The position numbers and the translations under genes were made by a program. 64,000 nucleotides of DNA from a phage. The stretch lies in the NCBI GenBank assembly GCA_024686575.1, contig GCA_024686575.1_4863.1. One strand, 5' to 3'. Below the pieces are notes generated by a model. The model was not told the origin of the DNA. It saw nothing but the letters and a program-made list of their open reading frames with translations, and ran no database searches. Positions within the stretch are counted from its first letter, which is position 1, and the number at the start of each line of letters is the position of its first letter. Of the stretch, positions 1 to 64,000 are shown piece after piece.

Positions 1-258
1 CGGCAAGAACAGCTGCTCAGGGCGACCATTCACCAGAATCTTCGTTGGTTTCTTACAGAACTTGATAGACACCTTGCGAGTGAAGTCAAAGTTAATAAAG
101 ATACCGCCGTGCTCACGACATATACCAGGTTGATGGATTACAGGTGCTACGTGGTACGTTGTACCATAGTAGTTCATTAAGCCGCCACGACGAATAAACG
201 GCAGGCTCATTGGTCGTTGCACCGGGCGAGGATCACCTGGAACTCGGAACGAGGCCAT
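1..258 (-). CDS. hypothetical protein, partial (start at 258, runs off the window edge)
   Basis: Minus-strand reading frame open from an ATG at 256-258 to position 1 with no stop (translation begins MASFRVPGDPRPVQRP...); not in the ORF track because it is truncated by the window edge. Confidence 0.35.
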   Translation of the reverse strand, partial: MASFRVPGDPRPVQRPMSLPFIRRGGLMNYYGTTYHVAPVIHQPGICREHGGIFINFDFTRKVSIKFCKKPTKILVNGRPEQLFLP

Positions 259-584
259 TACCATATACGTGTCAGTGGATGAGATGTTAATAATTGACCG
301 GCCACGATTATTTCGTGAATTGTTATCCGACTTCGATAACTTAAAGATAAAAGCTTCAAACGGCGACATTTGGCGACAACCTAATACCGTTAACCCTTCT
401 GGTAATTTCGGGTTATCGATTTCATCATACGTCAACTCACGACGTAGAATGGTTGCCACACGATCATGTATCCCATCTTTAGCTTGTGTGTACCCAACTC
501 CTTCTGCAATTGCACGATTAAAAGGCACTATTTCGCCTGCCTCTTTAATCTTCCTAATCGCATCTTTAAACACACCGGCCTCCC

Positions 585-1589
585 TCAGAGAATCATCCCA
601 ACGAGTGCTACCCCTGCAGCCAAATACGCGGGAATGGATTTCAAGAACTCCGAGCTATCTTTTCGCTGATAAGCTCGGGACTCGTATTGGTCTTTACGAA
701 CATCGGAACGCAACTTAAGCTCATTCGTCTGGATTGCGTTAAGGGTGTTAATCCTCTCCTTCTCCAGCGCCAGATTATTAAGTTGCGTACGATAATCGAG
801 GTCTTGCCGATTCTTTTTCTCATCGAGATCTTGCAACTTGGCCTGATACGTGGCTTCCAGCTTCGCACGAACATCTCGCAACTCTGGAATGTTATCGAGC
901 CACCGATAACGCCTCGCTTCATCTTCAGATGCAAACGCCCGGAACGGGGACATCGGGTCATCGAAAGCGTACATTATCATCTTACCCCCTTCGACACACT
1001 CCGCACCACCGATTACCATGTAAATACCCTCGTCGTAATACTTCGATCGAATCGGTTCGACTTCCAACATCGTTGTATAGAACCTCAGCCACTTTAAAGG
1101 TGCTGGGTCTTCGTACTTCTGCACAACTACCACGCCCAAGGCAAATTCTTTACGATCCCCTCCTGGCTTACCAATAACCTCAGAATCGAGTTTTACTGGT
1201 TGAGTAGAGAAAGCCATTCCTAGCTTCTTCAACACCACCAAGTCGCCTCGCATTAACGCACCGATATCATCAACTACATACATCAGCGTTGTTTCGCCGT
1301 TCGTAGTTAATTCCTTACATATCTGCGCATACTGCTTTGGCGAATGTGCGTCGCGCAAACCAGATAGGTTAGCACCGTTCGCAAACACCGTATAGGTCAC
1401 GTAAATCACAATCCCAAATTCCGCCGCTGTGGTGGACGACGGGGCTAAAACAAAATGCCCGCCACTGAGTTCAGTGACGTAAATGGGAAACCCGGTATTA
1501 TTTTCGTACGTGATAGTCTTCGACACGGCACCACGGTGCATGGGCCGCTGGGTTAGCGTTGGCTGAACGTCTAAATCATAACGGTTCAT
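585..1589 (-). CDS. hypothetical protein
   Basis: Track ORF 585..1613 begins at a TTG; the first ATG in frame is at 1587-1589 (MNRYDLD...). The 15-mer promoter-like motif lies 40 nt upstream. No recognisable motif. Confidence 0.5.
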   Translation of the reverse strand: MNRYDLDVQPTLTQRPMHRGAVSKTITYENNTGFPIYVTELSGGHFVLAPSSTTAAEFGIVIYVTYTVFANGANLSGLRDAHSPKQYAQICKELTTNGETTLMYVVDDIGALMRGDLVVLKKLGMAFSTQPVKLDSEVIGKPGGDRKEFALGVVVVQKYEDPAPLKWLRFYTTMLEVEPIRSKYYDEGIYMVIGGAECVEGGKMIMYAFDDPMSPFRAFASEDEARRYRWLDNIPELRDVRAKLEATYQAKLQDLDEKKNRQDLDYRTQLNNLALEKERINTLNAIQTNELKLRSDVRKDQYESRAYQRKDSSEFLKSIPAYLAAGVALVGMIL

Positions 1590-1628
1590 TGAGCATCCCA
1601 GTAATAATACCAAAAGAATTATTCACGT

Positions 1629-1643
1629 AGATAATATCTATCT
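1629..1643 (-). promoter_or_regulatory. conserved 15-mer AGATAATATCTATCT (promoter-like), copy 1
   Basis: Exact 15-mer, 40 nt upstream of the ATG at 1589. Confidence 0.55.
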
Positions 1644-1694
1644 CAGATTACTTTGGGCACGGGTTCATACCCAGTGCCCGTAACGTAAAAAACT

Positions 1695-2393
1695 TTAGGG
1701 TATTAGGCGTTGGGCTATTTCGCGGAGTTGGTCGCGGGTTAAATCAGCCAACTTCTGGTCGCCGAAGCCCAACTTCAGACCCAGCTCGTACCCAGCTTGC
1801 GGATACGTGTTCGTGTTTGCTACTGAGAGGAGTGCATCGGCTATCTTTACCATCGTTAACTCGAGAGACGCATACGGGGCGGGGATCGGCTGATTCACGA
1901 TTTGGTAATTATAACGCACTGCGGCGTTATCGTAGTCAAACTCCATCCTTCTGCCGAGAACGTTAAACGACTCCGCAGAATAACTACCAAGTGGGTGATT
2001 GGCTTTTTCCCACAAATCTTTCCGTTCAGTAAACCCAGTCGCGAAGTTCTGACGTATGGTGTCGAATATTTGCGTTGCCTGGCTAGGGTGTATATTTTTC
2101 AGCTCATTGTAGTCGTAGTCGGCGATGGAATATAGAGTGAACACAACACCGTTTATATTTAACTGCGGATAATCCATCCGCAGACTGTCATCACCTTGTA
2201 AATGAAGTTCCCACATCCTTACCCACTGCAATATCGCGCTTACCGCATCGTGACTGAGATAAAAATTAGTAGGTTCTTCAGGATTTTCACGGAAGGGAAC
2301 AGAGCATTCCGATACAAAAAAGCCGGCTGCCATAAATCCTCTGCCGTCGAACATAGGCGCAACTAATCTTGATTTTTCTAAATTGATTACCAT
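1695..2393 (-). CDS. hypothetical protein
   Basis: 232-aa ORF with ATG start preceded by AAGGAG at 6-nt spacing; 15-mer motif 41 nt upstream. Confidence 0.6.
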   Translation of the reverse strand: MVINLEKSRLVAPMFDGRGFMAAGFFVSECSVPFRENPEEPTNFYLSHDAVSAILQWVRMWELHLQGDDSLRMDYPQLNINGVVFTLYSIADYDYNELKNIHPSQATQIFDTIRQNFATGFTERKDLWEKANHPLGSYSAESFNVLGRRMEFDYDNAAVRYNYQIVNQPIPAPYASLELTMVKIADALLSVANTNTYPQAGYELGLKLGFGDQKLADLTRDQLREIAQRLIP

Positions 2394-2433
2394 TACTGTC
2401 TCCTTAAGTTAAAACCGAACGACTCTCTCCCTA

Positions 2434-2448
2434 AGATAATATCTATCT
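2434..2448 (-). promoter_or_regulatory. conserved 15-mer AGATAATATCTATCT, copy 2
   Basis: Exact 15-mer, 41 nt upstream of the start at 2393, just downstream of the terminator for the 766-aa gene. Confidence 0.55.
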
Positions 2449-2460
2449 ATAAATTTTTAG

Positions 2461-2498
2461 AAAAAAAGAAAAAGCTTACTCCCCGAAGGGAGTAAGCT
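2461..2498 (-). terminator. rho-independent terminator
   Basis: Perfect hairpin AGCTTACTCCC-CGAA-GGGAGTAAGCT followed on the minus strand by a T-run (plus-strand A-run 2461-2472); directly downstream of the 766-aa gene. Confidence 0.7.
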
Positions 2499-2528
2499 AA
2501 TCTTAGGCAACGTAATCCTTACGGATTA

Positions 2529-4829
2529 TTAGCCGCCAGCGCCTTCACCGCCAGTACCTGGCTGGGTAGCACCGCCGCCAACATCACCAGCATTACCACC
2601 GTCAGTACCGCCGGTACCGTTGGAAGTAGTAGTGACGTTGAACGCCAGTTTCTCTTCCACGAACTTGGTGATACCTTTAATCCAGATCAGACCAGTGATC
2701 GGGCAGTGGCAGATGTGCGCGTTACGAGGCTGTACTGCCAGCTCTTTGCTGGTAGCGCCGTTACGCTGGATGTTGATGTTGGTTACCATGATCGGAGACC
2801 AGAAGTGGTTACCCCAGTTCAGAACACAGTAAGAACCATCATCAGCGGTTGGAACTTTCAGAACCCACTGCAGGCGGCGAGTCCAGCTGCCGTCAGCTTC
2901 GTTCTTCACACGCCAGCGGTCATCGTTGGTGGTGATAACTTCGTACTCGTAGCGATCGCCCAGCAGACGCTGGTCACCCTGAACCAGCAGCAGCATTGCA
3001 GCAGTCGGTTCGTCAGTTGCGATAACAACTTTCGGCAGTGCGTTCGGGTCCGCAGTCAGCAGGCGCAGAGCCGGCATGAAGCGAGAGTCCTGGATAGCAC
3101 GAGTTACCTGGTCACCGATACGCTGTACCAGACCCTGACGGGCGTTGATGAGCGCATCTTTGGTATCCAGAGACTGGATCACTTTGTCCACTTCGTAGTC
3201 GCTTTCGCTGTACCACGGAGCAACCCAGTGACGGCCCAGGCCGCGGATAGCAGGTTTGTCCCACGGAGTGATCATGGACGCAGCTGCGTTCTTAACCGCT
3301 TCGGTGTAAGACAGAGTCTGAGTGATAGCCAGCATTTCGTTACGGATGTTAACCGCAGAAACGAGGTCGTCCAGACGTTCGGTGTCGTCGTATTCAACGC
3401 CAACCGGAGATTTGGTCATGATCGGAGAACCGTACTGCAGTTTGTAGTTCTCTTGTTCCCAAATCGGGTCGAGCAGAAGGCCCTGGGTTCTCCGGTTCTC
3501 GTTGGTACGAGTACCGTCGAAGCGCCAGCCCAGCAGCTCCAGTTTCAGGTTGTCGATGATGACTTTGCCGGTGCCGCTTTCGATATCAACAGCAGTACCA
3601 GTTGCGTCGTACAGACCTTCGATTTCCAGAGACGGTGCAGTCACGTCAACACGACCAGAGAACTGACCATTGGTGAACAGAGACATGCTGATGTTCATGG
3701 AATAACGAATGGTGTAATCGTTCTGTGCCAGAGCGGCCAGTGCCGGGATTTCAGCACCTTTCCAGTCCAGAGACTTGGCGTTCAGGGAGAACACAGTGCG
3801 ACGGAACTGCAGGACCAGCTCACGGCCATCACCTTCAGGAGGACGCTGGAAGGTAGCGAACTGCATGTCGCGTACGTTCAGTTTGATCAGCGCACCATCT
3901 TTCGCTTCTTCGGCCGGCTTACGCACAGACAGCAGCAGGCTACCCAGCGCTGCACCCGGTGCGATTTCGTCGGTTTCATCGTAACCTTCCTGCACGATAC
4001 CCGGATGGGCAGACAGCTGGAACAGGTTCAGACGACGCTCAGAGAAGCTCAGGTAGTTGGTCGGATACGCCGGCACACGACCCAGCTGAACGTTTTCGTT
4101 TTCGATGATGTCTTCGGATACGAAGAACTTCGCGTTCTCACCGGTTTCCATCACGTAAGGTACGATACGGATAGCATCGTCCTGCAGGACTTTGTGGTTA
4201 GACAGCGCGTTATGCAGCGGCTGACGGTTGTCTTCAACCACGTCTTTGGTCAGCAGGGCGTTCAGGATACCACGAGTTACAGTAGTAACTTTGGTACGAA
4301 CGGTGATCCCGACGTCGTTGGTGTCCACAGTGATGGTCGGGAACAGGGTTTCTGCAAACTTGGATTGAGTTTCCAGAGCACGCACGTTCAGCGTCCAGGT
4401 CAGACCCAGGTTTTTGTCCAGGTCTTTGTTGGTGTAGTATTCGGTTGCGACCAGCGGAGTTTTACCGTAGTCAGCAGCCAGGGATGCTGCACCAGAAATA
4501 GCGATCGGCATATAGCTGGCGTATTCCGGCTTCGCGCTCTCAGCAGCAACACGGGTCATGAAGTCATCTTCGTGACCGGCAGCAGCCAGAATCATCGCAG
4601 AAGCAACCTGAGCAGCGTGGCTCATGGTTTTGCCAGGGTTTACAGCTTCGTAGTGCTGCTGAGCAGTGTCACGCAGGTTGGTGAAGCCGGCAGCATTTTT
4701 ACGTACAGATTCGCCAACGGCTACGGTTTGCCATACGTCATTAGCGGAAGAGCCTGCCTTGGCAGCAGCGACCAGAGCATTGCCCTGCTGAACCAGCTGG
4801 TCCAGACTAGCGATACGGGTATCTTTCAT
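2529..4829 (-). CDS. large virion structural protein candidate (possibly major capsid protein)
   Basis: 766-aa ORF with ATG start, followed by a strong rho-independent terminator; size matches the roughly 750-aa major capsid proteins of phiKZ-like phages; Gly-rich C-terminal tail. Function inferred from size and context only. Confidence 0.55.
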   Translation of the reverse strand: MKDTRIASLDQLVQQGNALVAAAKAGSSANDVWQTVAVGESVRKNAAGFTNLRDTAQQHYEAVNPGKTMSHAAQVASAMILAAAGHEDDFMTRVAAESAKPEYASYMPIAISGAASLAADYGKTPLVATEYYTNKDLDKNLGLTWTLNVRALETQSKFAETLFPTITVDTNDVGITVRTKVTTVTRGILNALLTKDVVEDNRQPLHNALSNHKVLQDDAIRIVPYVMETGENAKFFVSEDIIENENVQLGRVPAYPTNYLSFSERRLNLFQLSAHPGIVQEGYDETDEIAPGAALGSLLLSVRKPAEEAKDGALIKLNVRDMQFATFQRPPEGDGRELVLQFRRTVFSLNAKSLDWKGAEIPALAALAQNDYTIRYSMNISMSLFTNGQFSGRVDVTAPSLEIEGLYDATGTAVDIESGTGKVIIDNLKLELLGWRFDGTRTNENRRTQGLLLDPIWEQENYKLQYGSPIMTKSPVGVEYDDTERLDDLVSAVNIRNEMLAITQTLSYTEAVKNAAASMITPWDKPAIRGLGRHWVAPWYSESDYEVDKVIQSLDTKDALINARQGLVQRIGDQVTRAIQDSRFMPALRLLTADPNALPKVVIATDEPTAAMLLLVQGDQRLLGDRYEYEVITTNDDRWRVKNEADGSWTRRLQWVLKVPTADDGSYCVLNWGNHFWSPIMVTNINIQRNGATSKELAVQPRNAHICHCPITGLIWIKGITKFVEEKLAFNVTTTSNGTGGTDGGNAGDVGGGATQPGTGGEGAGG

Positions 4830-4841
4830 TTCAAGTTTACC

Positions 4842-5366
4842 TTATTTAGATAAATGACATGCGTACAACTGCGTCAGCACTTCGTGCGCAGCAAACTGCG
4901 TCGACGTACTGAACGTATCATCCACGACACGAGTCTTGGGACGCATATATTTAAAAAGTTCTGCGCAGAACATCTTTTTCGCAGCGTGGTCTTCACTTAA
5001 AGAAAAACCCGGTCCGGATTTAGCTTCTGCAAAAGACGCCACAACAACATCGCCACGTTGTGAGAACACCCAACGTAAACGACCGTCGAATGATTCCCCA
5101 TATAAATCAGCAAGGGTTTCATTCGTACCTTTCTCAACCAGGTTTAAGACCTGGTCATAATAAAGAGTCGGAAGTGCAGGTGGTGCCATAATCGATTTAT
5201 AAATCGAAATAGGGTCACTCACTGGCAGTATGATGGAACTAAAGCCCGACGAGCAGTCATATAACCAGTTAAAGAAGCTTGCTTGGAGTTCCTCCAACTT
5301 TTTAACGCCAGCCCCTTTATCTATGTTAGATTGAACTTCCCACGGTGGACTAAAACGAATTTGCAT
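4842..5366 (-). CDS. hypothetical protein
   Basis: Track ORF 4842..5420 would overlap the divergent + gene start; the internal ATG at 5364-5366 (MQIRFSPPW...) avoids this. Start uncertain. Confidence 0.4.
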   Translation of the reverse strand: MQIRFSPPWEVQSNIDKGAGVKKLEELQASFFNWLYDCSSGFSSIILPVSDPISIYKSIMAPPALPTLYYDQVLNLVEKGTNETLADLYGESFDGRLRWVFSQRGDVVVASFAEAKSGPGFSLSEDHAAKKMFCAELFKYMRPKTRVVDDTFSTSTQFAAHEVLTQLYACHLSK

Positions 5367-5380
5367 TTTAAGGATGCTCC

Positions 5381-6943
5381 ATGAATAGTAAAATGATGTT
5401 GATAACCGCCTTAGCCGCACTGTATACAGAATCTATGCTGACGGACCCTAGCAAGGATCATGATGTCATAAGAAAAGTTCTGATGCAGATCAAGCTTCCG
5501 GAATATGCGGAAGATGGCGAAGAGCGCTTTGCACTCATCGAGATCAAGGACATTATCACATCTATCATAGACGGCGGCATGGAATACGACCACGCGAGCG
5601 TTATGAAGCGCTTGAAGCTGGCCACCACTCAAGTACGTCCTCTATACGATACGATTACCAAATTCCTCGAAGACGATTTGCCCGAGGAAGAAGACAAACG
5701 TACCGAGCATCTTAATCGACAACTGTCTCAATATTATTTCCAATTACGTCAATGTTTACAGAGCGTCGAACTCAAAACAAAAATGGGTCGCGCGTTCGGA
5801 GCATTGAATGGAACTGAGACACGTGTTGATCTGAACACCGCAGTGCTCGAACTCAAAGAGGCGTTATCTACGTTCGGTGAACGCTCTCATAATAAGATTC
5901 CATCATTGGTCGGTGAGCTGGTTACAGATAATCGTGCTCCGTTTGTTAAAGTGTTCGACTCGATTAACAAGAAAGCTGCAGGTAATGGTTTGCAGACGGG
6001 CTGGAAAGCCATTAACCAAATGCTCGGTTGTAACAAAGGGATTACCGAAGAACTGTGGCTAATGCCAGCGTTACCTTTTAACTGTAAGTCTTTGTTCAGT
6101 CTCTTGCTGAGCCTATCGATTCCTATCTTCAACACGCCTGAGAAAGTAATGGCGGATGTGAAGGGCACACTGCAACCAATTATTCTTGACTTGAGTTTAG
6201 AAAACGAACTCGACGTTAACTTAGCTTACGGCTATCAAGCTCTGTACGGTCATTTTGAAGGACAAGTTCCACAGATGACCATTTCACAGGATGCAACCGC
6301 TGAAGAGAAGTTAGCACACACAACAGCAATGTCTGATTACCTCTGTGGTAAGATTCGCGCAAACGGTTGGGACTACGTTTTCCAAAAGCACACCAACTCT
6401 GATTTTAAAGTGCACTACATCAACGACCTTATTCTCGACTTACGTCGTCGCGGTTATCATGTTGTTGGCATTCGCGCAGACTACTTAGGCACAATCAGCA
6501 AAGCAGGACACGGCAACGGTATTGCCGGGAGTGATATCAAAGAAATTTATCGTATTGCTCGTAACATTCAAGTGGTGCGCAACCGTGGGTTCTTAATTGC
6601 CCCACACCAGATTTCCCCAGAAGGTAAGCGCTTAAAAGCGTTAGACCCGGTAGGCTTCTGTAAGAACTTACCTGGTCGTGGTCTTTACGATAGTTGTTCG
6701 AGCCTTGATAACGAGGCCGATGGTGAAATGTATTTTAACAAGCGTGTGGTCAACGGCCATAGCTTCTTAGAAGTTCAACGCGGTAAACACCGCACCATTA
6801 TCGATACTAAAGAATCTTATCACTACACAGTGATACCTTTCCAGGATGTAGGCATCCTGCCTTGGGATTGTGATAAAGAAGAAACCGTAACAGCGTCGTC
6901 TATCAACTTCTTCACCGGTGGAATGGGTGATGATTTGTTCTAA
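5381..6943 (+). CDS. hypothetical protein
   Basis: 520-aa ORF, ATG start with AAGGATG-like RBS region; followed by a hairpin at 6952-6969. No recognisable catalytic motif. Confidence 0.6.
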   Translation: MNSKMMLITALAALYTESMLTDPSKDHDVIRKVLMQIKLPEYAEDGEERFALIEIKDIITSIIDGGMEYDHASVMKRLKLATTQVRPLYDTITKFLEDDLPEEEDKRTEHLNRQLSQYYFQLRQCLQSVELKTKMGRAFGALNGTETRVDLNTAVLELKEALSTFGERSHNKIPSLVGELVTDNRAPFVKVFDSINKKAAGNGLQTGWKAINQMLGCNKGITEELWLMPALPFNCKSLFSLLLSLSIPIFNTPEKVMADVKGTLQPIILDLSLENELDVNLAYGYQALYGHFEGQVPQMTISQDATAEEKLAHTTAMSDYLCGKIRANGWDYVFQKHTNSDFKVHYINDLILDLRRRGYHVVGIRADYLGTISKAGHGNGIAGSDIKEIYRIARNIQVVRNRGFLIAPHQISPEGKRLKALDPVGFCKNLPGRGLYDSCSSLDNEADGEMYFNKRVVNGHSFLEVQRGKHRTIIDTKESYHYTVIPFQDVGILPWDCDKEETVTASSINFFTGGMGDDLF

Positions 6944-6951
6944 CGAACACT

Positions 6952-6969
6952 GGGGAGCTTAGGCTCCCC
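6952..6969 (+). terminator. stem-loop downstream of the + gene (weak terminator candidate)
   Basis: GGGGAGC-TTAG-GCTCCCC hairpin 9 nt after the stop at 6943; no clear U-tract. Confidence 0.3.
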
Positions 6970-7260
6970 TACGGGCAGTTTATGCGTCCTGCCGAGATCA
7001 AAAAAAATACGACGAACTATTTATATGCGTGGAATTACCCGAGTGCTAGAACACTCGGGTATAATTATTCCAGGCAAATATTCCTGTTATCTCTTGTTGA
7101 GTATTATCTCACCTCCTAGTCCTTTAATGGTACGGGTGGAAGTCTGCGGTTGGCGGGTAACCTCTTGCAGACGTTGTTGAAAAGCGACTTGTTTCAGCTG
7201 TTGCTGACGCAGTTGTTGCATAAAGGTATTCATGTTAACCTCTAGGTGGATGTGAATAAG

Positions 7261-7300
7261 CTCTCTCCTTCGGGAGAGAGCACCTTTTATTTTCTTTTCG
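7261..7300 (+). terminator. rho-independent terminator (+ strand)
   Basis: Hairpin CTCTCTCC-TTCG-GGAGAGAG followed by a T-rich tract CACCTTTTATTTTCTTTT. Confidence 0.55.
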
Positions 7301-7340
7301 GAAAATAAATATAAAGCCCTCTTACCCGAAGGTAAGAGGG
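7300..7340 (-). terminator. rho-independent terminator (- strand)
   Basis: Hairpin CCCTCTTACC-CGAA-GGTAAGAGGG with a T-rich tract on the minus strand; immediately downstream of the stop at 7347. Confidence 0.6.
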
Positions 7341-7346
7341 GTACTA

Positions 7347-8207
7347 CTACGGTTTATAATCAACTTCGTTGATCTCACCGCAAGCCGGACAAGCAATGTT
7401 CATTGTCTGCGAAGTGTAGCGATGGGTTCTCGGTACTGTAGCGACATGGTTGCGGTTACAGCCGGAACACGTCCAACCGACCACTGGTGCCTTCGATTGT
7501 TTCGGGGCAGGAGTGTCTTCTTTTAACAATGCGACTACCGCGTGAAATTTACGAAGTTCTGCGTTAACATGCGCTTCCCAGTCGGCGTCCAAACGCGCCG
7601 TGAACCAACGTTGAATCTTCTGGCCAAGGCCGTCTTGATTTTCTTCTTCATGGGACATCACAAACTTGAGATTTGCGCGACCCCACTGCACAACGTTCTC
7701 TACTTTAATCCCGTCTACGGTGTCGCTGATTGGCGTATAGTTAAAAGTTGGATAGGTGAGATAACAAGCTTCAGCTGTTGCAAAGACCGTATTGCCTTCA
7801 AACAGCGCCATGGCCTCATCGCCCTTAGCATCCTTCTGTGCGGCTTCCAATCGTGGGCAATGGAAACCTTCAAGTTGCTGGATTTTGGTCGTTAGCGCAT
7901 TGATACCCTGCAGCACAGCGATACGCTTTTTGCTGTCTGTAATGGTTGCCATTACCTTGCACAACGCGCGCGAGATAGCGCTATACATTGACGTTTTGCG
8001 GTTTTCATCGAGGAAACGCTCTTGCTGCTCCAGGTCGTAAGAAGACAGGCCGTAGCTCTGCCCTTCGACCAACACGACGTAAGTACGACGTTTGTCGCGG
8101 TCCAGCTGGACAATGGCCGCATCGGTTAACGGATCGCTAGCCAATACTTCGTGGTCGGGAGGTAGGGGGAAATCTGAACTTTTGATGAAATCAGTAATGC
8201 TGTACAT
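7347..8207 (-). CDS. hypothetical protein with C-terminal zinc-ribbon (CxxC...CxxC)
   Basis: 286 aa; C-terminus CSGCNRNH...CPACGEINE has two CxxC pairs; terminator hairpin directly downstream. Confidence 0.55.
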   Translation of the reverse strand: MYSITDFIKSSDFPLPPDHEVLASDPLTDAAIVQLDRDKRRTYVVLVEGQSYGLSSYDLEQQERFLDENRKTSMYSAISRALCKVMATITDSKKRIAVLQGINALTTKIQQLEGFHCPRLEAAQKDAKGDEAMALFEGNTVFATAEACYLTYPTFNYTPISDTVDGIKVENVVQWGRANLKFVMSHEEENQDGLGQKIQRWFTARLDADWEAHVNAELRKFHAVVALLKEDTPAPKQSKAPVVGWTCSGCNRNHVATVPRTHRYTSQTMNIACPACGEINEVDYKP

Positions 8208-8209
8208 TT

Positions 8210-8626
8210 TTAGTCCTTAAGAGAGTTAATAAAGTCATCTAAACTAATATCACGGAATGGGAAGTAAACACCTTCAAGCGGGATCGTGTAGTGTTCACTA
8301 ATGGCACGTTGCCAATCCAGAACAGTTGCGGGGTAGTTCACAACCTCAAAGTTAGGATGCGTAATTGGCGGAATTGCGTTGTAAACATAGCCGTTGATAT
8401 TTTTCGATGGGAACGCTGCACGGAACTTCGGCTCCATGTAGAACATTTCCTCTTTTACTTCCTGGCCTTCCCAGAAACGATAACCGCCCTTACCGTCAGG
8501 AATATAAATCGCCTTGTCACGGGGTATAGGGGAATCCTTGGATAGCGGAACAAATCGTCCGTACTGGTCAAGAACCATCCAGTCGGTGTCATTCTTTAAA
8601 TACTTTTGGAGCTTCTCATTAATCAT
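8210..8626 (-). CDS. hypothetical protein
   Basis: 138-aa ORF packed 2 nt downstream of the previous gene. Confidence 0.5.
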   Translation of the reverse strand: MINEKLQKYLKNDTDWMVLDQYGRFVPLSKDSPIPRDKAIYIPDGKGGYRFWEGQEVKEEMFYMEPKFRAAFPSKNINGYVYNAIPPITHPNFEVVNYPATVLDWQRAISEHYTIPLEGVYFPFRDISLDDFINSLKD

Positions 8627-8685
8627 TTTTCACGTTCCTTAGGCAAAAAATAATACCACCCGTAGGTGGTATTAAATTATCTATA

Positions 8686-8874
8686 CTACTTCTTCCCGAG
8701 TTCCCCACGGAACTTCGCCAGCTCTTCTTTCCAGTCCGGCTTCGGTAGTGCGCTTTTCGGCCCCACGATAAATGTGCGTTCTGAGGTTTGTGGATTCACC
8801 TCTACTGTTTCGTTATCTTCCACTTCACGAAGCATGATTCCGTTTTTACCATCGTAATTAACTAAAACGCCCAT
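8686..8874 (-). CDS. hypothetical small protein
   Basis: 62-aa ORF; its start overlaps the stop of the upstream small gene. Confidence 0.35.
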   Translation of the reverse strand: MGVLVNYDGKNGIMLREVEDNETVEVNPQTSERTFIVGPKSALPKPDWKEELAKFRGELGKK

Positions 8875-9056
8875 TAGTAAATCTCCTGCTGCATTGGAAA
8901 TACATTACCTGTCGGTGAGACAAGTAAAACTTGCGCGGTAACGTGAACGATTTCTTCTTCGTCCTGACGACGAACACCGTTAGTGAGATTATCCCACTCA
9001 CGTTTAAAACGCGGGTGAGATAAGAACTCGGCAAACTCCGTATCAGAAAAGTCCAT
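8874..9056 (-). CDS. hypothetical small protein
   Basis: Internal ATG at 9054-9056 overlaps the TAA of the upstream small membrane-protein gene (TAATG coupling); the track ORF 8874..9074 starts further upstream. Confidence 0.35.
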   Translation of the reverse strand: MDFSDTEFAEFLSHPRFKREWDNLTNGVRRQDEEEIVHVTAQVLLVSPTGNVFPMQQEIY

Positions 9057-9199
9057 TAGCCGCGACCTGTACACATGGCAACAGAGTTACCGTTATCGAT
9101 GCACTTGTTGTAATCTTGAGTTACAGTGATGGACAGTACCGCGAAAGCAACAACAGCAACGATGGCAAAGATGGCACGTTTATGGTTACGAGTTAACAT
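9056..9199 (-). CDS. small hydrophobic (single-pass membrane) protein, 47 aa
   Basis: Not in the track (<60 aa). ATG at 9197-9199 preceded by AAGGAG at 7-nt spacing; translation MLTRNHKRAIFAIVAVVAFAVLSITVTQDYNKCIDNGNSVAMCTGRG has a clear hydrophobic helix; 26-mer motif about 50 nt upstream. Confidence 0.45.
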   Translation of the reverse strand: MLTRNHKRAIFAIVAVVAFAVLSITVTQDYNKCIDNGNSVAMCTGRG

Positions 9200-9250
9200 G
9201 GCAATACTCCTTTAGATTAATAGTCGATTGAGTTGATAGATTGTCTTCTA

Positions 9251-9276
9251 TCACCTAGGTAATATATATCTGAAAT
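9251..9276 (-). promoter_or_regulatory. conserved 26-mer TCACCTAGGTAATATATATCTGAAAT, copy 1
   Basis: Identical 26-mer also at 17753-17778; shares the TAATAT..TATCT core with the 15-mer; upstream of the small membrane-protein gene. Confidence 0.5.
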
Positions 9277-9295
9277 TATTTTTATTCAGAGTACA

Positions 9296-9347
9296 CCCTC
9301 TATAACGCTCTCAAACGCGTTTTGAGAGCTTTTATCACTATAGAGGG
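9296..9347. repeat. nested near-perfect palindrome (operator- or origin-like)
   Basis: Outer arms CCCTCTATA / TATAGAGGG and inner arms GCTCTCAAA / TTTGAGAGC around a CGCG centre, in a roughly 240-bp noncoding region. Confidence 0.5.
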
Positions 9348-9397
9348 CGTTCTACCGTTAGAGTGGCTTTAGAAGGTTGTGAGTGCGTTTAGAGGGC
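9341..9397. repeat. short direct repeats TTAGAG(G/T)G, four copies (iteron-like)
   Basis: TATAGAGGG, GTTAGAGTGG, TTTAGAAGG, GTTTAGAGGG spaced 12-19 nt, next to the palindrome. Confidence 0.35.
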
Positions 9398-9432
9398 TAA
9401 AATAAAGAGACCTGGTCTCACAAGGAGACCAG
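9396..9432 (-). terminator. rho-independent terminator
   Basis: Hairpin CCTGGTCTC-ACAAG-GAGACCAGG followed on the minus strand by a T-rich tract; downstream of the stop at 9441. Confidence 0.55.
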
Positions 9433-9440
9433 GCACACAT

Positions 9441-10238
9441 TTACATCAAATCCAGGCTCTGTGAGACCGCAACTTCCGGTTCACTGATACCGCTGGTCAC
9501 TGACAATGTAAAGCGACGATCGTTAATCACTTCAACTGCTTCGCTCGCACGCAGTGAATACTTGTCGGCGATTGGCAGTACACTGTTATCGTTCTGCGGC
9601 GGCAGAATCTGTGCCGGGAACGGAATGTACGAGTTGAAAGTGATATACGGACCGACCTGCATCATCGGGAACACTTCGTTCACGTTATTTGACATCCCTT
9701 CATCCGAAGAGATAACGGAGTGACGCAGACAGGCACGCAGGCCAACGGTGTACTCCGGATCGCGCGATTCGCCGATCAGTGCGAAACGGAACACATTGAA
9801 ATCGTAGTCGTCTGCAGCGAAGTGTTCTGGCAGGATACGCTGTACGTATTCAGGGTAAGTGGTCACGTCACCCGGAATAACATTCACGGCGAGTTTCTGT
9901 GCCAGGAAATACGCATTCGCGAAACCATACTGACCCGCCAGCGCGGCTGAAATCGGTGCAGTGGTTACGCAGTGCAGGAACAAGTGATAACCCAGCCCGC
10001 CTTTATCTTCGATTGCCAGGTCCTTCTTACTCTGCACACCGTCAGCAGTATAAATAACTGCCACTGTCTTATCCAACGTCGACGCCATGACAAAATCCAA
10101 CTGCACCTCACCGCTCTGCGGTAGTACCTTAACCAGACGATCCCAGAGCTTGGTCGGTTTGGTGAAGTTAGCGGCTTCGTACGCATCAATGTCGAGAACA
10201 GTTTGGCCGGTCATGCGAAAGGTGTGAATCGCTTTCAT
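9441..10238 (-). CDS. hypothetical protein
   Basis: 265-aa ORF; terminator hairpin 9411-9432 just downstream. Confidence 0.55.
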   Translation of the reverse strand: MKAIHTFRMTGQTVLDIDAYEAANFTKPTKLWDRLVKVLPQSGEVQLDFVMASTLDKTVAVIYTADGVQSKKDLAIEDKGGLGYHLFLHCVTTAPISAALAGQYGFANAYFLAQKLAVNVIPGDVTTYPEYVQRILPEHFAADDYDFNVFRFALIGESRDPEYTVGLRACLRHSVISSDEGMSNNVNEVFPMMQVGPYITFNSYIPFPAQILPPQNDNSVLPIADKYSLRASEAVEVINDRRFTLSVTSGISEPEVAVSQSLDLM

Positions 10239-10281
10239 TGCAATATTTTCCTTAAGGTTACTTACGGGTCATACTAGATGA

Positions 10282-11595
10282 CTAAGCTGTAAATTTTTCA
10301 TCTTTGAGCCAAAGACTCAGTTGTGATTGGGTGTTATAGCGTCCTGATGCCATCGTTTGACCATCGACAGCGGACTGGAACACTTCACCCACCAACGTGC
10401 CGTAGCGGGTATAGACCCCATACTCGTTGGCAAAAACGTATTTTACTGGCATACCGGGATATAGGATGCCGTGCGTTGAACGGTTCCAGGTTGTTTGCAC
10501 AATCGTACCCAGACCCATCTCCAGTTTAGACCGCTGCGGTTTATCGGTATCACTAAAGTGTTTATCAGGATCGATTGGTGCGTTAACCACGCCGCCTGGA
10601 TACGCAGCAGGGTCGGCCTGCGCCACAAACTTATCAGGTGTGGTCATACTGATGTCGCCAGGCGTAAATGAACTACTACGCCCATCCAACACACGTACAG
10701 ACCCTACCCTGTAACCCGTACCGTGGTTAAGCGCGGCCTGGTCACGGTATTCCAAACTACTGGTGTCGCCGCCACAAATCAGATAGATAACATTACCCGC
10801 GATATCGGTGGTGCGGTCAATGTGAGCAGCCTGTTCACGAGGCAGATTATAGATGACCAGTTTAGGCTTCGTTGTGTTATTAAACTTCAACGAGTCCCAG
10901 GGCCGATACAGATACCAGCGCTGCAAGTATTGGAAGACCCCAATACCTTTGCTGTAAACACCGTAATGGTTCTGCAGATAATCAAACACGCTTAAGAAGT
11001 CTTCGGAGTCCGGTATAACGATATCACGATATGCCTGCTGTTCTTCCTCGTCGTATTCAATTCCTTTCAACTGCCCCTCTGCAGCCACCCCGTCCGGCAA
11101 CGTATCCGCCAGTATCGAGCGTGCCACTGTTAACCCATCGGTTTCGTGGTAGATACCGCCCACTTGACGGTTACGCAGGAACCACATCGACTCATCCATC
11201 AGCTCCAATGTTACCAAAGCGATAGATTTCTCATCAGACTGACTCAAGAACATCGTCGGTGTTTCCGCGTTGTGGTCGCGGTTATTTATCACGATGCCGC
11301 GGTAGTTAAAGACCCCCGCGATTTTCTGTCCACGACGCAATAACAGCTTTACCTTCAAATCCCCTTCTGCGGACGATGTGATCATTCGCATGTGGCTGTA
11401 GGGTATAGCCAAGGTGAGATGTGTCAATAAACAGATATCGCGCGTAAAGTGACCCGTGTGGATGATAGACAGCATCTTCAACACCGTCACTGGGGCACCG
11501 TGCACCGTGAGGAATATCCCGTAGTCGATAGCCGGTAACCCCCGAGCATTAGCGATGTGACCGTTCGCCATCTGTTGTAACCGACCAAACGACAT
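10282..11595 (-). CDS. hypothetical protein
   Basis: 437-aa ORF, overlaps the stop of the upstream gene at 11595. Confidence 0.55.
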   Translation of the reverse strand: MSFGRLQQMANGHIANARGLPAIDYGIFLTVHGAPVTVLKMLSIIHTGHFTRDICLLTHLTLAIPYSHMRMITSSAEGDLKVKLLLRRGQKIAGVFNYRGIVINNRDHNAETPTMFLSQSDEKSIALVTLELMDESMWFLRNRQVGGIYHETDGLTVARSILADTLPDGVAAEGQLKGIEYDEEEQQAYRDIVIPDSEDFLSVFDYLQNHYGVYSKGIGVFQYLQRWYLYRPWDSLKFNNTTKPKLVIYNLPREQAAHIDRTTDIAGNVIYLICGGDTSSLEYRDQAALNHGTGYRVGSVRVLDGRSSSFTPGDISMTTPDKFVAQADPAAYPGGVVNAPIDPDKHFSDTDKPQRSKLEMGLGTIVQTTWNRSTHGILYPGMPVKYVFANEYGVYTRYGTLVGEVFQSAVDGQTMASGRYNTQSQLSLWLKDEKFTA

Positions 11596-12134
11596 TAGCG
11601 ACCTCCTCGGGCTCTATAAGCGTACTCAATACGTTTCATAATCGTATCATTAAAACGGTGGAGTTTAGACTCCAGGCGGACCTGCCCAAATAACGACTGA
11701 ACACAGTCCGCCATCGTTGCCGTGGGTTTCTTGAAATACCCGTAGCGGTTAGCCACAGGAAACAGTTTCGAAGCCAGCACATTGAACTGACGCAACCCTT
11801 CGATAGGGACTTCCCGGTAAATCAGCGTCGGGTTCTCCAGATAGTTCAGCCAGTCCGCAAGGTGTTCCATAATCCACCCGTACACTTTAATCCCGTCATG
11901 CGGGTCGTGTACATCTAACGCACCACCGGTCGCTAAATACTCAGCAGCTTCTGAGGGGTGCAGATAGATAGGCTTCATGTTCAGTAACAACGCTTGTCGT
12001 TTCTTCGGGTCTTCTGGCAAGAACAATCCGTGTTCCTGACTGGCGTAGGTTGTGATGGTTGCGTATTCCGGTACCCGGAAGAACACCCACGCTTTAAACA
12101 GCATAAATGCTGCACTGCGCTTCTTCTCCGACAT
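11595..12134 (-). CDS. hypothetical protein
   Basis: 179-aa ORF in a tightly packed minus-strand run. Confidence 0.5.
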   Translation of the reverse strand: MSEKKRSAAFMLFKAWVFFRVPEYATITTYASQEHGLFLPEDPKKRQALLLNMKPIYLHPSEAAEYLATGGALDVHDPHDGIKVYGWIMEHLADWLNYLENPTLIYREVPIEGLRQFNVLASKLFPVANRYGYFKKPTATMADCVQSLFGQVRLESKLHRFNDTIMKRIEYAYRARGGR

Positions 12135-12136
12135 TA

Positions 12137-13492
12137 CTACCTCGCGTATTTCAAAATCACGTAGACCATCGGGACGTAATAGAACTGACTGTCCTTCGGT
12201 AAAGCCAGCACCAATTCTGCTAAACGCGCAGCCACTTCACTAGGTACCGGTTGTTTGTTCAGATACAGGTACAAACAATGCTCCAGAACCGAGCTGTACG
12301 AGCCGCTATAGAACGTTTCGCTTAACAGGTAGGGTTTATACGTCAACGGCAGAAAAGCCACCATATCCTCGCCTGCGTTGCCCTGATACTCAGGGAACAT
12401 AACCGGTTCGAATGCTTCGAACTCTGGCCACTCCCCATCGTACGTTGCCAACTGACGAATCTGTGATGTAAAGAAGCGCGTTGAACTGAACTGTGACCAC
12501 GCGATGGTGTTGCGGGTCTGCATCGTTCTGAAAGTGCGCGGGTTAACTGCGCTGCATTCTTTCTCGACGTACGGTAGTAGTCCTGGCTGTTGATTTAACA
12601 ACACCGTGAACAGCGTTTCGATATCTTGCACAGGTTTCGGCGGGTGTGGGTAAATACGGATATCTTTACCAACGGTTCGAAGGCCGATAGCCTTCACAAA
12701 CATCGCCAAGAAGACGTCGTAGTAGCCACCTGCCTTTAACCCGTCGAGTTTCCAGTCGCGTGGATAAGCAAGGGTTTCTAAACTGGTATCGTAGAAACGG
12801 CGAACAAACGTCGTCTCAATGTCCTTAATGCGGTCTCCCAGCTCCAGGAACGTACGATACTCGTTGGGGGTCAGTAAGGTATCACCACCGGTCCACGCGC
12901 GCTCACGGACGTAATGGAGCGTTCTCACAGTGCACAGACGAATCGTCTCTGCAATCTGCGGTGTAATCTCGTACAACATCGTGTAACGTATCTGGTACGT
13001 TGCAATTTTGTTGTTCGACATTCGGGTAACGGCAGTGATGTTAAACAGTCCGTGTCGATGGTCGCCTATCGGCGCAACAAAGAAGTCACCCTCGTTCGGT
13101 GTAATCGATGCTACCAGGGTCGACGTCCCGGTCAGTTCGAAAGTCTTACGTTGTTCGTCCTGCGTACGGTCGAGCGGTGCGTTAACACGTAATGACAGAT
13201 TAACAATCTTAAGCAGCTGTTGCGTAGGGCTGTCATTCTGAGTATCGAACATCGTCTTCGGATCGTTGCGACCCGACAACGCGTGATAAAAATCAACCGG
13301 CCATTCAGAACCTTCGTTGTATTGCAGGAGATACTGTTTCGGAATCCTGTCGAAGTCCGTTACCGTGGTGCGGGTTGGAATCGTTACCAAGTTGCTGGCT
13401 TCTTTTACCCCGTCCTGCGGTTTATTGATAATCGGAATCTCAGGTTCAACAGGAACGAATTTAGTATCACCCCTCTTGTTCGCCTTGAGCAT
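12137..13492 (-). CDS. hypothetical protein
   Basis: 451-aa ORF. Confidence 0.55.
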   Translation of the reverse strand: MLKANKRGDTKFVPVEPEIPIINKPQDGVKEASNLVTIPTRTTVTDFDRIPKQYLLQYNEGSEWPVDFYHALSGRNDPKTMFDTQNDSPTQQLLKIVNLSLRVNAPLDRTQDEQRKTFELTGTSTLVASITPNEGDFFVAPIGDHRHGLFNITAVTRMSNNKIATYQIRYTMLYEITPQIAETIRLCTVRTLHYVRERAWTGGDTLLTPNEYRTFLELGDRIKDIETTFVRRFYDTSLETLAYPRDWKLDGLKAGGYYDVFLAMFVKAIGLRTVGKDIRIYPHPPKPVQDIETLFTVLLNQQPGLLPYVEKECSAVNPRTFRTMQTRNTIAWSQFSSTRFFTSQIRQLATYDGEWPEFEAFEPVMFPEYQGNAGEDMVAFLPLTYKPYLLSETFYSGSYSSVLEHCLYLYLNKQPVPSEVAARLAELVLALPKDSQFYYVPMVYVILKYAR

Positions 13493-14969
13493 TATCGGCT
13501 CCTCTGATGGCTATAATCGTGGTATTAAATTGCGTCAACAGGACACGGCGATAGAACTTCGTGATTTCACCAATCACACTTGGTGGTAACACAGGTTTAT
13601 CCCACCACCAATCCGGGCAATCCCAATCTGGGAATAACCACTCAATAAGCACTTTTGCCGCTTTTGGATAAAGATGCAGTGGCCATAAGTCCATATTACG
13701 CCAGTCGTGTATTGCCGACTCTGTTAAGTAGTACGCTTTCTCGACATGAACTTCACGGTTACGTAGCGAGAAGACGCCGTTTTCCCAATGGTAGAAACGT
13801 GGTTCAATGATTTGACCGTTCTCGAACAATTCCATACGGATAATGCCCGTCTGACCTGTCGGGTCTATCGTGCGACAGTGCTCGATATAAGGAACCACGT
13901 CGGCATTCCAGACATACGGTAAATCATCGATACTACAAACCTCAGGGTCGATCATGTTTTCTTCACCGAAGGCTACATCGGTGCCGAACACATGCAGAAG
14001 CTTTGCTTTTAGCGGCGAGTGTGTACGTTCGAACTGTTCTGTCGGTGACAGCAGATACGGTAGGCGTAAGAACTGGCGAGATTCATTAATCCACCAAGTG
14101 CCGTCGAGGTTCTTTTGCTGTTGGTGACGTTGCACACCCTCTTCATTACTCACAAACGGTGGGTCTATCTCAGGCCACCATTCATCGGGCAACGGTGTCT
14201 GGTTGATGATGTACGGGTAGGTAATCACCACCTCTTCGGGTCGCTGATACGAGAAGCGTATAACGAAGCTGGTCTCGTAATGGTTTTCGTCGTTATCCCA
14301 GGTAGGAGAGATAACATCGTAAACCGTCTCGATACGGGTTGGTGCATAACGCACCGCTAAGACATTCTGGCCACCGGCGACATTGCCTGTGGTGAAAACG
14401 TCGGGTGTGAAATGTGCCTTTAGATAGGCTTTAAAGTCATCGTATTTCGGCACACGGGTCCCTGCGGCAATATAGCATTCGTTCAATAGCTTAAGCGCAG
14501 GCTTTGGAATCAGGTAGTACGCTTCGGATTCCGTCATGGTCGAATAGCGACCCATGTCGATAAGTGAATCCAAGCGGTTTGCCCAACGTAACAATTCGTC
14601 ACGCGATGGGCCGACACGCCGTAGCGTGATGGTCACGTTATACATTACGCGGACAGGAGCAGCGCGTACTTGGTCTTCGGGGTTATGGAAGAATGGAATC
14701 TCTGCCGCTAACCCAACTTGACGGTTAATGCGTGCACGTTCATCACGTTCTTCTTCCACTTCGACGTAGACACGGTTCGGTGCTGAATAGTCCACCGGTG
14801 TCTCATCGCCGAGCGTAGAGCCTGGCTGATGGGCGGTGTTGAAGCTATCCGTGAAAACAACACTGGCACGTTCAATACCAGATTCGTTTAGCACACGTTC
14901 TACGACGCCGTCGACCACAGCTTTGCGCATGGTCTTGTCCAACGATGGAATTTCAAAATACTGTTGCAT
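13467..14969 (-). CDS. hypothetical protein
   Basis: 500-aa ORF, ATG start with GAGGGA upstream. Confidence 0.55.
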   Translation of the reverse strand: MQQYFEIPSLDKTMRKAVVDGVVERVLNESGIERASVVFTDSFNTAHQPGSTLGDETPVDYSAPNRVYVEVEEERDERARINRQVGLAAEIPFFHNPEDQVRAAPVRVMYNVTITLRRVGPSRDELLRWANRLDSLIDMGRYSTMTESEAYYLIPKPALKLLNECYIAAGTRVPKYDDFKAYLKAHFTPDVFTTGNVAGGQNVLAVRYAPTRIETVYDVISPTWDNDENHYETSFVIRFSYQRPEEVVITYPYIINQTPLPDEWWPEIDPPFVSNEEGVQRHQQQKNLDGTWWINESRQFLRLPYLLSPTEQFERTHSPLKAKLLHVFGTDVAFGEENMIDPEVCSIDDLPYVWNADVVPYIEHCRTIDPTGQTGIIRMELFENGQIIEPRFYHWENGVFSLRNREVHVEKAYYLTESAIHDWRNMDLWPLHLYPKAAKVLIEWLFPDWDCPDWWWDKPVLPPSVIGEITKFYRRVLLTQFNTTIIAIRGADNAQGEQEG

Positions 14970-15004
14970 TAGCTGTCCCTCGTTGTAGTCATATCACTGG
15001 CCTA

Positions 15005-15040
15005 AAACGCAAAAAAAAGAAAGGGAGCCGAAACTCCCTT
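15005..15040 (-). terminator. rho-independent terminator
   Basis: Hairpin AAGGGAG-CCGAAA-CTCCCTT preceded on the plus strand by an A-run (T-run on minus). Confidence 0.7.
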
Positions 15041-15046
15041 CGTGTT

Positions 15047-15376
15047 TTAGTGGGCCAGCCAAGCCAGCTGCCACTTCTTACATTTTATTCCGCTGTGTCC
15101 AACCGGATTGCGGATAATGTCCATCGTTTGCCCGACAACGAATTCAATCATCTTGTCTGATAACCTTTTACCCATCGCGATAGAGAGGGCTGTAATTTGA
15201 TCAGGGTCATCGATGTACGCATAGACCGGCTCATTACTGCCGAAGATAAGATAGAAGGAACCCTCGCACGCCACGATTGAGGTCAGTGGCACGATACACC
15301 CGGTATACTCTCTCGCCAGTTCAGCCGCATTTGGGGTTACTTCCATTACGTAACCTTTAACAGATTTCTTTTCCAC
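15047..15376 (-). CDS. hypothetical protein
   Basis: 109-aa ORF immediately downstream of the DHFR gene; terminator follows. Confidence 0.45.
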   Translation of the reverse strand: MEKKSVKGYVMEVTPNAAELAREYTGCIVPLTSIVACEGSFYLIFGSNEPVYAYIDDPDQITALSIAMGKRLSDKMIEFVVGQTMDIIRNPVGHSGIKCKKWQLAWLAH

Positions 15377-15377
15377 T

Positions 15378-15929
15378 TTAAACTCCAGCGATACGATTTA
15401 AAATTTGATACGTCCAACGGTGCGTGTGTTTCTGGCCGTCGGGTAAATGAGTCATGGTGTAGTCGACTTGAAAAACATCTCTGTCGATTTCTGGGAAGAA
15501 TGCATCTGCACCTTCAACAGCAATGTCAATACGCGATAGATAAATACGATCCGCACGAGCGAGGGTTTGTTGATAAACTGATGCGCCGCCAATAATCATC
15601 ACCTCTTGCTCTTTTCCGGTATCTTTCTCGATACGTTCCAGAGCCTTGATGGCTAAATCAATACTCGTGTGAAACGTCACCAAACGCATGTCGGTGTGTT
15701 CTTCCCGGCCATTGATGTACCCTTCTGGGTTACGAGTAACAATTAAGTTACCGCGGTTAGGCAAAGGACGACAACCTAACGATTCCCAGGTCTTACTACC
15801 CATGATAACGTTCTTCCCTGTGGTAATTGCCTTAAAGTTAGCCAGGTCGGCAGGCAGACGCCACGGCAGTTCATTGTTTTTACCGATGGCGTTGTTGCGG
15901 TCCATCGCGACGATAATAGAGAGTTTCAC
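15378..15929 (-). CDS. folA: dihydrofolate reductase
   Basis: Translation aligns by eye with bacterial DHFR along its length: IIVAMDRNNAIGKNNELPWRLPADLANFK, TTGKNVIMGSKTWESLG, LPNRGNLIVTR, MIIGGASVYQQ, IDIAVEGADAFFPE (compare E. coli FolA [75 protein letters not shown]). Start is GTG with AGGAG at 6-nt spacing. Confidence 0.85.
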   Translation of the reverse strand: MKLSIIVAMDRNNAIGKNNELPWRLPADLANFKAITTGKNVIMGSKTWESLGCRPLPNRGNLIVTRNPEGYINGREEHTDMRLVTFHTSIDLAIKALERIEKDTGKEQEVMIIGGASVYQQTLARADRIYLSRIDIAVEGADAFFPEIDRDVFQVDYTMTHLPDGQKHTHRWTYQILNRIAGV

Positions 15930-16300
15930 GGTTTGCTCCTACGGGCTTTAGATAATTCTTTCATTGCGTGGCGTAAATGGCGACTAAATTCAAGACGGCT
16001 ATACGAGAATGTCACCGGATAGTCCAGAATCACCGACAGTGATACCGTTCTGGCATCCACTTCGACCAACAGACTGTTCGTACAGCAACCTGCAAACATC
16101 CCACTACCAACCAACGGCCTCTTAAGCCTAATAGTTAGCGTACCAAGCCATTCCCTGTCGCCGAGCAGCAACAAGGCCTCTGCCAGGTCTTCTTCAACTA
16201 CCGCTAGACAGTATTCGTCATCTCGTACACGGAGGCGAATCTGCGGTTCTACGTTTGCGATTTCTGGCGTCATCTCAAATTTAAATTTATCGGTCATCAA
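15926..16300 (-). CDS. hypothetical protein
   Basis: 124-aa ORF overlapping the DHFR start by 4 nt. Confidence 0.45.
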   Translation of the reverse strand: MMTDKFKFEMTPEIANVEPQIRLRVRDDEYCLAVVEEDLAEALLLLGDREWLGTLTIRLKRPLVGSGMFAGCCTNSLLVEVDARTVSLSVILDYPVTFSYSRLEFSRHLRHAMKELSKARRSKP

Positions 16301-16344
16301 ACAATCCCAAAAAAGAAGGTGGCATGTTAGGCCACCTTATTAAA

Positions 16345-16890
16345 TCATTGAACCATACGCTGCGCGTCGTAAGACGGTGCGAGGTTCACAACACGACCAT
16401 GTAGAGTTTGCTCTGCTTCGTCTAACAGGTCATCGCGTACGAGCGTCTGGCGAATGTAAAGCGTTGCACGTATCCCCTCAGCGCTGTAAGGCGCGGTGAC
16501 CATTTTGGTCTGGTAACCATCAATCGTCACCGGAACACGCTCACCGTTACGACGAACAAAATGCTCCAACTTACCGTAATCGTGACTACAGACTTTAGAC
16601 ATGTCGGACAATCCCGCATCGATTAAGTATTTCCAAAGACCGATGATGCTCTCCGAGCAATGTTTGTTAAGTTCACCTTCGACGACAAACTCGTACCCAC
16701 CGTACGTTAGAATGTGCGTGCCTGCTGCACGACGATCACATTCTAAAATGAATACGCCCAGACCAATCATAACTGGACGCGGGATTGTCATGACACTGGT
16801 ACTAAATTGCAGCGTAGTAACCTCATCCCAAAGGGGCGATGATTTATCGTTACTTACGCTAATAATATCTTTAAGATTGACACGTTTCAT
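16345..16890 (-). CDS. hypothetical protein
   Basis: 181-aa ORF. Confidence 0.5.
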   Translation of the reverse strand: MKRVNLKDIISVSNDKSSPLWDEVTTLQFSTSVMTIPRPVMIGLGVFILECDRRAAGTHILTYGGYEFVVEGELNKHCSESIIGLWKYLIDAGLSDMSKVCSHDYGKLEHFVRRNGERVPVTIDGYQTKMVTAPYSAEGIRATLYIRQTLVRDDLLDEAEQTLHGRVVNLAPSYDAQRMVQ

Positions 16891-16948
16891 TATAAATACT
16901 CCTTAAGATTAATGGTCGATTACATACGGTTTCAGGCTAACGTAATAT

Positions 16949-17710
16949 TTACGCTGCTGGTTCTTCAGCGGTTTTCACTTCAACTGGTTTCATCAGCGAG
17001 TTCGCACAGTCGAAGATAGCATCCAGGAAACCACGGAACGGCTTCATGGCTTCACGCTGGGCGTTCTGACGTTCTTCTTCAATTGCTTCTTCTTGCGCCT
17101 GAATTTCTTCAGCAGTCAGCTCCGGGTGTTCCGTCATGCTTTCTGCCAGGGTCATCACTTTCGGCTGCGCATTCCGAATCGGAATACGGCGGATGACCTT
17201 GGTGATATTCCCGAGCTTCATGCCACCCAGCGCGGTTTCGAACAGCGTACCGAAATCTTGCAGTGGGTCTTCGCTGATTTCCAGTACCGCCGGAGTCGCA
17301 ACCAGACCAAAGGCAATGACCAATTCAACAGCAGTGTCGGTGACGTGCACAGCGAACGGGGTGTCTTCCATCTGCAGGTAATTGTTACCATTATAGGTCA
17401 CCGGAATGAATTTGATTTCTTCCCCTTTCTTCAGGCGCAGTGTGTCGACTGCGGCTTTGTACTGAACTTCGTACAGTTCCGGTTTAACACCGTCAACGTT
17501 ATCCAGTGTAAAGAGCAGGTCGCCAACCGCCATACGGCGCGGCAGTTTGCGTTTGTTGATTTCGCGCAGCCAGACTTGTAAGCCGGTGAATTGAATTGGG
17601 GACAGTATAATTTTAAAGCCGTTGGTTGCTTGCAGGATAGCACCGTCGTCTTCGCTACGTTCGATAGAGCCATTAGCCAGAGTAAGCAGATTGATAGTTT
17701 TCATTTTCAT
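16949..17710 (-). CDS. hypothetical protein
   Basis: 253-aa ORF, ATG start with AAGGAA upstream; 26-mer motif 43 nt upstream. Confidence 0.5.
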   Translation of the reverse strand: MKMKTINLLTLANGSIERSEDDGAILQATNGFKIILSPIQFTGLQVWLREINKRKLPRRMAVGDLLFTLDNVDGVKPELYEVQYKAAVDTLRLKKGEEIKFIPVTYNGNNYLQMEDTPFAVHVTDTAVELVIAFGLVATPAVLEISEDPLQDFGTLFETALGGMKLGNITKVIRRIPIRNAQPKVMTLAESMTEHPELTAEEIQAQEEAIEEERQNAQREAMKPFRGFLDAIFDCANSLMKPVEVKTAEEPAA

Positions 17711-17752
17711 ATTCCTTAAGTGATAGTCGGTTAAAAGATTACCAATGCAATC

Positions 17753-17778
17753 TCACCTAGGTAATATATATCTGAAAT
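17753..17778 (-). promoter_or_regulatory. conserved 26-mer TCACCTAGGTAATATATATCTGAAAT, copy 2
   Basis: 43 nt upstream of the start at 17710. Confidence 0.5.
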
Positions 17779-17795
17779 CTTTTCTAATCTGAGAC

Positions 17796-17835
17796 AAAAA
17801 AAGAAAGGGTAAATCCCCCACCGAAGTGGGGGATT
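17796..17835 (-). terminator. rho-independent terminator
   Basis: Hairpin AATCCCCCAC-CGAA-GTGGGGGATT with a minus-strand T-run; downstream of paralog A. Confidence 0.7.
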
Positions 17836-17846
17836 CGCCAGTCTAA

Positions 17847-19106
17847 TTACTTAGACTTTTCGTACGCACCGATACCGGCGCTGATGTAGCCGTTAACGCC
17901 GGCGATCAGGTTTTTCTGGCCAGTTGCAACGCAACGTTCGGTCCAGGAGATGTACTGGTTCGCAACGGTGATTGCACGACGTGCAACACGGACGTTGGAA
18001 GTCAGTTCAGCGTTGTCGTCGATCTTCACGCCGTCGATACGTTTCAGCAGCGCCTCAATAGCCCGCTCGTACGATTCTTGAGCCTGGTTATTTTTGTGGT
18101 ACGCTTTCACGTTCTCTTCGACTGCTTTACCCAGCTGGTTGAAGAACGCAACCAGAGAAGACAGCGTCTGAGCAGACGGAGTAGAAACAGATTTTTCTAC
18201 GCTGCCTTCAGCATCGATAACGGTGAAGGAAGCTTCCAGGTCATCCCCGTTCACTTTCACGTCAGCTTTACCGATCTGGTTACCCAGCAGTTGAACTTCG
18301 CCCGCTTTGCCTGCAGTGGCTTTGTTAACCGCTGCTGCGAAGCCGCTGTTCAGTTTCCCGCCTTCAACTGCGCTGACCATGCTGGTTGCAGCTTTGACCA
18401 CTGCATCCTGCTCGCCGTAGATGCTGCCGATAGTAGACAGAACACCTTTCAGGACGTTGATGTCGTTACCGACGAACTTACCACCGGTGGTCAGGTTCTT
18501 AATGAACCCACCGCTAACGGTGTCTTTCTTCTGCTTGCCCAGACCACGCAGAGCCGCGTCATATTTCTTAGCGCGCGCCTGAATGGATTTACCCTGGTTG
18601 CTGAACTTGAGCCAGCGATCTTTGATTTTACGGCCTTGTTCTTTCAGCCAGTCGAAGATACGCTGCAGGAACGCTTTGATGTCGTCCCACAGTGATTCAC
18701 GAGCAACCTGACGGCGTTTACGTGCGCCGTAAGATTCCTGCGCAACGCTTACGCGGTGATCGAATGCCCAACGTTTACGGATAGATTCCTGCGCAACGTC
18801 CAGCTGCTCAGCAGCTTCGTCAGGCATATCTTCTTCCACTTCCATTGGCTCTTCGCCATCTTCGCCTTCGCCGTCAGCAGCGGCTTCAGCAGCATCAACT
18901 GCATCCAGCTGTGCATCAGTTTCGTCACCGTCTTCTGCCAGCACGTCTGCTTCTGCGTCCAGCTGGTCGATCGGTTTGGTGTCGTGCTCGATGTCAGCCA
19001 GAGTACCTTCCACGGACTCAGCCGGCAGCTCGATGCCATCTGGAACGACAGTGCCTGCGCCTTCGACAGATTCACGAGCGAGTTTACTTTTTACAAAGTT
19101 AGCCAT
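17847..19106 (-). CDS. paralog A of a tandem pair; candidate protease-processed head/internal protein
   Basis: 419 aa; N-terminus MANFVKSKLARESVE and C-terminus GYISAGIGAYEKSK shared with the adjacent gene; acidic Asp/Glu/Ala-rich N-terminal region with several A/S-x-E sites; terminator downstream. Confidence 0.6.
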   Translation of the reverse strand: MANFVKSKLARESVEGAGTVVPDGIELPAESVEGTLADIEHDTKPIDQLDAEADVLAEDGDETDAQLDAVDAAEAAADGEGEDGEEPMEVEEDMPDEAAEQLDVAQESIRKRWAFDHRVSVAQESYGARKRRQVARESLWDDIKAFLQRIFDWLKEQGRKIKDRWLKFSNQGKSIQARAKKYDAALRGLGKQKKDTVSGGFIKNLTTGGKFVGNDINVLKGVLSTIGSIYGEQDAVVKAATSMVSAVEGGKLNSGFAAAVNKATAGKAGEVQLLGNQIGKADVKVNGDDLEASFTVIDAEGSVEKSVSTPSAQTLSSLVAFFNQLGKAVEENVKAYHKNNQAQESYERAIEALLKRIDGVKIDDNAELTSNVRVARRAITVANQYISWTERCVATGQKNLIAGVNGYISAGIGAYEKSK

Positions 19107-19183
19107 CTTTTTCTATCCTCTAGGCGGTACGCCGTGTACCGCCATTAATGATTTGTCAACTGACGTTCAGTACGTAAAGCGGA

Positions 19184-20461
19184 TTATGCTTTAGACTTTT
19201 CGTACGCGCCAATACCAGCGCCGATGTAGCCGTTCAGGCCGCTGATAACAGTGTTACCAACGTGAGCCACAGCACGGTTCAGAGTCTGGTAGTTACGCAC
19301 AGCCTGGTCAGCTGCAGTGCGTGCATTACGCAGCGCTTCCCACTCGCCTTCGTCGTTGGATTTTTTCAGAGCGGCAGCAGCTTTGGCAGCAGCCTCTTCC
19401 AGTTTCTCAACGTCAGCGTCGTAGCTGCGGAAGTCTTGCAGGACTTTCTCGAAGCCTTTACCGATAACGTCCAGGGCAGACGCAGCAGATGCCAGTGCAG
19501 AAATAGCCGGAGTAGCGATTTCTTTCGTTTCAGAAACGTCACCCGTCGACAGGAAGGCCACTGCGGTGAATTCCTGACCGCCTGCCAGAGTTTTGGTGCC
19601 GGTCTGTACATAGGCGTTGCCTGGCAGTGCCAGAACTTTCTGACCGCCTTCGCCGTCTTCGAATTGCGGCAGTGCGCGCAGTTTCTTCGCAGCGGTACCA
19701 AACAGGGCAACGTCAACAGCGCCTTTAGCAGCGGTTGCGGTACCGTCTGAAGTTTTGGTGATCGCTACAGCAGAGTCAGCCGCCTGAGAGGACAGCTTGT
19801 TGATAGCATCTTTCGCTTTACCGCCGGTCAGCTCTTTCGCGATAGCGATAGAGTTGGCCACATCGAATTCACCTTCGATAGACAGTTTGCTAATAAAGCC
19901 ACCAGAAATGTTTTCTTTCTTCTGTTTGCCGAGCTTACGCAGCATCTCCTGGTAAGCTTTCGCACGTTTCTGCGCGGACTTACCAACGTTGATGTACTTC
20001 AGTTTCAGCTCTTTCGCTTTCGCGATAACTGCTTTACACAGTTCAACGAAGCGTTCGAACAGATCTTTCAGGGTTTCTTTCCAGCCTTCCTGAGCTGCTT
20101 TGGTCATGCCACGGCCACGGCGATAAGATTCGCGTGCCAGTTTGGTACGATCGATAGCCCAACGCTTACGGATAGATTCCTGCGCCACCTCGGTGTGAGC
20201 GATGGCTTCTTCAGGCATCTCTTCACCGTTTTCGATTTTTTCGTCAGCAGCGTCGATAGCAGCTTCGGTACGCTCGGTATCAGCAGCCAGAGTTTCCTGG
20301 TCACCATCGAGCTGTTCCAGCTGACCGTCGATAGACGCAACTTCTGCCAGCTGAACGTCGATGTTCTCTTCTGCCGGTTCAACGTTGCTCAGACCGTCGA
20401 TTACGTCGCCGGTAGCTTCAACGGACTCGCGGGCGAGTTTACTTTTTACAAAGTTTGCCAT
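19184..20461 (-). CDS. paralog B of a tandem pair; candidate protease-processed head/internal protein
   Basis: 425 aa; same N-terminal 15 aa and same C-terminal GYIGAGIGAYEKSK motif as paralog A; shared AQESIRKRWA motif; divergent middle. Confidence 0.6.
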   Translation of the reverse strand: MANFVKSKLARESVEATGDVIDGLSNVEPAEENIDVQLAEVASIDGQLEQLDGDQETLAADTERTEAAIDAADEKIENGEEMPEEAIAHTEVAQESIRKRWAIDRTKLARESYRRGRGMTKAAQEGWKETLKDLFERFVELCKAVIAKAKELKLKYINVGKSAQKRAKAYQEMLRKLGKQKKENISGGFISKLSIEGEFDVANSIAIAKELTGGKAKDAINKLSSQAADSAVAITKTSDGTATAAKGAVDVALFGTAAKKLRALPQFEDGEGGQKVLALPGNAYVQTGTKTLAGGQEFTAVAFLSTGDVSETKEIATPAISALASAASALDVIGKGFEKVLQDFRSYDADVEKLEEAAAKAAAALKKSNDEGEWEALRNARTAADQAVRNYQTLNRAVAHVGNTVISGLNGYIGAGIGAYEKSKA

Positions 20462-20517
20462 TTGTTTCGGTTCCTTTGGTTATAACCCAATTACACGCCC
20501 CTAGATAAGGGGCCCCC

Positions 20518-21075
20518 TTAGGGACGTGCGATTTTTAAAAACACTGCTAACGACGAGATCATATCGGATAACCCGTTCGGACGTGTCAACCAACGTGCCA
20601 GCAGTTCGTGGTCTGCATAAGATAATAGACGCCGGTCAGGCGTGTACGTCTGATGCGCAGTTCCCATTTGGCGAACTTGCCCACTACGGCCGTAAGCCGC
20701 AGCAAGAAGTCGTGAGCCCAGGGAACCGGTTCGCTCTACTTGCTTGGTAGAGTGGATATCGTTCATGTACGATACCAGAAGAACGGACCACTGTCCTGTT
20801 GACACTGTACGGCGTTTACCGTCAAGTATGAACGATGCAGTTTCGTTATAGAACGTATTAAACGTAAAACCGACCTGCGGATATTCGTCATATAATACTT
20901 GTTGGACAGAGTCAGCGCCCATCATGCGGAAATACGGCAGCACGACGGCTGCAGCTTCCAGGGTTTCATGTATCAGTTCGTCGTCATGAACCAGCACGGG
21001 GTTTTGGGTCAGTTTCGCCATGTAGTTTTTAATCAACTTCTCGGCGAGGTTAAAATTCTGGTCATTGTCAAACAT
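20518..21075 (-). CDS. hypothetical protein
   Basis: 185-aa ORF. Confidence 0.5.
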   Translation of the reverse strand: MFDNDQNFNLAEKLIKNYMAKLTQNPVLVHDDELIHETLEAAAVVLPYFRMMGADSVQQVLYDEYPQVGFTFNTFYNETASFILDGKRRTVSTGQWSVLLVSYMNDIHSTKQVERTGSLGSRLLAAAYGRSGQVRQMGTAHQTYTPDRRLLSYADHELLARWLTRPNGLSDMISSLAVFLKIARP

Positions 21076-21098
21076 GAGACTCTCCTGATAATACGGCC

Positions 21099-22031
21099 TT
21101 AAACCAGACCGTATTTTTTCTCCAGACGTTCACGTTTGTACTTGAGTTCCATCAAGCGCTTTTCGTGCGCTTCGATGAGTTTCTCAATGTGCACGTCCCC
21201 TTCACCGGCAGCCAGTTGTTTCTTGTACAACAGAATACGCAGTTCAGTCGCTTTCGCGGCTTCCACGCACTCGTCATAACGATCCATTTGCCATTCTGCA
21301 ATATTCAGACGCACGCGGTAGACGATCGACAGCGGGAACGGGACGGAGGACATGCCCAGCGGGTCAGTGGTGTTCGAACCGAACTGCTGAACCAATTGGC
21401 TATATGTCTCTTCGTCAAACACCGCTTCGGGTATCTCAGCGTAGTCTGCTTTCAGTTTGGTAATGGGGGTTGCCAGGACGCGCACCGCAATACAGAAAGA
21501 CGTCTTACGAGTTTGCAGATACTGAAGGTCTTTCGGACCGATTCCCTTCACTGCAATGTTCGAGTCTTGTACAGCGGCAATCTCTTCGGCCGTGATGTAG
21601 TTAATCAGGGTGCTAGCGTAACCGACGAAGAATTCGATCATATCCAGCAACTGCAACACGGTTTGTTTGTTGAACGTTAGAGATGATGTCACCAACGTCT
21701 TCCCGATGTCACGGTCGATACACTGCTCCAGGAAAGGTCGCAGCGCCTGTACGTTCTGCATAGACGCGATGACGTACTCCAGCATACTTGCGTTACGTAA
21801 CCCTTTAACTTCCAAACCGGAGCTATGCAGGTACTTAACGATTTCAGTAGAAAGGTCTGCAACAGGCTTCGCTTTAAATGGCTTACCCTGGATACTTCCT
21901 ACCAGTTCCTGGAGGTTCTGGAACTGTGGCTCTAACGCAGCAATCGAGTCGCAGTTAGATGACAGTTGATTTTTTAAGTTGGTGGCTTCGAAGCTCGGCA
22001 GCAACATCGCCAACATATTCGGAATCGGCAT
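21099..22031 (-). CDS. hypothetical protein
   Basis: Track ORF 21099..22076 overlaps the upstream gene; internal ATG at 22029-22031 has an AAGGGG RBS and sits just after the upstream stop. Confidence 0.5.
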   Translation of the reverse strand: MPIPNMLAMLLPSFEATNLKNQLSSNCDSIAALEPQFQNLQELVGSIQGKPFKAKPVADLSTEIVKYLHSSGLEVKGLRNASMLEYVIASMQNVQALRPFLEQCIDRDIGKTLVTSSLTFNKQTVLQLLDMIEFFVGYASTLINYITAEEIAAVQDSNIAVKGIGPKDLQYLQTRKTSFCIAVRVLATPITKLKADYAEIPEAVFDEETYSQLVQQFGSNTTDPLGMSSVPFPLSIVYRVRLNIAEWQMDRYDECVEAAKATELRILLYKKQLAAGEGDVHIEKLIEAHEKRLMELKYKRERLEKKYGLV

Positions 22032-22041
22032 TCTTTTCCCC

Positions 22042-23160
22042 TTACAGTACCGGATTCGCGCCAGCGCGATAGGCATCGATGATTTTGTTTACATCGCCGC
22101 TACCGGACTTCGCCTTGCTAAAGTCTGATTTGTCGAGTTCTTGAGACCCGGTCTGACCACGCGTATAAATGGTTACACGGTTCCAGGTCTGGTCGACAAC
22201 CACGTAGTAAACAGTCAGGGTGTCTTTGAACACACGCTGGCGGATATTGTAATCATCGAAGTCACCGCCCAGCTGAGCAGTCAGATCGTCGATAGTTTCT
22301 TGAGAAACCACCATAACCGAAGACGCGTTGTTGATGGATGGGCTCAGTGTCAGCAGGCCAGACAGCCAGTTGGCGTTTTTCTTCTCCATCATCTTGCGGT
22401 AATAACCGGACTTATCACGGAAGCGGTTCTTACGGTATTCTTCGATAAGGTCATTACACAGCGCGATATCTTTCGCGTAGCTGAGAGAACCGACCTTCGC
22501 GCGCAGCACACGTTCCCAGAAGGTTTTGGTTTGATCGCTGAACGCGATGAGCGTTTTCATTTCGTCGGTCGGCAGAGACTTCACATCAAGACGCAGACGC
22601 ATCGGCAGCTCGACTTTATTACCGTCACGTTCGAAGGTAACAGAGAACACTTTACCGTTGGACAGACCTTCTTGATCATGCAGGAGCTTCAGCGTGTTGT
22701 TCGGCAGCACAGAACCTGCGGACGATTCAGTCGCTACTTTGTTATCGGATTTCTGGCGACGGGATTCACCGACCGCAAGCCCGATTTTATCGTATGACGG
22801 CAGCGTGTGACGGGAGGACTCGCCGATTGCGAAAGACGCTAAGCGAGAACCCGAACGTGCAGCCGCGTCGAGGGCATTACGACGGGTGCTAACCTGGTCA
22901 AGCGTACCAAGGATATCAACCTCAGGAACACCTACCAGAATTGAGATGGCGGTAAGTTGGTTGCCCGCGAGCAGGATTTGGATTTTCTCCAGAATACCTG
23001 GCAGGTAATCTAAGCCCAACAGACTTTGTTCAACCAGCGTGGTGTGCTCGTTGTACAGCACAGAGTTGAATTCTTCCGTCGATTCCGCCCGCTGGCGAAG
23101 CAGCATGGGAAACTTAGAAAGAAAGGAGACGAGCGATGTCTCAAATGTTTTTTCTGCCAT
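22042..23160 (-). CDS. hypothetical protein
   Basis: 372-aa ORF; start only about 22 nt from the divergent + gene at 23183. Confidence 0.55.
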   Translation of the reverse strand: MAEKTFETSLVSFLSKFPMLLRQRAESTEEFNSVLYNEHTTLVEQSLLGLDYLPGILEKIQILLAGNQLTAISILVGVPEVDILGTLDQVSTRRNALDAAARSGSRLASFAIGESSRHTLPSYDKIGLAVGESRRQKSDNKVATESSAGSVLPNNTLKLLHDQEGLSNGKVFSVTFERDGNKVELPMRLRLDVKSLPTDEMKTLIAFSDQTKTFWERVLRAKVGSLSYAKDIALCNDLIEEYRKNRFRDKSGYYRKMMEKKNANWLSGLLTLSPSINNASSVMVVSQETIDDLTAQLGGDFDDYNIRQRVFKDTLTVYYVVVDQTWNRVTIYTRGQTGSQELDKSDFSKAKSGSGDVNKIIDAYRAGANPVL

Positions 23161-23182
23161 TTTTAACTAAACTCCGGAGTTA

Positions 23183-24445
23183 ATGATGAGTAACGAGACC
23201 GATAAGAACGATCCGGGGTATGACCCGAATACCGACTACGACAATTCGTATCAAAACCCGAATAATATCGATGCAGTACCATCGGTCGCCGACTACTTTG
23301 ACCGTCGACTGTCCGATGCGAAACCCACCACGGCGTACAACGTTAATGATGAGTTATCGGGTTGGAATGACCGTATCCGTCTTACGTTAGGTTTGGGTCT
23401 GGCTGCGCAGCGTGTGACCAACCCCTACATGGGGTTCAACCATATGATGGCGTCGAACCCGACGCCTGTTAACCGTGAGTACGGTGGTCTAACCTTTATT
23501 ACCCGCCCTGACTTCAACTTGTGCTTTGACAACATTGCCAACTCGCGCAAGATGTCGAACATGGCTTCTCAGCCGAAATCGTCACTCGACTATTCCATTC
23601 TGGCAGCGTTAGACCCAGATTTTGAATTGGGGTTCTCTGATTCACCGATGGAAGATGGGCGAAGAAAGAACCGTTTGGGCACGCCATTCATGAAGGACAT
23701 TATGTTTGACAATCTTCAGGCATTCATACCATTGCTGAGTACACAGATGCTGAGCCTCTCGGGGATGCCTGACCAGTCTGTCGATAACTGGATGTCTGAA
23801 GAAGGTTTGATGCGCGAACAGTGGGGTATGGTTGACTCCACACATGAAATCAATAACCAGTACAGCATGTCGATGTCGCTGAACAACCCATACGGCAACC
23901 CTATCATGCGAATGATGGGTGTGTGGCTGGAGTATATGTCCGGCATTAAAATGGGTAAGTTCAAACCGAAGATGCGTAACTCCATCCAACGTCGCATTGA
24001 CTACCAGTCAAGGATGTACGGGTTTAAATACGACGCACTCGGAAACATTACCCGTTTCTGGACAGCGTGTGTTTGTTGGCCGATGAACGATAACGCCGGT
24101 CAAATGGCGAACGTCGATAACACCAAGCCTCAATTAAATGACGACACCACAATTAACCTCAACTGGCAATGCATCGGGGCGCGCTTCGATGACCCATTGT
24201 ACATGGAGATGTTCAACTTGACGGTGTCTATGTTTAACCCGGATATGATGCCGCAACCAGGGAGTGTTGCAGCGGGCAACTTTATCCCGATTGCCGAAGA
24301 CCAGCTTGTGCCGATTGCACCACAGCTACTACCGCTGTTCAACTACTACGGCTATCCGCACATCGACTCCCTGCGTCGTAAGCTGACCTGGTATGTTTAT
24401 CAGGCAGATTACCAATTCATCCTTAAACGAGCGGGCTTACTGTAA
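23183..24445 (+). CDS. hypothetical protein
   Basis: 420-aa ORF, GGAG RBS; stop overlaps the next start (TAATG). Confidence 0.55.
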   Translation: MMSNETDKNDPGYDPNTDYDNSYQNPNNIDAVPSVADYFDRRLSDAKPTTAYNVNDELSGWNDRIRLTLGLGLAAQRVTNPYMGFNHMMASNPTPVNREYGGLTFITRPDFNLCFDNIANSRKMSNMASQPKSSLDYSILAALDPDFELGFSDSPMEDGRRKNRLGTPFMKDIMFDNLQAFIPLLSTQMLSLSGMPDQSVDNWMSEEGLMREQWGMVDSTHEINNQYSMSMSLNNPYGNPIMRMMGVWLEYMSGIKMGKFKPKMRNSIQRRIDYQSRMYGFKYDALGNITRFWTACVCWPMNDNAGQMANVDNTKPQLNDDTTINLNWQCIGARFDDPLYMEMFNLTVSMFNPDMMPQPGSVAAGNFIPIAEDQLVPIAPQLLPLFNYYGYPHIDSLRRKLTWYVYQADYQFILKRAGLL

Positions 24446-27405
24446 TGACTACGAAAACGTACGACGCATTATCGAAAGACTTGCTACTGATGGCACATAA
24501 CCCATCAGCAATGCAGTCGTTAATGCTGAACCAGCTCCAAGACGTGCAGGACGCCGACGGGCAAATCCTGCTACGTGACCCGACCGACCCGGTGGTCTAC
24601 ATGACCGAAGTCGGAATTACGATGGGCCACACGATTATCCAGGGCGATCGGGACACCATTCCGAAAATGTTCCCCTCTATGGCACAAACTCACGATGATC
24701 TGTTCCGCCACATGTCTGACGTGGATTATGTCGATGTTTTTGCCCAGCCATCACAAGCGACCTTACTGCTGCTTCTAGATGTCGACTCTCTATTAGCGAA
24801 GGCGATGCCGTTAAACGTGGCAGGTATTCGTAAAGTAGTGATTCCGCGGGATACCGTCTTTACTGTTTCAGGTTACAACTTTGCCATTCAGTATCCCATC
24901 GAAATTCGAGTGCTGCCGTATGGTACTGTTGATAATCCAGCCTTCCAGGTCTTGTGGATTACCGAAACCCAGTCACCGATATCGCCCGTAACCACTAACG
25001 CGTTGGACTGGGAACTGACAAGTGTTCCCAGCACACCGTCGCAGATACTGGCTATCCGTATTCCGGTGATGCAGTACAGTGTAAAGGACGAGAACGATAC
25101 GTTGTTGGGGCAGAACACGTTTGTGATGACGCGCACGTTCACCAACAAGTTCTTCTACGCACGGGTGTGGAATAAACCGTCCAATTCAAACACCTGGACA
25201 GAAATCCATCACACGCACAGTCGTGACGTTTACGATCCAAACACACCTACGGCGCTGATTCAAGTCGTTAACCAGTCCATTCGCTGTACGATACCGTCTA
25301 TCTACATGGCGAAGAACCTGGTAAGTGGTGAAATCCGCATGGACGTATATACGACCATCGGGCCACTCGACCTCGACGTTTCTGCATTTCCGGCGGACGA
25401 GTACACCTTCTCATTGCGCGACTTGAACGGTGAATACGATGCGGGATACATCAACCCGTTGAAATCATTCTCCATCAAAATGCTGGTTGCTGAAGAAGGC
25501 AGTTACGCCACCGGGGGGCGTACACAACTTTCGTTTGATGAGTTGCGTGACCGTGTGGTAAATAACGCTGTGGGGATTCGCAAACTGCCTGTAACGGAAA
25601 AGCAGTTAGAAGCCACCGTATCGGATTACGGTCTAACGTTATCGAAGCCAAACGATTACGTAACTGGGCGTACTTACTTCCTGACTGCGCCGATGCCGGA
25701 GTCCACGTTATCTAAAGTGAGTTCCCCTATCGGAACCATCACCGCCCCGCTGTACTTTAGCTGGGATGAACTGGTGAAACTGCCGACGGTCCGTATTAAC
25801 GGCAACCGTTTGACGATTGAGCCGGATACGCTGTATCGCTTTACGGATACCAGTCTGCAAATCGATGCGGAGATGACCATCCTTGCGAAGACCATGCGTA
25901 AAGAAGATTTGGTTAACGCGGGTAACACTAACCGTTACCTGTTCACACCGTTCCATTACGTGGTGGACATTAACAACAAATCTTGCGATGTTCGTATTTA
26001 CCAACTCGATAAACCGCAGTTGAACTCAAAACGTTTCGTTAGCACCAACGTGACAACGGAGCTGAGTGTTGTCACTGCAGATTATCAGATTGAGAAAACG
26101 AGCGAAGGTTATATCCTGCGCACTGTGACTAAGTCAGAACCGCCATACCAGGCGTTAAGTGATGACCAAGTCTTTGCGCAGATTTCCTTCTCGCCACGCA
26201 ACGCAGACGGTAAGTTGGCGTACATCAACGGCACCTTAGTGGGTCGTCAAGGTTCGGAGCGTGTATGGGAATTCTTGTTGAAAACCAATCTCGATGTTGA
26301 CCGTAACGATGAGCTGATTATCAACAACACCCGAATCACCACCGAAGTGGATGTGGACACACCTGCACCGTTGTTAACCGAGTATAACGTGTTCTACGGC
26401 TGTACGGGTTACTACCCCGGTAATTACGAACGCGCTGAAATGGATACAATGATTGTACCGCCTGCGCGCGATGGTATTGGGATTACTCATGAGATTTTCA
26501 AAATCGAGCTGGGTAAAGCCATGTCCTATTACTGGCGAAAAGCACGTGCAGTAACGGACAGCATCAACTACGAATACTACCAGAAGGACGTTCTGGCGTA
26601 TTGGGAAAAGGATGTTATTAAAACCAAAGAAGATGGTGTAACGCCTGAGTATACGTACGACCCTAATGCTGTTCCACCGTTGCAAATCACGTACCTGCAT
26701 CGCAAAGGCGATCCGAAAATAGACCCGGTCACCGGTGAACAAGAAATCGCACACCACGTTGGGGAGCAAATCTTCGACGGGAACGGTCAGCCTATTATTG
26801 CGAAACCGCGCAGTATTAAGTTCCGTAGTGAAATGGCTGTCTTTGATGCCCGTTATAAGTTCGCAACCTCGAAAGCGGTTAAAACGTACCTTGATAGCGT
26901 AATTGACAACATCATCAACTATGTTACGGTGGTACTGCCTAATCTGAAACCGCTGCTGTTGGAGCAAACTGAAGGCTTCTTTGTTCCTATCACCACGATG
27001 GGTTATATCGACGTACGTACCGAAGACGGGGTTGTGTCACCGTTGCCTGCTGAAAACCAGTTCACTGTCAAATATTACCTCACGGCAGCGAACCGCGCAA
27101 ACAGCGAGCTTCTGGCACAAATCCGGAAACGGACTTCGCAAGTCATTAACGATTATCTGTCAACACATCTGACCGTTTCAGCAACCGAGATTGGTAATGC
27201 GCTACGCACCACGCTTAACGATGCCATTATCGGTGTTGAACTCGACGACATGGGGCCAGATAAAGACCTGCGACTGTTCACTGTCATTACCGAAGCGGCA
27301 CGTGCCACGATTGGTAAGAAGCTCGATATCGAAGCCAATGGCGACATCGGTTTGAAAGATGACATCGTACTGTCGTACAACCGTCACGATACCGAAAAAG
27401 AATAA
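24445..27405 (+). CDS. large hypothetical protein (virion structural candidate)
   Basis: 986-aa ORF translationally coupled to the upstream gene; strong terminator directly downstream. Structural role inferred from size only. Confidence 0.6.
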   Translation: MTTKTYDALSKDLLLMAHNPSAMQSLMLNQLQDVQDADGQILLRDPTDPVVYMTEVGITMGHTIIQGDRDTIPKMFPSMAQTHDDLFRHMSDVDYVDVFAQPSQATLLLLLDVDSLLAKAMPLNVAGIRKVVIPRDTVFTVSGYNFAIQYPIEIRVLPYGTVDNPAFQVLWITETQSPISPVTTNALDWELTSVPSTPSQILAIRIPVMQYSVKDENDTLLGQNTFVMTRTFTNKFFYARVWNKPSNSNTWTEIHHTHSRDVYDPNTPTALIQVVNQSIRCTIPSIYMAKNLVSGEIRMDVYTTIGPLDLDVSAFPADEYTFSLRDLNGEYDAGYINPLKSFSIKMLVAEEGSYATGGRTQLSFDELRDRVVNNAVGIRKLPVTEKQLEATVSDYGLTLSKPNDYVTGRTYFLTAPMPESTLSKVSSPIGTITAPLYFSWDELVKLPTVRINGNRLTIEPDTLYRFTDTSLQIDAEMTILAKTMRKEDLVNAGNTNRYLFTPFHYVVDINNKSCDVRIYQLDKPQLNSKRFVSTNVTTELSVVTADYQIEKTSEGYILRTVTKSEPPYQALSDDQVFAQISFSPRNADGKLAYINGTLVGRQGSERVWEFLLKTNLDVDRNDELIINNTRITTEVDVDTPAPLLTEYNVFYGCTGYYPGNYERAEMDTMIVPPARDGIGITHEIFKIELGKAMSYYWRKARAVTDSINYEYYQKDVLAYWEKDVIKTKEDGVTPEYTYDPNAVPPLQITYLHRKGDPKIDPVTGEQEIAHHVGEQIFDGNGQPIIAKPRSIKFRSEMAVFDARYKFATSKAVKTYLDSVIDNIINYVTVVLPNLKPLLLEQTEGFFVPITTMGYIDVRTEDGVVSPLPAENQFTVKYYLTAANRANSELLAQIRKRTSQVINDYLSTHLTVSATEIGNALRTTLNDAIIGVELDDMGPDKDLRLFTVITEAARATIGKKLDIEANGDIGLKDDIVLSYNRHDTEKE

Positions 27406-27411
27406 AAAGCA

Positions 27412-27450
27412 CTACCCTCTCCCGAAGGAGAGGGTAGCCTTTTATTTTAT
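27412..27450. terminator. bidirectional rho-independent terminator
   Basis: Hairpin CTACCCTCTCC-CGAA-GGAGAGGGTAG flanked by an A-run on the 5' side and a T-run on the 3' side, between convergent genes. Confidence 0.7.
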
Positions 27451-29180
27451 TCGCCGTCAAGCATATTTTTGCGATTATTGCCTTTCACCAACGGGTTACG
27501 TTTGGCCAGGTTCAGTATCGTCTGCAGTGTAGCGGCAGCACCGCAACAACGACGCACCAAAGACAGGTTACGTCGCAAGCCGACGAAGAGGTCTTCATCC
27601 CCGTCTGGGGAGAATAACACCATCGAGAGTTCACGACCGTCGGTACGCAGGCCAGAAGGCTGATTAAGCTCATTCATGATGACTTCGCTAATCAGGTTAA
27701 CGTATTCAACGTTATCCTTGGTTGCTTTCTGGAACTGCTCCAACACTTTAATCGTGTTGTTAACCGCCTTATCCAGTGCACTGTAACGATTCAGGTTAGT
27801 CGCAGCGGTGTCGTTGGTAAAGCCTTGTTTACCTAACGTTACCACTACAGCCAGCAACTCACGTTCGTCACCAACCGATAACGTGCCTGCCTGACGCATT
27901 TGCTCTAAACACTCGCGTCCCAAGAACGCAGATGCTTGTGCGTTGACCAATACCTTACCAGGCACGAAGTCCACACCATCGTCATGACCCACCAAACCAC
28001 GAACTTTGTTTTCTGGGATAACGACCAAAGGTGCAGTAGCGTATTCGAATCCTTTGCGGGAAACGTCGCTGATGATGAAGTTCATCGTGGTGTTCAGCTG
28101 CGCTAACGCCTGACCGAAAATAAGCGCGGTGTCGTGTGCTGCTTTGTTAACTTGCTTACCGTTGTGCGTGGTGGTTGAACCTTGCTGATTCTTAAAACCT
28201 TCGGCGACGCTTGGGTCAATCATCGCTTTAAAGGCACTCTGGAGCGAGCCAAAGTAACCGATAAGTTCGCTGGCAACATTCGACATCTGATGGAAGTTCA
28301 ACAGGTTCGGAATACGCACACCGGCTTCGCGAGCAGACTTCGGTAACGCCTGCCAGGCTTTCTTACCCACTTCAATCGGGTAGATACCGTACGTCACGTT
28401 GTGTTGTAACAGGGTGTCTAACAGATCGTGAATAACCTGCTGGCTTGACTGACGTTTCTTAGTGTAGCCTTTGAACAACTCAGTGAACGGCGAACGACCC
28501 AGCGCGCTGCTCAAGTCGTTCAGATACTCTTCCGCGTTCATGTTCGTAAACACTTCGTCGGCCATCGCGATAGCCAAGTTCAGGTTTTCCAGATCACGAC
28601 CTTTCAGACCCTTAGAGGCTTCGATGTATGCATCTTTCACTGCGCTGATTTTCAACTGACCGATGATAGTGTTTTCGGTCTGGGAGAAACTCTCTGCTTT
28701 TTCGCCGACTTTCTCAGCGTAACCTTCGCCGTCGAATTCGCCATTACCAGCAAACCCGTTACCGTTGCTGATAATCCAACCGATGATTTTGATAATCGCG
28801 GTCATGATCAACACAACCAATCCCACTTTACCTGCATTTGCCCAGGATTCGAGCGCAACAATAGTCTCTTTCTGGTGCGTGCGGGTATAGTTCGAGGTCA
28901 GGATTTTGCGAACGGCTTCGGGAATTGTACCTGGGCGAGAAGATTCAACAGCGACAGCGACATCTTTCGACAGACCTGCGCGACGCACTTCGTCAAGAAT
29001 CGCGTCAATTTGCAGAATCAGTCGAGAGCCGTAGATTAAGTCAGCTTCGTTGCGTTGCATGTACAGATTGAGCTGGTTGACAGAATCAATACGCTCGGCC
29101 ATACGTGAACGCAGGACTTCACCGATCTCCCCCAAACGCCATTTGGGGTGGGTGGCGTTACCTGTCATTTCCATGCTCAT
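27447..29180 (-). CDS. hypothetical membrane-associated protein
   Basis: 577 aa with a hydrophobic segment VGLVVLIMTAIIKIIGWII. Confidence 0.55.
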   Translation of the reverse strand: MSMEMTGNATHPKWRLGEIGEVLRSRMAERIDSVNQLNLYMQRNEADLIYGSRLILQIDAILDEVRRAGLSKDVAVAVESSRPGTIPEAVRKILTSNYTRTHQKETIVALESWANAGKVGLVVLIMTAIIKIIGWIISNGNGFAGNGEFDGEGYAEKVGEKAESFSQTENTIIGQLKISAVKDAYIEASKGLKGRDLENLNLAIAMADEVFTNMNAEEYLNDLSSALGRSPFTELFKGYTKKRQSSQQVIHDLLDTLLQHNVTYGIYPIEVGKKAWQALPKSAREAGVRIPNLLNFHQMSNVASELIGYFGSLQSAFKAMIDPSVAEGFKNQQGSTTTHNGKQVNKAAHDTALIFGQALAQLNTTMNFIISDVSRKGFEYATAPLVVIPENKVRGLVGHDDGVDFVPGKVLVNAQASAFLGRECLEQMRQAGTLSVGDERELLAVVVTLGKQGFTNDTAATNLNRYSALDKAVNNTIKVLEQFQKATKDNVEYVNLISEVIMNELNQPSGLRTDGRELSMVLFSPDGDEDLFVGLRRNLSLVRRCCGAAATLQTILNLAKRNPLVKGNNRKNMLDGE

Positions 29181-29620
29181 GAAATTTGCCCTTTCAGTTC
29201 TGCCATGTAGAAACCAACCACTTCCATAAAGCGGCTAATCCACAGACCGACGGTTTCCCAGATATCTTCACCGAGCGCCTGGTTGAAGATTTCACGAACA
29301 GAGAAACTTTCCAGGGCTTTAGCGCCGCCATACACGTTGCAGTAACGATTGCAGTACAGACCCACGGTCATGTCCTCAATCACGCCCAAATCAACACAGT
29401 ACAGCTCGTTAACGTCGGAGACGATATTACGCATTACCGGACGTAAAAACGTCCCAGCGGCCTCTGCAGCGCCATATTGGCCATTATCAGCCAGTACCGC
29501 GTTATACGCCAGTGAGAAAGCAACCAGACCAGTCAAAGCACGCTGGGCGTGTACGCCTTTCCCTTCGTTGGTACGTTTGAAATCCAGTACCAGGTTATTT
29601 AAAGAAACTTTGTGCGTCAT
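29177..29620 (-). CDS. hypothetical protein
   Basis: 147-aa ORF overlapping the downstream gene by 4 nt. Confidence 0.45.
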   Translation of the reverse strand: MTHKVSLNNLVLDFKRTNEGKGVHAQRALTGLVAFSLAYNAVLADNGQYGAAEAAGTFLRPVMRNIVSDVNELYCVDLGVIEDMTVGLYCNRYCNVYGGAKALESFSVREIFNQALGEDIWETVGLWISRFMEVVGFYMAELKGQIS

Positions 29621-29635
29621 GTTAAGTACCCTTAC

Positions 29636-30988
29636 TTAGGAAGAAGTCGCCTGACTAAGCTTCGCAGAAGCCACACGCAGGTCATTAGAAAGATAGCGCT
29701 CCATCGTACGCTGATAATCCACCCCAGCACGCTCACGGCGACCGCCAGGGGTCAGCGTTTTCATGATGAAGCTAAAGACGTTGTCTTTGTCTTTCACGGT
29801 TTTCAGTAGTTCGTCGATAGACGCAATGCCCTGCAGAATACGTTTACGATGTTCGTTCGCTTCTTTCGTGGTGCTGCCTTTTAAGGTGTTCAGCTCCTCC
29901 ACTAAGTTACGGCGCATCGTCTCAAAACGTTCCTGCGGCGGATCGTAGATGGTGTTGCGTGGGTCGTTCACAATCAGGCCGAACGCGACTGAGATAGTCG
30001 TGAAGAACAGACCAACTGGATTAGTCGAAGCCACAATCAGCAGCGAAACGTTAAGCATCTCCAGCATCAGATGCACACCGTAGTTCATGTACGACGCGTT
30101 CCGGCAGAGATAGAATTGGGACGTTTCGATTTTGTACAAGGCTGACGCCAGGTACGGGGCTGCACCAAAGCGAGCTGCGAAGTCATCTGCAGCACGTTCC
30201 CAGGTACGGTTAGCGAACCCTTCCGAACCGGTAACAAACGGACGCTCAAGCAGAATGTCTGTCACCAGATGCATGTAGATGTTCTCTTTAGACATCTCTT
30301 TGCAGATAGTTTCCGGCTGATTCACTTTGGTGTTCAGCATACGTTCAACGTCTTTTACGACTTTTAAACGCACTGTCGGGTCTTCTGTTTGCATCATGCG
30401 GTTCGCTGCAGCATCCGCAATCAGGTTCGTTACCACCGTACGCATCAAGGTACGGAAATAGTAATAGACGTGACCGACTTCATGTAGAATAATCGCCGCG
30501 ACTTCTAAATCCGTTAACTCGATACCTGTCAGTAGTTTCGGGGTCAGCCAAAGTGGGGACGGCACCTTGCTGAGTTCGCCTGAAAGCTTCGCATTTTTAT
30601 CGTCGAACTCGCCGTTCAGCTCGTTCTCTTTTAAGAACTTACTGTAGACATCCAGGTCGGTGTTACCCTGCACCATCTTGCGTTGCAGGTCGGCGATGAT
30701 TGGGTTGTTCGCGTCGAGCTTCGGTGGCTCCACACCCGCAAACACAACGTCCGCCACACCTAAGTCGGACCCGTTACGAGGCAGGACTGTAATACCGTTG
30801 TTGTCAAAGACCCAGGCAGCAATACCAGAACTCTGATAACCCGCTGGCGAGAAGTCGCCCGCATCACGGAACTTACGTACCACTTCCGCCAAAGAGGCGA
30901 GTTTCTTTTTATCTTGGAATCCGATGGACTCCGAGGCCACGGCTTTCGCGTCGGCCAACGAGGTTATGTGCTTTTGCCAGTGTCCCAT
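29636..30988 (-). CDS. putative zinc metallopeptidase (HExxH) with transmembrane segments
   Basis: 450 aa; AAIILHEVGHVYYY carries an HExxH zinc-binding motif; hydrophobic stretch LLIVASTNPVGLFFTTISVAFGLIV. Confidence 0.5.
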   Translation of the reverse strand: MGHWQKHITSLADAKAVASESIGFQDKKKLASLAEVVRKFRDAGDFSPAGYQSSGIAAWVFDNNGITVLPRNGSDLGVADVVFAGVEPPKLDANNPIIADLQRKMVQGNTDLDVYSKFLKENELNGEFDDKNAKLSGELSKVPSPLWLTPKLLTGIELTDLEVAAIILHEVGHVYYYFRTLMRTVVTNLIADAAANRMMQTEDPTVRLKVVKDVERMLNTKVNQPETICKEMSKENIYMHLVTDILLERPFVTGSEGFANRTWERAADDFAARFGAAPYLASALYKIETSQFYLCRNASYMNYGVHLMLEMLNVSLLIVASTNPVGLFFTTISVAFGLIVNDPRNTIYDPPQERFETMRRNLVEELNTLKGSTTKEANEHRKRILQGIASIDELLKTVKDKDNVFSFIMKTLTPGGRRERAGVDYQRTMERYLSNDLRVASAKLSQATSS

Positions 30989-31058
30989 TTAGACGTTCCT
31001 TTTAGAAAATACGTTACCCACAAATCAGTATAGCAGACACCATATTTGAGAGTAGACC

Positions 31059-32843
31059 ATGGAAATCAATACCTATTACGCACCCGAGGATGTCATCGCT
31101 AAAGAGTGCAAGCACGTCGCTTATGCGACGGACGAAGAAAAAGAAAATGACTTTGTCCTCATCAAAGAGGTCATCCATACTAAGGATGGCAGGCTTATCC
31201 CGCGCTTGGTAATGCGTGAGAATTTAAAGCGTCCGGTGTACGTTACCCGTGAAGAATATCGTAACCACCAGGAGAAAAAGGAGTTCGAAGAAAAAGGAAA
31301 ATGTCAAGAACTCTGGACTACTGATGCGCAGATGGCGAAGACGTTGCAGATGGGTTTAGGTGCACGTTTCCCTGACCCGAAAAAGAACCTGAGGCGTGTT
31401 TGTACTAGCCCGTACGTTTATTGGGCCGACTTACCGATTACCAGCTGGATTAAACAGAAATACTTAAAGCGTTGGCCAAACAACATCAGTCCTAACCGTC
31501 TTTGTGTATACGACGTAGAGACCAACGAAATGGACGGCACGAAGGAACCGTGGATCGTGTCATTTATCTTAGACGACGAAATCCATTTCTTTGGTGCTAA
31601 GAACTACATGGACCGCATCGGTAAAAACGCGGAAGAAGTCATTCTCAAAAAAGCGCAGGAACTCTTAAGCAAAATCGAATTCGATGAGAAAGACAAAAAG
31701 ACTGGCGAAAAGGTGACAAAGACCAAAGACATTATCAGTGGTTATAAAATCTTCACCTATACCTGCGCTACAGCAGGGCAGTGCATCGTCAGGATGTTCG
31801 AAGAAATTCATCCGCGTCTTCCTGATTTGCTGGTCGCATGGAACCACCAGTTCGATATTTCACGCATGTTAGAAACCTTGCAGAAAGAAGGCATCGATCC
31901 ACTGGGCGTCTTTAACCATCCGGATGTGCCGGAGAAATACCGTCGTCTGTGGTTTAAAGAAGACCAGGCGAACAAAAAGACAGAATCCAAGTCACTCACC
32001 AAAGCACCGTCACAACAGTGGCACGTACTCTACTGTACTGCGTCTTTCTACTGTGTGGATGCCATGGTGTTATTCCGTTCGTTGCGTGTCCACGAAGGCC
32101 AACGTCCTTCGTACAAGTTATCTGCCATACTGTACACCGAACTCGGTTTACACAAACTCGACATTCCTGGCCTGCCGTATGAAGATAACCTGCAATGGCA
32201 CATAAAAGCACAACGGGACTACCCTGCCGAATACGCCGTATACAACATGATGGATAACTTGTTAATTGTGTTGTTGGATAAGAAGACGAACGACTTGTCT
32301 TCAGCAATATCCATTCTGGCAGGTTTCTCGATGTACGATATCTTCCCGTCGCTACCAAAACGTATCTGTGTGGCCTTTACCTATTATCTGTATGACAAAG
32401 GATACGTCATCGGCTCCGTAGGATCTGCAATGCGTAACGATTACGATGAAGAGGTTATCGGTACAGACGGTTGGATTGTTACCCTGACAGCATGTATGAA
32501 TGCTGAGAACGGTCTGAATAACATTCTGGAGGAGATTGACGAATATTACTCTGCGTTCCGTGGTCAAACTGCGGATGCGGACTTAACCCAGGCCTACCCT
32601 TCGGCCACAAACATGATGAACCAGTCTCGTGAGACCACACTCATTGAACTGCTGTCCATCAATGGGGTTAGTGAAGAGATTCGACGTCGCACGGGCGTCA
32701 ACTTAACTGCTGGGCGAGTTAATGCCATGGAAATAGCGACAGACTTCTTCTGCTTACCGGACAAAGACACTGTCCTGTCTACGTTCTTACGTAAGCAAGG
32801 GGAAGTAGTGACAGAGCCTATGGAGTACATCTGCGGGTTCTAA
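31059..32843 (+). CDS. DNA polymerase (family B-like), N-terminal part with 3'-5' exonuclease domain
   Basis: 594 aa; DEDDy exonuclease motifs in canonical order: Exo I LCVYDVETNE, Exo II VAWNHQFDISRML, Exo III YAVYNMMDNL; a possible motif A-like SMYDIFPSLP near the C-terminus; terminator downstream. Confidence 0.6.
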   Translation: MEINTYYAPEDVIAKECKHVAYATDEEKENDFVLIKEVIHTKDGRLIPRLVMRENLKRPVYVTREEYRNHQEKKEFEEKGKCQELWTTDAQMAKTLQMGLGARFPDPKKNLRRVCTSPYVYWADLPITSWIKQKYLKRWPNNISPNRLCVYDVETNEMDGTKEPWIVSFILDDEIHFFGAKNYMDRIGKNAEEVILKKAQELLSKIEFDEKDKKTGEKVTKTKDIISGYKIFTYTCATAGQCIVRMFEEIHPRLPDLLVAWNHQFDISRMLETLQKEGIDPLGVFNHPDVPEKYRRLWFKEDQANKKTESKSLTKAPSQQWHVLYCTASFYCVDAMVLFRSLRVHEGQRPSYKLSAILYTELGLHKLDIPGLPYEDNLQWHIKAQRDYPAEYAVYNMMDNLLIVLLDKKTNDLSSAISILAGFSMYDIFPSLPKRICVAFTYYLYDKGYVIGSVGSAMRNDYDEEVIGTDGWIVTLTACMNAENGLNNILEEIDEYYSAFRGQTADADLTQAYPSATNMMNQSRETTLIELLSINGVSEEIRRRTGVNLTAGRVNAMEIATDFFCLPDKDTVLSTFLRKQGEVVTEPMEYICGF

Positions 32844-32844
32844 A

Positions 32845-32893
32845 ACAAAAAAAGAAAGGCCTCTCTACCCTAGGGTAGAGAGGTACTTTTATT
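32845..32893. terminator. bidirectional rho-independent terminator
   Basis: Inverted repeat CCTCTCTACCC / GGGTAGAGAGG flanked by an A-run and a T-run, between convergent genes. Confidence 0.65.
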
Positions 32894-33393
32894 TAGCCGC
32901 CAAAGGCGTGCATAACCAGCGAACGGAGGTCCGGGTCGTTCAAGCGACGGGCCAGACGGTCAACATCGTTGGTATCACGGAAACGACCTTTATCGGCGCA
33001 GCGTGCGTAACGAATCAGCATGTTAATAAAGATAACGAAGACTTCACGCTCGTCACGATTCGGGAAGTTCTCACTGATACGGTTATTAGCAGCCGGTGCG
33101 TAGAAAATACCGTTACGGTGCTTATTAGCCGCTTCTACAAAGGCGTAGAAACCATCCAGGAAGGCCTGACCGCGCAGTTTAAACAGCTCACGGAAAGAGT
33201 GATGCAGCTTATTATACGCATCTTTCTCAGCCTGGGTACCAGATGCTTTACGTGGGCCGGCGTTGTTACCTGCTTCATCGAGCATCGTGGTGATCAGTTT
33301 AACACGATATTGGTCGTCGTTGCTGTAAGAAGCGCTATCACGGACCACGCCTTCTGTACGCGGGTCAAGGGTAGTAGTGTCTTTCTTAGTCAT
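32893..33393 (-). CDS. hypothetical protein
   Basis: Track ORF 32893..33468 overlaps the upstream gene; internal ATG at 33391-33393 (MTKKDTTTLD...) with AAGGA upstream sits after the upstream stop. Confidence 0.45.
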   Translation of the reverse strand: MTKKDTTTLDPRTEGVVRDSASYSNDDQYRVKLITTMLDEAGNNAGPRKASGTQAEKDAYNKLHHSFRELFKLRGQAFLDGFYAFVEAANKHRNGIFYAPAANNRISENFPNRDEREVFVIFINMLIRYARCADKGRFRDTNDVDRLARRLNDPDLRSLVMHAFGG

Positions 33394-33406
33394 GAGGAAA
33401 CAATCC

Positions 33407-34705
33407 TTAGGTGATGTGGAATTTAGGGATGTACTCTTTAACCACGGTTTCACGACCGTGCATCGCACCCATTGCAGTGGTCATAACGTTCGAGAAGCCG
33501 GATGAGATATCCGCAGCGATTGCCCGTGGCTCTTCTGCTTTGTGTGCAGAGGCGCACGCCGCACAACAGTCTACGTGACCTTGCTGACATAAGATGGGTC
33601 GGCGGAGTCGAACAACTTTACCGAATTGCGTTTTCAAATACTCTTCGGTGAGTTGGGTAACTTTACCGTTAATCATCGCGTTCATGCCAACATAACGCTT
33701 GTAGTTATACTGGTTAATTACAAGTGCATGAGTCAGTTTTGTCCCGCAATCTCCAGGCACGATTTTGTGGTTCTGGAAGATCATCTGGATGATACGTACC
33801 TGCTCACCACCCTTAGCGGTTTCTGCACCACGCATGAAGGAACCTTCACGAGTGTCATTGAACTTCTCTACCAGGTACTTCATCCCGGTCTGATCAACTT
33901 CCATCAGACTCGTTGGGATTAAGGTAAAATCTGCACCTTCTTTAAAAGCGGTCTGAATACCATACATCAGCATCAGCTTACGGCGACGCATACGCGCTTT
34001 AGGCGAGCTGTAGAACTCAACGGACTGGTCGCCACTCAACCACTCTTTATCAAGTTCGTCGAGAGCTTTTTCAATCATAACGATAACCGCAGGGTTATCC
34101 AGTTCGTCTTTGTGCTTCAACAGCAACGCATCACGTACCTTATACGCGTCAGGATGCGTTGTAAGGCTTCTAATTGTTCCTGTTGGGGCAATCCCACGAC
34201 ACAACGGAGCAAGCTCGTGTAGACCCCCTACAAAGCGTCCTATCATGTATGGCCGAATCGCGTCTTCGTTGTCTGGATCGGTGTCATCGTATTCCACACA
34301 TCGTTCGTACATCTCCTTACGGTAGGCTAGCGGGTCACGGGACTCTGCCAGATACGGGAGACGGGTACCGAATGCGTAATAGATAGCAATCCAGTTAAAG
34401 ACATAGCGACCCACGGTAGTCGGAATGGGACCAGCTAGACCTGGGTACATCTCAGGACGCAATTCAAACTGCTCTTCCGGCACGAACAGCTCTTCATCTT
34501 TTTTGCACCCTTCAATCGGCACCCATTTAATTTCTTCGTTTTCCCAGTAGTGGGGCAAGCCGTCAATGTAGTTCAGGTCGTATTGCTCAGGTGGCTCACC
34601 TTTTTCATTAAAGATTGCCACGTTGAAAACCGCAATACGCCACACCAGTCTACGCCAAGCTTCTGCTTTACACGCAGCGACCAGATAATCAATCTTGTTC
34701 ATCAT
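33407..34705 (-). CDS. hypothetical protein
   Basis: 432-aa ORF. Confidence 0.5.
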   Translation of the reverse strand: MMNKIDYLVAACKAEAWRRLVWRIAVFNVAIFNEKGEPPEQYDLNYIDGLPHYWENEEIKWVPIEGCKKDEELFVPEEQFELRPEMYPGLAGPIPTTVGRYVFNWIAIYYAFGTRLPYLAESRDPLAYRKEMYERCVEYDDTDPDNEDAIRPYMIGRFVGGLHELAPLCRGIAPTGTIRSLTTHPDAYKVRDALLLKHKDELDNPAVIVMIEKALDELDKEWLSGDQSVEFYSSPKARMRRRKLMLMYGIQTAFKEGADFTLIPTSLMEVDQTGMKYLVEKFNDTREGSFMRGAETAKGGEQVRIIQMIFQNHKIVPGDCGTKLTHALVINQYNYKRYVGMNAMINGKVTQLTEEYLKTQFGKVVRLRRPILCQQGHVDCCAACASAHKAEEPRAIAADISSGFSNVMTTAMGAMHGRETVVKEYIPKFHIT

Positions 34706-35573
34706 CTACCTCCGCGTCCCCACTAGCGTATATGACTTTCAACGCTTCCAATCCTTTCCGCAAGATTTCTCCAGGCGGGACGTTGTCGACGTTCAACAGG
34801 GCAAGGTTCTTTTCTAAGTCACCGTAAGCCCCATCAAACTCCGCATGAGGAATAATCGATAAGCCCACCGCATACATCGTCAGCAAATCAATTTCGCTAA
34901 CATCTTCTACGCGAAACTCTAACGACTGCTGCACCACCGTTAAGTCTGGCTCAGCAGGCAGATTCATAAAGACAAACGCTGACGGGTTCTCAGGGAACAA
35001 CCGCAAGTAAGCGACGATACGCTCTTGGCGCTCATCGTCGCTGTTTCGTTTCTGGCTTTCCAACGACTCTGCTGCTAAGAAGTTTTCCATCACGGTAAGC
35101 ACGCGTGGGCTGACAACAGTAATCAGGTCTTCGAAGTGCAGGTTTTCGTCACCGTAAACATAACGACACATGTTCTCCAGGATATACTCTGGTGTCTCAC
35201 CAGAGGAGACAATCCCGTAAAGGGCATCACTGTCTTCGAACTCCTCGAAGGCTTCCAACACACCGTGAAGGATACGTACGGTTTCTTTCGGTTTCTGGAA
35301 GACGATTTGTGGATTAAGTCCGATACCGAGGCGGTTGCCTAATCCAACCGCTACCTTCACGATAATGGATTCCAGACGGACAGTTTCGTCCGCGTGGTCA
35401 GACAACGGGTTGCTATAAACATCGGATAACGCCACATCGTAACCGTAATCCATACCGAGCGTCACTAAATCTAGCATCGGTGCTGCACGACCTTCGTGAC
35501 GGTTGACTGTCAATACAGCCGCATAGTCGGTATAAATATCAATCATGGCTCTGTTCCATAGTGAAAAGGGCAT
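34689..35573 (-). CDS. hypothetical protein
   Basis: 294-aa ORF. Confidence 0.5.
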   Translation of the reverse strand: MPFSLWNRAMIDIYTDYAAVLTVNRHEGRAAPMLDLVTLGMDYGYDVALSDVYSNPLSDHADETVRLESIIVKVAVGLGNRLGIGLNPQIVFQKPKETVRILHGVLEAFEEFEDSDALYGIVSSGETPEYILENMCRYVYGDENLHFEDLITVVSPRVLTVMENFLAAESLESQKRNSDDERQERIVAYLRLFPENPSAFVFMNLPAEPDLTVVQQSLEFRVEDVSEIDLLTMYAVGLSIIPHAEFDGAYGDLEKNLALLNVDNVPPGEILRKGLEALKVIYASGDAEVDDEQD

Positions 35574-35587
35574 TCATACCAAGGCGA

Positions 35588-35618
35588 ATAAAAAAAAGAA
35601 AACGGGGCCGAAGCCCCG
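35588..35618 (-). terminator. rho-independent terminator
   Basis: Hairpin CGGGGC-CGAA-GCCCCG with a minus-strand T-run. Confidence 0.65.
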
Positions 35619-35626
35619 AATTTCTA

Positions 35627-35998
35627 TTAATGTCCCGTCAGATCTTTCTCCAGCTCCTTTAACGCACGTTCACCTGCCACCTGCTCGCCGGCTTTGGCGA
35701 TAATCGCTTTGCGACGACGGATATTGTCGAGCATCAGCAGTATCTGCCAGCGGGGGCGGTCGAGGAACTCGTCTATCGACATCCGGTAGTTTTCACCGAC
35801 CTCTTCACGTAAGTAAGTGGCGTACCAGATATCGTAAAGACTACCGTATACCGGGTTTTCAAAATCCGACAATCCTACCTGATGGTCGCCGGTATTAAGA
35901 GCCAGTGTACGGTCATACGCTTCCAGAAGCTCGTTATGGGCTTCCTGATACGTAATAGGACGTGTGCTACGCTGCTTGAAGAGAGAGGTGGTATCCAT
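35627..35998 (-). CDS. hypothetical protein
   Basis: 123-aa ORF; terminator downstream. Confidence 0.45.
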   Translation of the reverse strand: MDTTSLFKQRSTRPITYQEAHNELLEAYDRTLALNTGDHQVGLSDFENPVYGSLYDIWYATYLREEVGENYRMSIDEFLDRPRWQILLMLDNIRRRKAIIAKAGEQVAGERALKELEKDLTGH

Positions 35999-36042
35999 CT
36001 TGAGCGTTGTAATGATTTGCTCGGACGGAACGTCTTCCTGGT

Positions 36043-38013
36043 CTAGCCAATATCGGCGTATTGATCCAGCAAGAATTTCTGAATCTCGGACACCACTCGA
36101 GAGAGCACGAAAAAAACCCTGTCCGGACTGATGGTAACAATACCGCGATACAGACCGTCTTTCTCGCCGTGTGTTTTACCACACGCCGGGCAGCGTTTAC
36201 CCATGTAACCGAATACCGCTAAACGTGTACGTTCGTTGTATTCAGCAATCGCGTTTTCAAACTGACCAACGTAGATACGGTCGGAAGACAGCTCTTCCAG
36301 CATCTCAACGATTTTCGCTGTGTCGGTTTCAGTTTGTGGGATAACCTGCATTTCACCGTTTACTTCACGTTGCTCATTAACGGTGATAGATTTCACCATG
36401 TGAGCGTAACGCGTTAAGCGACGGGCTTCTGCAGTTAAACGCATATGGGATTCACGTTCACGCTCGGTAGCAAATTCAGACAGCGCTGCCGTAGTTGACG
36501 CGTTAACGTCTTCAATCCACTTCTCGGTGGAGTCAAAGAAGCTACCCAGGGTAGAACGGCCAAATTCAACACGCACGTCGTGGTATTCAAATACCGAAGA
36601 TGGGTCAACCTGATGCGCTGCGATATATTCGCGCTGTTCTGCAATAGAAATCACTGGACGCTCAGTACCGCGTTGACGTGCCCACAGTTGTTTCTGCAGG
36701 TCGCTAAACAGACCGGAACCGAAACGGATACAGCGTGCGATATTCAGCTTCACATCTTCCTGCTGGTTGCAGCCGTCTTCGCCACACATCAGCGTCCATG
36801 GAATACCAGACGGCCACTTCGCCTGCAACGGACCCAGAATAACCAGCCAGTAGTCAGCCAGATCAATGGTATCCAACAGCACCGTACGCAGATCGTTACC
36901 CGCACAATCGATGGTTGCTTCGGTAACAAACTGAAGTGCGAATTCAACCATGTGGCGCATGTACACGCCAGAAGACGACGACAGCATCAAACCATAGGTC
37001 TGCATACCGATGGTCGCAGTTTCCAGCGTTAGACGCATGTCGAAGTCACAAAGGTCGCGTTCATGCGGTGCGCGGAAGCCCACGTAGATACCTGTGGCCG
37101 GCAACCAAACCATGTTCGGAATACCCGACTTACGTACACGACGCAAAGCAGCCAGCGCGCCAGTGTGCATATTGTCACGCGGTGCAATAGCACCAGATGC
37201 CTTGCCGTCCGGCAACATCACGCGCTGTTCCCAAGCGGTATCACCACGATCCAGTGCACCAGCAAATGCCGGTACGCCGTCCTGTAGACGTGGCGGGGTC
37301 ATGTTCAAAGCACGATAGATGTCGTCGTAAACCTGTTGCTGTTCAGGGCTTTCGAATAGCAGCCGACCGTCTTTCGGTGAACGTTTAATGTTACCGAGGA
37401 ACTTTTGCAGGGAGTCTGCAATGATGTTAGGGTCTTGTTTCAGACCAATCAACATCTTCGACTGTGTCAGAATACGATCGGCTTCATCCTCACCCATTTC
37501 GGCGGTTTCAGCTAAATGGGTATTACCGAAGTCAATCTCACGCATCTGTTGTTGTTCCGGAACCTTCGGTGCAGCATCTTCCATTTCTTTTACAGCCGGC
37601 TGTGCCGGTGCAACCGCTTCCGGAGCTTTTGGCTGCGGAGCAGGTTCTACCACAGGCGCTTTCTCTACTACCGGTTCCGGGGCACGATGTAGGTGCTCCT
37701 GCACCTGTTCAGAGAAAGTCTGAGCTGCCGGTGGTACAGGCGCAGCAGGTTCAGGCAACGCCTCTTCTACAAACGTCGGACGCTCAAGCTTAGGCTCCGG
37801 ACGATGATAGTGTTGGTGATAAACTTCTTCTGCACGGGCAAAAGAAAAATCGGGATTGGCTTGTTTAATAGCCATGATGATTGCATCCGAGGTCGCGTCA
37901 TCAGGCACGGTCGGAAGAATCATCTCTTGTTGGGTAGCAGCCGCCACAGGGGCTGGCTGGTCGGGATTAGGGCGACGGGCATTACCCGGACGCTGATCTT
38001 GGATCTCAGACAT
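36043..38013 (-). CDS. hypothetical protein with Pro/Ala-rich N-terminal region and C-terminal CxxC
   Basis: 656 aa; N-terminal low-complexity PAPVAAATQQ...PEPAAPVPPAAQ; CPACGKTHGE near the C-terminus. Confidence 0.55.
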   Translation of the reverse strand: MSEIQDQRPGNARRPNPDQPAPVAAATQQEMILPTVPDDATSDAIIMAIKQANPDFSFARAEEVYHQHYHRPEPKLERPTFVEEALPEPAAPVPPAAQTFSEQVQEHLHRAPEPVVEKAPVVEPAPQPKAPEAVAPAQPAVKEMEDAAPKVPEQQQMREIDFGNTHLAETAEMGEDEADRILTQSKMLIGLKQDPNIIADSLQKFLGNIKRSPKDGRLLFESPEQQQVYDDIYRALNMTPPRLQDGVPAFAGALDRGDTAWEQRVMLPDGKASGAIAPRDNMHTGALAALRRVRKSGIPNMVWLPATGIYVGFRAPHERDLCDFDMRLTLETATIGMQTYGLMLSSSSGVYMRHMVEFALQFVTEATIDCAGNDLRTVLLDTIDLADYWLVILGPLQAKWPSGIPWTLMCGEDGCNQQEDVKLNIARCIRFGSGLFSDLQKQLWARQRGTERPVISIAEQREYIAAHQVDPSSVFEYHDVRVEFGRSTLGSFFDSTEKWIEDVNASTTAALSEFATERERESHMRLTAEARRLTRYAHMVKSITVNEQREVNGEMQVIPQTETDTAKIVEMLEELSSDRIYVGQFENAIAEYNERTRLAVFGYMGKRCPACGKTHGEKDGLYRGIVTISPDRVFFVLSRVVSEIQKFLLDQYADIG

Positions 38014-38668
38014 TAGCCGCTTCCTCGGTTTCTACTACAACGTCATTGTGATCGACGATGGCGTTTTTAGGGAGTTCCTTCGAATTATTAGCCAGAGCTT
38101 CAGCCAACAGAACTTCGGCTTGTTCCACGGTATGACCGTTATTCAGCGCCTGCTTCACGAACTTCACTTTCGCGTTATACGTGGAGAAGATTTCGATACT
38201 GGTGCCCTGAATATCCATCGCAAGCATGTTTGCCCGCTGGTCAATCAGGGACAGTTCGGTGTGGTCGACGTGGAACTGGTCTTTGATTTCTTTCCACGTT
38301 TTGCTGTTATCGTTCAGCATGTCAAACACCGGCACAGCCTTAGCATCTGCCTCAACAATCAGTTTACCGAACAGCTCTTTGCCTTGCTGACACATGCCAA
38401 GGAAAGCCGCCTGTGCTTCATCCAGCGCTTTCAACGTAAAGGCTTTCAGCTCTTCGTGCGTAATGGCTTCAGTTACTTCACGCTCCCGATCAATTTTGCC
38501 TGACAGGAATTCGGTACTTTCGATAAACACAGCTTGTTTTTTCAACACAGACTGCATCATCGCCTTGACGAAATCGCGGGCGTCTTTACGTGGGTTATAA
38601 GCGGGTTTCTTTTTGCGACGACTCATCGTAATAATCCTTTTGAAATTAGGGGTTGGGTGTATACACAA
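38006..38668 (-). CDS. hypothetical protein
   Basis: 220-aa ORF with a Lys/Arg-rich N-terminus. Confidence 0.5.
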   Translation of the reverse strand: MCIHPTPNFKRIITMSRRKKKPAYNPRKDARDFVKAMMQSVLKKQAVFIESTEFLSGKIDREREVTEAITHEELKAFTLKALDEAQAAFLGMCQQGKELFGKLIVEADAKAVPVFDMLNDNSKTWKEIKDQFHVDHTELSLIDQRANMLAMDIQGTSIEIFSTYNAKVKFVKQALNNGHTVEQAEVLLAEALANNSKELPKNAIVDHNDVVVETEEAANV

Positions 38669-38686
38669 TATACACCCAAAACGTGA

Positions 38687-39022
38687 TTAACTTGCATCGT
38701 GTGGAACAGTCACCCAATCGTGCCATTTTTCAGAGTAAAGACGATAAGCCATCTTTGGATTCTGATCGACACTACCGGCCGGGTTCTCATTCCACAACAC
38801 GTACGTATATAACTCGTACGACGAAGTGTTACGGATACTTGACGTGCGGGTGACGTAGTACGTCAACCCGCGTTGGTTAAGGAACAGGCCGCTGTAATGT
38901 TCAGTGACCATGTAGTAGTGAAACGCCTGGTTGATAGTGGCGTCGGTACAGAGTTTCTTAGCGACGTCTTCTACGCCGGGATACGCCTTTAGAATGTTTT
39001 CGAGAAAACTTGCTAAAGTCAT
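38687..39022 (-). CDS. hypothetical protein
   Basis: Track ORF 38687..39070 overlaps the 3' end of the helicase gene; internal ATG (MTLASFLENIL...) reduces the overlap. Start and reality uncertain. Confidence 0.35.
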   Translation of the reverse strand: MTLASFLENILKAYPGVEDVAKKLCTDATINQAFHYYMVTEHYSGLFLNQRGLTYYVTRTSSIRNTSSYELYTYVLWNENPAGSVDQNPKMAYRLYSEKWHDWVTVPHDAS

Positions 39023-41702
39023 TCCGATGTAGGGTGGCAGCGGCTCTGCTGGACGCGGCGGAGTGAGCATGTGATTTCCTTACAACGTAGGGGGATGTCG
39101 CAATACGGAACGACAATACGACATCCTTGAGTGATTTCTGACGGGCATTCAGGTAATTGCAATGCTTCGGTACGTTATACGCATGGAATAACCACACCGT
39201 TGGGTCTATTTCACCCCATTCGTTGTGGAGAATCTTACGTGGACGACCGGCCATCTGTTCGTTCAGTTGCTGGTCTTCTACCGGGGTTGAGATGTACATG
39301 TGTACCAACCCAGGTTTATCGACCGCAGTCCCCGCTTTCCCCGGTGTGGAGATAGAGAAGTCTGCTTGGATAAAGTCGTCATACGAATCGCCTGCATTAT
39401 ATTTCGCCACCATCAGTGGATGGAATACAGGGTCACGCGATAACTTATCTTTCACATACTCGGTAAAGAACTCACACATCGCTACCGTAGCAAAGAGTAT
39501 CAAACATTTTTGGCCAGGCTGATACCGTTTAAGAAACGATTTCTCAACCACATCCCAGATCATGTTTGCGTATTCTAAATGCAAGTTCTCTTTAATCAGC
39601 TTCCCTTCGAAGAGCTTGTGGTTATACGGCGTCATCTTCGACGCCCACCACGCAAACTTCTTATCATCCAGTCGATAGTACAACGCCTTCACGTCAACCA
39701 CCGGAATGATTGGAATACTGATTCGGTACTCCATTGGGAAACGTTCTAAATACCGCTCCGCGATAAAGGCTTTACTGCTACCCGGCTTAAGAGTTGCAGA
39801 CATCTCTATCGATGCCGGCGGATTCAACATTATACCAGCCATGTAAACGAGGTGAAAATGCTCGTGCACCTCATCCATCGCCACCAGACCCACACCCAGA
39901 ACATCATAAAACGTATCCAGGTCCACAGGGTTAGTCGCAGCAGTGTTAATGTACTCCTTCAGGAAACGCTGTAGAGAGACCGTGGGGAGGATTATTACCT
40001 TAATACCACGACTATCTAGCTCTCCCGACTTACCCATCTCCAGTGCGTCGTAAATCGCCTGTACGCCTGTACAAACTAACACCTCGTCACGAAGTATACG
40101 AAGTCCTGTTTCATCATCACAGACGTCAAACAGCCATTTGGGAACGTACGACGGACGGTGAATCAATGCGGTACGGGTTCCCCGTTTAACCATCGACTTC
40201 ATACAGGTCTTGGTGTTGTGCGTAACAATCCACTGTCCCAGAACGTACAGATGTTCATCGTTGTCGACAGTAATGCACGAACCATGACTCTTCCCAACAT
40301 ACACGATAGACTTAACACGGAGTTTCAGTGTATCGTTGTATTGACCGTTGTCGCGACACAGCGCTTTCTTACGCGGGAGGTTGAACAGCATTGAAGGTGT
40401 CTTGTGCCTAATGAACACCATATAAGCCAATTTACCTTCTCTACGTTCTCCTTTGTAAGTAAAGAACGGACGTTTTGTGGATATAGTTGCAATACCACCT
40501 AACGATCTCACCAACTCCTGGACGCCCAACGCCAGCGACTCGCTGGTGCTACAATACGACGGCTGCCCTCCATCTTTATTCACGGTTCCGTCCGTGTCCA
40601 TTAAACCGCGCAGCAGCTCCCAGCGTTGCTCAATCGAGCCTTCAAAATATTCATCCGGAATATATTTTCTATCAGACCCTTTCCCTAGAAGACCGTGGTC
40701 CTGCAAATAGAGCGGCCAGGACATCGGCACTTCACGTCTGCGACGACGCATTCTATACTGATAACGATCGGCGGGAACCATCTCGGTATCGTCAGGTAAA
40801 TACTTCCTCACCAGCTCGACAGTTTCTGGATCGGCTGATGTGAAGCCTACCGCGCCATTTTCACAGGCGTGGCCGTTTCCCAAGAATGCCCCCATGAGAT
40901 ACGGATGTATTTTAAAGCACTTTTCACTTGTCTCTTCCGGTTCAGGTAACGGAATGTAGACTCGCGGGTTCGGCATTGCAATCAGTCGCTGAATTTCTTC
41001 CGTACTTCTTACCTGCCACCGAGTGTTTGGTGTGGTATTGACGTAGTAGGATTGCCAGAGATGCTCTTTACCGACCACAGTCTTACGTCCGTCAGCAAAA
41101 GTTATCTCGTAAAAATCCCAATCTTCATGCGGGTACACCGCCGTCACATTCGTCGGCTTCCCATCCCTACCGATTACCACATCCCCGACTTCTAGCTCTC
41201 CATGTAATTTCCACCCACCAGGAATCCTTACACGCTGATCCCATCTACAGACCTTTCCTCTTCCTGTTTGTATCGCGAAAACCGTTTGTGAACGCGATGG
41301 ATCTGTTGCGGCGGCTACGACTTCATTCTGATAATAGAAACGCGACTCTGGGTCTGTTTCTTCCATCTTGAATCCGTAATTATCAAACGTGCACTTATAA
41401 GGTTCTGCACGTTCAGGATGGTGCTCTGTTAGCTTGTACTGAAAAGCGTATTCAATTGCTGCTCGTTGGAGGATATGTTTAATCTTCTCAGCGAACACTT
41501 TATGGAAAATGAACGTCCTTAAAGACGGAATGTGAGCGTAGTACGCGTCACCGCGTTCCGTAGTTATTCGTCCATGTTGCTTGCCCATCTTTGGGGCGTG
41601 CATATTCTCTTCGGCCCACGCGAGTATGGCCCTTTCAGCCTGGCGGATAGGGACTTCAACCCGTACCCCCATACTCGTGTAAGTCATTTGAATTTCTACC
41701 AT
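38958..41702 (-). CDS. SF2 DExH-box helicase interrupted by an intein
   Basis: Extein motifs: P-loop-like QTGRGKV | TKT split by the intein, motif II LVAMDEVHEHF, motif III MSATLKPG, motif VI QMAGRPRKI. Likely start is M20 (MVEIQ..., ATG 41700-41702) because a terminator hairpin for the upstream gene lies at 41727-41745. Confidence 0.75.
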   Translation of the reverse strand: MVEIQMTYTSMGVRVEVPIRQAERAILAWAEENMHAPKMGKQHGRITTERGDAYYAHIPSLRTFIFHKVFAEKIKHILQRAAIEYAFQYKLTEHHPERAEPYKCTFDNYGFKMEETDPESRFYYQNEVVAAATDPSRSQTVFAIQTGRGKVCRWDQRVRIPGGWKLHGELEVGDVVIGRDGKPTNVTAVYPHEDWDFYEITFADGRKTVVGKEHLWQSYYVNTTPNTRWQVRSTEEIQRLIAMPNPRVYIPLPEPEETSEKCFKIHPYLMGAFLGNGHACENGAVGFTSADPETVELVRKYLPDDTEMVPADRYQYRMRRRRREVPMSWPLYLQDHGLLGKGSDRKYIPDEYFEGSIEQRWELLRGLMDTDGTVNKDGGQPSYCSTSESLALGVQELVRSLGGIATISTKRPFFTYKGERREGKLAYMVFIRHKTPSMLFNLPRKKALCRDNGQYNDTLKLRVKSIVYVGKSHGSCITVDNDEHLYVLGQWIVTHNTKTCMKSMVKRGTRTALIHRPSYVPKWLFDVCDDETGLRILRDEVLVCTGVQAIYDALEMGKSGELDSRGIKVIILPTVSLQRFLKEYINTAATNPVDLDTFYDVLGVGLVAMDEVHEHFHLVYMAGIMLNPPASIEMSATLKPGSSKAFIAERYLERFPMEYRISIPIIPVVDVKALYYRLDDKKFAWWASKMTPYNHKLFEGKLIKENLHLEYANMIWDVVEKSFLKRYQPGQKCLILFATVAMCEFFTEYVKDKLSRDPVFHPLMVAKYNAGDSYDDFIQADFSISTPGKAGTAVDKPGLVHMYISTPVEDQQLNEQMAGRPRKILHNEWGEIDPTVWLFHAYNVPKHCNYLNARQKSLKDVVLSFRIATSPYVVRKSHAHSAASSRAAATLHRNDFSKFSRKHSKGVSRRRRRR
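40215..41249 (-). mobile_element. intein (Hint domain) with a two-motif LAGLIDADG homing endonuclease
   Basis: 345 aa (residues 171-515 of the track ORF). N-terminal block CRWDQRVRIP...GELEVGDVVIGRDG and TxxH-like block; LAGLIDADG-like motifs PYLMGAFLGNGHA and LLRGLMDTDGTV; C-terminal blocks CITVDNDEHLYVL and GQWIVTHN followed by +1 Thr. Boundary codons checked on the nucleotide sequence. Confidence 0.8.
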
Positions 41703-41716
41703 GCTGCCCCTCTTCG

Positions 41717-41745
41717 CACAAAAAAAGAGGGGCGCAAGGCCCCTC
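41717..41745 (-). terminator. rho-independent terminator
   Basis: Hairpin GAGGGGC-GCAAG-GCCCCTC with a minus-strand T-run, directly after the beta'-like gene stop (41749). Confidence 0.65.
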
Positions 41746-41748
41746 GGT

Positions 41749-43854
41749 TTACAACTCAATTACCACAGCGGCTCCTAGGTCATCGTACAACGATGCCGGG
41801 ATTTTGTACTCGGTATAAAAACCAACGCGATCGATATTCCCCTGCTGTCCTTCAAACAACAACATCGGAATTGCCGAGCGCAAACTAATGAGCGTGTTGT
41901 GATCGACAAACCGTTTCCCTGTAGCGTTAGTAGAATCCTCACTGTCAAATCCTACTGCCGGGAACGGATTGGTTGGCGACTCTACACGAGATATCGCCAA
42001 CATAATCGCAATGTGCGTCATCGGTATACCACTCAGCTTACGCTGGATATACTTAAACGTGTCCATCAACGCATAAGTACACTGTTTCTCTGTAGCACCA
42101 CCCATTTCAACCAACGTCACCGGTTTCACACGACCTTGTTTCTTGTTCAGCTTCACAGTCGAGGCTGTGTTGATGATTTCCACAATGTCTTCGTTCTTAT
42201 CGGCAGCAATCGAACGGAGCTTGGTTTCTAAGCCGGCTACGAACTCCGCCATCGATTCAGAACGGTTGGTGTAGACCAGGACCGGGTGTTTCGGGTTCCA
42301 TCCTTTTAAGGGGATTTCTACCGTCTTCTTCTCGATACGAATGTTCGCTCGTTGTTTCAAGAAGTAGTGCAGGAACGGTTTAGAGAAGTTCCCACAAACA
42401 CCCATTCGCACATCGATAGAATCCGCAGCGATTATCTGCCCATCTTCTAAACGACGTTGGAAAGTTAAGTCGGTGATTTCTGGTAATGCCGTTTCATCAA
42501 TTGCATCGAGATCTTCATGATACGCAATCTGGCTCAGCTCCGAATAAACTTTGTCGGTAACAACCAACTCGTATTCTGACCAATTCCCACGCTGTGGTTT
42601 TGGCAGCAAGCACAACCCTTTCAGAGAGTTATGTTTGTATTCGGTCATATACTCACGCATACGTGGGGTGAGTACCAGGTTGAGCAGATAACGCAAGAAG
42701 TCAAGGTGCTTGGTAGAGAGAATTCCCTGTGTACCCTTTTCCGAGATGGACGTGGATGCCAGGTGACCTGGTGACGTACCTTCAGAGAGGTTATAAATCA
42801 AATCCCCCATACAGGTCGCACAGATGGACTGATTCGCCATCTCTTTACAGGTCATGGCACTACGGAAGACCAGCGGTTTGCCAACCAGGTCTGCGTATCC
42901 GCCTTTCTCAAATCGCAACCACGGACCATTATCGCCTTCTAAACGATAACGCATCCCCACCATCGCTTTATAGGCACGCTCATCCAGCTGCGTATCCTTA
43001 AACGTGTAGCGGTGTGCGTGTGTTGTACCGCAGTCGTCGTACGTGAAATACATCAGTACGTTTGCTGCCAGCTGCAGTTTACGTGAGGCGTATTCTGCTT
43101 CGGCAATCTTGTCAGTGTTGTACAGGTGGGAACGTGAAGTTGCACCAGATTCTTTCAAACGCGAAATAACCGAATGCATTCCGGTAAAGAAGCCTTCCCA
43201 CACCTGATTGGTGTATACACGTGAGTCAATTTCTGACGTTTTGCCGCGCACGAACGCTTGCAGTACCTGGTTCATCTTCACGGTACCGTCCAGTACCGAC
43301 ATTACGACTGGGTTATACCGCAGCGCAGGGTCTTTGAAGATTTTCTCGATAAGCTTATACGCTTCTTCAACCATATCCTGACCATCTTCATCGTAGCCAG
43401 TAGGATACTGCACTTCCCACTGACGGATGAGTTCGAAGTTCGGGTGGTCGTAGATCTCCATCATCGTATCAAAGTCGATTGTCGTACAATAGGACAGCAA
43501 GTTCTTCACTGTCATGTTGAACGCATCGGCGTAGACATGTTGACTCAGGATATAACGCGTTTCAGCAAGGTCGACACCTGCTTTACGGGCCAGTACCGCT
43601 GCTTCCGACATAAAGTCCAGATGCAGGTCATCTGTTGCTACCTGACCTGGACGATACGCCATGGTCGATGGAGTGGGCACCTGCGGATACAGACGCGACA
43701 CACCCCAATACGGCCAGCTGAGTTTGATGTGGCGACTAGACATTTCCAACGACTTACCATCGTCGAAAGTCACGTAATAACGCCCGCGTAGTTTCCACAC
43801 CTGATCAGAGTTAAGCATACGCAAATCACGTACGTGTACAGAACGACCCGCCAT
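41749..43854 (-). CDS. multisubunit RNA polymerase beta'-like subunit, C-terminal part
   Basis: 701 aa; STSISEKGTQGILSTKH resembles the beta' trigger loop (SIGEPGTQLTMRTFH); ATG overlaps the TAA of the upstream beta-like gene (TAATG). Confidence 0.6.
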   Translation of the reverse strand: MAGRSVHVRDLRMLNSDQVWKLRGRYYVTFDDGKSLEMSSRHIKLSWPYWGVSRLYPQVPTPSTMAYRPGQVATDDLHLDFMSEAAVLARKAGVDLAETRYILSQHVYADAFNMTVKNLLSYCTTIDFDTMMEIYDHPNFELIRQWEVQYPTGYDEDGQDMVEEAYKLIEKIFKDPALRYNPVVMSVLDGTVKMNQVLQAFVRGKTSEIDSRVYTNQVWEGFFTGMHSVISRLKESGATSRSHLYNTDKIAEAEYASRKLQLAANVLMYFTYDDCGTTHAHRYTFKDTQLDERAYKAMVGMRYRLEGDNGPWLRFEKGGYADLVGKPLVFRSAMTCKEMANQSICATCMGDLIYNLSEGTSPGHLASTSISEKGTQGILSTKHLDFLRYLLNLVLTPRMREYMTEYKHNSLKGLCLLPKPQRGNWSEYELVVTDKVYSELSQIAYHEDLDAIDETALPEITDLTFQRRLEDGQIIAADSIDVRMGVCGNFSKPFLHYFLKQRANIRIEKKTVEIPLKGWNPKHPVLVYTNRSESMAEFVAGLETKLRSIAADKNEDIVEIINTASTVKLNKKQGRVKPVTLVEMGGATEKQCTYALMDTFKYIQRKLSGIPMTHIAIMLAISRVESPTNPFPAVGFDSEDSTNATGKRFVDHNTLISLRSAIPMLLFEGQQGNIDRVGFYTEYKIPASLYDDLGAAVVIEL

Positions 43855-46091
43855 TATTTATCCTCCCGAATTGGACGCACTAATTCAAAACCTTCACAGC
43901 GATGGATGTTACGTATCATCCTGTCAATCTGCGAATCACCCATTGGCAGTTTCTTACGATCGACCAGCACCCCTGGATTGGTTGGTGTTGGCGAGTTATA
44001 CAGCCCCGTTACGATCGCACGGTGTACCGCAGGGTTATTAGCGCGGTCATGAGTTTCGGGGAAGTTGCCCGGACCAAAGCCGTCGGTAAGACGCTGCTCG
44101 GAAGGACCACCCCACTTCAACCCTTTCAGGTTAATCGGATATGAACCACGTCCTTGGTTGGATGCATCAATACAACCCAAATAGTTCGTGTACATCGACG
44201 AGATACTGGAGAACTCACGACCGGTTTTATCCAGGCGCAGAGTCTCTACCATGCCGACGTAAAACTGGTTCTTCGTCCACTCTTTCTCACCCTGATAGTT
44301 AGTAATCAGTAGCTTAGACTTGCGTGGTGCATACTCGCCTAGAGCACGGCAGATTTCTACCTGGGTAGCATTCAATTCGTGGGGAAGCCAGATACGAATC
44401 GTGAAGTCGTAAATCTCTTTAAAGAGTTCCAGACGTGACCCAGTATCCGGGTGACTGGCATTGAGATAGAATGTCCAGCGTGGGTTATAGCGATCGATAT
44501 AGTCCATCAGGATTTCCCAGGCTTCATCAACCTGGTTGGCGGCAAGTAAAGGTTTCAACCGCATCTTCAACTGCTCGGATGCAGCAGACCAATACATGTG
44601 GAACAGCGCAGCATAAGTCGAACGACGAATTACGGCGTTCATGGAACGAATGACATGCACACGTTCTCCGAACTCGTTAATCGGCATTTCTTCATCAGGC
44701 CGCACTGCGCCCACGATACCTTTTGTACCTGAACGGTCGGTGATTTTCGATGAGACGGTAACTGGGATTGGATAACGTACCACGATGCGTATCGTGTAAC
44801 TACCAATTGGGTCCCAGAGACCACGCTGAACCGGCTGCGCCAGTTTGTTTAACACGTTCTTATCAGCAGAACGGTTATACTCGCCTTTACGCATGGCTTC
44901 ATCGTATTCACGACCAATCTCTTCACGGAAGTCGTTATAGACTTCATACGTCTCAGAACAGAACGCCTTGTCAAGAATCTCAAACGCTTTCGGTGACCAG
45001 ACGATATTCTTGTCCTTGGACATCGCAAAATAGAACCGTACGATATCATTGTAAAAACGTTTCAAAGCGTTCGCGTAGTGATCTAACTCGCGTTTGTTCT
45101 CTTCGGTACATGCGATATTGTTAACACCACGATCGCATTTGGTTTCGTCCCGCCATACCTGAATATCAACGACACGAGAACCGGTACGTTCCATCTTTTC
45201 AAAGTCGCCAGCCAGTCGCGCTTTGTAATGCTCAGGGTCGGCATCAACATACTCACAACGGTCGAAGTGCGGAGAGACATGTTGTGTTTCACCTACGTGC
45301 GAGTCAATGGCTGCCCATAGCTTATCGAAACGGCGCGCGGCAATAACCAACCCATCATCACGAATTGCCTGTCCTTTATTGGGCAGGTACTGTGGTCGAC
45401 GAACGCCATCAATACCCGTTGTCCCATACGTATCAAGCAGGTACTCGTCGTCGCGCAAGGTAAAGTCGATTGCACGCAAACCATAAGCGTGCATCGCTTT
45501 CGCTGCAGTTTCGGAGATGGTGTACGAGTCCTCGATAATGTCCGGGTGCGACATCGTCACGGTGTGCAGGTTGACCCCATCGACAAACTCACCGTCTTTC
45601 TGTGCCGGCAGCACGGTAAGCATTTCATCTTTTTCCAGGTGCTGCGTCTGCCCGCGCAGCAACGCCTGAAGTTTCCCAGTAGCCTCTTTCTTAGACGAGA
45701 AAATGTTATCGTGGTTGGTGTAATACTTAATATCGATTACATCAATCATCACTTTGCGCTGGTTGGTTAAATCTGCGCGCGTGAAGAAGATAACATGTTG
45801 GAGCGGTTCGTGATCCCCTTCACGACCATAGCGTGCAAAAACAGCTGCACGAGTAACACCTTCTTTGGTTGTGTAACTGCACACGGTACCACTGTCTTCC
45901 ACGATATCGTTAAAACAATAATCGTGGTAGTTCACATCAGCGCCGGTAAAATGGATAGTCGGATCTGGATTGTCCAGTGGTACCGCCGACTTCATATGTC
46001 CACCCACCATTGAGGCACGTGCCCCAGATACGCCAGTGATATTCACCTCACGGTCAGCAACGCTTGACATGAGTTCGACTGGTGTTTTCAT
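43854..46091 (-). CDS. multisubunit RNA polymerase beta-like subunit, C-terminal part
   Basis: 745 aa; DRSGTKGIVGAVRPDEEMP resembles the beta GRHGNKGVVSKI..EDMP segment, with a downstream YVGMVETLRLDK (compare YMYMLKLNHLVDDK); AAAGGAG RBS; 15-mer motif 31 nt upstream. Confidence 0.7.
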   Translation of the reverse strand: MKTPVELMSSVADREVNITGVSGARASMVGGHMKSAVPLDNPDPTIHFTGADVNYHDYCFNDIVEDSGTVCSYTTKEGVTRAAVFARYGREGDHEPLQHVIFFTRADLTNQRKVMIDVIDIKYYTNHDNIFSSKKEATGKLQALLRGQTQHLEKDEMLTVLPAQKDGEFVDGVNLHTVTMSHPDIIEDSYTISETAAKAMHAYGLRAIDFTLRDDEYLLDTYGTTGIDGVRRPQYLPNKGQAIRDDGLVIAARRFDKLWAAIDSHVGETQHVSPHFDRCEYVDADPEHYKARLAGDFEKMERTGSRVVDIQVWRDETKCDRGVNNIACTEENKRELDHYANALKRFYNDIVRFYFAMSKDKNIVWSPKAFEILDKAFCSETYEVYNDFREEIGREYDEAMRKGEYNRSADKNVLNKLAQPVQRGLWDPIGSYTIRIVVRYPIPVTVSSKITDRSGTKGIVGAVRPDEEMPINEFGERVHVIRSMNAVIRRSTYAALFHMYWSAASEQLKMRLKPLLAANQVDEAWEILMDYIDRYNPRWTFYLNASHPDTGSRLELFKEIYDFTIRIWLPHELNATQVEICRALGEYAPRKSKLLITNYQGEKEWTKNQFYVGMVETLRLDKTGREFSSISSMYTNYLGCIDASNQGRGSYPINLKGLKWGGPSEQRLTDGFGPGNFPETHDRANNPAVHRAIVTGLYNSPTPTNPGVLVDRKKLPMGDSQIDRMIRNIHRCEGFELVRPIREDK

Positions 46092-46121
46092 TCGTAAATG
46101 CTCCTTTTGGTTACCTCGGTA

Positions 46122-46136
46122 AGATAATATCTATCT
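46122..46136 (-). promoter_or_regulatory. conserved 15-mer AGATAATATCTATCT, copy 3
   Basis: Exact 15-mer 31 nt upstream of the RNAP beta-like gene start (46091), in the divergent region shared with the + gene at 46158. Confidence 0.55.
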
Positions 46137-46157
46137 GTTTTATTTTAAGGAGAGACG

Positions 46158-46481
46158 ATGCTAGATAAATTTGCTACCTTATCCGAAATAATACCTTCGC
46201 CTGATTCGACCAAGTATAAGGTGTTGCATGACTATACAGACTTCCTTCGCAAACACCCAGATACTACAGAAGAAGTTGTTGACCCAAAATATGCCTACCC
46301 AGAGGTACACAGTTTCTACGCGTACTGTCGTCTCAAACAGTACGATAATAGTATTATTTATCCGATGATGTTAATGAACGGAATTTCTACTCCGTTCGAT
46401 TTCACGCCAGAGATAAGAACCTTATTGGTTCCTAGTGTCGGTGTGGTAAGTAACATCTTATCGACTATCGTAGAATCTTGA
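46158..46481 (+). CDS. hypothetical protein
   Basis: 107-aa ORF, ATG with AAGGAG RBS; bidirectional terminator downstream. Confidence 0.5.
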   Translation: MLDKFATLSEIIPSPDSTKYKVLHDYTDFLRKHPDTTEEVVDPKYAYPEVHSFYAYCRLKQYDNSIIYPMMLMNGISTPFDFTPEIRTLLVPSVGVVSNILSTIVES

Positions 46482-46512
46482 AAAAAAGAAGGGACGCCCA
46501 GTCCCTTCTTTC
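46479..46512. terminator. bidirectional rho-independent terminator
   Basis: Hairpin GAAGGGAC-GCCCA-GTCCCTTC flanked by an A-run and a T-rich tract, between convergent genes. Confidence 0.65.
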
Positions 46513-46518
46513 TAACGC

Positions 46519-47886
46519 TTAACGTAAATTAGCTGATGAGAATGGTAGGTTGCCTAAACTGCTGCTACTTCCGCCACCTAAACCACCCAGACCACCTAAC
46601 ACGTCACTACTCCCTCCTAAGAGGTTGGTGCTACCGCCGCCCAACTGCGTGCTACCCCCCAAGAGATTATTACTACTTCCCAGCAAACCAGAACCCAGAC
46701 CACTTTCTTTCGTCACCGCATTACCACGCAGCGCTTCACCGAGAGACAGTTCTTTAATTGTCCCTTTCGGTAAATGGCCGTTGTTCTCACGCAGCGCTTC
46801 CTGAATCTTCGGTGCTAACGCATTGAAGCTATTAGCCGAAGACGCCTGTTGCGCTTTCTTCGCACGGAAATAGTTTACCGGATCATTGAGATCAAGATTT
46901 TCCTGCGGAGCTTGTTGAGAAGCTAAAGCAACGACCGGCTTTGTGCCGGCAGGTGTACGCCCGATACGGAAATCTGTTGCGGTGGTGTCTGTTGCCTGAT
47001 CGTTACGTGGGCCGGTATTATACGGCAGAGTTTGGATAACGTTATCATAAACGCTCATGTTATCCAGTTGGCCAATCCATTCTTCTTCTAACGGACGCAG
47101 TGGAGTGTGGTCACGCAGACCACGAACCACTTGATTGTAGTTGGTCACGTATTGTGCCCAACCGCGTGCCAAAGAACCGAAGTACGGACGCGGATCGTTA
47201 GAACCAGTAACCGAAGGATACCAACCAAACACTGCAGTTAGCAGGTTAAAGATAATGACCTTATCCTGCTTACGCTGGAGCTTGGCACCGAAGAATGTTG
47301 CCGTACCATCCAGTGACTCTTCTTCAAACATGTGTTTGTAGTTCGCCACGCGGATATATTTGATACCCTCAATGGTCATATCGCTGGAGATGAAGATACT
47401 GGTGATCTTTGTCTTTTTATCTTCTTCCAGCAAACCGTAAACATAGTTCTTCACCGCTTGCCAGCTCTGAACCAGTTTCTTATCCATCGTCGGATCTTTC
47501 AGGTCAGCACAAACCACATCGCTTAAAAACTTCTTGTAAGCTGCCAGACGGATATTCTTTCCTTCGGCTGCTGTTTCCAAAATAGCATCGATTAGCTCGA
47601 AGCTTTTCAGGAAGAGGTTCGCGTTGATGGCTTTCTTCAGGAAGCGAATCGTTCCAGATTCGCCAGCCAGTACCGATTCACACAGTGGGTGGAACGCATG
47701 ACACTCACTACCTTCATCGTCTTCCAACCCACGCTTAATCATCGCTGCAGTTGGAAGCACCAAGCGGCGCTTCACTTTGTTGTAGGTGAACATTGCTGGA
47801 TGACCATCATCGATAGTCAGCATGTCACCTTCGAATCCGTATCCGAGAGAGGTCAGAAACGAACGGTAGAATTCAATCAATTTCAT
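46519..47886 (-). CDS. hypothetical protein with Gly/Ser/Leu-rich C-terminal tail
   Basis: 455 aa; C-terminal 60 aa is a low-complexity repeat LLGGSTQLGGGSTNLLGGSSDVLGGLGGLGGGSSSS. Confidence 0.55.
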   Translation of the reverse strand: MKLIEFYRSFLTSLGYGFEGDMLTIDDGHPAMFTYNKVKRRLVLPTAAMIKRGLEDDEGSECHAFHPLCESVLAGESGTIRFLKKAINANLFLKSFELIDAILETAAEGKNIRLAAYKKFLSDVVCADLKDPTMDKKLVQSWQAVKNYVYGLLEEDKKTKITSIFISSDMTIEGIKYIRVANYKHMFEEESLDGTATFFGAKLQRKQDKVIIFNLLTAVFGWYPSVTGSNDPRPYFGSLARGWAQYVTNYNQVVRGLRDHTPLRPLEEEWIGQLDNMSVYDNVIQTLPYNTGPRNDQATDTTATDFRIGRTPAGTKPVVALASQQAPQENLDLNDPVNYFRAKKAQQASSANSFNALAPKIQEALRENNGHLPKGTIKELSLGEALRGNAVTKESGLGSGLLGSSNNLLGGSTQLGGGSTNLLGGSSDVLGGLGGLGGGSSSSLGNLPFSSANLR

Positions 47887-47898
47887 GGTTAATAATCC

Positions 47899-49599
47899 TT
47901 AATCAATGAGACCGTTGCCGAGTCCGTTTCCGCCTATACCGCCTAAGCCACCACCCAGGTCAAGACCTCCAAGAGGATCTAAGCCACCTGTGTTAGTTGG
48001 AATGTTAGATAGCATTCGACCCCGGCCTTGGCCTTTCTCGAATTCTGTATAACCTTCTTCCACGGCTTTCAGCAGCGTTGCAGTGTTCTGTGCCAGCTCA
48101 CCAACGTATTTGAGATCGGTGGTGTTGCCGGTATGGAGACGGAATTGCATAAACGACGCGTAGGTGTAATATTCCAGCGGTTCGTCGTCGACACGGATTT
48201 CAATACGAGTAACGGTCCCCAACAATGCGGTGACCAGCATGTGACAGCGAATATGGTTATGTTTAGTAACCTGAACCATCGCTTCTTTCATGTTCTGCAA
48301 GAAACGACGACCTAATGCAGCAGGTAACTGATGATGTGTGATGCTGCTGACTGAGTTAGGAATAACTTCCAACGTAGGCTCTATCATGATATCCGTGTTA
48401 CGGTTATCAAAGACAAAGCTCACTTCGCCAATCAGGTTACGTGACATAATCGGCCCGATAGACATAGCCAGATCATACGCAACTAGACTACCCTGAGTAG
48501 AAAAGCCGTTACGTCCAATCCAGTGGTCGGTTTGGTTAACCAGCCCTGCACCCAACCCACGGCGACTTGCCAGCGCCAGCGATTCACGGATACATTCATC
48601 CAACCGCATTGGGTTGACAATCGCATTACGCAAATCAGCCAAACGGAACGTCGCCTTACTGGTTGCTTTCCAACCGCCAGATACATCAGACATCCCGTTC
48701 TGGAGTGCTTGACGCATCGCAGCAATCAGTTCGTGGTTGCTGTAGTTACGGATAACACCACGCTGCTTCAATTCAGATTCAACGCCGATGGAGTTATTAC
48801 CTGCAAAGAAGCTTTCCACGCTACCGAGTTCGGTATCTACCCCAGAGCTTGCCAGATACGCATTACTGATTGCAGATACGTAGTTTTCCGGACGCTGGAG
48901 TTGGGATACCATCAACTGTGGTGCAGAGCTACTGGTTGCGGATAGCACAGAGTCGCTCGTTGGAACGAACTTCTCACCGCTATTCATTTCAATACGTTTT
49001 ACCATATCCGCTGCTTTCGCGATCGAAATGATATCTACCGTACTTTCTGTTTGACCTTCAACAGACAGCGCTTTCGATAAAACGTAGTTATCCAGTAGAC
49101 GGAATGAGTCTGGGTTCAATGTTTTGCCGCCCAGGGCATCGTGTGTATACGTTGCCTGTAAGCCGTAGATGTCGTTAATGTACAACACCATATCGTCCGG
49201 CAGCAGGCTACCCAGGCTGGTTTCTGCCTGACTGGTATAACCGGAGACGATGTATTGCGTTTCCTGAGTGCGTGTTGCATTCAGAGGTTTAGCAATAAAC
49301 ACCGCCACGAAGTTAAAGATACCGGTATCACGTGATTCCCATTGGAACTGTACAGGACGATTGTCATCATCGGACACGTTGATGAATGGACGCTCAAAAC
49401 CGTTCTGGGTGCCATCGAAGCCCACGATGGCAGATAATGCTTCTTGATACTGCTGTGTTCCCACAGCTTTTTCCCCGCCCAGTTCAACCGCTGCTGCTAA
49501 GTCATCCAGTGCACCCGTCGATGCGTTAAAGCCGATGCGGCGACGAACTTGCTCTGGAACATCGTAGACCGGATACATCAGTAGATTTACAAGCTGCAT
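47899..49599 (-). CDS. hypothetical protein with Gly/Leu-rich C-terminal tail
   Basis: 566 aa; C-terminus GGLDPLGGLDLGGGLGGIGGNGLGNGLID. Confidence 0.55.
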   Translation of the reverse strand: MQLVNLLMYPVYDVPEQVRRRIGFNASTGALDDLAAAVELGGEKAVGTQQYQEALSAIVGFDGTQNGFERPFINVSDDDNRPVQFQWESRDTGIFNFVAVFIAKPLNATRTQETQYIVSGYTSQAETSLGSLLPDDMVLYINDIYGLQATYTHDALGGKTLNPDSFRLLDNYVLSKALSVEGQTESTVDIISIAKAADMVKRIEMNSGEKFVPTSDSVLSATSSSAPQLMVSQLQRPENYVSAISNAYLASSGVDTELGSVESFFAGNNSIGVESELKQRGVIRNYSNHELIAAMRQALQNGMSDVSGGWKATSKATFRLADLRNAIVNPMRLDECIRESLALASRRGLGAGLVNQTDHWIGRNGFSTQGSLVAYDLAMSIGPIMSRNLIGEVSFVFDNRNTDIMIEPTLEVIPNSVSSITHHQLPAALGRRFLQNMKEAMVQVTKHNHIRCHMLVTALLGTVTRIEIRVDDEPLEYYTYASFMQFRLHTGNTTDLKYVGELAQNTATLLKAVEEGYTEFEKGQGRGRMLSNIPTNTGGLDPLGGLDLGGGLGGIGGNGLGNGLID

Positions 49600-49611
49600 T
49601 TTAAATACTCC

Positions 49612-51246
49612 TTAAGAATTAAACCATTCAACTTCTTCTAACTTGCGACGTGCATTCAACACCATAAACTCCGCCAGGCTATTGTGCAGTGACAAGTGAG
49701 GTATATAGTTTGGCTGATCCGTCTCACACTTCAGCAGCGCAGCTGCTTCTGGTGTAGCCCTGAGATGGAACAGATACGGGTTGATGTGATCCTTGTGTAA
49801 CAAGGTCAGTGATTCCCGTGGTGTAGATTGCGGTTCGAGATTACGCGGGTTGCGATACTCCTGAAGATAATATCTATCTAAATCTGCTTTGAGTTCAGAT
49901 CGAATTGGGTCGGCTGCATAACCGGCAGACATCTCAGAACGCACCATATTGCAACTTAACAGTTGCGCAACGTCATACATTCCATAATTGAGATAAGTTG
50001 CCTGTGCTAACGCCATGCCGTAGCGAAACGCTTCTGGTCCACATTCGGTATACGTCTTATAATGCGCGCTACGATGGAGTGCTAATGCGACTAACCATTC
50101 GTGGAGCGTATAGACAGGACCGTCGTGTGTTGCCAGTTGCGAATCAATCAATAACTTAACATCTGCTGGAGCGGCATTATCCAGGCGCATTGTTTTCAAG
50201 AAAGAGCGGTATTCTTTAAATACGTACTCGGTACGGACGTATTCTTTCATCTGGGCAGGAGAACGTGCCTGCACCAAATCCATGGCGTTTATCTTACCCT
50301 TTTCGCCATTGAATATCACACTTTCTGGATGCGCTTTTAACAGCACCGGCTGGTTAGAGATTTTGTTTGCAAAACCTGTTTCAATCTCTTGTTTAACCAG
50401 AAAATACATGCCGGTGACGATATTGTTGTTAACCATGATTTCAACCGGTAATTCACCACCGACTTCACGGACAGCCAACAATTTAATAATAGCATACGCC
50501 AGGATATAATCTTCCATCATATCCGTGCCATAGCCCCGCACAGTAGCCAGTACCGACAAACTGGTGCTGTTCGTACCTTTGTTTGCCAGTTCTTTTTCTA
50601 CCTTTTCCATCACTGTCTGTAGGAACCCACGCAGTTTCGGAATAGCAGGTAAAGACATGACTTCTGTGTCTTGAAGCATCTCCAGACAGTATGTCAGATT
50701 GTACACCATTTTCCGATGTGTTTCGATTGGCAAGTTCTTACCTATCGGGAACGTCCCCATGGTGAGGAACACCGGAATATACGGTTTAATCATCAGGACC
50801 AGTATCAACAACTCGTAATAGTCCGGACGAATGTACGTCATCGCTTCCGGATAATTACTGTTCATTTCATCGTGCGTATCTTCCATGTTCTGCGGAATCC
50901 ACAGCTTATCGATGGGATACAGCTTACGATACACTTCGGCCTTGTGGAACTTCGCAATCGTCTGCACAATCTTCGGCATGTGCTTACGCTGCGTTTCCGT
51001 CGATTCGTTTGCCAGCTCGTCCAGCATCAGATACGCCATGAACAGTTCATCTTGTTCGTCTGGCGTTAAATAATCCCACACGCGTTGTAATTCCATGAAG
51101 AGAATGTTGTCGCGTGCAATCTGTTTACCTTTAACAGTGATGTAGTCGGGTGCGTTGTTATCCTTCCGATAACGTAAGCCAATAAATGAGACCTCTTGAC
51201 CATGATGCTCGATTGTCATCCGGTCTTTAATCTTCGTAATTTTCAT
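49612..51246 (-). CDS. hypothetical protein
   Basis: 544 aa, ATG with GGAG RBS; 15-mer motif 35 nt upstream; a second copy of the motif lies inside the 3' part of this ORF. Confidence 0.55.
   Translation of the reverse strand: MKITKIKDRMTIEHHGQEVSFIGLRYRKDNNAPDYITVKGKQIARDNILFMELQRVWDYLTPDEQDELFMAYLMLDELANESTETQRKHMPKIVQTIAKFHKAEVYRKLYPIDKLWIPQNMEDTHDEMNSNYPEAMTYIRPDYYELLILVLMIKPYIPVFLTMGTFPIGKNLPIETHRKMVYNLTYCLEMLQDTEVMSLPAIPKLRGFLQTVMEKVEKELANKGTNSTSLSVLATVRGYGTDMMEDYILAYAIIKLLAVREVGGELPVEIMVNNNIVTGMYFLVKQEIETGFANKISNQPVLLKAHPESVIFNGEKGKINAMDLVQARSPAQMKEYVRTEYVFKEYRSFLKTMRLDNAAPADVKLLIDSQLATHDGPVYTLHEWLVALALHRSAHYKTYTECGPEAFRYGMALAQATYLNYGMYDVAQLLSCNMVRSEMSAGYAADPIRSELKADLDRYYLQEYRNPRNLEPQSTPRESLTLLHKDHINPYLFHLRATPEAAALLKCETDQPNYIPHLSLHNSLAEFMVLNARRKLEEVEWFNS
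49865..49879 (-). promoter_or_regulatory. conserved 15-mer AGATAATATCTATCT, copy 4 (inside a coding region)
   Basis: Exact 15-mer embedded in the 3' part of CDS 49612..51246, 266 nt upstream of the next gene start (49599). Confidence 0.4.
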
Positions 51247-51280
51247 TATAGTTGAACTCCGCGAATAGTCGATTGCACTG

Positions 51281-51295
51281 AGATAATATCTATCT
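51281..51295 (-). promoter_or_regulatory. conserved 15-mer AGATAATATCTATCT, copy 5
   Basis: Exact 15-mer 35 nt upstream of the start at 51246. Confidence 0.55.
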
Positions 51296-51381
51296 CAATC
51301 TTCTTACAGTGTGTGTTGCAGGACCACGCATAAGCGTTAATAGCCCAAGGTCTCCCTTGGGCGTATTTTTTATTTTGTTTC

Positions 51382-52038
51382 TTAGAGGAATTCGTCGTAA
51401 GAATCAGTGGTTGCTGGAGGTGCAGATTGTTGCTGTTGATAACCGCCGCCGCTGCGCTGACCACCACCCTGGCCACCGCCGTATCCGCCACGACCGAAGC
51501 TACCACCACCTTGCTGGAATTCACGCGGCTTATATTTCTCTTCCAGGTTCTGTAAGAACTTCTCGAAGTTAGTGATAAACGCACGTGCACAGCGCTCAGC
51601 AAGTTCTAAATCAGAAACCTGCTGGCCATCGCGGAAAATACGGAATCCTTTCGGGTAGGAGAAGTAGAACTTCTTCTGGCGGGCACCAACGCCCTGGATT
51701 TCACCGGCAATAGCGATGAACGGTACCAGGTTGTCTTCACGGCCAACAATCAGACTAACGGGCGGTTTGTTGCCGTTTTCGTTAGTAAACTTCAGCATAC
51801 TCTTTTCGCTCTTACGCAGACAATCCTGCAGAGCTTCGATAATGGTACGGCAAACCGTAATCGGTGCAGAGAAATAGAGACCTTCGCCCTTACCAAAAGA
51901 GTAGCTAAACTTCATAGTTTCAACATCACCGTTGAAATCATTCGGTTCAATGTTGAGTTTACGCGTACGGTTTTGCTGATCCGGTTCGGTCTGCGGGTAA
52001 AGCCATTTGTCTTTGAAAATTTCTTGGTTAATCATCAT
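51382..52038 (-). CDS. SSB-like protein (Gly/Gln-rich linker plus acidic C-terminal tip)
   Basis: Internal start MMINQ with AAGGA RBS. C-terminus GGGSFGRGGYGGGQGGGQRSGGGYQQQQSAPPATTDSYDEFL resembles the bacterial SSB Gly/Gln linker and acidic tip (…DFDDDIPF); the N-terminal domain was not recognised. Confidence 0.4.
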   Translation of the reverse strand: MMINQEIFKDKWLYPQTEPDQQNRTRKLNIEPNDFNGDVETMKFSYSFGKGEGLYFSAPITVCRTIIEALQDCLRKSEKSMLKFTNENGNKPPVSLIVGREDNLVPFIAIAGEIQGVGARQKKFYFSYPKGFRIFRDGQQVSDLELAERCARAFITNFEKFLQNLEEKYKPREFQQGGGSFGRGGYGGGQGGGQRSGGGYQQQQSAPPATTDSYDEFL

Positions 52039-52103
52039 TTCATCCTTTTCGGAAAAGCGGTCTAGTGGTTCACACATGATGTCCCACTAACGTAAATTTT
52101 AAC

Positions 52104-52940
52104 TTACTTCATAAGCCTGCGGAGCAGTTCAATTACAAATGGCTCATTCACCAGTTTTAGACAGTTATAAATACGGTCCATTGTGGTATCCTGTTTCCAG
52201 CTGTACTTCTCTGCGGTTTTTAACACCACCCCACGCGTTTTGCGATCGAGGGGTGAAAACATTATCCCGTCGCCAAACAACGTCAGGAACGCTTTGTTAA
52301 ACGGAATATGTTGGGGTTTCCCGTTAAGTTTGGTGTACCACTCCAGTTGCGTTTTCACTTTACCGGTATGTGATTCCAACAAACCCAGTTTAGGGAAATC
52401 TTTACGTGCCAGGAGATCAGCTGGCATGTGGGTCAGTAACAGTGTGTCGCGGCTACCCTCTGGGAAAACATCGAATTGACGGAAGTCATTTTCGTGTTTC
52501 TCACCGTACATCTTTAAAGTGTCGTGTTCCAGTGCATTATAGTGCAGCTGGTTTGGCGTCATCTTATCCTGACCGCCTGCAATGTTTTTGAACGAGGCTT
52601 CGGGAAACACTTTGTTAGCGCTACGATAGCTACAAAGGTACGGAACGCATAACACCGAAGGGGCTACCGCTCTCGCGGTAGCCGTAAGATTATTAATATC
52701 TTCTTCAATCGATGTTAGCATCACGTCGGGTGTTAACCGTTCTCTATTCTCTTCAAACGCATAGAAGGCGTTACGGAACAATGTCCGGAGATTCAGGTAT
52801 ATTTCCTGATAGGAATGGATAGGCAATTCGCCTTTCCAGTCGGCGTATTCGCCGGTATGCAGCAGACCTTCAAACGCCAGCGAACTGGCGATTGACACTG
52901 AATAGAACCCGAAAGTGCGATCAACACTGATTGGATTCAT
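52104..52940 (-). CDS. hypothetical protein
   Basis: 278-aa ORF overlapping the upstream gene by 4 nt. Confidence 0.5.
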   Translation of the reverse strand: MNPISVDRTFGFYSVSIASSLAFEGLLHTGEYADWKGELPIHSYQEIYLNLRTLFRNAFYAFEENRERLTPDVMLTSIEEDINNLTATARAVAPSVLCVPYLCSYRSANKVFPEASFKNIAGGQDKMTPNQLHYNALEHDTLKMYGEKHENDFRQFDVFPEGSRDTLLLTHMPADLLARKDFPKLGLLESHTGKVKTQLEWYTKLNGKPQHIPFNKAFLTLFGDGIMFSPLDRKTRGVVLKTAEKYSWKQDTTMDRIYNCLKLVNEPFVIELLRRLMK

Positions 52941-54088
52941 TCTATTTTCCTAATGATTGCAGTAACAACATCAGGGTCGTACTTCACTGATGTTAGCTCT
53001 TCGAGAACTAATCGTTCAAAGTTCTCAGGAGTAGGTTTTTCGTACACTGGGGCTTCGTTCGAAAAACTCTTCACTAACAACTCCTCTTCTTCAGAGGAGC
53101 GCACACGTTCTCCAGAAATGTGGAACGTGTATTCTTTTTTCCACCGACTAACATATTCGGCCATCGGTGAACCTGCGTAATACTCGACTTCAAATCGTCC
53201 AATAGCGGACGAAGGATGATTGTCGATGTATTCTAATGCAGAAAGACAAGCTGCTAACTGCGCATCAAAGTCTTCCTGTGCCCGAATCTTTTTCTGCGGG
53301 CACGCGCGTGGGTTAACCAGGAAATAGTCCCTGGCAACCGTATCGGTGAAATCGACAAGAGCTACGCCTTTGTCCTCCTCTTCACCTTGAGATAGTCGCT
53401 CAGGACTACCTACAACTCTTATCTTGTCTAATTCTTTAGGTCGATGGTCATGCCCGATAAATATCAGGTGCTTGACTCTCGGCAACCAGAACTCCTCGTG
53501 GAAAGAACGAGGGGACTCGACAGGGAGTTGAAACTGGAAGCAGCCGTGCATGAAGATAAAGTCTAACTTCTCCAAGCCTCGTGTCGCCATCAGTTCTGCC
53601 ATTTCTGCCTCAGTGGCAGCAGCATTAATTTCATCGACGCCAGCAGCTTTATATTCGTCCTGCACCCAACCTACCGTCGCATCGAGAGCCGGATCGTAAA
53701 ATATCCCGATCCCTGCCAAATACAAACAGTCTGCGCCTATACTGATGTTCAGCGACTCAACTATTTTGGACTGGCCGTGGTCATGGGACGGTGTTCCCTC
53801 AACGATGCGAACTGCGGTATTGGTGGCCTTAGACCACTGGAGCAACCACGTCAAGAAGCCCACAGCTTCTTGAGAATCTTCCTGGCGAAGATGTCGGGAA
53901 TCATCAAATAAATCTCCCGCTATATAAAAGGCATCAAGCGTATTTTCGCAGCTAATGAGTACCTCACGTATCACATCCACGATGTGCCAAGTAGGCACAC
54001 GCTTATGCAACAAATGGATATCATTAGTGTTCAAAAGGCGCTTAACGCCTTCTGGTTTCTTGGGAGGTTTAGTAATCTTCTCCATCAC
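52937..54088 (-). CDS. calcineurin-like metallophosphoesterase, Mre11/SbcD-type nuclease candidate
   Basis: 383 aa; phosphoesterase motifs in order and spacing: TNDIHL (D-x-H), IAGDLFDD (GDxxD), VEGTPSHDHG (GNHD-like), FIFMHGCF and IFIGHDHRP (GH/GHxH). Confidence 0.65.
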   Translation of the reverse strand: MMEKITKPPKKPEGVKRLLNTNDIHLLHKRVPTWHIVDVIREVLISCENTLDAFYIAGDLFDDSRHLRQEDSQEAVGFLTWLLQWSKATNTAVRIVEGTPSHDHGQSKIVESLNISIGADCLYLAGIGIFYDPALDATVGWVQDEYKAAGVDEINAAATEAEMAELMATRGLEKLDFIFMHGCFQFQLPVESPRSFHEEFWLPRVKHLIFIGHDHRPKELDKIRVVGSPERLSQGEEEDKGVALVDFTDTVARDYFLVNPRACPQKKIRAQEDFDAQLAACLSALEYIDNHPSSAIGRFEVEYYAGSPMAEYVSRWKKEYTFHISGERVRSSEEEELLVKSFSNEAPVYEKPTPENFERLVLEELTSVKYDPDVVTAIIRKIE

Positions 54089-54743
54089 CGATCCCTACGA
54101 TTGGCTGCGTTTGAGCTGGGGCTTGCACCGAAGTCTCTGCAGCTGTCGCCGTGTTTTTACCGCCGGTAATTTTATCGACGTATTCAACCAACCCTTCCGG
54201 ATATGGCAATTGACCACCCACACCGTAGCGTCGGAAAATCCAGTTCAGCAAGTCAATAATGTACTTCGCACGAACTGAATTTTCAGCCAGAGACATATTT
54301 TCGATCCCAGTTAGGGTGTAATCGATCATCTTGTACATCTGGGTTTCACCGACGGTTGCAATCACATCAACCTGACGACGGATGTACTCAGTCTCATCAG
54401 AGAGGGAAGGTTCGCCGTCAACGGTGATTAACGAGCGGCCGGTGTTCAGCAGAGCGGGGATGGTAAATAGCAGTTTGCTATTATCAGCATCGTCCACAAT
54501 CTGTAGGGGTACAAATGGACTTCCTACGTAAGCCGTCCAGGTCTCTTCGTTAAAAGTACCATCAAGCATCCCGGACAACAGTGGTAAGCCCTGACGTCGG
54601 AACTGTGCTTCGGTGAAGACGCTACAGACGTTCTGGCTTTCCGCCAAATCCTTTTCAATCTCTTTGAGTTTGTTATACTCAAAGCGCATCTGCTCATTCA
54701 TCTGGCTTAACGGTACACCGTTAAATGTAGGTTCCTGGCTCAT
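54069..54743 (-). CDS. hypothetical protein
   Basis: 224-aa ORF; start overlaps the upstream stop. Confidence 0.5.
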   Translation of the reverse strand: MSQEPTFNGVPLSQMNEQMRFEYNKLKEIEKDLAESQNVCSVFTEAQFRRQGLPLLSGMLDGTFNEETWTAYVGSPFVPLQIVDDADNSKLLFTIPALLNTGRSLITVDGEPSLSDETEYIRRQVDVIATVGETQMYKMIDYTLTGIENMSLAENSVRAKYIIDLLNWIFRRYGVGGQLPYPEGLVEYVDKITGGKNTATAAETSVQAPAQTQPIVGIGDGEDY

Positions 54744-55129
54744 TACATATCCTCAATCGCACTCGACTCGGTATCCACGTACCGCTCAACATCGTACCAT
54801 TCACCGTCTGCAACTTCTTGCACACGGACACTAATGAAGATGCGGTAGCGCACATCTGAATCTTTTAAAAACTCCCAGCTGGTTTCAACTTCAACGCCAG
54901 CAGGAAATACGTTCCCGTAGAGGTTCTCCAAATCCATTTTAATCTGGGCAACCATCCCGTCGGGATCTTGTGCAAACACAGCTTGCGTATACGCAAGTGA
55001 TTTAATGTTCCCACGATAAACTACCGATTGGCTATAGCCTGATTCGGTATAATGGTTCATCAGCTCACGCGCCTTTTCCTGGGGTGTACGTGCCCAGCCA
55101 CGTGTGGATAAAGTTCCTACCGCAATCAT
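54743..55129 (-). CDS. hypothetical protein
   Basis: Track ORF 54743..55189; internal ATG at 55127-55129 has AGGAG at 6-nt spacing and follows the upstream stop. Confidence 0.45.
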   Translation of the reverse strand: MIAVGTLSTRGWARTPQEKARELMNHYTESGYSQSVVYRGNIKSLAYTQAVFAQDPDGMVAQIKMDLENLYGNVFPAGVEVETSWEFLKDSDVRYRIFISVRVQEVADGEWYDVERYVDTESSAIEDM

Positions 55130-55130
55130 G

Positions 55131-55556
55131 TTAGCTCCTGTCAAATTCAAGGACGGAAATGTAATATTTGCCTGGTCGATAGTCCGCATACTTAACGGTG
55201 TCGACTTGATGGTAAACTTTTACACCCCGAAATGTTAACCAATGATATTTGATACTCAGCTTACGGCTAGCGACGAACTCCTCGTCTAACCGCCAGGCTT
55301 GTTCAGGAGGCACATCTAATCCAACGAGCAGATCCTTCTCATCTATCTCGAGATACGCACCATAATCACCAACCACCACACGGTTCCAACGTAGGCATAC
55401 AGATACACCGCCTATTGTGGCAGCCCTTACCTTATCGAACCCGTTTAAGTGTTGCTGATAAACTGACAAAGCTTCTTCACGCACTTTCTTGGGCAATGGT
55501 CGGTATCGATACCGTGCTGCCAAGCCCTCGATATACGCCAATATAGGATGCTGCAT
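55131..55556 (-). CDS. hypothetical protein
   Basis: 141-aa ORF; terminator upstream of its start region. Confidence 0.45.
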   Translation of the reverse strand: MQHPILAYIEGLAARYRYRPLPKKVREEALSVYQQHLNGFDKVRAATIGGVSVCLRWNRVVVGDYGAYLEIDEKDLLVGLDVPPEQAWRLDEEFVASRKLSIKYHWLTFRGVKVYHQVDTVKYADYRPGKYYISVLEFDRS

Positions 55557-55570
55557 ACAGCCCCCAGTGA

Positions 55571-55604
55571 AGAAAAAAAGAGGGGCCGAAGCCCCGTCTT
55601 TTTA
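55571..55604. terminator. rho-independent terminator (possibly bidirectional)
   Basis: Hairpin GGGGC-CGAA-GCCCC flanked by an A-run and CTTTTT. Confidence 0.6.
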
Positions 55605-56183
55605 ACACGTCGCGCCAAGTTCCGAACAGGGATCACCATCTTCCCAGTCGAAAGCTGACATACGTGCCCAGTTAAGTTGAATATCCACTTTATCGATTCG
55701 ACTCAGTCGTACTGCGCGATCTTCATTGGTAGCCCATTGCCAAATCTTATCTTCATCGTACTTCGTCGAAATGCCCGATGTTGCTTCGCGGAAGTGGTCA
55801 TCGGTACGCATATACGCATTCCCTTTGAACACATCCAACCGCGAAAAGCCATTCTCATAACCAGTCGCCATACCGTCATTATACAACTTACGATATTCCG
55901 GCATGGCAACGAGGAATGGCTGTAAAGCAGCATTGGCGAACTGGAATTCACCCAACTCTTCGATCTGTCTTACCATCTCTACCGCGTCGCTATAACGTAA
56001 CTTACGTGCGGTACTGAATGTTTCACGGAAACGCTCCAGTGAGATTAAGTCCTGACAATGTTCTTTTACACGGTCAACGAGATCGGGTGCCAGGCTAGAC
56101 AGCGAAAACGATTCTTTGAATACGCTGAGTGCCCCGCTACCTTCGGTCTGTTTCGTCCACACCGTGCTACCTTGTAGCCACAT
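55602..56183 (-). CDS. hypothetical protein
   Basis: 193-aa ORF. Confidence 0.5.
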   Translation of the reverse strand: MWLQGSTVWTKQTEGSGALSVFKESFSLSSLAPDLVDRVKEHCQDLISLERFRETFSTARKLRYSDAVEMVRQIEELGEFQFANAALQPFLVAMPEYRKLYNDGMATGYENGFSRLDVFKGNAYMRTDDHFREATSGISTKYDEDKIWQWATNEDRAVRLSRIDKVDIQLNWARMSAFDWEDGDPCSELGATC

Positions 56184-56196
56184 TACAATACTCCTA

Positions 56197-57792
56197 TTAG
56201 CCCATCACCGCTTCCAACGGAATGCCTTCTTCATCGTCCTCATCTGTCTCAATAAGGAACTGGTTCTGCATACTGATTAGCTCGTTATGTAAAACCATGC
56301 CGTGTTCTACGCGGTCCACATCAGTAGAAGACATAAAGCCGTTATCTGGACGGAATTGGAGCGCCAACTTCATCTCAGTTTCATCGACTGGCAAACGTAC
56401 CTGGAACTGGTCACCATCGAAATCTCCATTTGCCATCTTTATCACACGGTCAGAGATACGCAGCGAACACTGGTTAACATCGGTAACAACTTCGTCGATG
56501 AACAGCGTCTGAATAGACAACTGTACCAGCGTCGGGTTACGCAGCGGTATGACCATGATCCCAAGACCACCTGGGGATTCGCGAATCAGTTCTTTAAAGA
56601 TTTCGTCTACAAGCGGGTCATACTGCATTGCCGCTTTTGCAACGATACGTTCACATTGCCGTGACGAATAACCCCGTCGTAGCAATTTATTCTCGATGTG
56701 GGTCGACATCAACCCAACCATCCAACGCCATGGTGCTTTTAACTTCCAGGCATCGTGTGGTTCTGAGATAGGTGAGATGGTTGCGCGACCACCGAACGGA
56801 ATATGGGTGGAACCCAATTTCGCGCGATAGTCACCCGGTTTACCTTCCATAGACTCACGACGGAAGTCCATGTGGAAGTACGTTAACTGACGGTTCGCTT
56901 TCAAAGCGCGACTAATCAGAAAACGCGGTTCGATCGCTTTACGCCGCGTATAAAGTAACGCGATATTTTTCACCGCATCAATAGCACCCGTGAACACTGG
57001 GTCTACCATGACACCACGACGACCTTCCTCAGTAACGATAAGTTTAGAGGAGATTAGCGGTAAGTGTCTTGGGAAGAATGCATGGCGTTGCGTTTCGAAT
57101 AGCTCCTTCCATTGTAAACGTAAGCGTTCGCCTTCAGCGGCGTTATGCCGATTAGGTGCGAAGATTTCCTTCCAGGCTTCTGGCGTGGTAAGGATGTTAA
57201 AGATACTAACGTGGTTATCAACCAGATTGCGCAAGCCACGAACGAAACCATGTTCTTCCAATACACGTTTCACAGCATGTGCGCGTTTACCGTCTGGTTC
57301 TTCTATAAGGTAATACGGGTCAATCATCCACATCATCAAGTCATTACCGCGTTCGATAGTGACCTTGTTACGTTCAAACTTCTTCAACTTGCTATTAAAG
57401 AAAGCATTGAACATTGCCCAGAATCGTGGGTTGACGAAGTTACCCATTTCATCAGGTGCACGTAACCATACATCGGATTCAATTCGATGTTCAGTTACAA
57501 CATAGCCACACGTCGGACACTTACAACCGAGATTGTAACGATGCGCGATCGGTGCCGGACAATCCAAACTACAAATCGGTGCAGAGTTCAGTTCTTCGTC
57601 AACGATTCTGTTCTGTACCATGCGATCGATAAGTTCAGCAACCTCGATCGCATCCCCGTTAACAGCGACATCGTTAATAATAGTGGGTGGTTTAATACCT
57701 TTGGCAGCAGCTTCTATTTGCAAATCGGACAAATAGTTATCCTGACTAACCAATCGGCCGGATATTCCGTAGAATTTTGGTACCTTTCTCAC
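56197..57792 (-). CDS. multisubunit RNA polymerase beta'-like subunit, N-terminal part
   Basis: 531 aa; zinc-finger-like CSLDCPAPIAHRYNLGCKCPTCGYV and catalytic-motif-like NGDFDGDQ (canonical NADFDGD); GTG start with GAGG RBS. Confidence 0.8.
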   Translation of the reverse strand: MRKVPKFYGISGRLVSQDNYLSDLQIEAAAKGIKPPTIINDVAVNGDAIEVAELIDRMVQNRIVDEELNSAPICSLDCPAPIAHRYNLGCKCPTCGYVVTEHRIESDVWLRAPDEMGNFVNPRFWAMFNAFFNSKLKKFERNKVTIERGNDLMMWMIDPYYLIEEPDGKRAHAVKRVLEEHGFVRGLRNLVDNHVSIFNILTTPEAWKEIFAPNRHNAAEGERLRLQWKELFETQRHAFFPRHLPLISSKLIVTEEGRRGVMVDPVFTGAIDAVKNIALLYTRRKAIEPRFLISRALKANRQLTYFHMDFRRESMEGKPGDYRAKLGSTHIPFGGRATISPISEPHDAWKLKAPWRWMVGLMSTHIENKLLRRGYSSRQCERIVAKAAMQYDPLVDEIFKELIRESPGGLGIMVIPLRNPTLVQLSIQTLFIDEVVTDVNQCSLRISDRVIKMANGDFDGDQFQVRLPVDETEMKLALQFRPDNGFMSSTDVDRVEHGMVLHNELISMQNQFLIETDEDDEEGIPLEAVMG

Positions 57793-57805
57793 TCTGTCAA
57801 CCTCA

Positions 57806-57845
57806 ACAAAAAAAGAGGGAAGGACGGAGGCGTTAGCCCCCGTCC
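57806..57845 (-). terminator. terminator-like stem-loop
   Basis: Imperfect hairpin GGACGGAGG...CCCCCGTCC preceded on the plus strand by an A-run; downstream of the 617-aa gene. Confidence 0.45.
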
Positions 57846-57874
57846 GTTTCCTAACTACTCAGTAACCGATTCGA

Positions 57875-59728
57875 TTACAGTTTGAAGTTGCTCAGAGACA
57901 CGCCCAGACCGAAATCGGAACCGCTTGCAGACAGGCCGTTGCCAGACAGCGTGAAGTCTTCCCCACCGTTGTTGAAGAACAGGGAGGTCGCCATCGTGTT
58001 GTAGGCATTTACACCAGTCATAGACCAGGTGCAGTTGTTACGGACGAAGTCCAGCAGGCATTTACCGAAGATCGGGTTGATAGCCATATCCAGAGATTCA
58101 CCGGTAGCTTGCGGTGCTTTGGATGCGAACAGAGAAGCGGCCAGTTTCAGCATGTAGATACGCTGCTGACGCTCGTTCAGTTCACGGTGGCTGTAGGACT
58201 GTGCGTTCAGGTAGCTATAGACGTCGTTCGCGTTATCACCCAGTTTGGTAACAACGGAAATCAGGTCCATATCCTGGAAGCTGCGTTTCTGTGCAGTACC
58301 GGTGTAAACACCGGAAACAGTCGGTACGGCTGCTTTCACGATGTGGCTGCAATGGATGGTACCATTGAAGGCATCGCCCAGCTGTGCTTTCAGTGCAGAA
58401 GCAAATACTGCAGTGAAGCTGGTCGCTGCAACAACTTCGCCGTTCTGATCACGCGGGGACATGGAATTCAGAATAGCGAGCAGCTGTTTCAGAGAGTTGT
58501 CGTAACCGACCGCAATTTCAGACAGCATAGTAGACAGACCACCCAGGCCGTTACCGGCACGATGGCTAACTACCAGTGCTGCTTCACGCGGTGCGAACAT
58601 ATCCAGGCAACCTTCGATAGCTTCACGGCTACCGTCGATTTTGGATACATCAGGACGAGCGTCAGCACCCCAGGACAGGTATTCTGCCACACGGGAGAAC
58701 TTGCGATCTTGTTTGTTCAGGCGTTTCACAAACAGGTCACGCCAGCCACCGATTGCCGCGATTTCTGCAAATGCAGCCAGCAGCAGCAGTTGACGTTCAT
58801 ACGGTGCCATTGCACCTTCAGTTTGAGAATCGACCAGACTTACTACGATTTCAGCCTGCAGCTGTTTCAGGTCGTAGACGCCGTTAACGACAGGCTTCTG
58901 ACCGGTGAAACGCATATTGACGAAACCGGTACCGGATACACGCGGATACACCTGTACCTGATTGGTGTCCAGCAGAGTCGGAGTGGCATCGGTTACGTTG
59001 CTTGGGCTGTGCTCAACGGTGATTGCGAAATCAGCACGTTGTGCGTGGCCGTTAGCATCCACAACCGCGCCATCTTCCAGCGGCATTACTGAGGCCTGAT
59101 AACGGTCATGCTTACGCAGGTTCAGTGTACCCAGGTAGCCTGCGATACGACCGAAGATTCCCATCATCATCTGACCCATCAGGGTACGTGCCCACTCAGC
59201 ATCCAGAACTTTACCCAAGTCTGGTACGGAGTTGATGATCATGAAGTTCGCATTGGTCAGACCATGCGCTTCCATGATGTTTTTCTGTACTACTGCCAGC
59301 ACGTCTTTGTTGAACAGTTCAGTGATGGTGTAGTAGTCTTCCTGGCCGTTGTTGGTGGTTTCTTTCAGACGCAGAGACTGACCGCGTTCAAAGAAGATAA
59401 TACCGTACAGCCAGTGGCCCTGCCATTGGCCTGCGACGTACGCCGCGGAACCCATTTCGTTACCCACGCCGACGATGGTGCCCCAGCGGAATGCGTTGAG
59501 GTATTCGTTGCTTTTCTTCAGCTCATCCAGGAGGTTGGTGAAGTGCATTGCATAAGTGCTGATGTTGCGGATGCCAAATGCGTTATCGAATTGGCTGACA
59601 GTAGAAGTACCCGGCACAGCAGTTTGCACTTTTACAGTCTCGTTGCCCAGACCGCCCAGTGGTGCGGTGTCTTGAGTCTGAGTGTTGTTCTGCTGAGCGT
59701 TGTTGTTAGAGTCAACGATTTTTACCAT
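57875..59728 (-). CDS. abundant-protein candidate (nuclear-shell-like or major structural protein); function unassigned
   Basis: 617 aa; ATG with AAGGA RBS; two copies of the 15-mer motif upstream (59774-59788, 59868-59882) and a terminator-like hairpin downstream; Gly/Ser-rich C-terminus. Confidence 0.6.
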   Translation of the reverse strand: MVKIVDSNNNAQQNNTQTQDTAPLGGLGNETVKVQTAVPGTSTVSQFDNAFGIRNISTYAMHFTNLLDELKKSNEYLNAFRWGTIVGVGNEMGSAAYVAGQWQGHWLYGIIFFERGQSLRLKETTNNGQEDYYTITELFNKDVLAVVQKNIMEAHGLTNANFMIINSVPDLGKVLDAEWARTLMGQMMMGIFGRIAGYLGTLNLRKHDRYQASVMPLEDGAVVDANGHAQRADFAITVEHSPSNVTDATPTLLDTNQVQVYPRVSGTGFVNMRFTGQKPVVNGVYDLKQLQAEIVVSLVDSQTEGAMAPYERQLLLLAAFAEIAAIGGWRDLFVKRLNKQDRKFSRVAEYLSWGADARPDVSKIDGSREAIEGCLDMFAPREAALVVSHRAGNGLGGLSTMLSEIAVGYDNSLKQLLAILNSMSPRDQNGEVVAATSFTAVFASALKAQLGDAFNGTIHCSHIVKAAVPTVSGVYTGTAQKRSFQDMDLISVVTKLGDNANDVYSYLNAQSYSHRELNERQQRIYMLKLAASLFASKAPQATGESLDMAINPIFGKCLLDFVRNNCTWSMTGVNAYNTMATSLFFNNGGEDFTLSGNGLSASGSDFGLGVSLSNFKL

Positions 59729-59773
59729 TTTAAATATTCCTTAATAGTGATTGCAATCATAGTTCGGTTCGCA

Positions 59774-59788
59774 GAGATAATATCTGCC
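59774..59788 (-). promoter_or_regulatory. 15-mer variant AGATAATATCTGCCT, copy 6
   Basis: Two mismatches; 46 nt upstream of the 617-aa gene start (59728). Confidence 0.45.
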
Positions 59789-59867
59789 TGTAATTTCATG
59801 GAATGCAAGTATGCCGTCGCTTACTTACAAGGCACATAGTCCAGACATTTCTCAGGAACTGTCACAT

Positions 59868-59882
59868 AGATAATATCAATCT
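59868..59882 (-). promoter_or_regulatory. 15-mer variant AGATAATATCAATCT, copy 7
   Basis: Two mismatches; second copy in the same intergenic region, also about 50 nt upstream of the + gene start at 59935. Confidence 0.4.
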
Positions 59883-59934
59883 GAGATATTTTTGACTGTG
59901 ACTGACTTCCTATGTGGAATCTAAGGAGTCTGCC

Positions 59935-61002
59935 ATGTTCAGCCAAGCCGAGTTAAACCAAGTGGCCATAAAGGGTCACAGCACGGACCCCTCCGCTATA
60001 ACATTAGCGGCTCACGTAAAAAACAACAGCCAGCGTATACGCAACTACTTCGAACAGCTTAATCGCAGTGCTGGTAATGGCCATTTGTTGCAACAGGTGT
60101 TGTCTGCCATCGGCTATGCCGGTGAACCAGAGTACGAAGACATCGAATGGGCTTGCCGTCGCAAGCTTGTTCAGATCGGTAACGCCTTACGCTTAACGTC
60201 TGTTGGTGAGTACGGTCAAATCTTTAATAGCAAGTTTATCCAGGGCCAAGATGAGGTAATCTCTCTCGTAGCCCGCCCAGTAAATCCAGACCTTTCGTTC
60301 CGCGACTACACCCCCGCCCGTTACCTCTACCATGAGTATACCAACCTCAATTGGAAGTTCGGTGACGGACGGCCCCGAGGTGTTACGGTGATCGAAATCA
60401 ACCTGGTTGCTTTGCTTTGGCAATATGTCAAAGGTCAGCAGCACTACAGTCGCGGCACCGAACCTATTGCCACACCTGTGTATCTCCAACGACATGTGAT
60501 CTCTCGCATGTTGCCGAGCTACATGGATATCGCCTTTGTAAATATACATCGTGCGATAGCCTTCGGGAAAGAGATTGAACCGGATGAAACGTTACGTGTC
60601 ATTCCTGTTCCGCCGCTTCAAGCTTTAGCTGTGAAGCACGCAAAAGGCATCCGTAGTAAACTACTGGCTGCCAACCCGTTACCGGGACAAGTCTTAAACA
60701 ACATCCCATTGTTCTTCCAACATCCTGGTGAAGAAGGCCATACAGCACTGGAACTGATTGTCTTTCGAGAACCAGGTCAAACACTGCAGAACACCTGGCA
60801 CCAGAACATGGTGAACTGGTACTGGGCACTGTTTTGTCTTCAATACAACCAGGGGAATATGGAGAAACACAAACGTACGATGTTGGTTGATTTGGCGCGT
60901 TATGTGGACTCTAAAGTCCTCACACGTTTGACCAAATCCTTCTATAACTTTATCCAACGCGATTTGATTATCCCGTTGACGACAGAGCTAGAAGAAAAAT
61001 AA
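59935..61002 (+). CDS. hypothetical protein
   Basis: Track ORF starts at 59914; the ATG at 59935 (MFSQAELNQ...) is preceded by AAGGAG; strong terminator at 61055-61088. Confidence 0.5.
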   Translation: MFSQAELNQVAIKGHSTDPSAITLAAHVKNNSQRIRNYFEQLNRSAGNGHLLQQVLSAIGYAGEPEYEDIEWACRRKLVQIGNALRLTSVGEYGQIFNSKFIQGQDEVISLVARPVNPDLSFRDYTPARYLYHEYTNLNWKFGDGRPRGVTVIEINLVALLWQYVKGQQHYSRGTEPIATPVYLQRHVISRMLPSYMDIAFVNIHRAIAFGKEIEPDETLRVIPVPPLQALAVKHAKGIRSKLLAANPLPGQVLNNIPLFFQHPGEEGHTALELIVFREPGQTLQNTWHQNMVNWYWALFCLQYNQGNMEKHKRTMLVDLARYVDSKVLTRLTKSFYNFIQRDLIIPLTTELEEK

Positions 61003-61054
61003 GACTTACTCTCTCCTCGCGAACACTCTTTCGAGTATTCATACTATATACAAA

Positions 61055-61088
61055 AACTACACACTTCGGTGTGTAGTTCTTTTTTTGT
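61055..61088 (+). terminator. rho-independent terminator
   Basis: Hairpin AACTACACAC-TTCG-GTGTGTAGTT followed by TCTTTTTTTG; downstream of the + gene ending at 61002. Confidence 0.65.
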
Positions 61089-61665
61089 CTGTCTATTATT
61101 TTATCGTCTCCGTGAGATCACTTGCGTACGGTTTACCCCACACAGTGATTTTACGTTTCCGTTTGGCATCCAATGCCGTGATATGCACCGTTTCGCCTGC
61201 CTGATGCAACTCAATATCCACACAACCTCGTTCTTCGAGGTCGCGACGGATTGCGGTTATCATCTCTGTGGACTTCCCACTATTTCGATACATACCCTTC
61301 CACCCGTACGTTTAAACCGCCTATTGCTGCAAACCAACCGTCGAGAGGATTGTCAAATTGCTTGTCAATAGACACAACCGGTTTCACGGTTTTCCAACGA
61401 TCATCGCGTGGCGATACTGAACCTTCACACGATGCCATTGTTTGAAACTGCGTTGGCAAAGACAACACATGCTGCCGTACCAGGTTAGGCTGGCTGTGCA
61501 AATAGAGCTGTCGCCAGCCCCAGTTATTTGCTTTACTGTTTCGTTTCGACACAATGTTCATCCTTTAGATAAGATAACCAAAGATTGAGTAGCGCCGTCG
61601 GTACCGGTGCTGGGTCCACCCACGTAACGGTTATTGTTTGTGGTACACACGATCGTGACTTATTC

Positions 61666-63945
61666 TTACTCCTCCGCTTCTTCCCCATCTTCTTCCTCTC
61701 CATCACGTTCAGATTTCTTAACGTACTCACCACTACCTAATTCTTCCTTGACGGAATCTACAGACTCACCGTAGTAATCCGAAAGCAGACGAGTTCTGTT
61801 CTTGTCCATCATGAACACACCCAGACATTCCAGAATGTGATAGTAAGGTTCTACTGTGGAGAATGCGCTTCGACGTGTGTCTGCAGCATCAATCAGCTCC
61901 GGCGGAATGCCGAAGTTTTCCACCAGGAACTCTGGCAGTATCAGAGTGCGATAGGTACGATAGTTGTTTTCTTCGAACCACCGTGTTGCGGTGGTCTTAA
62001 TCATCGGGTCTTTAATGTTTTCCAGCCACTCTTTAACGGCTGTTTTGTTCTCCAGGTTTACCGGAAGTTTCACGGCGTCATAAGGCGGTTCGTCCAGGTA
62101 GCCGTACTTCGGTCCAAAGATAGCGTTGTACATGCGGTGGTAATGGTAACTCTTTTCATCATCTTCAGAGTACGCACTACGGTCTTTGACGTTGGTTGTT
62201 TTCAGGTAGCCTGCTTTACCAGCGCGAATAGAATCCACCACAACGTGCTCAATTGCAGCAACCTTTTCCAGCAGAGGCAGAATCTTAATCTTGTCACCTC
62301 GTGCCACGATCTCACAGAGTTCTTTAATCGTGCGTTTGAACTCTTTCATGACCACCGGAGGAATGTTCGACGTACGTAAAGACACGCCCTTAACTTCTAA
62401 CTCAGGGTCAGACTTCAACTGCCCTTCCTGGCCAGTGATGATGGAGAAATAGTGTTTTGCTTTCGTGGTTAACGCAAAGGAGTCGAACTTAAATTCGTTC
62501 TTCATTGCGTACAAAAACAGACGCTCTTTCGCCACACCGATATTCGCCGACATACTCGCCATCAGATGACGTAAGTGCTGGGTTGCGATATAAATCATCG
62601 CATCCGATACGCGCGTAGCTTCACGACCGTAATGTTGACCGGTATACCACTGCGCCCACCACTGTGCAGTCATCATCGTGGAGTCGGTATCAGATACCAC
62701 GCCAACACGACGAACCACGTCAGGCATCCTGGCAATGTTGATTGGCAGGTTTTTGGTGGTCAGGATATTACGAATCAAGCACGCGTACTTACCGATGGTT
62801 TTCTGCAGATACACAGCTGAGCGAATCAGCTCTTTGTATTTTTCCTGCTTATCCCACGGTTCCGCTTTGTTCGTGTTTTCGTCTTTGAGTTTAACGTCAG
62901 AGAACGACTTACCTAACGGCACGATATCAGTACGGAACTGCGAGATAATGATCTGCATGTCACCGTCGATAGAGCGCTCAGCAGCATCCCAATCGGTGAT
63001 CTCGTCTTCCGTCTCCTCGGCAATCAGCGCACCGATAAATCCGCGCATGAATTCATCGTTATATTTCGCCAGGTGGTAGAAGTCACCCATGTAGACAAAC
63101 GCTGCACGTACCAGCGGGCTACAATTACCGACGTAGTGACGAATGAACTCTAGCCCTTCGTCGTTACGGAAGTAAAACTCTGCAGAATACATAACCACTT
63201 CCATAACCTCGTCCACTGTTGGGTAGTGGAGGTTATAGAGTTCCATACACTTCTTGAACTCAGCAAAGTTAGTCAGTGTACCGATAGAGAGTAGGTGGTC
63301 GATGACACGAGACGGCGTGTCGTAGTGACGATTACCGCCCAGTAGTCGTTCGTTGCCCGCATTACCGAATGATGTAGCTGTACGGCAGGTTGACGTCAAT
63401 ACAGAGTGCGAAGACTGGTTAAAGATTACCGTGTACGGTGATGAGAATGCACCCGACATCCCGTTGTTCAACGTCTTAACAGCGTTCTGTTCGTTCTTTT
63501 TGTTAATACGTAAAACTTCGTTTCCTGCAGCACCGGCTGCATACATCTCTTTCTTAACCACCGCACGCTTACGCACGTTCTCTGCCGTAAATTCAGCAAG
63601 CTTAGAACGCTTTACGTGTTCCGGCAAATAGAAGGTCAACGACGGTGCAGAAATGATCTGCTTATCAATCACTGTACGGAACAGTTTATCTACCGTGGTG
63701 TATTTTTCTTCGCGATCGCCGGTCTTTTGATTGCGCACCCACATCTTACACACGGGGAATTCGTGTACTAACTCACCACCAGGTTGGAACATTTCTTCGA
63801 CCTGCTGTCGACAGAACTCCAAAGAATATTTCCCGTTGGTGACGGTATGAATGTAGAGCGCCAGTTGTTCGTAGTACGCATCGATAACGTCAATGTCGCG
63901 ATGATACTCGTCTTGACTAAGACGAAATGGTGAATTGTAGTCCAC
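61666..63945 (-). CDS. DNA polymerase (family B-like), C-terminal polymerase part (putative)
   Basis: 759 aa; KTLNNGMSGAF (motif B-like K-x3-N-x3-G-x-F) and GVVSDTDST (motif C DTDS); GTG start with AAGGGG RBS. Motif-level evidence only. Confidence 0.45.
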   Translation of the reverse strand: MDYNSPFRLSQDEYHRDIDVIDAYYEQLALYIHTVTNGKYSLEFCRQQVEEMFQPGGELVHEFPVCKMWVRNQKTGDREEKYTTVDKLFRTVIDKQIISAPSLTFYLPEHVKRSKLAEFTAENVRKRAVVKKEMYAAGAAGNEVLRINKKNEQNAVKTLNNGMSGAFSSPYTVIFNQSSHSVLTSTCRTATSFGNAGNERLLGGNRHYDTPSRVIDHLLSIGTLTNFAEFKKCMELYNLHYPTVDEVMEVVMYSAEFYFRNDEGLEFIRHYVGNCSPLVRAAFVYMGDFYHLAKYNDEFMRGFIGALIAEETEDEITDWDAAERSIDGDMQIIISQFRTDIVPLGKSFSDVKLKDENTNKAEPWDKQEKYKELIRSAVYLQKTIGKYACLIRNILTTKNLPINIARMPDVVRRVGVVSDTDSTMMTAQWWAQWYTGQHYGREATRVSDAMIYIATQHLRHLMASMSANIGVAKERLFLYAMKNEFKFDSFALTTKAKHYFSIITGQEGQLKSDPELEVKGVSLRTSNIPPVVMKEFKRTIKELCEIVARGDKIKILPLLEKVAAIEHVVVDSIRAGKAGYLKTTNVKDRSAYSEDDEKSYHYHRMYNAIFGPKYGYLDEPPYDAVKLPVNLENKTAVKEWLENIKDPMIKTTATRWFEENNYRTYRTLILPEFLVENFGIPPELIDAADTRRSAFSTVEPYYHILECLGVFMMDKNRTRLLSDYYGESVDSVKEELGSGEYVKKSERDGEEEDGEEAEE

Positions 63946-64000
63946 GTCTGGCCCCTTGGTTTTTACTCAGCTATAAGACTTGCGGGATACGTGAAAAAAG

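Follow-up and report, generated by a model that had tools for sequence, protein, structure and literature searches.

A 15-mer recurs along the 64,000-nt stretch of phage DNA analysed here (the window), which is 98.9% identical to the Salmonella jumbo phage SPN3US, and the question it raises is whether it is a promoter and, if so, which polymerase reads it. SPN3US possesses both a virion (vRNAP) and a non-virion (nvRNAP) multisubunit RNA polymerase (PMC5694885, PMC7598289), and subunits of the vRNAP have been reported from its virions (PMC5694885, PMC5312081). A first, sequence-only reading had proposed a promoter for one of the phage polymerases or for host sigma-70. We suggest that the 15-mer is very probably the early promoter core of this SPN3US-like (Seoulvirus) phage, read by the multisubunit vRNAP; the orientation, intergenic placement and conservation of the motif, its likeness to phiKZ and AR9 promoters and the genes downstream of it support the proposal of a phage promoter and narrow it to the vRNAP early class.

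Recurrence and placement of the motif

The 15-mer AGATAATATCTATCT occurs exactly at 1629, 2434, 46122, 49865 and 51281, all on the plus strand as written, and an exact search thus recovered the same five copies that had been listed from the sequence. No exact copy is expected in the window and none of 100 dinucleotide-preserving shuffles contained one, so that chance recurrence is indeed negligible; with up to three mismatches allowed, there are 12 matches against 1.05 expected. A 42-nt PWM picks out exactly nine sites in the window (33.7-46.4 bits), while the best non-site scores, from palindromic echoes, are 12-14 bits and the 99.99th percentile over all window positions is 0.15 bits. Two of these sites, at 9257 and 17759, come in addition to the earlier list, each reading AGGTAATATATATCT with two mismatches. 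The near copies had been placed at 59774 and 59868 with two mismatches each; the former does have two mismatches but starts at 59775, and the latter has only one. A three-mismatch match at 53554 scores below 8 bits and is no site, and minus-strand matches at 1625 and 59864 echo genuine sites through their palindrome.

All nine sites are oriented with minus-strand genes, as the constant orientation noticed at the outset had indicated. The spacing to the start codon, first described as mostly 30-46 nt, is somewhat wider, at 31-58 nt from the 15-mer for seven sites; the other two lie at 140 nt (the distal copy before the chimallin gene) and 266 nt (the intragenic copy at 49865). A genome-wide count, which the sequence-only reading had suggested as a check, gave 23 sites above 32 bits in SPN3US, with the next scores at or below 15 bits and none between. 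Every one of the 23 is co-oriented with the following gene. Coding sequence makes up 93.6% of the genome, yet 21 of the sites lie entirely between genes (binomial P ~2e-23).

The motif stands at orthologous positions in STsAS, Asesino, phiEaH2, Machina, ChrisDB and CR5, related phages that span four genera and share 64-80% identity with the window in their chimallin-region DNA; the conserved sites include both chimallin copies and the intragenic copy. The k-mers enriched ahead of the full set of 264 genes were confined to Shine-Dalgarno words, T-runs of terminators and the motif described here, with no other promoter motif among them, in agreement with the view that middle and late promoters of jumbo phages are impossible to predict bioinformatically (PMC7598289). 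In the full texts available, a literature search with four sub-strings of the motif gave no relevant paper.

Motif architecture and likeness to known early promoters

On the gene strand the motif reads AGATAGATATTATCT or the variant AGATATATATTACCT; its ~41 bits are spread over about -34 to +2, numbered from an invariant G six bases past ATTAY that we take as +1. From upstream to downstream it comprises an A/T tract with TTTC at -23 to -20, AGATA at -19 to -15, an invariant-rich core (A-13 T-12 A T T A Y-7), C-6 T-5 and four variable bases before the G, and the positions invariant among the SPN3US sites are A-29 (in the A/T tract), A-13, T-12, T-10, A-8 and G+1. The ATATTAY core is invariant or nearly so at 23 of 23 SPN3US sites and at all nine window sites, with 0 expected by chance, and the G follows ATTAY by exactly 6 nt at all 23 SPN3US sites, at 39 of 39 sites in the relatives and at 7 of 7 phiKZ sites. 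Roughly half of the predicted SPN3US transcripts (~11 of 23) open with a hairpin whose stem begins at nt +1, +2 or +3; the stem sequence varies between genera and the pairing is retained. These 5' hairpins give indirect support to the conserved G as the putative 5' end of the transcript.

This promoter class is already known from phiKZ and AR9, and the motif is an expected member of it. The early vRNAP promoters of phiKZ-like (Chimalliviridae) jumbo phages are marked by a strongly conserved, AT-rich stretch of ~10 nt with its centre near -10, and their transcription resists rifampicin and needs no new protein synthesis. The transcription start sites of phiKZ and phiR1-37 lie 6 nt past the consensus, and the AR9 early promoter is AAATATATATTAT-(6N)-G+1 (PMC5312081). 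Re-deriving the pattern from the first 50 kb of phiKZ, we found seven of seven copies to read TATATTAC-(6N)-G, all gene-co-oriented; the nuclear-shell gene PHIKZ054 lies downstream of one of them. The class-B sites of SPN3US (see below) are TATATTAC-CTAGGT-G and thus show the octamer, the 6 nt and the G of the phiKZ early promoters. An A/T-rich tract upstream of about -19 is also common to the two phages, as are ~20-30 gene-co-oriented copies per genome, a copy before the nuclear-shell gene, and leaders of roughly 30-40 nt (PMC8244752, PMC10914365). Unlike phiKZ, SPN3US has a majority class GATATTAT, with G at -14 and T at -7, and additionally conserves the AGATA and the CT at -6/-5. The chimallin gene has two early-type promoters in tandem in SPN3US, whereas its phiKZ counterpart is served by a single early promoter and a middle one (PMC8244752). 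The start sites given here for SPN3US are predicted, whereas the early promoters of phiKZ and AR9 have been mapped experimentally. The likeness to AR9 is similar in kind: the core agrees with AGATAKATATTAY at 11-12 of 13 positions, the spacing to G+1 is again 6 nt, and the AR9 early genes are transcribed by the injected vRNAP (PMC5312081), as we propose for SPN3US. AR9 differs in its uracil-containing genome, its Gram-positive host and an A, not G, at the second position; the class-B leader module of SPN3US has no described equivalent there.

Genes behind the motif

Chimallin and all five nvRNAP subunit homologues (PHIKZ055, 068, 071, 074 and 123) each come first or second after a copy, the nvRNAP genes starting 45-2282 nt from the nearest upstream one. 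The nearest upstream copy is 5.7-28 kb away for the five vRNAP genes, 4.7 kb for the capsid gene and 11 kb for the terminase gene; none of the SPN3US sites is at a virion polymerase or structural gene. The nvRNAP genes of phiKZ and AR9 are early and transcribed by the vRNAP (PMC7598289).

All of the features that follow are on the minus strand. Two copies do precede the 617-aa gene, as had been noticed from the sequence. The distal core AGATTGATATTATCT (59868..59882; 44.8 bits) has its putative +1 G at 59863, with a predicted 135-nt leader, and belongs to a block conserved in 7 relatives; the proximal core AGGCAGATATTATCT (59775..59789; 36.3 bits), also conserved in relatives, has its putative +1 G at 59770, 42 nt from the ATG at 59728. 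A search for conserved RNA structure between both promoters gave no more than a 5-bp hairpin, which is weak (-4.8 kcal/mol) and shows little covariation. The 617-aa gene (57875..59728), the first behind these tandem promoters, owes its name to a fold search, since sequence searches gave none: Pfam returned nothing, PHROGs only an unnamed family, and against the PDB both phmmer and a 6-sequence profile were without a match. With its AF2 model (pLDDT 74.8), the top nine Foldseek matches in the PDB are all chimallins (E=4e-21 to 2e-16, TM 0.6-0.69; for chimallin see Laughlin 2022, PMC9365700), and the search confirms the product as a homologue of the chimallin (ChmA/PhuN) nuclear-shell protein. 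Chimallin is reported to be abundant in infected cells (PMC7552025, PMC7411985), and it is plausible that the two promoter copies lead to very high chimallin expression. The second gene of the unit (56197..57792) encodes the nvRNAP beta'-N subunit, a PHIKZ055 homologue (phmmer against PDB 7ogp_A, E=2e-38).

The core at 51281..51295 (exact 15-mer; 38.1 bits) has its putative +1 G at 51276, which leaves 30 nt to the ATG (51246) of the gene for the fifth nvRNAP subunit, a 544-aa PHIKZ068 homologue (49612..51246; phmmer against PDB 7ogp_B, E=2.2e-6 over ~390 residues). Within the 3' end of this gene lies a further core at 49865..49879 (exact 15-mer; 36.8 bits), whose putative +1 G at 49860 is 261 nt ahead of a 566-aa gene (start 49599); the product of the latter has no PDB homologue. 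An orthologue of this intragenic copy is retained in STsAS, Asesino, phiEaH2, Machina and ChrisDB. Its location in a coding region and its 261-nt leader are atypical and count against an early vRNAP promoter. The core at 46122..46136 (exact 15-mer; 33.7 bits; conserved in relatives) has its putative +1 G at 46117, 26 nt short of the ATG (46091), and is followed at 41749..46091 by nvRNAP beta (745 aa, PHIKZ071 homologue) and beta'-C (701 aa, PHIKZ074 homologue), which phmmer matched in the PDB to 7ogp_C (E=2.4e-29) and 7ogp_D (E=8.8e-39), respectively.

Near the left end of the window, the core at 2434..2448 (exact 15-mer; 46.4 bits; putative +1 G 2429) stands directly past the terminator of the major-capsid gene (2498-2473) and ahead of a 232-aa ORF (ATG 2393; phrog_15414). 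The core at 1629..1643 (exact 15-mer; 42.1 bits; putative +1 G 1624) precedes a 334-aa ORF without a PDB homologue, whose ATG at 1589 was taken from the SPN3US annotation. Next comes the gene for nvRNAP beta-N, the PHIKZ123 homologue, which is cut off by the window edge at base 1; its part at 1-573 shares 100% identity with the SPN3US gp189 N-terminus, and gp189 in turn matches PHIKZ123 (7ogp_E) with E=3e-20.

The two remaining cores, both AGATATATATTACCT, are of class B (AGATATATATTACYT-AGGTGAG), which has six sites in SPN3US. The one at 17759..17773 (46.3 bits; putative +1 G 17754) contains the phiKZ octamer TATATTAC; a strong terminator hairpin (17836-17811) lies just upstream, and a 5' hairpin, also present in the SPN3US orthologue, a CGACTAT box and the ATG at 17710 of a 253-aa ORF follow. 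The other, at 9257..9271 (44.4 bits; putative +1 G 9252), precedes a 47-aa ORF with its ATG at 9199. The class-B cassette spans ~70 nt and includes a 5'-terminal RNA hairpin from +1, and five of the six sites have a AATCGACTAT(T)A box ~27 nt before the start codon. We can only speculate that the early promoters fall into two functionally distinct sub-classes, with class B an immediate-early regulon separate from class A, and on balance we doubt it. If it were true, class-B leaders might stabilise their mRNAs, direct their export from the early-infection vesicle or control their translation, and class-A promoters would separately drive chimallin and the nvRNAP.

The reader of the motif and early transcription

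T4 early genes are expressed by the host sigma-70 holoenzyme, and the Salmonella holoenzyme might likewise use TATTAT as the -10 box of the early genes here. As a counterpoint to reading by the vRNAP, the TATTAT-like hexamer at -12 to -7 relative to the conserved G, with a purine start ~7 nt downstream, does resemble the -10 box of an extended -10 promoter, and the A/T-rich upstream tract could serve as an UP element. Two jumbo phages that encode RNAPs, RSL2 and RSF1, are sensitive to rifampicin (PMC7598289), so that host independence is not universal in this group. The TAATAT in which the sequence-only reading had seen a possible sigma-70 element is on the wrong strand, however, gene orientation giving TATTAT or TATTAC. 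The motif has no -35 element (the consensus at -35 to -30 is nA(C/T)TCn), and -15/-14 are A plus G or T instead of a TG extension; a sigma-70 scan called none of the nine sites through the TATTAT/TATTAC hexamer, and its sigma-70-like totals match those of shuffles (18 vs 21.7; 26 vs 26.0). The hexamer tolerates G-11 (4 of 23 SPN3US sites) and C-7 (7 of 23), together 11 of 23. These two bases, normally A-11 and T-7, are flipped into sigma region 2 and are the positions most needed. Conservation also reaches well beyond the hexamer, since positions that sigma-70 does not read (AGATA at -19 to -15, CT at -6/-5, G+1 and A-29) are as conserved as the hexamer itself, and in phiKZ the same octamer and spacing serve the vRNAP in a rifampicin-resistant infection (PMC7598289). 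Recognition by host sigma-70 is thus not borne out, and we consider it very unlikely.

Slightly less probable still is a middle or late promoter of the nvRNAP. The phage does encode this second polymerase, and sequence alone is silent on the enzyme that binds; all five of its own subunit genes sit behind the motif, however, and the nvRNAP therefore cannot make its own first copies. The known nvRNAP promoters also look very different (late TATG in phiKZ, AACA-6N-TA/G in AR9; PMC7598289), and the structural genes, which are late in relatives, are without the motif. Least probable of all, an operator for a dimeric DNA-binding regulator would account for the perfect inverted repeat AGATA-T-TATCT in the last 11 bases (AGATATTATCT) and for the palindromic echoes on the opposite strand in the mismatch search, but we reject it because the SPN3US sites show no compensatory variation (T at position 6 faces C or T at 14, never A; in 7 sites, position 13 is C opposite an A at position 7) and because the element is strongly asymmetric, with its extra AGAT, upstream A/T tract and downstream G, and always runs in the direction of the genes (23 of 23).

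For the early vRNAP promoter that we favour, the reader, the start site and the early timing are inferred from the likeness to phiKZ and AR9. The vRNAP would enter the cell with the phage DNA and recognise these promoters, most sites yielding transcripts with 26-53-nt leaders; chimallin, all five nvRNAP subunits and many small host-takeover genes would be switched on early, and the nvRNAP would afterwards run middle and late transcription. Reviews have already noted that a motif of this kind can be identified in all jumbo phages that encode RNAPs, and the current picture of their transcription is unchanged. What the analysis adds is a precise and testable map of predicted early starts, nine in the window and 23 in SPN3US, a genetic model for nucleus-forming jumbo phages. 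This map links the nuclear-shell gene and every nvRNAP subunit to one promoter class, and may be of use for operon annotation, phage engineering and the design of in vitro assays of the vRNAP.

Occurrence of the motif in the window and in SPN3US

The repeated 15-mer, a candidate core of an early promoter, is present as exact AGATAATATCTATCT copies at 1629, 2434, 46122, 49865 and 51281, just as the sequence-only reading had listed them, and its recurrence is indeed beyond chance, with no exact match in 100 dinucleotide-preserving shuffles; a search of the window allowing up to 3 mismatches returned 12 matches against 1.05 expected. The two copies described upstream of the 617-aa gene (57875..59728, minus strand) are both real, but the one placed at 59774, with two mismatches as claimed, starts at 59775, and the one correctly placed at 59868 carries a single mismatch instead of two. 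A further two copies, at 9257 and 17759 (two mismatches each), had been overlooked, while the partly palindromic core is echoed by opposite-strand matches at 1625 and 59864. Scored with a 42-nt weight matrix derived from the whole-genome site set, nine window positions and no more reach 33.7-46.4 bits, and all nine lie in the minus-strand orientation, so that the claim of a single orientation holds. Next in rank come the echoes, with 12-14 bits, and the 99.99th percentile over all positions falls at 0.15 bits; the 3-mismatch match at 53554 is not a site by this matrix.

An 18-kb part of the window (44000-62000) aligns in reverse orientation, at 98.9% identity, with SPN3US, a Salmonella jumbo phage (Seoulvirus), and with its close relatives, and the complete annotated SPN3US genome (240,413 bp) was used for the genome-wide site set. 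The weight-matrix scan of SPN3US gives 23 sites above 32 bits, with all other positions at or below 15.4 bits. Every one of the 23 shares its strand with the next gene, and 21 are fully intergenic in a genome that is 93.6% coding (P about 2e-23); of the remaining two, one overlaps the very end of a gene, and the other is intragenic.

Anatomy of the element and the class-B cassette

The motif has the gene-strand sequence AGATAGATATTATCT; a variant, AGATATATATTACCT, also recurs. With the invariant G four bases past the 15-mer set as +1, the putative start, conservation among the 23 SPN3US sites adds up to ~41 bits between roughly -34 and +2. The conserved positions are A-34, T-32, A-29 (invariant), TTTC at -23..-20 and AGATA at -19..-15 upstream; G/T at -14, A-13, T-12, A-11, T-10, T-9, A-8 and T/C at -7 in the core; and C-6 and T-5, then G+1 and A+2, downstream. 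From the putative +1 G to the start codon there are 26-53 nt at seven window sites (taking for copy 1629 the start codon of the SPN3US annotation, 1589) and 135 nt for the distal copy at 59868. Terminator-like hairpins found by a scan precede copies 2434 and 17759, and inverted repeats lie upstream of copies 1629 and 9257. For RefSeq gp236 the annotation places the start 27 nt further downstream than the first in-frame ATG past the promoter.

T-14 co-occurs with C-7 (Fisher p=5e-4). The variant sites, class B as opposed to the majority class A, are found in SPN3US at 56294, 65413, 94239, 113986, 165687 and 223277, and their cassette occupies 9180-9275 and 17700-17775 of the window, both on the minus strand. 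The cassette reads AGATATATATTACYT-AGGTGAG, with a hairpin from the putative +1, followed in 5/6 sites by a AATCGACTAT(T)A box ~27 nt upstream of the ATG; at orthologous sites the box is present in STsAS, Asesino and phiEaH2 and absent in Machina, ChrisDB and CR5. A degenerate motif at SPN3US 167506, upstream of RefSeq gp082, scores 8.6 bits, with a core-to-G spacing one base shorter and, 27 nt ahead of the ATG, the CGACTAT box seen in class B; it could be an early promoter that is weak or has decayed.

Downstream genes and conservation in relatives

Sequence searches of Pfam and PDB gave no match for the 617-aa protein, while its AlphaFold model (pLDDT 74.8) finds significant matches among solved structures to chimallins only (Goslar, 201phi2-1 and PhiPA3; E=4e-21 to 2e-16, TM 0.6-0.69). 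Judged from this model, the protein is a chimallin, in agreement with Laughlin 2022 (PMC9365700); it is reported to be abundant in infected cells (PMC7552025, PMC7411985). [quoted passage not shown]

Proteins of 531, 544, 745 and 701 aa match the solved phiKZ non-virion polymerase (nvRNAP) as homologues of PHIKZ055, PHIKZ068, PHIKZ071 and PHIKZ074, respectively, and the gene truncated at the left edge of the window encodes exactly the N-terminal part of SPN3US gp189, itself a match to PHIKZ123. Chimallin and all five nvRNAP subunits are encoded by the first or second gene behind a copy, 45-2282 nt from it; the nearest upstream copy is 5.7-28 kb away for the five vRNAP genes, 4.7 kb for the capsid gene and 11 kb for the terminase gene. 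A 232-aa ORF (1695-2393, minus strand; phrog_15414) lies behind a promoter copy of its own and is complete in the window; in SPN3US (NC_027402) ~607 bp of it are deleted, and only its first ~70 nt and 3' end remain between the two promoter copies.

The motif is held at orthologous positions in STsAS, the Erwinia phages Asesino, phiEaH2, Machina and ChrisDB, and Cronobacter phage CR5, which share 64-80% DNA identity with the window in the chimallin region, and the G stands at unchanged spacing in 39/39 sites in relatives. The copies kept include both chimallin copies, which appear as conserved blocks in the aligned upstream regions, the one that precedes the RNAP beta gene, and the intragenic one. 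The latter (49865-49879) sits within the 3' coding end of the gene before it, the PHIKZ068 homologue (ORF 49612-51246), 261 nt from its G to the start codon of the next gene; since it is retained in 5/6 relatives examined, it looks functional, not accidental. Between the chimallin promoters, 59790-59862 holds a conserved block, AAGCGACGGCTTAC, with a small hairpin of 5 bp; among the relatives only CR5 lacks this block, and its consensus fold is weak (-4.8 kcal/mol).

The polymerase that would read the motif

In every RNAP-encoding jumbo phage a conserved AT-rich motif near -10 lies upstream of presumed early operons, and in every case tested it is an early (vRNAP) promoter (PMC7598289). AR9 early promoters read AAATATATATTAT-(6N)-G+1, and phiKZ and phiR1-37 starts also lie 6 nt past their consensus (PMC5312081). 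Re-deriving the element in the first 50 kb of phiKZ, we found seven TATATTAC octamers, all seven gene-co-oriented and followed by 6 nt and a G, one of them upstream of the nuclear-shell gene PHIKZ054. Class-B sites of SPN3US have the identical octamer at identical spacing (TATATTAC-CTAGGT-G), whereas class-A sites deviate from it at two positions. By analogy we infer that the SPN3US sites would be read early, by vRNAP, and from this G. The predicted start gains indirect support from 5' hairpins, with which about half of the predicted SPN3US transcripts open at +1 to +3, and in which the stem sequence varies between genera and the pairing is retained.

It is very unlikely that the host sigma-70 holoenzyme reads the TATTAT hexamer at -12..-7 as a -10 box: a -35 element is absent, G-11 or C-7 occurs in 11/23 sites, conserved bases reach far outside the positions read by sigma-70, and a sigma-70 scanner called 0 of the nine window sites through TATTAT, with sigma-70-like counts equal to those of shuffles. 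An nvRNAP promoter is harder still to credit and was excluded, because no polymerase can transcribe the genes encoding its own first molecules, and all five nvRNAP subunit genes lie behind copies of a motif that is itself unlike known nvRNAP motifs. In phiKZ and AR9 the nvRNAP genes are early and transcribed by the injected enzyme (PMC7598289). Least probable of all is a regulator binding at the palindrome AGATA-T-TATCT, which compensatory changes do not preserve, within an element that is asymmetric and oriented.

Early vRNAP promoters, the reading we prefer, are a class already known, and the SPN3US motif itself was probably already predicted by Lavysh 2016. What is modestly new are the tandem arrangement of early copies ahead of chimallin, kept in four genera, the intragenic copy with its conservation, and a coherent class-B promoter-leader cassette with 5' hairpin and CGACTAT box.

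Follow-up and report, generated by a model that had tools for sequence, protein, structure and literature searches.

Regulation of the lambda OOP RNA/cII type involves a short cis-antisense transcript that has its own promoter, lies opposite a small gene and ends at an intrinsic terminator. Intrinsic terminators combine a GC-rich stem-loop with a following U-tract, and a single hairpin that has an A-tract as well as a U-tract can act as a bidirectional terminator. Among the 3' ends mapped in related jumbo phages, many do not show canonical intrinsic features, and bidirectional terminators also occur there (PMC11512511). The late-promoter consensus of the phiKZ nvRNAP is (-3)TATG(+1) (PMC7598289, PMC7618050). 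Antisense RNAs with their own start sites have been reported for phiKZ and other phages, and moron-like single-gene cassettes for virulent phages (PMC10914365). SPN3US encodes two small proteins, gp71 and gp72 (SPN3US_0071/0072, YP_009153365/YP_009153366), whose length, position next to the helicase gene and GLGG motif with a preceding lysine are shared by the protein considered here. Our literature searches found no paper on gp71/gp72, no assigned function for their family and no transcriptome data for SPN3US-like phages.

The DNA analysed here (the window, a stretch of 64 kb) belongs to a Seoulvirus, an SPN3US-like Salmonella jumbo phage, and is 99.3% identical to SaP7 over the region of interest. 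At least 80% of our 1.3-kb query is covered by 34 Seoulvirus records. We focused on an island of 403 nt whose borders, the end of a plus-strand ORF at 6943 and of a minus-strand ORF at 7347, are where an earlier note on the sequence had put them. The genes concerned are:

5381-6943, plus strand: DnaB-like replicative helicase gene from the ORF list (SPN3US gp73 in GenBank numbering)
7087-7233 including the stop codon, minus strand: gene for a 48-residue small protein, homologue of SPN3US gp71 (SPN3US_0071, YP_009153365), PHROG 18219
7239-7242, minus strand: GAGG, the Shine-Dalgarno sequence of the small gene, with the ATG 5 nt further on
7347-8207, minus strand: gene for a 286-residue hypothetical protein, homologue of SPN3US gp70, PHROG 10180

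The helicase gene matches PHROG 3213 (E = 4.5e-201) and Pfam divDNAB (1.2e-124), is called a helicase in relatives and is convergent with the small gene. The 286-residue gp70 homologue has a CxxC...CxxC arrangement near its C-terminus and is the final gene of an operon that begins past a promoter-like motif at 9257-9271. The layout of the 400-bp island is mostly ordinary. We consider it probable that the island is a junction at which two opposing transcription units converge, and that it holds one genuine small gene and a set of strand-specific hairpins.

The earlier note had described the island as gene-poor and had pointed to a GAGG-preceded ORF of 47 residues at about 7091..7234 on the minus strand, possibly a tiny protein missed by standard callers. 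The ORF is present on that strand, but at 7087-7233 and with 48 residues, and the GAGG is indeed found 5 nt before its ATG. The words gene-poor and missed do not fit, since about 36% of the island is a gene annotated in the GenBank records of close relatives (SaP7, SPFM4 and SPN3US), and its product matches PHROG 18219 over the full profile (E = 1.5e-26, residues 1-48 on profile positions 1-48 of 48). The protein annotated in SaP7 and SPFM4 is identical, and the SPN3US version, a hypothetical protein, is 92% identical. The small gene is therefore already known, being present in GenBank and PHROGs as a hypothetical, clade-specific gene.

That a tiny protein is encoded was borne out. The low dN/dS identifies the small ORF as a real protein gene under purifying selection: dN/dS is 0.09-0.57 for divergent pairs with estimable dS, with dS saturated, and the comparison of Huxley with pEa6 gives a pS of 0.82 and a pN of 0.11. 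Length and position are kept in two genera. The product has 47-49 residues across Seoulvirus, Machinavirus and metagenomic relatives, the gene is flanked by the upstream operon and by the convergent DnaB-like helicase gene in at least 15 loci (Seoulvirus, Machinavirus and metagenomic contigs), and a purine-rich Shine-Dalgarno sequence is found at the same spot in every relative. A conserved plus-strand ORF overlapping the small gene was also considered and was rejected, as frames, starts and lengths vary between phages.

The full sequence of the product is MNTFMQQLRQQQLKQVAFQQRLQEVTRQPQTSTRTIKGLGGEIILNKR. Our own count of its residues gives 11 Gln, 5 Arg, 3 Lys and 2 Glu. The protein is hydrophilic, with a net charge of about +6 and no hydrophobic segment. 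Residues Q20 and R21 are invariant and I43 and K47 are conserved, while the codons for all four vary; the C-terminal turn is centred on an invariant GLGG with a near-invariant Lys just before it. AlphaFold2 placed a helix at residues 2-25 with moderate confidence and a weak hairpin at 36-43 (mean pLDDT 67), confidence being low outside the helix. The small protein is thus predicted to consist of an amphipathic N-terminal helix, a disordered linker and a C-terminal turn at GLGG. A type I toxin-antitoxin system was rejected because the peptide is hydrophilic and has no hydrophobic, membrane-active segment.

Distant relatives of the small protein were sought with several methods. Profile searches recovered full-length relatives of 44-49 residues only, together with three longer SPFM entries that match in part. 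No relative beyond the clade was found by a word-indexed search with either the single sequence or the profile, and a full HMM scan of 1.84 billion cluster representatives returned three family clusters and one spurious match. There was no Pfam match above the curated cutoffs, and the PDB gave coiled-coil noise alone (E > 1). A match to HamA in PADLOC was weak (14 bits, E = 0.005) and was disregarded. As a guess, the small protein is most likely an accessory binding factor; an enzyme or a part of the virion seems less likely.

Within the small gene there is one further element:

7109-7118, minus strand: internal Shine-Dalgarno-like sequence UAGGAGGUGA, spanning codons L39-G40-G41-E42

Here, AGGAGGUGA is a perfect 9-nt Shine-Dalgarno complement, which reads UCACCUCCUA on the plus strand. 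Leu39 is encoded by YTA only (18/18) and Gly40 by GGR only (18/18), and Gly41 by GGT in 17/18; Gly38, by contrast, is encoded by all four codons. Judged by this codon use, the Shine-Dalgarno-like element is conserved at the nucleotide level. With one mismatch allowed, TAGGRGGTGA has a single match in the 64 kb, at this site, where 4.3 were expected. Among the relatives compared, no conserved long-range partner or exposed loop for the element was found; UCACCU occurs around codons 6-8 in some lineages and is absent from the window. Since about nine lineages keep the synonymous positions of L39, G40 and G41 frozen, and no other Shine-Dalgarno-like site within the 64 kb is as strong, one could suppose that an RNA or DNA element (the Shine-Dalgarno-like UAGGRGGUGA plus structures) drives conservation of the ORF and that the 48-residue product is non-functional. 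We regard this as very improbable, because the constraint is confined to about 10 nt while the remaining ORF shows many synonymous and few non-synonymous changes. Moreover, the start, stop, length and residues Q20, R21, I43 and K47 are kept with variable codons, and the upstream purine-rich Shine-Dalgarno sequence is retained in all lineages.

The four hairpins that had been listed in the earlier note are all present in the sequence, with H2 reaching from 7037 rather than from 7040 to 7062. Together with an AT-only palindrome they are:

6952-6969, plus strand: H1, 7-bp GC-rich hairpin GGGGAGC-ttag-GCTCCCC, 8 nt past the helicase stop codon
7037-7062, minus strand: H2, 10-bp hairpin with a 6-nt loop, TACCCGAGTG-ctagaa-CACTCGGGTA, 24 nt past the small-gene stop codon
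7260-7281, plus strand: H3, 9-bp hairpin with a UUCG loop, GCTCTCTCC-ttcg-GGAGAGAGC, and the tail ACCUUUUAUUUUCUUUU, from the terminator scan
7286-7309, no strand assigned: AT-only palindrome TTTATTTTC-N6-GAAAATAAA, between H3 and H4, conserved in all lineages
7317-7340, minus strand: H4, 10-bp hairpin with a UUCG loop, CCCTCTTACC, and the tail CUUUAUAUUUAUUUU, from the terminator scan

A scan of positions 6500-7800 for terminator-like sites gave five, compared with 1.4 +/- 1.2 for shuffled sequence. Predicted folding energies of the 403-nt island are -137.4 kcal/mol (z -6.9) for the minus strand and -155 kcal/mol (z -8.2) for the plus strand, and 0/100 shuffles folded as well. A small regulatory RNA, also proposed in the earlier note, would be in keeping with this predicted structure, which is very strong on both strands. 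Every stem shows compensatory changes, and short promoter-proximal terminated RNAs are known from phiKZ and 201phi2-1. Nevertheless, the idea that the hairpins form the body of an independent structured RNA, either a small regulator or a riboswitch-like element, with the ORF incidental, is largely refuted, and we give it very little credence. In a covariance-model search, the check suggested at the time, no Rfam family reached its threshold; permissive thresholds gave nine hits, all far below it, the best being the miRNA model mir-4679, whose 26.9 bits compare with a gathering score of 88. Each hairpin is a simple stem-loop of its own at the end of a gene, and two of them have U-tracts that point in opposite directions, which does not fit one folded RNA. 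What separates them is a protein gene that is under purifying selection and keeps its reading frame and length. The best reading of the hairpins is that they are terminators or 3'-end hairpins, each specific to one strand, of the transcription units around them.

Stem sequences were compared manually, anchored on the loops, because a MAFFT alignment of the upstream segment misaligned the stems between genera. This gave five to seven distinct stems each for H2, H3 and H4 and three for H1, and all of them pair. The stems of H1 are, by lineage, GGGGAGC/GCTCCCC, GCTGGAGAC/GTCTCCAGC and CCCGGGAGCC/GGCTCTCGGG. H2 has at least five distinct stems (TACCCGAGTG, GTACCTGAGTG, GTACCCATGTG, CTAGCCGGTG and CTAAGTGGGTG), all of which pair; those of H3 include GCTCTCTCC, GTCCTCTCC, GGTTACTCCCC, GGTTATCCCC and GTCCTCC, and H4 has at least six, again all pairing. 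The sequence comparison, with pairing kept through compensatory changes, shows that the hairpins are selected as strand-specific structures.

The non-Watson-Crick pairs bear on the strand of each hairpin. In H1 of locus L014, a pair that reads A.C on the small-ORF strand becomes G.U when read on the helicase strand, and pEa29, L019, L014 and the Machinavirus group all have a UUCG loop in H1 on that strand. The sole non-Watson-Crick pairs in the core stem of H2 (pEa6 and L017) are G.U on the small-gene strand. The C.A pairs that H3 has on the small-gene strand in Huxley, pSal04 and pEa43 are G.U on the plus strand, and the wobbles of H4 (SPAsTU, Huxley, pSal04, pEa43, pEa6 and L015) are all U.G on the minus strand. 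Taken together, loop type, U-tracts and the asymmetry of G·U over A·C place H4 and H2 in minus-strand RNA, and H3 and H1 in plus-strand RNA. The asymmetry thereby offers a strand call for each hairpin without RNA data.

H4 on the minus strand and H3 on the plus strand have the form of intrinsic terminators, a GC-rich stem-loop followed by a U-tract, in the window, Huxley and pEa_SNUABM_11, and H3 scores as a helicase-strand terminator in the latter two phages as well. Like known intrinsic terminators, both have a UUCG tetraloop and a site at a gene end and would insulate opposing units; the design of H4, a UUCG hairpin with a T-tract, is that of other intergenic terminators in the phage. Unlike a bidirectional terminator made of a single hairpin, this arrangement has two hairpins flanking a shared AT palindrome, whose halves provide one U-tract each for the outward-facing H4 and H3. 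In pEa29 the halves of the palindrome co-vary (TTATTTTTC/GAAAAATAA); the window contains no further copy of it.

H1 and H2 differ from intrinsic terminators on their assigned strands. H1 has no U-tract on the plus strand, where UACGGGCAGU comes next, and H2 has no adjacent U-tract on the minus strand, where it is followed by AUUCCACGCA and, 25 nt further, by a T8 run. On the plus strand H2 has an UAAUUAUUCC tail and passes a loose terminator scan. In view of the missing adjacent U-tracts we term H1 and H2 3'-end hairpins, not canonical terminators, and they may be processing or stability elements. H1 is likely the 3'-end hairpin of the helicase mRNA, and H2 that of the small-gene mRNA. We infer that the hairpins act as terminators or 3'-end stabilisers. 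Transcription of the island presumably depends on multisubunit polymerases encoded by the phage itself, and the rules by which these terminate are poorly known.

According to the model that we favour, the minus-strand operon (homologues of gp66-gp70) would stop at H4, a UUCG hairpin followed by a U-tract. The 48-residue basic protein would then be made from its own GAGG ribosome-binding site, and its mRNA would end at, or gain stability from, H2. The helicase mRNA would bear H1 right past its stop codon. Plus-strand transcription that continues or restarts would cross the small gene in antisense and halt at H3, which would keep it from entering the upstream operon. H3 and H4 would stand back to back on the shared AT-rich palindrome, each using one half as its U-tract.

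Between H4 and the ATG of the small gene there is no AGATAGATATTATCT motif, sigma-70-like site or TATG. The recurrent AGATAGATATTATCT motif is absent from the entire island, and a scan for sigma-70 promoters found none in the region, as expected for a phage that uses its own polymerases. With no recognisable promoter, expression of the small gene would need read-through of H4 or an unrecognised promoter. Besides the internal Shine-Dalgarno-like element, the favoured model does not account for these conserved features of the plus strand:

6972-7007, plus strand: non-coding block GGGCAGTTTATGCGTCCTGCCGAGATC-A8, nearly invariant in Seoulvirus and Machinavirus, with variable flanks
6981-6984, plus strand: TATG box 1, inside this block, invariant in all loci read but one
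7024-7027, plus strand: TATG box 2, 9-14 nt upstream of H2, a candidate phiKZ-type promoter core, by inference only

The A8 run of the block, at 7000-7007, reads as T8-11 on the strand of the small gene. In L018 and L014 the block is divided by insertions between the T-run and an ACRCATAA part, and a GGCAG/CTGCC pairing within it is lost in pEa29 and SPAsTU. No second copy of 6977-7005 occurs in the window; as neither this block nor the AT palindrome has other copies there, they are not copies of a dispersed promoter motif. The complement of box 2, CATA, follows H2 in every locus read, with differing adjoining bases. The context of box 2, TTTATATGCGT, resembles TAAATATATGCGTCC, part of a stretch that precedes the capsid gene by about 110 nt and hardly differs between genera; Huxley keeps the TATG, shifted by 2 nt.

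The boxes could be phiKZ-type nvRNAP promoters of a cis-antisense RNA of about 265-310 nt that ends at H3. Such an RNA, starting just before H2, would span the whole small gene, exist beside the protein gene and tune it or shut it off, for example late in infection. Several observations point this way. H3 is a conserved canonical plus-strand terminator just past the small gene, and pEa_SNUABM_11 retains it despite two extra helicase-strand terminators between the helicase stop codon and box 2, which suggests that plus-strand transcription restarts in between. The spacers around the boxes are variable, while box 2 is invariant and box 1 nearly so; both contexts resemble the TAAATATATGCGTCC stretch, and a similar TATGCGTCC is found upstream of the capsid gene. 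The late promoters of phiKZ have a TATG core, and phage antisense RNAs with start sites of their own have been reported. On the sense strand of co-directional SPN3US intergenic gaps, no 4-mer is more depleted than CATA, the complement of a TATG that points antisense (1 observed, 10.3 expected), suggesting that TATG is a live signal in SPN3US.

We nevertheless judge the antisense module unlikely. The motif has just 4 nt, a core too short to be called from sequence alone, and the spacing from the A-run to box 2 varies from 12 to 19 nt. The wobble pairs of H2 favour minus-strand RNA over a plus-strand 5' hairpin, and H3 is explained equally well as a backstop against helicase read-through. Unlike phiKZ-type late promoters, the boxes face away from annotated genes, and the extended motif is not enriched genome-wide: TATGCGT occurs five times in the window against 2.2 expected and is intergenic at 2/16 sites in 100 kb of SPN3US (about 0.9 expected), and it was rejected as a general promoter motif.

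As the small gene holds a conserved perfect Shine-Dalgarno sequence, an antisense RNA running from about 7027 and/or 6984 to H3 (about 7290) would carry UCACCUCCUA, a mimic of the 16S rRNA 3' tail. It is doubtful, and somewhat less likely still than the antisense module itself, that such an RNA forms a timing switch between mRNA and antisense RNA, or even acts more widely on ribosome-binding sites. A likeness to lambda OOP RNA/cII would hold only if the antisense reading were right; the putative RNA would cover the whole gene, and there is no sequence or family relationship between that system and the island. Were the antisense RNA or the internal Shine-Dalgarno-like element functional, a small regulatory module would be added to jumbo-phage biology.

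On the favoured model of a convergent junction with one small gene, the island as it stands is routine, a clade-specific hypothetical small gene with ordinary terminators around it. It also illustrates, through the comparison of relatives, strand-specific hairpins where genes converge in a jumbo phage that forms a nucleus, a setting in which promoter and termination rules are barely known. With moron-like cassettes of virulent phages (PMC10914365) it shares a lone small gene that is flanked by hairpins and has a ribosome-binding site to itself, a copy number that varies and a site that accepts other inserts. It differs from them in that no dedicated promoter was identified, the small gene shares its strand with the upstream operon, and it is conserved in two genera rather than sporadic.

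The small gene is specific to this phage clade and variable in copy number. SPN3US, MET_P1_082_240, the SPLA phages and Proteus phage 7 have two tandem paralogues, which in SPN3US (gp71/gp72) are diverged and retain the same residues; the window has one, and tblastn found no second copy in it. The 3' end of the window allele (GEIILNKR and the downstream spacer) matches the allele of the SPAsTU type, so that the window allele is recombinant.

The island, about 400 bp long (6944–7346), is the junction of two converging transcription units, since the helicase gene on its left is read on the plus strand and the gp70 homologue on its right on the minus strand. Salmonella phage SaP7 matches the 1.3 kb around it at 99.3% identity, and about 30 further SPN3US-like jumbo phages (genus Seoulvirus) do so at 95–99%; Erwinia jumbo phages match more weakly. 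The features of the region are as follows.

5381–6943, plus strand: DnaB-like replicative helicase gene, left flank of the island
6952–6969: hairpin H1, UUCG loop on the plus strand
7036–7090: gap between small gene and helicase gene, an insertion and recombination hotspot (2078–2483 in the SPN3US locus L002; 1501–1906, 2263–2715 and 2150–2553 in the relative loci L013, L018 and L014)
7037–7062: hairpin H2, core wobble pairs on the minus strand
7087–7233, minus strand: small ORF of 48 aa, GAGG 5 nt ahead of its ATG
7109–7118, minus strand: internal Shine-Dalgarno (SD)-like AGGAGGUGA, perfect over 9 nt, inside the small ORF
7260–7281: hairpin H3, UUCG loop and U-tract on the plus strand
7286–7309: a fifth, AT-only palindrome between H3 and H4
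7317–7340: hairpin H4, UUCG loop and U-tract on the minus strand
7347–8207, minus strand: gene for a 286-aa hypothetical protein (SPN3US gp70 homologue, PHROG 10180), right flank of the island

The small ORF, which the earlier note had described together with its GAGG, is a real gene of the SPN3US gp71/gp72 family (PHROG 18219), and every test we applied agreed on this. The PHROG match extends from end to end (E = 1.5e-26), and length and position are conserved. Searches with tblastn and profiles recovered full-length relatives of 47–49 aa (approximately 40–55% identity) in Seoulvirus, in Machinavirus (Huxley, Machina, Parshik, the pEa_SNUABM series and pSal-SNUABM-04) and in metagenomic contigs, always with the upstream operon on one side and the convergent helicase gene on the other. 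Pairwise dN/dS was 0.1–0.5 with saturated synonymous sites (pS 0.82 and pN 0.11 between Huxley and pEa6), and no conserved opposite-strand ORF was found across the gene. The suggestion of a tiny protein was therefore right, but not that standard callers had missed it: SaP7 and SPFM4 annotate the identical protein as "hypothetical protein", and SPN3US gp71 (SPN3US_0071) is 92% identical. As an annotation the feature was thus on record before, and in kind it is ordinary. In SPN3US and several relatives the gene has a second, diverged paralogue in tandem, gp72, in which the key residues are retained. Invariant in the family are M1, Q20, R21, G38, L39, G40, G41, I43 and K47, with K37 nearly so. 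Several SPFM records (GenBank LR5359xx) match the region in about 20 short pieces and have longer, frame-disrupted "small ORF" annotations of 65–68 aa; faulty assembly or sequencing seems a better explanation for this than biology.

All four hairpins proposed earlier are present, and they are conserved, strand-specific structures. A scan for terminator-like sites found five in 1.3 kb (1.4 expected), and the 403-nt island folded more stably than dinucleotide shuffles on both strands (z = -6.9 for the minus and -8.2 for the plus strand). Alignments of intergenic segments covered 15 distinct loci, and stems were compared using the loops as anchors. Pairing was kept despite sequence change in every hairpin, with at least six distinct stems for H4, five each for H3 and H2, and three for H1. 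Non-Watson-Crick pairs discriminate between strands, since what is a G·U pair in one becomes an A·C mismatch in its complement. The wobble pairs lie on the minus strand in H4 (6/6) and in the H2 core (both of two), and on the plus strand in H3 (three) and H1 (one, in pEa_SNUABM_11). The strand of the hyperstable UUCG loop agrees: minus for H4, plus for H3 and H1. After H4 comes CUUUAUAUUUAUUUU on the minus strand, and after H3 comes ACCUUUUAUUUUCUUUU on the plus strand; the AT palindrome is these two U-tracts face to face, and in pEa29 its two halves are altered together. H4 and H3 have the sequence features of intrinsic terminators. H1 and H2 lack them: with no U-tract next to them, they are termed 3′-end hairpins here and not canonical terminators. 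Of 132 terminators mapped in the related phage 201phi2-1, only 52 look intrinsic, and 15 are bidirectional (PMC11512511).

Other intergenic regions of the phage share the H3/H4 design, a UUCG hairpin plus T-tract; a AGATAGATATTATCT motif and then a 5′ UTR often come next. This 15-mer occurs at nine minus-strand sites in the window with at most two mismatches:

1629–1643, 2434–2448, 9257–9271, 17759–17773, 46122–46136, 49865–49879, 51281–51295, 59775–59789, 59868–59882, minus strand: AGATAGATATTATCT sites

With three mismatches allowed there were 12 matches, where chance would give 1.05. In each of the six gaps read it stands just ahead of a minus-strand gene, in two of them directly after a UUCG-hairpin and T-tract terminator, and it is probably the phage's own promoter consensus. 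Several 5′ UTRs have a CGACTAT box some 20–40 nt downstream of it.

We infer that the hairpins terminate transcription, and consider the following layout the most likely. On the minus strand, the operon starting after the promoter-like motif at 9257–9271 would terminate at H4; the small gene would be translated via its own SD, and its mRNA would end at H2 or gain protection from it. No recognisable promoter lies between H4 and the small-gene ATG, so the gene would need H4 read-through or an unknown promoter class. On the plus strand, H1 would be carried on the helicase mRNA, and transcription that continues or restarts would pass the small gene in antisense and halt at H3, shielding the upstream operon.

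Several features together would allow a cis-antisense RNA across the small gene, starting near 7027 and ending near 7290. Block 6972–7007 and a second site, 7021–7034, are conserved at the sequence level, each with TATG on the plus strand. The phiKZ non-virion polymerase recognises (-3)TATG(+1) (PMC7598289, PMC7618050). CATA, the TATG complement, is invariant after H2 in every locus read, and ACRCATAA ahead of H1 is kept in all but one. A similar TAAATATATGCGTCC lies about 110 nt ahead of the capsid gene in a stretch near-identical between genera. Across positions 1–100000 of SPN3US, no 4-mer falls further below expectation than CATA on the sense strand of intergenic gaps between co-directional genes (1 observed, 10.3 expected), while TATG occurs about as often as predicted (13 vs 9.7), a composition that suggests selection against antisense-pointing TATG promoter cores. 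Moreover, pEa_SNUABM_11 has two additional helicase-strand terminators before TATG box 2 (7024–7027) and still keeps H3. However, TATGCGT is not enriched in intergenic DNA and the spacing from TATG to the A-run is variable, and we consider this transcript unlikely. That speculative RNA aside, the regulatory RNA envisaged earlier found no support, and an Rfam search gave no family match.

Block 6972–7007, the TATG boxes, the SD-like site and the hotspot lie outside what the transcription layout explains. Codons L39-G40-G41-E42 read UAGGAGGUGA, which includes a 9-nt perfect SD complement, and their synonymous sites are frozen across about nine lineages: Leu39 is only YTA, Gly40 only GGR and Gly41 GGT in 17 of 18 sequences, while the adjacent Gly38 takes all four codons. 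TAGGRGGTGA, with one mismatch allowed, has a single match in the 64-kb window against 4.3 expected. There is no start codon downstream of the site, and no conserved pairing partner was found. The hotspot holds the second paralogue in SPN3US-type phages; one metagenomic contig has a 150-aa gene there, and pEa_SNUABM_11 some 270 nt with the two extra terminators. Small-gene alleles have a mosaic make-up whose breakpoints fall at the conserved segment coding for KGLGG: that of the window is gp71-like in its 5′ part and SPAsTU-like at its 3′ end, and that of phage 1252 joins a gp71 5′ part to a gp72 3′ part.

AlphaFold2 predicted a helix in the small protein (residues 2–25, pLDDT ~82), then a linker without order and, around GLGG, a weak beta-hairpin. 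When 1.84 billion cluster representatives were scanned exhaustively with a profile, matches came from this phage clade only, and searches of Pfam, PDB and PADLOC gave no credible match. With 5 Arg and 3 Lys to 2 Glu, the peptide is basic as well as hydrophilic, on which grounds we rejected a type I toxin. From its clade restriction, variable copy number, basic helix and conserved C-terminal turn we infer, as a low-confidence guess, a small accessory binding factor.

The 286-aa neighbour, which ends in CSGC...N24...CPAC, may carry a zinc ribbon at its C-terminus. Its matches to a treble-clef zinc-finger Pfam family and to two PHROGs, one a translational-regulator family and the other Lar-like, are weak (E between 0.006 and 0.8). 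The helicase gene and a minus-strand gp74-like gene diverge at 5366–5381 with starts about 15–27 nt apart, or overlapping in longest-ORF calls, so close that the promoters of both must sit within each other's coding sequence. Between two minus-strand genes (51247–51381) there is one more terminator that faces antisense, a hairpin GCCCAAGG-gaga-CCTTGGGC with its T-tract on the plus strand. The TTATGCGTGGTCCTGC that comes after it on the minus strand is similar to the conserved island boxes. Finally, the gene that precedes the major capsid gene has in its 3′ end, at ~4930–4990 (minus strand), a coding stretch near-identical between Seoulvirus and Huxley (Machinavirus). The stretch contains A5-GTTCTGCGCAGAAC-T5, a palindrome between A and T runs, then TTTAAATATATGCGTCC, about 110 nt ahead of the capsid ATG, and probably serves the capsid gene as a regulatory signal embedded in coding sequence or as a late promoter.

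Follow-up and report, generated by a model that had tools for sequence, protein, structure and literature searches.

The window, a stretch of 64,000 nucleotides of phage DNA, is about 98% identical to SPN3US, a jumbo phage of Salmonella (genus Seoulvirus, 240 kb) and a distant relative of phiKZ. In the window, the DNA of an SPN3US-like jumbo phage, the minus strand carries three small genes that, together with the signals flanking them, probably form a transcription unit of their own, about 600 nt long and matching genes 66, 67 and 68 of SPN3US (Table 1). A preliminary description of the locus had reported a trio of small overlapping genes headed by a 47-aa ORF; the trio lies on the minus strand and is conserved in related phages. 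With a 1.1-kb query around it 39 phage records were matched, 34 of them at an identity of at least 95%, SPN3US and SEGD1 both reaching 98.3%. Both records of SPN3US list the ORFs as the hypothetical proteins SPN3US_0066, 0067 and 0068 (RefSeq tags ACQ60_gp200, gp199 and gp198), whose amino acid identities to the window products are 100%, 93% and 100%; gene order, overlaps and flanks are alike, and there is no substantive difference. The annotation of phage JN03 omits the three genes. It had also been claimed that a 60-aa cutoff causes the first gene to be missed. A length cutoff alone does hide the gene, but it has not been overlooked: the annotations of SPN3US and most relatives include it. 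The genes are therefore already catalogued, and what is added here is mainly their expression context and the evidence of selection.

Table 1. Features of the gp66-gp68 locus and related elements elsewhere in the window (positions in the window; minus-strand features are given in the direction of reading)
Feature	Position	Strand	Remarks
Upstream gene, SPN3US gp65 homologue	10238..9441	minus	ended by its own terminator
Intrinsic terminator of the gp65 homologue	9434..9410	minus	10-bp stem, 6 G-C pairs, T-rich tail
Non-coding spacer	9290..9400	both	four CC(C/T)TCTA(A/T)A copies and a hairpin
Hairpin GCTCTCAAA/TTTGAGAGC	9304..9332		9-bp stem, within the spacer
Promoter-like motif TTTCAGATATATATTACCTAGGTGA	9275..9251	minus	exact 25-mer, putative phiKZ-type early class, in 240-bp upstream spacer
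Motif core TATATTAC	9266..9259	minus	identical core upstream of phiKZ genes
Stem-loop TGATAGA/TCTATCA	9253..9234	minus	inferred 5' end of the transcript
Box TCGACTAT (TCGAC(T/C)AT)	9227..9220	minus	8-12 nt 5' of the ribosome-binding site
Shine-Dalgarno AAGGAG of gene 1	9212..9207	minus	7 bases before the ATG
Gene 1 (SPN3US gp66 homologue)	9199..9056	minus	47 aa, translation MLTRNHKRAIFAIVAVVAFAVLSITVTQDYNKCIDNGNSVAMCTGRG
Gene 2 (gp67 homologue)	9056..8874	minus	60 aa, ATG at 9056, stop TAA 8876..8874
Gene 3 (gp68 homologue)	8874..8686	minus	62 aa
Intrinsic terminator TAATACCACC-TACG-GGTGGTATTA and TTTTTT	8674..8645	minus	10-bp hairpin (8674..8651), 12 bases after gene 3
Second exact copy of the 25-mer	17777..17753	minus	directly after a terminator; a hairpin and a gene of 253 aa (17710..16949) come next
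Further TCGAC(T/C)AT box	16919..16912	minus	same box type

The starts of the second and third genes overlap the preceding stops, as had been described, both junctions reading TAATG (9058..9054 and 8876..8872) with an overlap of one base each. The TAA stop of gene 1 occupies 9058..9056, and its last A doubles as the first base of the gene 2 ATG. A GTG at 9074, to which the ORF listing extends the frame, was considered as the start of gene 2 and rejected, because the alignment of the homologues, all of which start with M(D/T)FSD, and the SPN3US annotation agree on the ATG at 9056. Overlaps of the TAATG type are frequent in this densely packed genome, where several other gene pairs have a common boundary coordinate.

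All three products gave full-length matches to PHROG families, namely 8574 for gp66 (E 1.7e-28), 14868 for gp67 (E 1.1e-36) and 16804 for gp68 (E 1.4e-32), all labelled as of unknown function, and the genes lie between the gp65 and gp69 homologues just as in SPN3US. Pfam and NCBIfam searches with the three proteins and three neighbours yielded nothing significant, the PHROGs gave unknown-function families only, a sequence search of the three proteins against solved structures (PDB) returned chance-level matches (E > 0.2), and an Rfam scan of 8500-9500 had no match. Among the neighbours, the homologue of SPN3US gp70 (7347..8207, minus strand), reported in SPN3US as an essential non-virion protein, ends in about 45 residues with a CxxC...CxxC segment that has weak, sub-threshold matches to families of small zinc-binding proteins, namely PHROG 6417 'translational regulator' (E 0.006) and the YnfU family (E 0.1). 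Word-indexed homologue searches retrieved close relatives only, in SPN3US-like phages or in Salmonella assemblies carrying such a phage. Several homologues come from contigs of about 240 kb that are filed as parts of Salmonella enterica assemblies, which suggests that whole SPN3US-like genomes are present in bacterial genome submissions via a carrier state or contamination.

The three ORFs are very short, of unknown function and omitted from the JN03 annotation, and might on these grounds be taken for chance open frames or over-annotation of a non-coding spacer. The comparison of eleven diverged loci that belong to four genera (Seoulvirus, Erskinevirus, Wellingtonvirus and Machinavirus) makes this reading extremely improbable and effectively refutes it. 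Where present, the genes lie 3' of the gp65 homologue and before a helicase gene in all eleven loci. In codon comparisons with the window, pS was 0.47-0.89 for all three genes, near saturation, and pN 0.06-0.37; dN/dS was 0.05-0.40 where dS could be computed, and third codon positions were the most variable. Since the amino acids are conserved across four genera while synonymous sites are near saturation, the ORFs are not products of chance, and all three genes are under purifying selection on their protein sequence. Invariant family motifs, conserved starts and stops and the strong ribosome-binding site of gene 1 likewise speak against chance frames.

Upstream, the terminator of the gp65 homologue marks the boundary of the three-gene unit. 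It is followed by a non-coding spacer with four copies of CC(C/T)TCTA(A/T)A, three of them direct on the minus strand (9396, 9376 and 9347) and one inverted on the plus strand (9296), together with a hairpin. In Asesino, Huxley and the metagenomic relative L022 the promoter is preceded by related elements (...GCGTT...AGAGCGTT), and a longer form, CCCTCTAAAACGC..., occurs in SPN3US also at 137,578 and 240,071, both within long non-coding regions. The repeats could be protein-binding sites or iterons.

Between this spacer and gene 1 lies a 25-nt promoter-like motif, of which the window has two exact copies against 0.00 expected by chance. Variant sites of the form GAT(A/T)GATATTATCT start on the minus strand at 1642, 2447, 46135, 49878, 51294 and 59881, all intergenic except that at 49878, and the one at 46135 precedes by 44 nt the gene of the non-virion RNA polymerase beta subunit (46091..43854). 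For a count over a complete genome, SPN3US was assembled from five pieces; it has six near-identical copies of the 25-mer and, of the GATAGATATTATCT type, about ten variants. Every one of these sites is on the main coding strand and points the same way as the genes, and with one exception they are intergenic. There too a variant is placed 44 nt upstream of the gene for the non-virion RNA polymerase beta subunit, given as SPN3US_0034 in PMC7411985, which is an indirect hint of early timing. In 13 out of 13 related loci the motif stands ahead of the homologous small-gene cluster, the copy of phage Kwan being a GATAGATATTAC variant. In the first 50 kb of phiKZ the core TATATTAC occurs seven times after a T-rich ...AGAT segment, always intergenic and co-oriented, and one of the seven genes, PHIKZ054, has a mapped early promoter (PMC8244752). 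According to PMC7598289, the early promoters of jumbo phages that encode RNA polymerases share a conserved AT-rich motif near -10; an AT-rich block is also described for the early promoters of the virion RNA polymerase in PMC11512511, where the promoter class was at times off expectation in phage 201phi2-1. Because of the core shared with phiKZ and the published AT-rich -10 block, we infer that the 25-nt motif is an early promoter that would be read by the virion RNA polymerase, with transcription probably starting near 9254..9252. A scan of the minus strand for sigma-70 promoters gave nothing relevant.

The putative transcript would begin with a short stem-loop. At the same position a hairpin can form in 12-13 of the 16 promoter copies, and its stem sequence changes from copy to copy (mean z -2.6). 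Over the whole leader, the copy ahead of gene 1 was not more stable than shuffled sequence (z +0.44), and it is therefore the comparison between copies that carries the argument for a 5' hairpin. The leader further contains a TCGAC(T/C)AT box, which is common to about ten SPN3US genes at 8-12 nt upstream of the ribosome-binding site. This box is kept before the gp66 homologues of Erwinia phages, even when these are inside longer operons or just 3' of a terminator or gene, and it may serve as a signal for translation or RNA processing or as a second promoter element. At the other end the unit is closed by an intrinsic terminator, and similar ones (hairpin and T-run) are found directly 3' of the gp66 homologue in Huxley and in the metagenomic relatives L021 and L022, all of which are devoid of gp67 and gp68.

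The strong ribosome-binding site attributed to the first gene was borne out: the pairing of its AAGGAG region with the 3' end of 16S rRNA amounts to -8.2 kcal/mol, a value reached by 1.6% of random 22-mers. The corresponding values are -3.2 kcal/mol for gene 2, with 45% of random 22-mers as good, and -7.4 kcal/mol for gene 3 (3.5%), whose AGGAG sits within gene 2. Gene junctions in the relatives are either TAATG-type overlaps or one-base gaps (TAAGATG). Translational coupling had been proposed for the whole chain. It is plausible. Gene 2 has the TAATG junction and no usable ribosome-binding site, so that its translation is probably dependent on coupling to gene 1; gene 3 has a site of its own.

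The three genes differ in their distribution. In tblastn searches of a phage collection gp66 was found in 63 records that span four genera and include 27 Erwinia jumbo phages, gp67 in 47, one of which is a chance match at E 0.4, and gp68 in 41. Occurrence is thus nested (gp66 > gp67 > gp68), and the locus is a variable small-gene cluster with gp66 as its constant member. In Kwan an unrelated gene of 113 aa comes after gp66 and gp67; Huxley and pEa_SNUABM_6 have a gene of about 240 aa 3' of gp66, in Huxley beyond the terminator; a different small gene takes this place in pSal-SNUABM-04, Caitlin, ChrisDB and pEa_SNUABM_9; and in L021 and L022 the terminator follows gp66 directly. Several Erwinia phages have one or two additional small genes between the promoter and gp66. 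One of these, in Erwinia phage Asesino (locus L010, 1175-1420), codes for an 81-aa protein with two hydrophobic stretches, which has homologues in loci L009 and L014 and is absent from the window. Since unrelated genes replace gp67 and gp68 in some genera, the trio is probably not an obligate three-part system.

This distribution bears on the possibility that the three proteins work as one complex or pathway, for instance a membrane sensor with two cytoplasmic partners acting as an anti-defence module. The gp67 protein is small and strongly acidic, a combination shared by many phage inhibitors, and the genes seem tightly coupled and keep a fixed order wherever all three are present. Nevertheless, their occurrence is nested and not joint; Kwan, Huxley, pSal-SNUABM-04, Caitlin, ChrisDB, L021 and L022 do without the full trio, and only about eight residues of gp66 would be reachable by cytoplasmic partners. 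A joint complex is accordingly considered unlikely, and the preliminary notion of one functional cassette found no support, given the uneven record counts and the Machinavirus-type phages that have other genes or a terminator after gp66. The gp67 protein (pI 4.6, net charge -6) is hydrophilic and predicted to be soluble, as is gp68, which is near neutral. Their AlphaFold models, both of modest confidence, present two helices and a small hairpin for gp67 (pLDDT 71) and four strands and a helix for gp68 (pLDDT 69), and neither of these models gave a Foldseek match in the PDB below E = 1. Our best guess is that gp67 and gp68 are small cytoplasmic accessory proteins that share the unit of gp66 in some lineages only.

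The gp66 protein contains a hydrophobic stretch at about residues 9-26, and the helix previously proposed for it is supported by a Kyte-Doolittle mean of 2.92 (17-residue window, residues 10-26); in 13 out of 13 homologues the best 17-residue mean was 2.06-3.04. The eight residues preceding this stretch include three Lys/Arg and no acidic residue. They are followed, after the helix, by a neutral tail of 21 residues with the pattern C-x9-CTGRG. Both cysteines, a G-N-S motif and the terminal CTGRG are invariant in 18 out of 18 family members and a D-Y is nearly so, while the helix sequence drifts freely across the family and the N-terminal eight residues are also variable. An exhaustive profile search among 1.84 billion representatives gave six true members, all of 45-50 aa and with the same tail. 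Two long ankyrin-repeat proteins from the same search were judged spurious, as they match only a short ...NKC.DNG.SP... stretch. A lipoprotein nature was also considered for gp66 and discarded: a helix cysteine is present in some homologues only and absent from the window protein, and no canonical lipobox is conserved. The charge of +3 on the N-terminal segment, which is free of acidic residues, against a neutral tail favours an N-in topology. Thus gp66 is probably a single-pass inner-membrane protein, with its basic N-terminus in the cytoplasm and its tail in the periplasm, where the two conserved cysteines would probably be closed by a disulfide.

A protein of this kind might damage the membrane, either as a holin-like or antiholin-like lysis peptide or as a depolarising toxin resembling Hok/Gef. 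Hok/Gef peptides are of similar length (about 50 aa) and share the general layout predicted for gp66, in which a basic N-terminus is followed by a single membrane helix and a short Cys-containing outer tail. The two differ in that gp66 is more conserved in its tail than in its helix, which points to specific binding and not to pore formation, and in that gp66 had no match to the Hok/Gef family (Pfam PF01848), even with E allowed up to 1, nor to any other Pfam or NCBIfam model. No lysis annotation was matched by gp66 in Pfam, PHROG or NCBIfam, and the locus is not beside the endolysin gene, which in SPN3US (135,425-136,042) is about 70 kb from the trio. It would also be odd for a cell-killing protein to have an early-type promoter together with a strong ribosome-binding site. 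The hok/sok system is typically under antisense RNA control. Together these data render a membrane-damaging role improbable.

The genomic surroundings raise another alternative, in which gp66 would be an assembly factor, an inner-membrane anchor that starts or tethers proheads, and the trio a part of the head and neck module. In T4, gp40 is said to start or tether prohead assembly at the membrane. The three-gene unit is inside a block of head and neck genes, which counts against an envelope role and could point to assembly: it is flanked by gp64/gp65 and by gp70, an essential non-virion gene, with the major capsid gene nearby, and gp66 keeps the same position in every relative examined. In SPN3US, gp64 acts in head-tail joining (PMC5105663), and from 5-10 min post infection proheads are seen beside the inner membrane (PMC7411985). 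On the other hand, only about eight variable residues of gp66 are predicted to be cytoplasmic, and the invariant Cys-pair tail is predicted to face the periplasm, a compartment devoid of capsid proteins. With an early-type promoter and a terminator of its own, the unit would not be read together with the structural genes, and the SPN3US literature searched does not mention gp66, gp67 or gp68, including among virion or essential proteins. An assembly function is for these reasons judged to be of low probability.

The explanation that we prefer, and regard as likely on the whole, is that of an early SPN3US-type unit of three genes with coupled translation, whose first product acts at the envelope. 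The RNA polymerase carried by the virion would read the 25-nt motif, and the genes would then be expressed soon after infection. Transcription would start near 9253, ribosomes would load at the AAGGAG of gene 1, gene 2 would be translated by termination-reinitiation at TAATG, and gene 3 either via coupling or from its own AGGAG. Once in the inner membrane, gp66 would expose its short basic N-terminus to the cytoplasm and its disulfide-closed tail to the periplasm. As the tail is the conserved part, its target is probably in the cell envelope, and the best guess is that gp66 is an early accessory factor acting on this structure, a non-virion protein that may exclude later-arriving phages or modulate a host envelope protein; any specific envelope target would be named with low confidence. 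The earlier guess of host takeover or anti-defence would fit with an early-type promoter.

A bolder extension of this explanation, which we hold to be rather doubtful, is that gp66 founds a family confined to one clade of jumbo phages, whose invariant C-x9-CTGRG periplasmic loop binds an enterobacterial envelope protein early in infection, and that the promoter, hairpin and TCGAC module is a portable cassette for swapped genes. If this were true, one purpose of the binding by gp66 could be to shut out competing phages. As it stands the significance of the locus is slight, as these are catalogued and ordinary hypothetical genes of a well-studied model jumbo phage. Being the constant member of the cluster and having a conserved part that is probably periplasmic, gp66 offers a compact target in searches for an envelope protein of the host that binds it; gene 2 would be a clean natural example of coupling dependence, and the promoter motif shared with phiKZ may serve as a simple predictor of early units in SPN3US-like phages.

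Small early membrane proteins are used by other phages in dealing with the host or with competitors. Imm and Sp of T4 participate in superinfection exclusion, and gp56 of SPO1 blocks cell division. By analogy only, gp66 resembles them in being small, in its predicted membrane location and early expression and in belonging to a compact operon of small genes; it differs in being shorter and in having no sequence or profile similarity to them, and no counterpart of its predicted periplasmic Cys-pair tail was found among proteins of this type. At the level of gene organization, variable small genes of T4-type phages are flanked by PeSL cassettes, each an early promoter with a stem-loop. In the locus described here a repeated promoter with a stem-loop likewise heads a small-gene cluster of varying content, although the two arrangements have no sequence relationship and would depend on different polymerases. 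The closest likeness for the promoter-like motif itself is to the early promoters of phiKZ, with which it shares the AT-rich block, the core, the preceding T-rich ...AGAT, the intergenic and co-oriented placement and the repetition along the genome. In contrast to phiKZ, the copies of the window and SPN3US are conserved over a longer stretch, into TAGGTGAG, and are then followed by the hairpin and the TCGAC(T/C)AT box.

Follow-up and report, generated by a model that had tools for sequence, protein, structure and literature searches.

A conserved three-unit repeat element upstream of a predicted early promoter at an operon boundary of an SPN3US-like jumbo phage

The DNA analysed here is a single stretch of 64,000 nucleotides (the window) from an SPN3US-like jumbo phage (Seoulvirus), and the features of interest lie in a 240-bp gap flanked by genes on the minus strand. 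A structural-gene operon ends and an early operon begins at this gap. Along the coding (minus) strand, the terminator of the gp201 homologue comes first and is followed by four degenerate units in inverted orientation, a 35-bp element made of three units (hereafter the composite), an A/T tract, an early promoter that we predict below, a 5′ UTR with a Shine-Dalgarno sequence, and the first gene of the early operon (Table 1). The first-pass annotation had described the stretch as free of genes, with a 26-mer and a terminator adjoining its repeats, and both statements hold: the longest ORF lying within it has at most 23 aa, and none of the small ORFs was worth considering. The terminator directly follows the stop codon of the gp201 homologue and has a stem of 10 bp with 6 G-C pairs followed by the T-run, which qualifies it as intrinsic, and its hairpin and T-run are kept in the same position in all relatives, Derbicusvirus included. 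The gp200 homologue belongs to PHROG 8574, whose function is unknown, and searches of Pfam and PHROGs gave no known function or domain for the proteins adjoining the gap. A scan of positions 8800-9800 for sigma-70 promoters found none. Also, no Rfam family came near its threshold at this locus or at the T5-like locus described below, the best scores in the window being 14-18 bits against gathering thresholds of 50-86 bits (E of at least 1.8).

Table 1. Features of the gap and of a second promoter copy, in coordinates of the 64-kb window
Feature	Position	Strand	Details
Shine-Dalgarno and first early-operon gene (gp200 homologue, 47 aa)	9056-9212	-	Shine-Dalgarno AAGGAG 9207-9212; ATG 9197-9199
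Predicted early promoter for virion RNA polymerase (26-mer)	9251-9276	-	ATTTCAGATATATATTACCTAGGTGA; predicted start G at 9252, by analogy with AR9
35-bp composite, three 10-bp phased units	9293-9329	-	GCTCTCAAAAC / GCGTTTGAGA / GCGTTATAGAGGGTG on coding strand
52-bp nested palindrome	9296-9347		Outer arms CCCTCTATA 9296-9304 and TATAGAGGG 9339-9347; inner arms GCTCTCAAA 9307-9315 and TTTGAGAGC 9321-9329
Four degenerate units, orientation opposite to composite	9336-9396	+	CACTATAGAGGG 9336-9347; CCGTTAGAGTG 9355-9365; GGCTTTAGAAGG 9365-9376; TGCGTTTAGAGGG 9384-9396
Intrinsic terminator of gp201 homologue (gene 9441-10238)	9399-9434	-	From terminator scan; stem-loop GCCTGGTCTCCTTGTGAGACCAGGT 9410-9434; T-run CTCTTTATTTT 9399-9409
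Second exact copy of the 26-mer	17753-17778	-	Directly after terminator, without composite

Within the 26-mer, positions 9259-9268 read TATATATTAC, followed by CTAGGT and then G, which fits the early consensus ATATATATTAT-(6N)-G. The early-promoter consensus of phage AR9 is AAATATATATTAT-(6N)-G (PMC5312081), and early promoters of jumbo phages are in general described as about 10 nt of highly conserved AT-rich sequence centred near -10 (PMC7598289; PMC5312081). Like the AR9 and phiKZ early promoters, the 26-mer has ATATATATTAC-(6N)-G, combines an AT-rich sequence with high conservation (all relatives have it), and repeats before operons in gene orientation, often right after a terminator. It may be noted that this likeness covers 9251-9276 alone and takes in neither the palindrome nor the repeats. 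On this analogy, the 26-mer is a predicted early promoter of the virion RNA polymerase. Our literature search for mapped transcription starts or early-transcript data in SPN3US-like phages found none, and a search for the promoter sequence returned unrelated papers only. In SPN3US itself we counted about 7 strict and about 13 variant copies of the early promoter, all in gene orientation on the main coding strand, and the composite accompanies only one of these roughly 20 early-type promoters. The second exact 26-mer in the window, which has no composite, serves as an internal control and shows that the composite does not belong to the promoter in general.

The gap had also been annotated as holding a 52-bp nested palindrome and four TTAGAG(G/T)G direct repeats. 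The palindrome is real, since both pairs of arms are complementary at 9/9 positions (the inner pair enclosing the loop CGCGT), and its folding energy as single-stranded DNA is -14.3 kcal/mol (z = -5.1), which none of 200 shuffles matched. It ranks 64th of 12,789 among 60-nt windows, and those ahead of it are mostly terminators. The direct repeats are likewise present, though they are less regular than described: TTAGAGTG lies at 9358, TTAGAAGG at 9369 and TTAGAGGG at 9389, to which TATAGAGGG at 9339 may be added. When the window was simulated 200 times under a first-order Markov model, clusters of matches to T[TA]AGA[GA][GT]G within 40 nt never exceeded 2, against three in the gap, and both occurrences of TATAGAGGG in the whole 64 kb are in the gap. 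A search of the window with a single-unit pattern gave no enrichment outside the gap locus. On comparing the two sets of features, units A and B of the composite form the inner palindrome and unit C forms its left outer arm, and the four degenerate units on the plus strand are the annotated iteron-like TTAGAGGG repeats together with the right outer arm. Palindrome and iteron-like repeats are both copies of one repeat unit in two orientations, and the palindrome arises because these units stand head-to-head.

The consensus of the composite is CGCTTAGAGA, GCGTTACAGA and GCGTTTTAGAGGGTA (the first unit is also given as aaCGCTTAGAGA), that is, three distinct units in a fixed order around a conserved core, the G/C-containing 8-mer AGAGCGTT. 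The training set of a family HMM comprised 24 copies, all taken from other loci and elements; the SPN3US-group copies at this syntenic site were excluded. With this model nhmmer matched the window at 9329-9293 on the minus strand (profile positions 2-38, E = 1.1e-7, 27.7 bits), which was the only match with E < 0.1 in the 64 kb, and five shuffled genomes gave a maximum of 10.8 bits. The degenerate units matched it only weakly (9342-9358, E = 2.1). An inverted partial copy was nevertheless present 43-63 nt upstream of 9 of 29 other composites, as opposed to 0 of 30 on the downstream side, and the best inverted unit of the window lies 55 nt upstream of its composite. The 240-kb SPN3US genome has exactly two composites, at 65355-65391 and 137546-137581, 72 kb apart. 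The second has a stop codon on one side and a bidirectional terminator on the other, and no promoter can be recognised after the copy, so that service as a promoter operator cannot be the sole role of the element. No published description of the composite was found in our literature search, and a full-text search for the repeat sequence returned nothing. Among binding sites of known regulators, compared by their consensus sequences, none of OmpR, PhoB, PhoP, ArcA, CpxR, Fis, IHF, Lrp, MetJ, MarA/Rob, boxA or the P1 C1 operator fits both the 8-mer and the 10-bp period.

Conservation in related genomes separates the sequence of the repeats from their ability to fold. The syntenic site still carries the composite in Seoulvirus, Erskinevirus (Asesino, phiEaH2), Machinavirus (ChrisDB, L143), Wellingtonvirus and Caitlin, across which the gp201 protein is only 47-58% identical and the remaining spacer cannot be aligned; the composite is absent from the 3 Derbicusvirus genomes examined. 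That it was kept at one site while its flanks diverged points to selection on the sequence itself. The arms of the palindrome fared differently. The inner arms are disrupted in MET_P1 (GTGCTC) and in SPFM2 and SPFM16 (GAGGGC), and the outer arms, which most relatives disrupt, are broken or shifted in SPN3US, SPFM2, SPFM16, MET_P1 and EC001, in every case without compensating changes. Substitutions such as GAGAGC to GAGGGC preserve the unit consensus yet disrupt the hairpin, and in more distant relatives the units stand in tandem without any palindrome. What is conserved in the relatives is the composite at its site; the palindrome as a structure is not. The same changes bear on the reading that the palindrome works as a folded structure, be it an antisense terminator on the plus strand, an RNA hairpin in read-through transcripts of the minus strand or a cruciform in supercoiled DNA. 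The strength of the fold speaks for it, as does the plus-strand sequence GCTCTCAAACGCGTTTTGAGAGC followed by TTTTAT, and the terminator scan does list the inner hairpin with its T-run. Yet the arms are broken without compensation, distant relatives have no palindrome, Rfam has no match, and no plus-strand gene or promoter feeds the hairpin. We therefore regard a structural role as very improbable.

In the relatives that have the composite, the distance from its last unit to the ATATTAC of the early promoter is 42-51 nt and falls into two classes, 42-43 and 51 nt. As these classes are 8-9 bp apart, the composite is only roughly in helical phase with the promoter. The genes downstream of the composite vary between genera, this being a plastic early-gene region, and in SPAsTU and pEa_SNUABM_29 a gene begins 10 nt after the composite and the promoter comes only after that gene.

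The composite is found, with the same order of units, well beyond this group. It is present in the T5-like phage SuperGirl, in Felixounavirus (Felix-O1-like), in Asteriusvirus EJP2, in a 355-kb jumbo-phage contig, in E. coli islands, in plasmid pSYM1 and in more than 40 small ColE2-type plasmids. The SuperGirl copy is identical to the second SPN3US copy at 32 of 34 bases, and as the match includes variable positions it suggests horizontal transfer. Of 31 composites in IMG/VR, 27 lie outside ORFs of at least 70 aa. In elements that rely on sigma-70 the composite lies upstream of promoters: by eye, we placed it about 30 nt before a TAGACA-17-TATAAT promoter in EJP2, about 85 nt before TTGACA-17-TAATAA in an island copy, and upstream of TTGTCA-16-TATAAA in SuperGirl. 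Reading the units themselves as -35 and -10 hexamers, also by eye, gave a plausible promoter only in ColE2-type plasmids and cer, and not in the phages. Six kinds of carrier were compared by all-against-all BLASTP of the genes adjoining the composite, and no protein proved to be shared. We also scanned 185,579 bacterial genomes with a 2.3-unit pattern, for which we estimate that about 35 matches would arise by chance. Of the 93 matches obtained, most came from a repeat of H. pylori or from simple tandem repeats of 10 bp in unrelated phyla, and the enteric reference chromosomes had no match, so that the scan is of little help. By its sequence, the composite belongs to a family spread over unrelated enterobacterial mobile elements.

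Several kinds of known element resemble the composite in part. Upstream curved DNA and activating sequences carry phased A/T tracts at about -40 to -100; the composite lies at about -41 to -77 of the predicted early start in the window (the inverted units at about -84 to -144), has a 10-bp periodicity, and in both SPN3US copies falls at about the 99th percentile of curvature predicted by a wedge model. Its position relative to promoters is comparable in the EJP2, island and T5-like copies. Unlike curved DNA, its sequence conservation far exceeds what curvature alone would need. The accessory sequences of the Xer sites cer and psi offer another likeness. The composite of ColE2-type plasmids is directly followed by GGTACGTACAA-CGGGAG-TTATGGTAAAT, an XerC/XerD core that resembles the cer core GGTGCGTACAA-TTAAGGGA-TTATGGTAAAT, and ColE1 cer has GCGCTGAAC-GCGTTTTAGC beside its core, which we count as a further likeness. 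In such sites an XerC arm, a central region of 6-8 bp and an XerD arm (TTATGKTAAAT) adjoin the accessory sequence. The window differs in that the sequence after the composite reads GGGTGTACTCTGAATAAAAATAATTTCAG, without the XerD arm or an Xer core, and no ARG box was seen in it by eye. Also, ColE1 cer scores just 5.4 bits with the family HMM. Xer accessory sequences act through an oligomeric protein around which the DNA is wrapped (PMC2655662; bioRxiv 10.64898/2026.02.23.706985). Those of cer and psi are bound by PepA with ArgR or ArcA, the box of the latter two being about 100 bp from the core. For PepA there is no usable binding consensus (PMC2409434), and the literature we searched defines no motif and states that it binds no recognisable one, hence PepA binding is not predictable from sequence. 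The PepA-bound carAB control region gave no match to the family HMM. The terminal-repeat regions of T5 are a further comparison, since the T5-like phage has an almost identical composite within its large untranslated repeat region, beside DnaA-like boxes and upstream of the pre-early genes. In a description of T5 the terminal-repeat repeats are a candidate injection stop signal and many repeats and DnaA boxes are named, and its section 3.3, on the repeat region, does not single out the composite (Davison, bioRxiv 10.1101/866236). A difference is that jumbo phages are not known to inject their DNA in two steps.

The first-pass annotation had suggested either a protein-binding operator or an origin of replication or packaging. 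The analysis favours the former, as a prediction that draws on the 10-bp phased units, the conservation over several genera and the position upstream of the early promoter, and it lends no support to the latter, with DnaA boxes, a skew signal and a nearby terminase gene all absent. For replication, the repeats would be iterons of an initiator, with the palindrome and A/T tract aiding unwinding. The locus shares with iterons the clustering of short direct and inverted repeats in non-coding DNA together with a palindrome, a DnaB-like helicase gene lies 2.3 kb away, the composite of the T5-like phage is beside the DnaA-like boxes TGTTGATAA and TTATCCGCA, and plasmid composites are near rep genes or a ColE1-type origin. 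To our knowledge the origins of phiKZ-like phages have not been located, which leaves room for this reading. However, the units are 10 bp long as opposed to the 17-22 bp typical of iterons, and TTWTNCACA occurs in the window only at 7251 and 55103, which puts the nearest DnaA box 1.9 kb away. There is no extended AT-rich unwinding region either, the sole A/T tract being 15 nt at 9272-9286, upstream of the promoter. No initiator gene is linked to the locus, where neighbouring proteins have no known domain. The cumulative GC skew of the whole SPN3US genome has no inflection at 65 kb, although GC and AT skew there just track gene orientation and are uninformative on origins. Other carriers agree poorly with this role too: Derbicusvirus, which must also replicate, has no composite, SPN3US has a second one 72 kb away, and ColE2-type plasmids have theirs at the Xer core upstream of rep, the ColE2 origin lying downstream of rep. 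An origin is therefore quite unlikely. As a packaging (pac) site, the phased repeats would wrap a ring of small terminase and start headful packaging. Small terminases typically bind short repeats in helical phase and bent DNA, and the predicted curvature of the composite is high. But the gene of the terminase large subunit is at 234-236 kb of SPN3US, about 170 kb from the locus at 65 kb, and no small terminase gene was found nearby. Two composites in one genome, none in Derbicusvirus, and the presence of the element in T5-like phages (whose ends are fixed), in plasmids and in islands remote from packaging genes all argue against it, and we give this reading hardly any chance.

A role in recombination was considered as well. 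Here the composite, like the promoter beside it, would mainly be a linker at module boundaries, a brief shared homology that travels with small gene cassettes and promotes their shuffling from one mobile element to another, with no dedicated binding protein. It does lie at the edge of the plastic early-gene region, where downstream genes differ between genera and where a gene has been inserted immediately behind it in SPAsTU and pEa_SNUABM_29. In SPFM2 there is a 28-bp duplication of the promoter, in the SPFM16 record this site is fused to a further copy of the promoter, and the near-identity of the second SPN3US copy with that of the T5-like phage points in the same direction. In ColE2-type plasmids a 91-aa ORF is enclosed, as in a cassette, by two composites that each have an Xer core. 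Against this, 35 bp is short for efficient homologous recombination, homology alone does not explain the 10-bp phasing, the fixed order of units or the inverted partner at about 50 nt, and the element was retained for long at one syntenic site despite diverged flanks. On balance we consider a linker role unlikely.

The reading that we prefer is that the composite acts as DNA, and not as RNA or a cruciform. It would be a helically phased, intrinsically bent platform that is bound or wrapped by an oligomeric DNA-binding protein, and it may modulate the firing of this single early promoter or the local DNA topology where the two operons meet. We lean towards this account taken as a whole, that is, an operon boundary with the composite as a bent platform for protein binding or wrapping upstream of one early promoter. 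As to the binder, host PepA is a candidate and only a lead, named solely because ColE2-type plasmids have the same element beside their XerC/XerD core. SPN3US-like phages probably keep most host proteins out of their DNA compartment, which weakens the version with a host factor. A wider and more tentative proposal, which we consider possible though doubtful, is that the composite is a specific, helically phased docking or wrapping site for one oligomeric protein (a host architectural factor such as PepA, or another) that unrelated enterobacterial phages, islands and plasmids have recruited for the control of promoters and Xer sites once their DNA has entered a cell, and would thus be a previously unrecognised cis element. 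The phages so concerned are jumbo, T5-like and Felix-O1-like, and the islands are satellite-like.

Almost nothing is known about how individual early promoters are regulated in nucleus-forming jumbo phages, and one promoter with a conserved upstream element against about 20 sister promoters without it offers a clean comparison. Phage families with no other DNA in common share this 35-bp element, which E. coli islands also carry and which in small plasmids lies beside Xer cores. If a single factor recognises the composite, many enteric mobile elements would share it as a handle on their early gene expression or DNA topology, and such a factor could supply the missing sequence determinant for the binding of accessory proteins at plasmid Xer sites.

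Over the region 8600-10300, the window shares 98.6% identity with Salmonella phage SPN3US (Seoulvirus, 240 kb) and with some 30 of its close relatives, the minus strand of SPN3US corresponding to the plus strand of the window. All local genes lie on the window minus strand, where a gap (9200-9440) without any credible ORF parts the gp201 homologue from a run of small function-unknown genes. The first-pass annotation had described a gene-free stretch beside a 26-mer and a terminator, holding a nested palindrome and clustered direct repeats, and all of these features were recovered. As ssDNA the palindrome folds at -14.3 kcal/mol (z = -5.1), a value equalled in 0 of 200 shuffles, and it ranks 64th among 12,789 60-nt windows; a cluster of three repeats was absent from 200 simulated windows. 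DnaA-box matches (TTWTNCACA) are depleted over the whole 64 kb (2 against 6.1 +/- 2.3 in shuffles).

Features in and around the gap (window coordinates)
Feature	Position	Strand	Remarks
47-aa gene	9056-9199	minus	first of small-gene run; function unknown
26-mer	9251-9276		second exact copy at 17753-17778
Nested palindrome, 52 bp	9296-9347		two pairs of perfect 9-bp arms
Degenerate opposite-orientation units	9336-9396		four units
Direct repeats	9358, 9369, 9389, plus 9339		TTAGAGTG, TTAGAAGG, TTAGAGGG, plus TATAGAGGG
Terminator	9410-9434		
gp201 homologue	9441-10238	minus	PHROG 8163

Conservation of the palindrome in related genomes, proposed at first pass as a check, was not found. In a comparison of six close relatives including the window, the inner arms are broken in MET_P1, SPFM2 and SPFM16 and the outer arms are broken or shifted in all five other than the window. 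None of the arm-breaking changes is compensated and all stay within the unit consensus; more distant relatives lack the palindrome wholly, and Rfam gave no match. On this comparison, selection does not act on the palindrome. The main finding is a conserved 35-bp, 10-bp-phased composite of three units (A, B and C) beside an early promoter. In the diverged relatives read at the gap (ChrisDB, Asesino, phiEaH2, Caitlin, Wellington and a 239-kb IMG/VR contig), the same site carries tandem 10-bp units on the coding strand, e.g. GCGCTTAGAGA-GCGTCTGAGG-GCGTTATAGAGGG, 42-51 nt ahead of the promoter's ATATTAC; the remaining spacer is unalignable and the adjacent gp201 protein only 47-58% identical. In three Derbicusvirus genomes (CR5, Phobos and EarlPhillipIV) there is no element and the terminator is directly followed by the promoter.

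A family HMM, trained on 24 aligned copies of the composite from other loci and elements with the SPN3US-group site left out, gave a single, full-length match in the window (9329-9293, minus strand, E = 1.1e-7) and exactly two in the SPN3US genome (65355-65391 and 137546-137581), against a background of at most 10.8 bits in five shuffled genomes. All the repeats derive from a single unit, with the 35-bp composite as their core. Unit A has diverged to GCTCTCAAAAC in the SPN3US group and there forms the inner palindrome by pairing with unit B (GCGTTTGAGA), and the opposite-orientation units account for the palindrome's outer arm and the 'iterons'. The only other SPN3US copy, locus 2 (GCTTTTAGAGAGCGTTACAGAGCGTTTTAGAGGG; L008:37546-37581), lies outside the window, between the gp108 stop codon and a bidirectional terminator common to the convergent gene gp107; SPAsTU and phiEaH2 (L012, L013) have degenerate versions of this conserved site. 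A partial inverted copy is present 43-63 nt upstream in 9 of the 29 composites other than the window's, and downstream in 0 of 30. In the window the best HMM-scoring inverted unit lies 11 nt upstream and the best-preserved one (9384-9396) 55 nt upstream. In a wedge-model calculation, the predicted curvature of both SPN3US composites ranks at about the 99th percentile. The inverted-copy pattern and the curvature fit wrapping or looping of the DNA around an oligomeric protein, without proving it.

By its motif, the 26-mer is assigned as an early promoter. It agrees with the early consensus established by experiment for AR9, AAATATATATTAT-(6N)-G (PMC5312081), by analogy with which transcription would start at the G at 9252. 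It also has the character generally ascribed to early promoters of jumbo phages, AT-rich motifs of about 10 nt near -10 that bioinformatic searches can locate (PMC7598289). Its second copy has a terminator before it and a Shine-Dalgarno site and gene after it. SPN3US holds about 7 strict (CAGATATATATTACCTAGGTGAG) and about 13 variant copies of the motif (GAGATAGATATTATCT; also given as GAGATAGATATTATCTnnGTGA), all in gene orientation, and these two sequence classes may be two temporal or strength classes. In SPFM2 (L004:1001-1289) the promoter core AGATATATATTACCTAGGTGATAGAAG occurs twice by a 28-bp tandem duplication, which would place two tandem early promoters at this locus.

Of the initial reading as an operator or a replication or packaging origin, the operator part stays plausible while the origin part is unsupported by layout, skew, copy number or neighbours. 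There are no DnaA boxes nearby and no unwinding element except a 15-nt A/T tract, the GC skew is featureless at this position, the SPN3US genome has two element copies and its terminase about 170 kb from this locus, the element has no linked initiator gene, and Derbicusvirus does without it. The composite may plausibly be the operator of the early promoter, but it stands at only 1 of about 20 early-type promoters, locus 2 is placed between a stop codon and a terminator, and SPAsTU and pEa_SNUABM_29 have a gene beginning 10 nt past the element, the promoter following only after the inserted genes (two in SPAsTU, L005:1031-2165; one in pEa_SNUABM_29, L148:1694-2336). The first inserted gene in both has the ribosome-binding site GGAGG, and one of the SPAsTU genes is annotated 'putative DNA ligase'. 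These three points keep a boundary or recombination-linker role of the composite in play, which also agrees with the differing sets of genes downstream, with the duplicated promoter of SPFM2 and with a promoter-to-promoter junction in the SPFM16 record (233,195 bp; L153:255-495). There the composite is followed by the variant promoter of SPN3US 72487 and its following gene, so that about 7 kb would be missing, a stretch that in SPN3US holds a DnaB-like helicase and the major head protein; the record seems less a viable genome than the result of a collapsed assembly or of a deletion between promoter repeats.

The same element is found in unrelated mobile elements. SPN3US locus 2 shares 32 of 34 bases with a copy in the T5-like phage SuperGirl (Epseptimavirus; L011:2400-3250), placed in an untranslated stretch of about 930 bp that adjoins the pre-early genes A1 and A2 and DnaA-like boxes, the kind of region described as T5 repeat regions by Davison (bioRxiv 10.1101/866236). 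Two DnaA-like boxes, TGTTGATAA and TTATCCGCA, come immediately after this composite, which lies about 60-95 nt upstream of, and inverted to, a TTGTCA-16-TATAAA promoter that points leftward to the pre-early genes. The stretch also has repeated occurrences of the motif GGGTA(C/T)TTGACAAAAT. Short-query BLAST and an IMG/VR pattern scan found the three-unit composite in Felixounavirus, Asteriusvirus EJP2, a 355-kb jumbo contig and other viral contigs, 27 of the 31 IMG/VR copies being outside ORFs of 70 aa or more. Complete E. coli genomes are mostly without the element, and where found it is on plasmids (702 places) or on chromosomal islands. Plasmid pSYM1 has three copies, and over 40 small plasmids of the ColE2 type also carry the composite. 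One island, in E. coli MB49, is satellite-like, is beside tRNA-Gly and has a capsid gene; four perfect tandem GCGTTTTAGA units (L015:3996-4043) lie there within 2.1 kb of non-coding DNA, and the same region occurs in IMG/VR contigs L041, L042, L045 and L048. In EJP2 and the island, good sigma-70 promoters follow the composite at a distance of about 30-85 nt; they were identified, like that of SuperGirl, by eye with no promoter tool. When bacterial species were scanned, each represented by one genome, the matches were mainly due to chance or to simple tandem repeats. Tandem 10-bp arrays with the same 8-mer core in distant phyla (L121, L119, L099, L075, L053, L058), for example GGGCGTTACA in at least six repeats in an Akkermansia MAG, are probably ordinary 10-bp repeats picked out by the search pattern.

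In the ColE2-type plasmids the composite runs straight into an XerC/XerD core (GGTACGTACAA-CGGGAG-TTATGGTAAAT). Plasmid pS19_651-f of this type (L016:972-1460) has, just before its rep gene, a 91-aa ORF between two direct copies of the composite with an XerC/XerD-like core, an arrangement resembling an Xer-bounded cassette; L017:5505-5560 has one copy of this module. In ColE1 cer, whose core sequence was confirmed, two related units (GCGCTGAAC-GCGTTTTAGC) lie against the core, in the part of the accessory DNA that is wrapped around PepA together with ArgR or ArcA (PMC2655662; bioRxiv 10.64898/2026.02.23.706985). PepA is a lead and not a result, since cer scores only 5.4 bits with the family HMM, the carAB control region gives no match to it, PepA has no usable consensus (PMC2409434) and the V. 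cholerae ChIP-seq papers searched report no motif. No published description of the composite was found in the literature; from its distribution, it belongs to a family spread over unrelated enterobacterial mobile elements.
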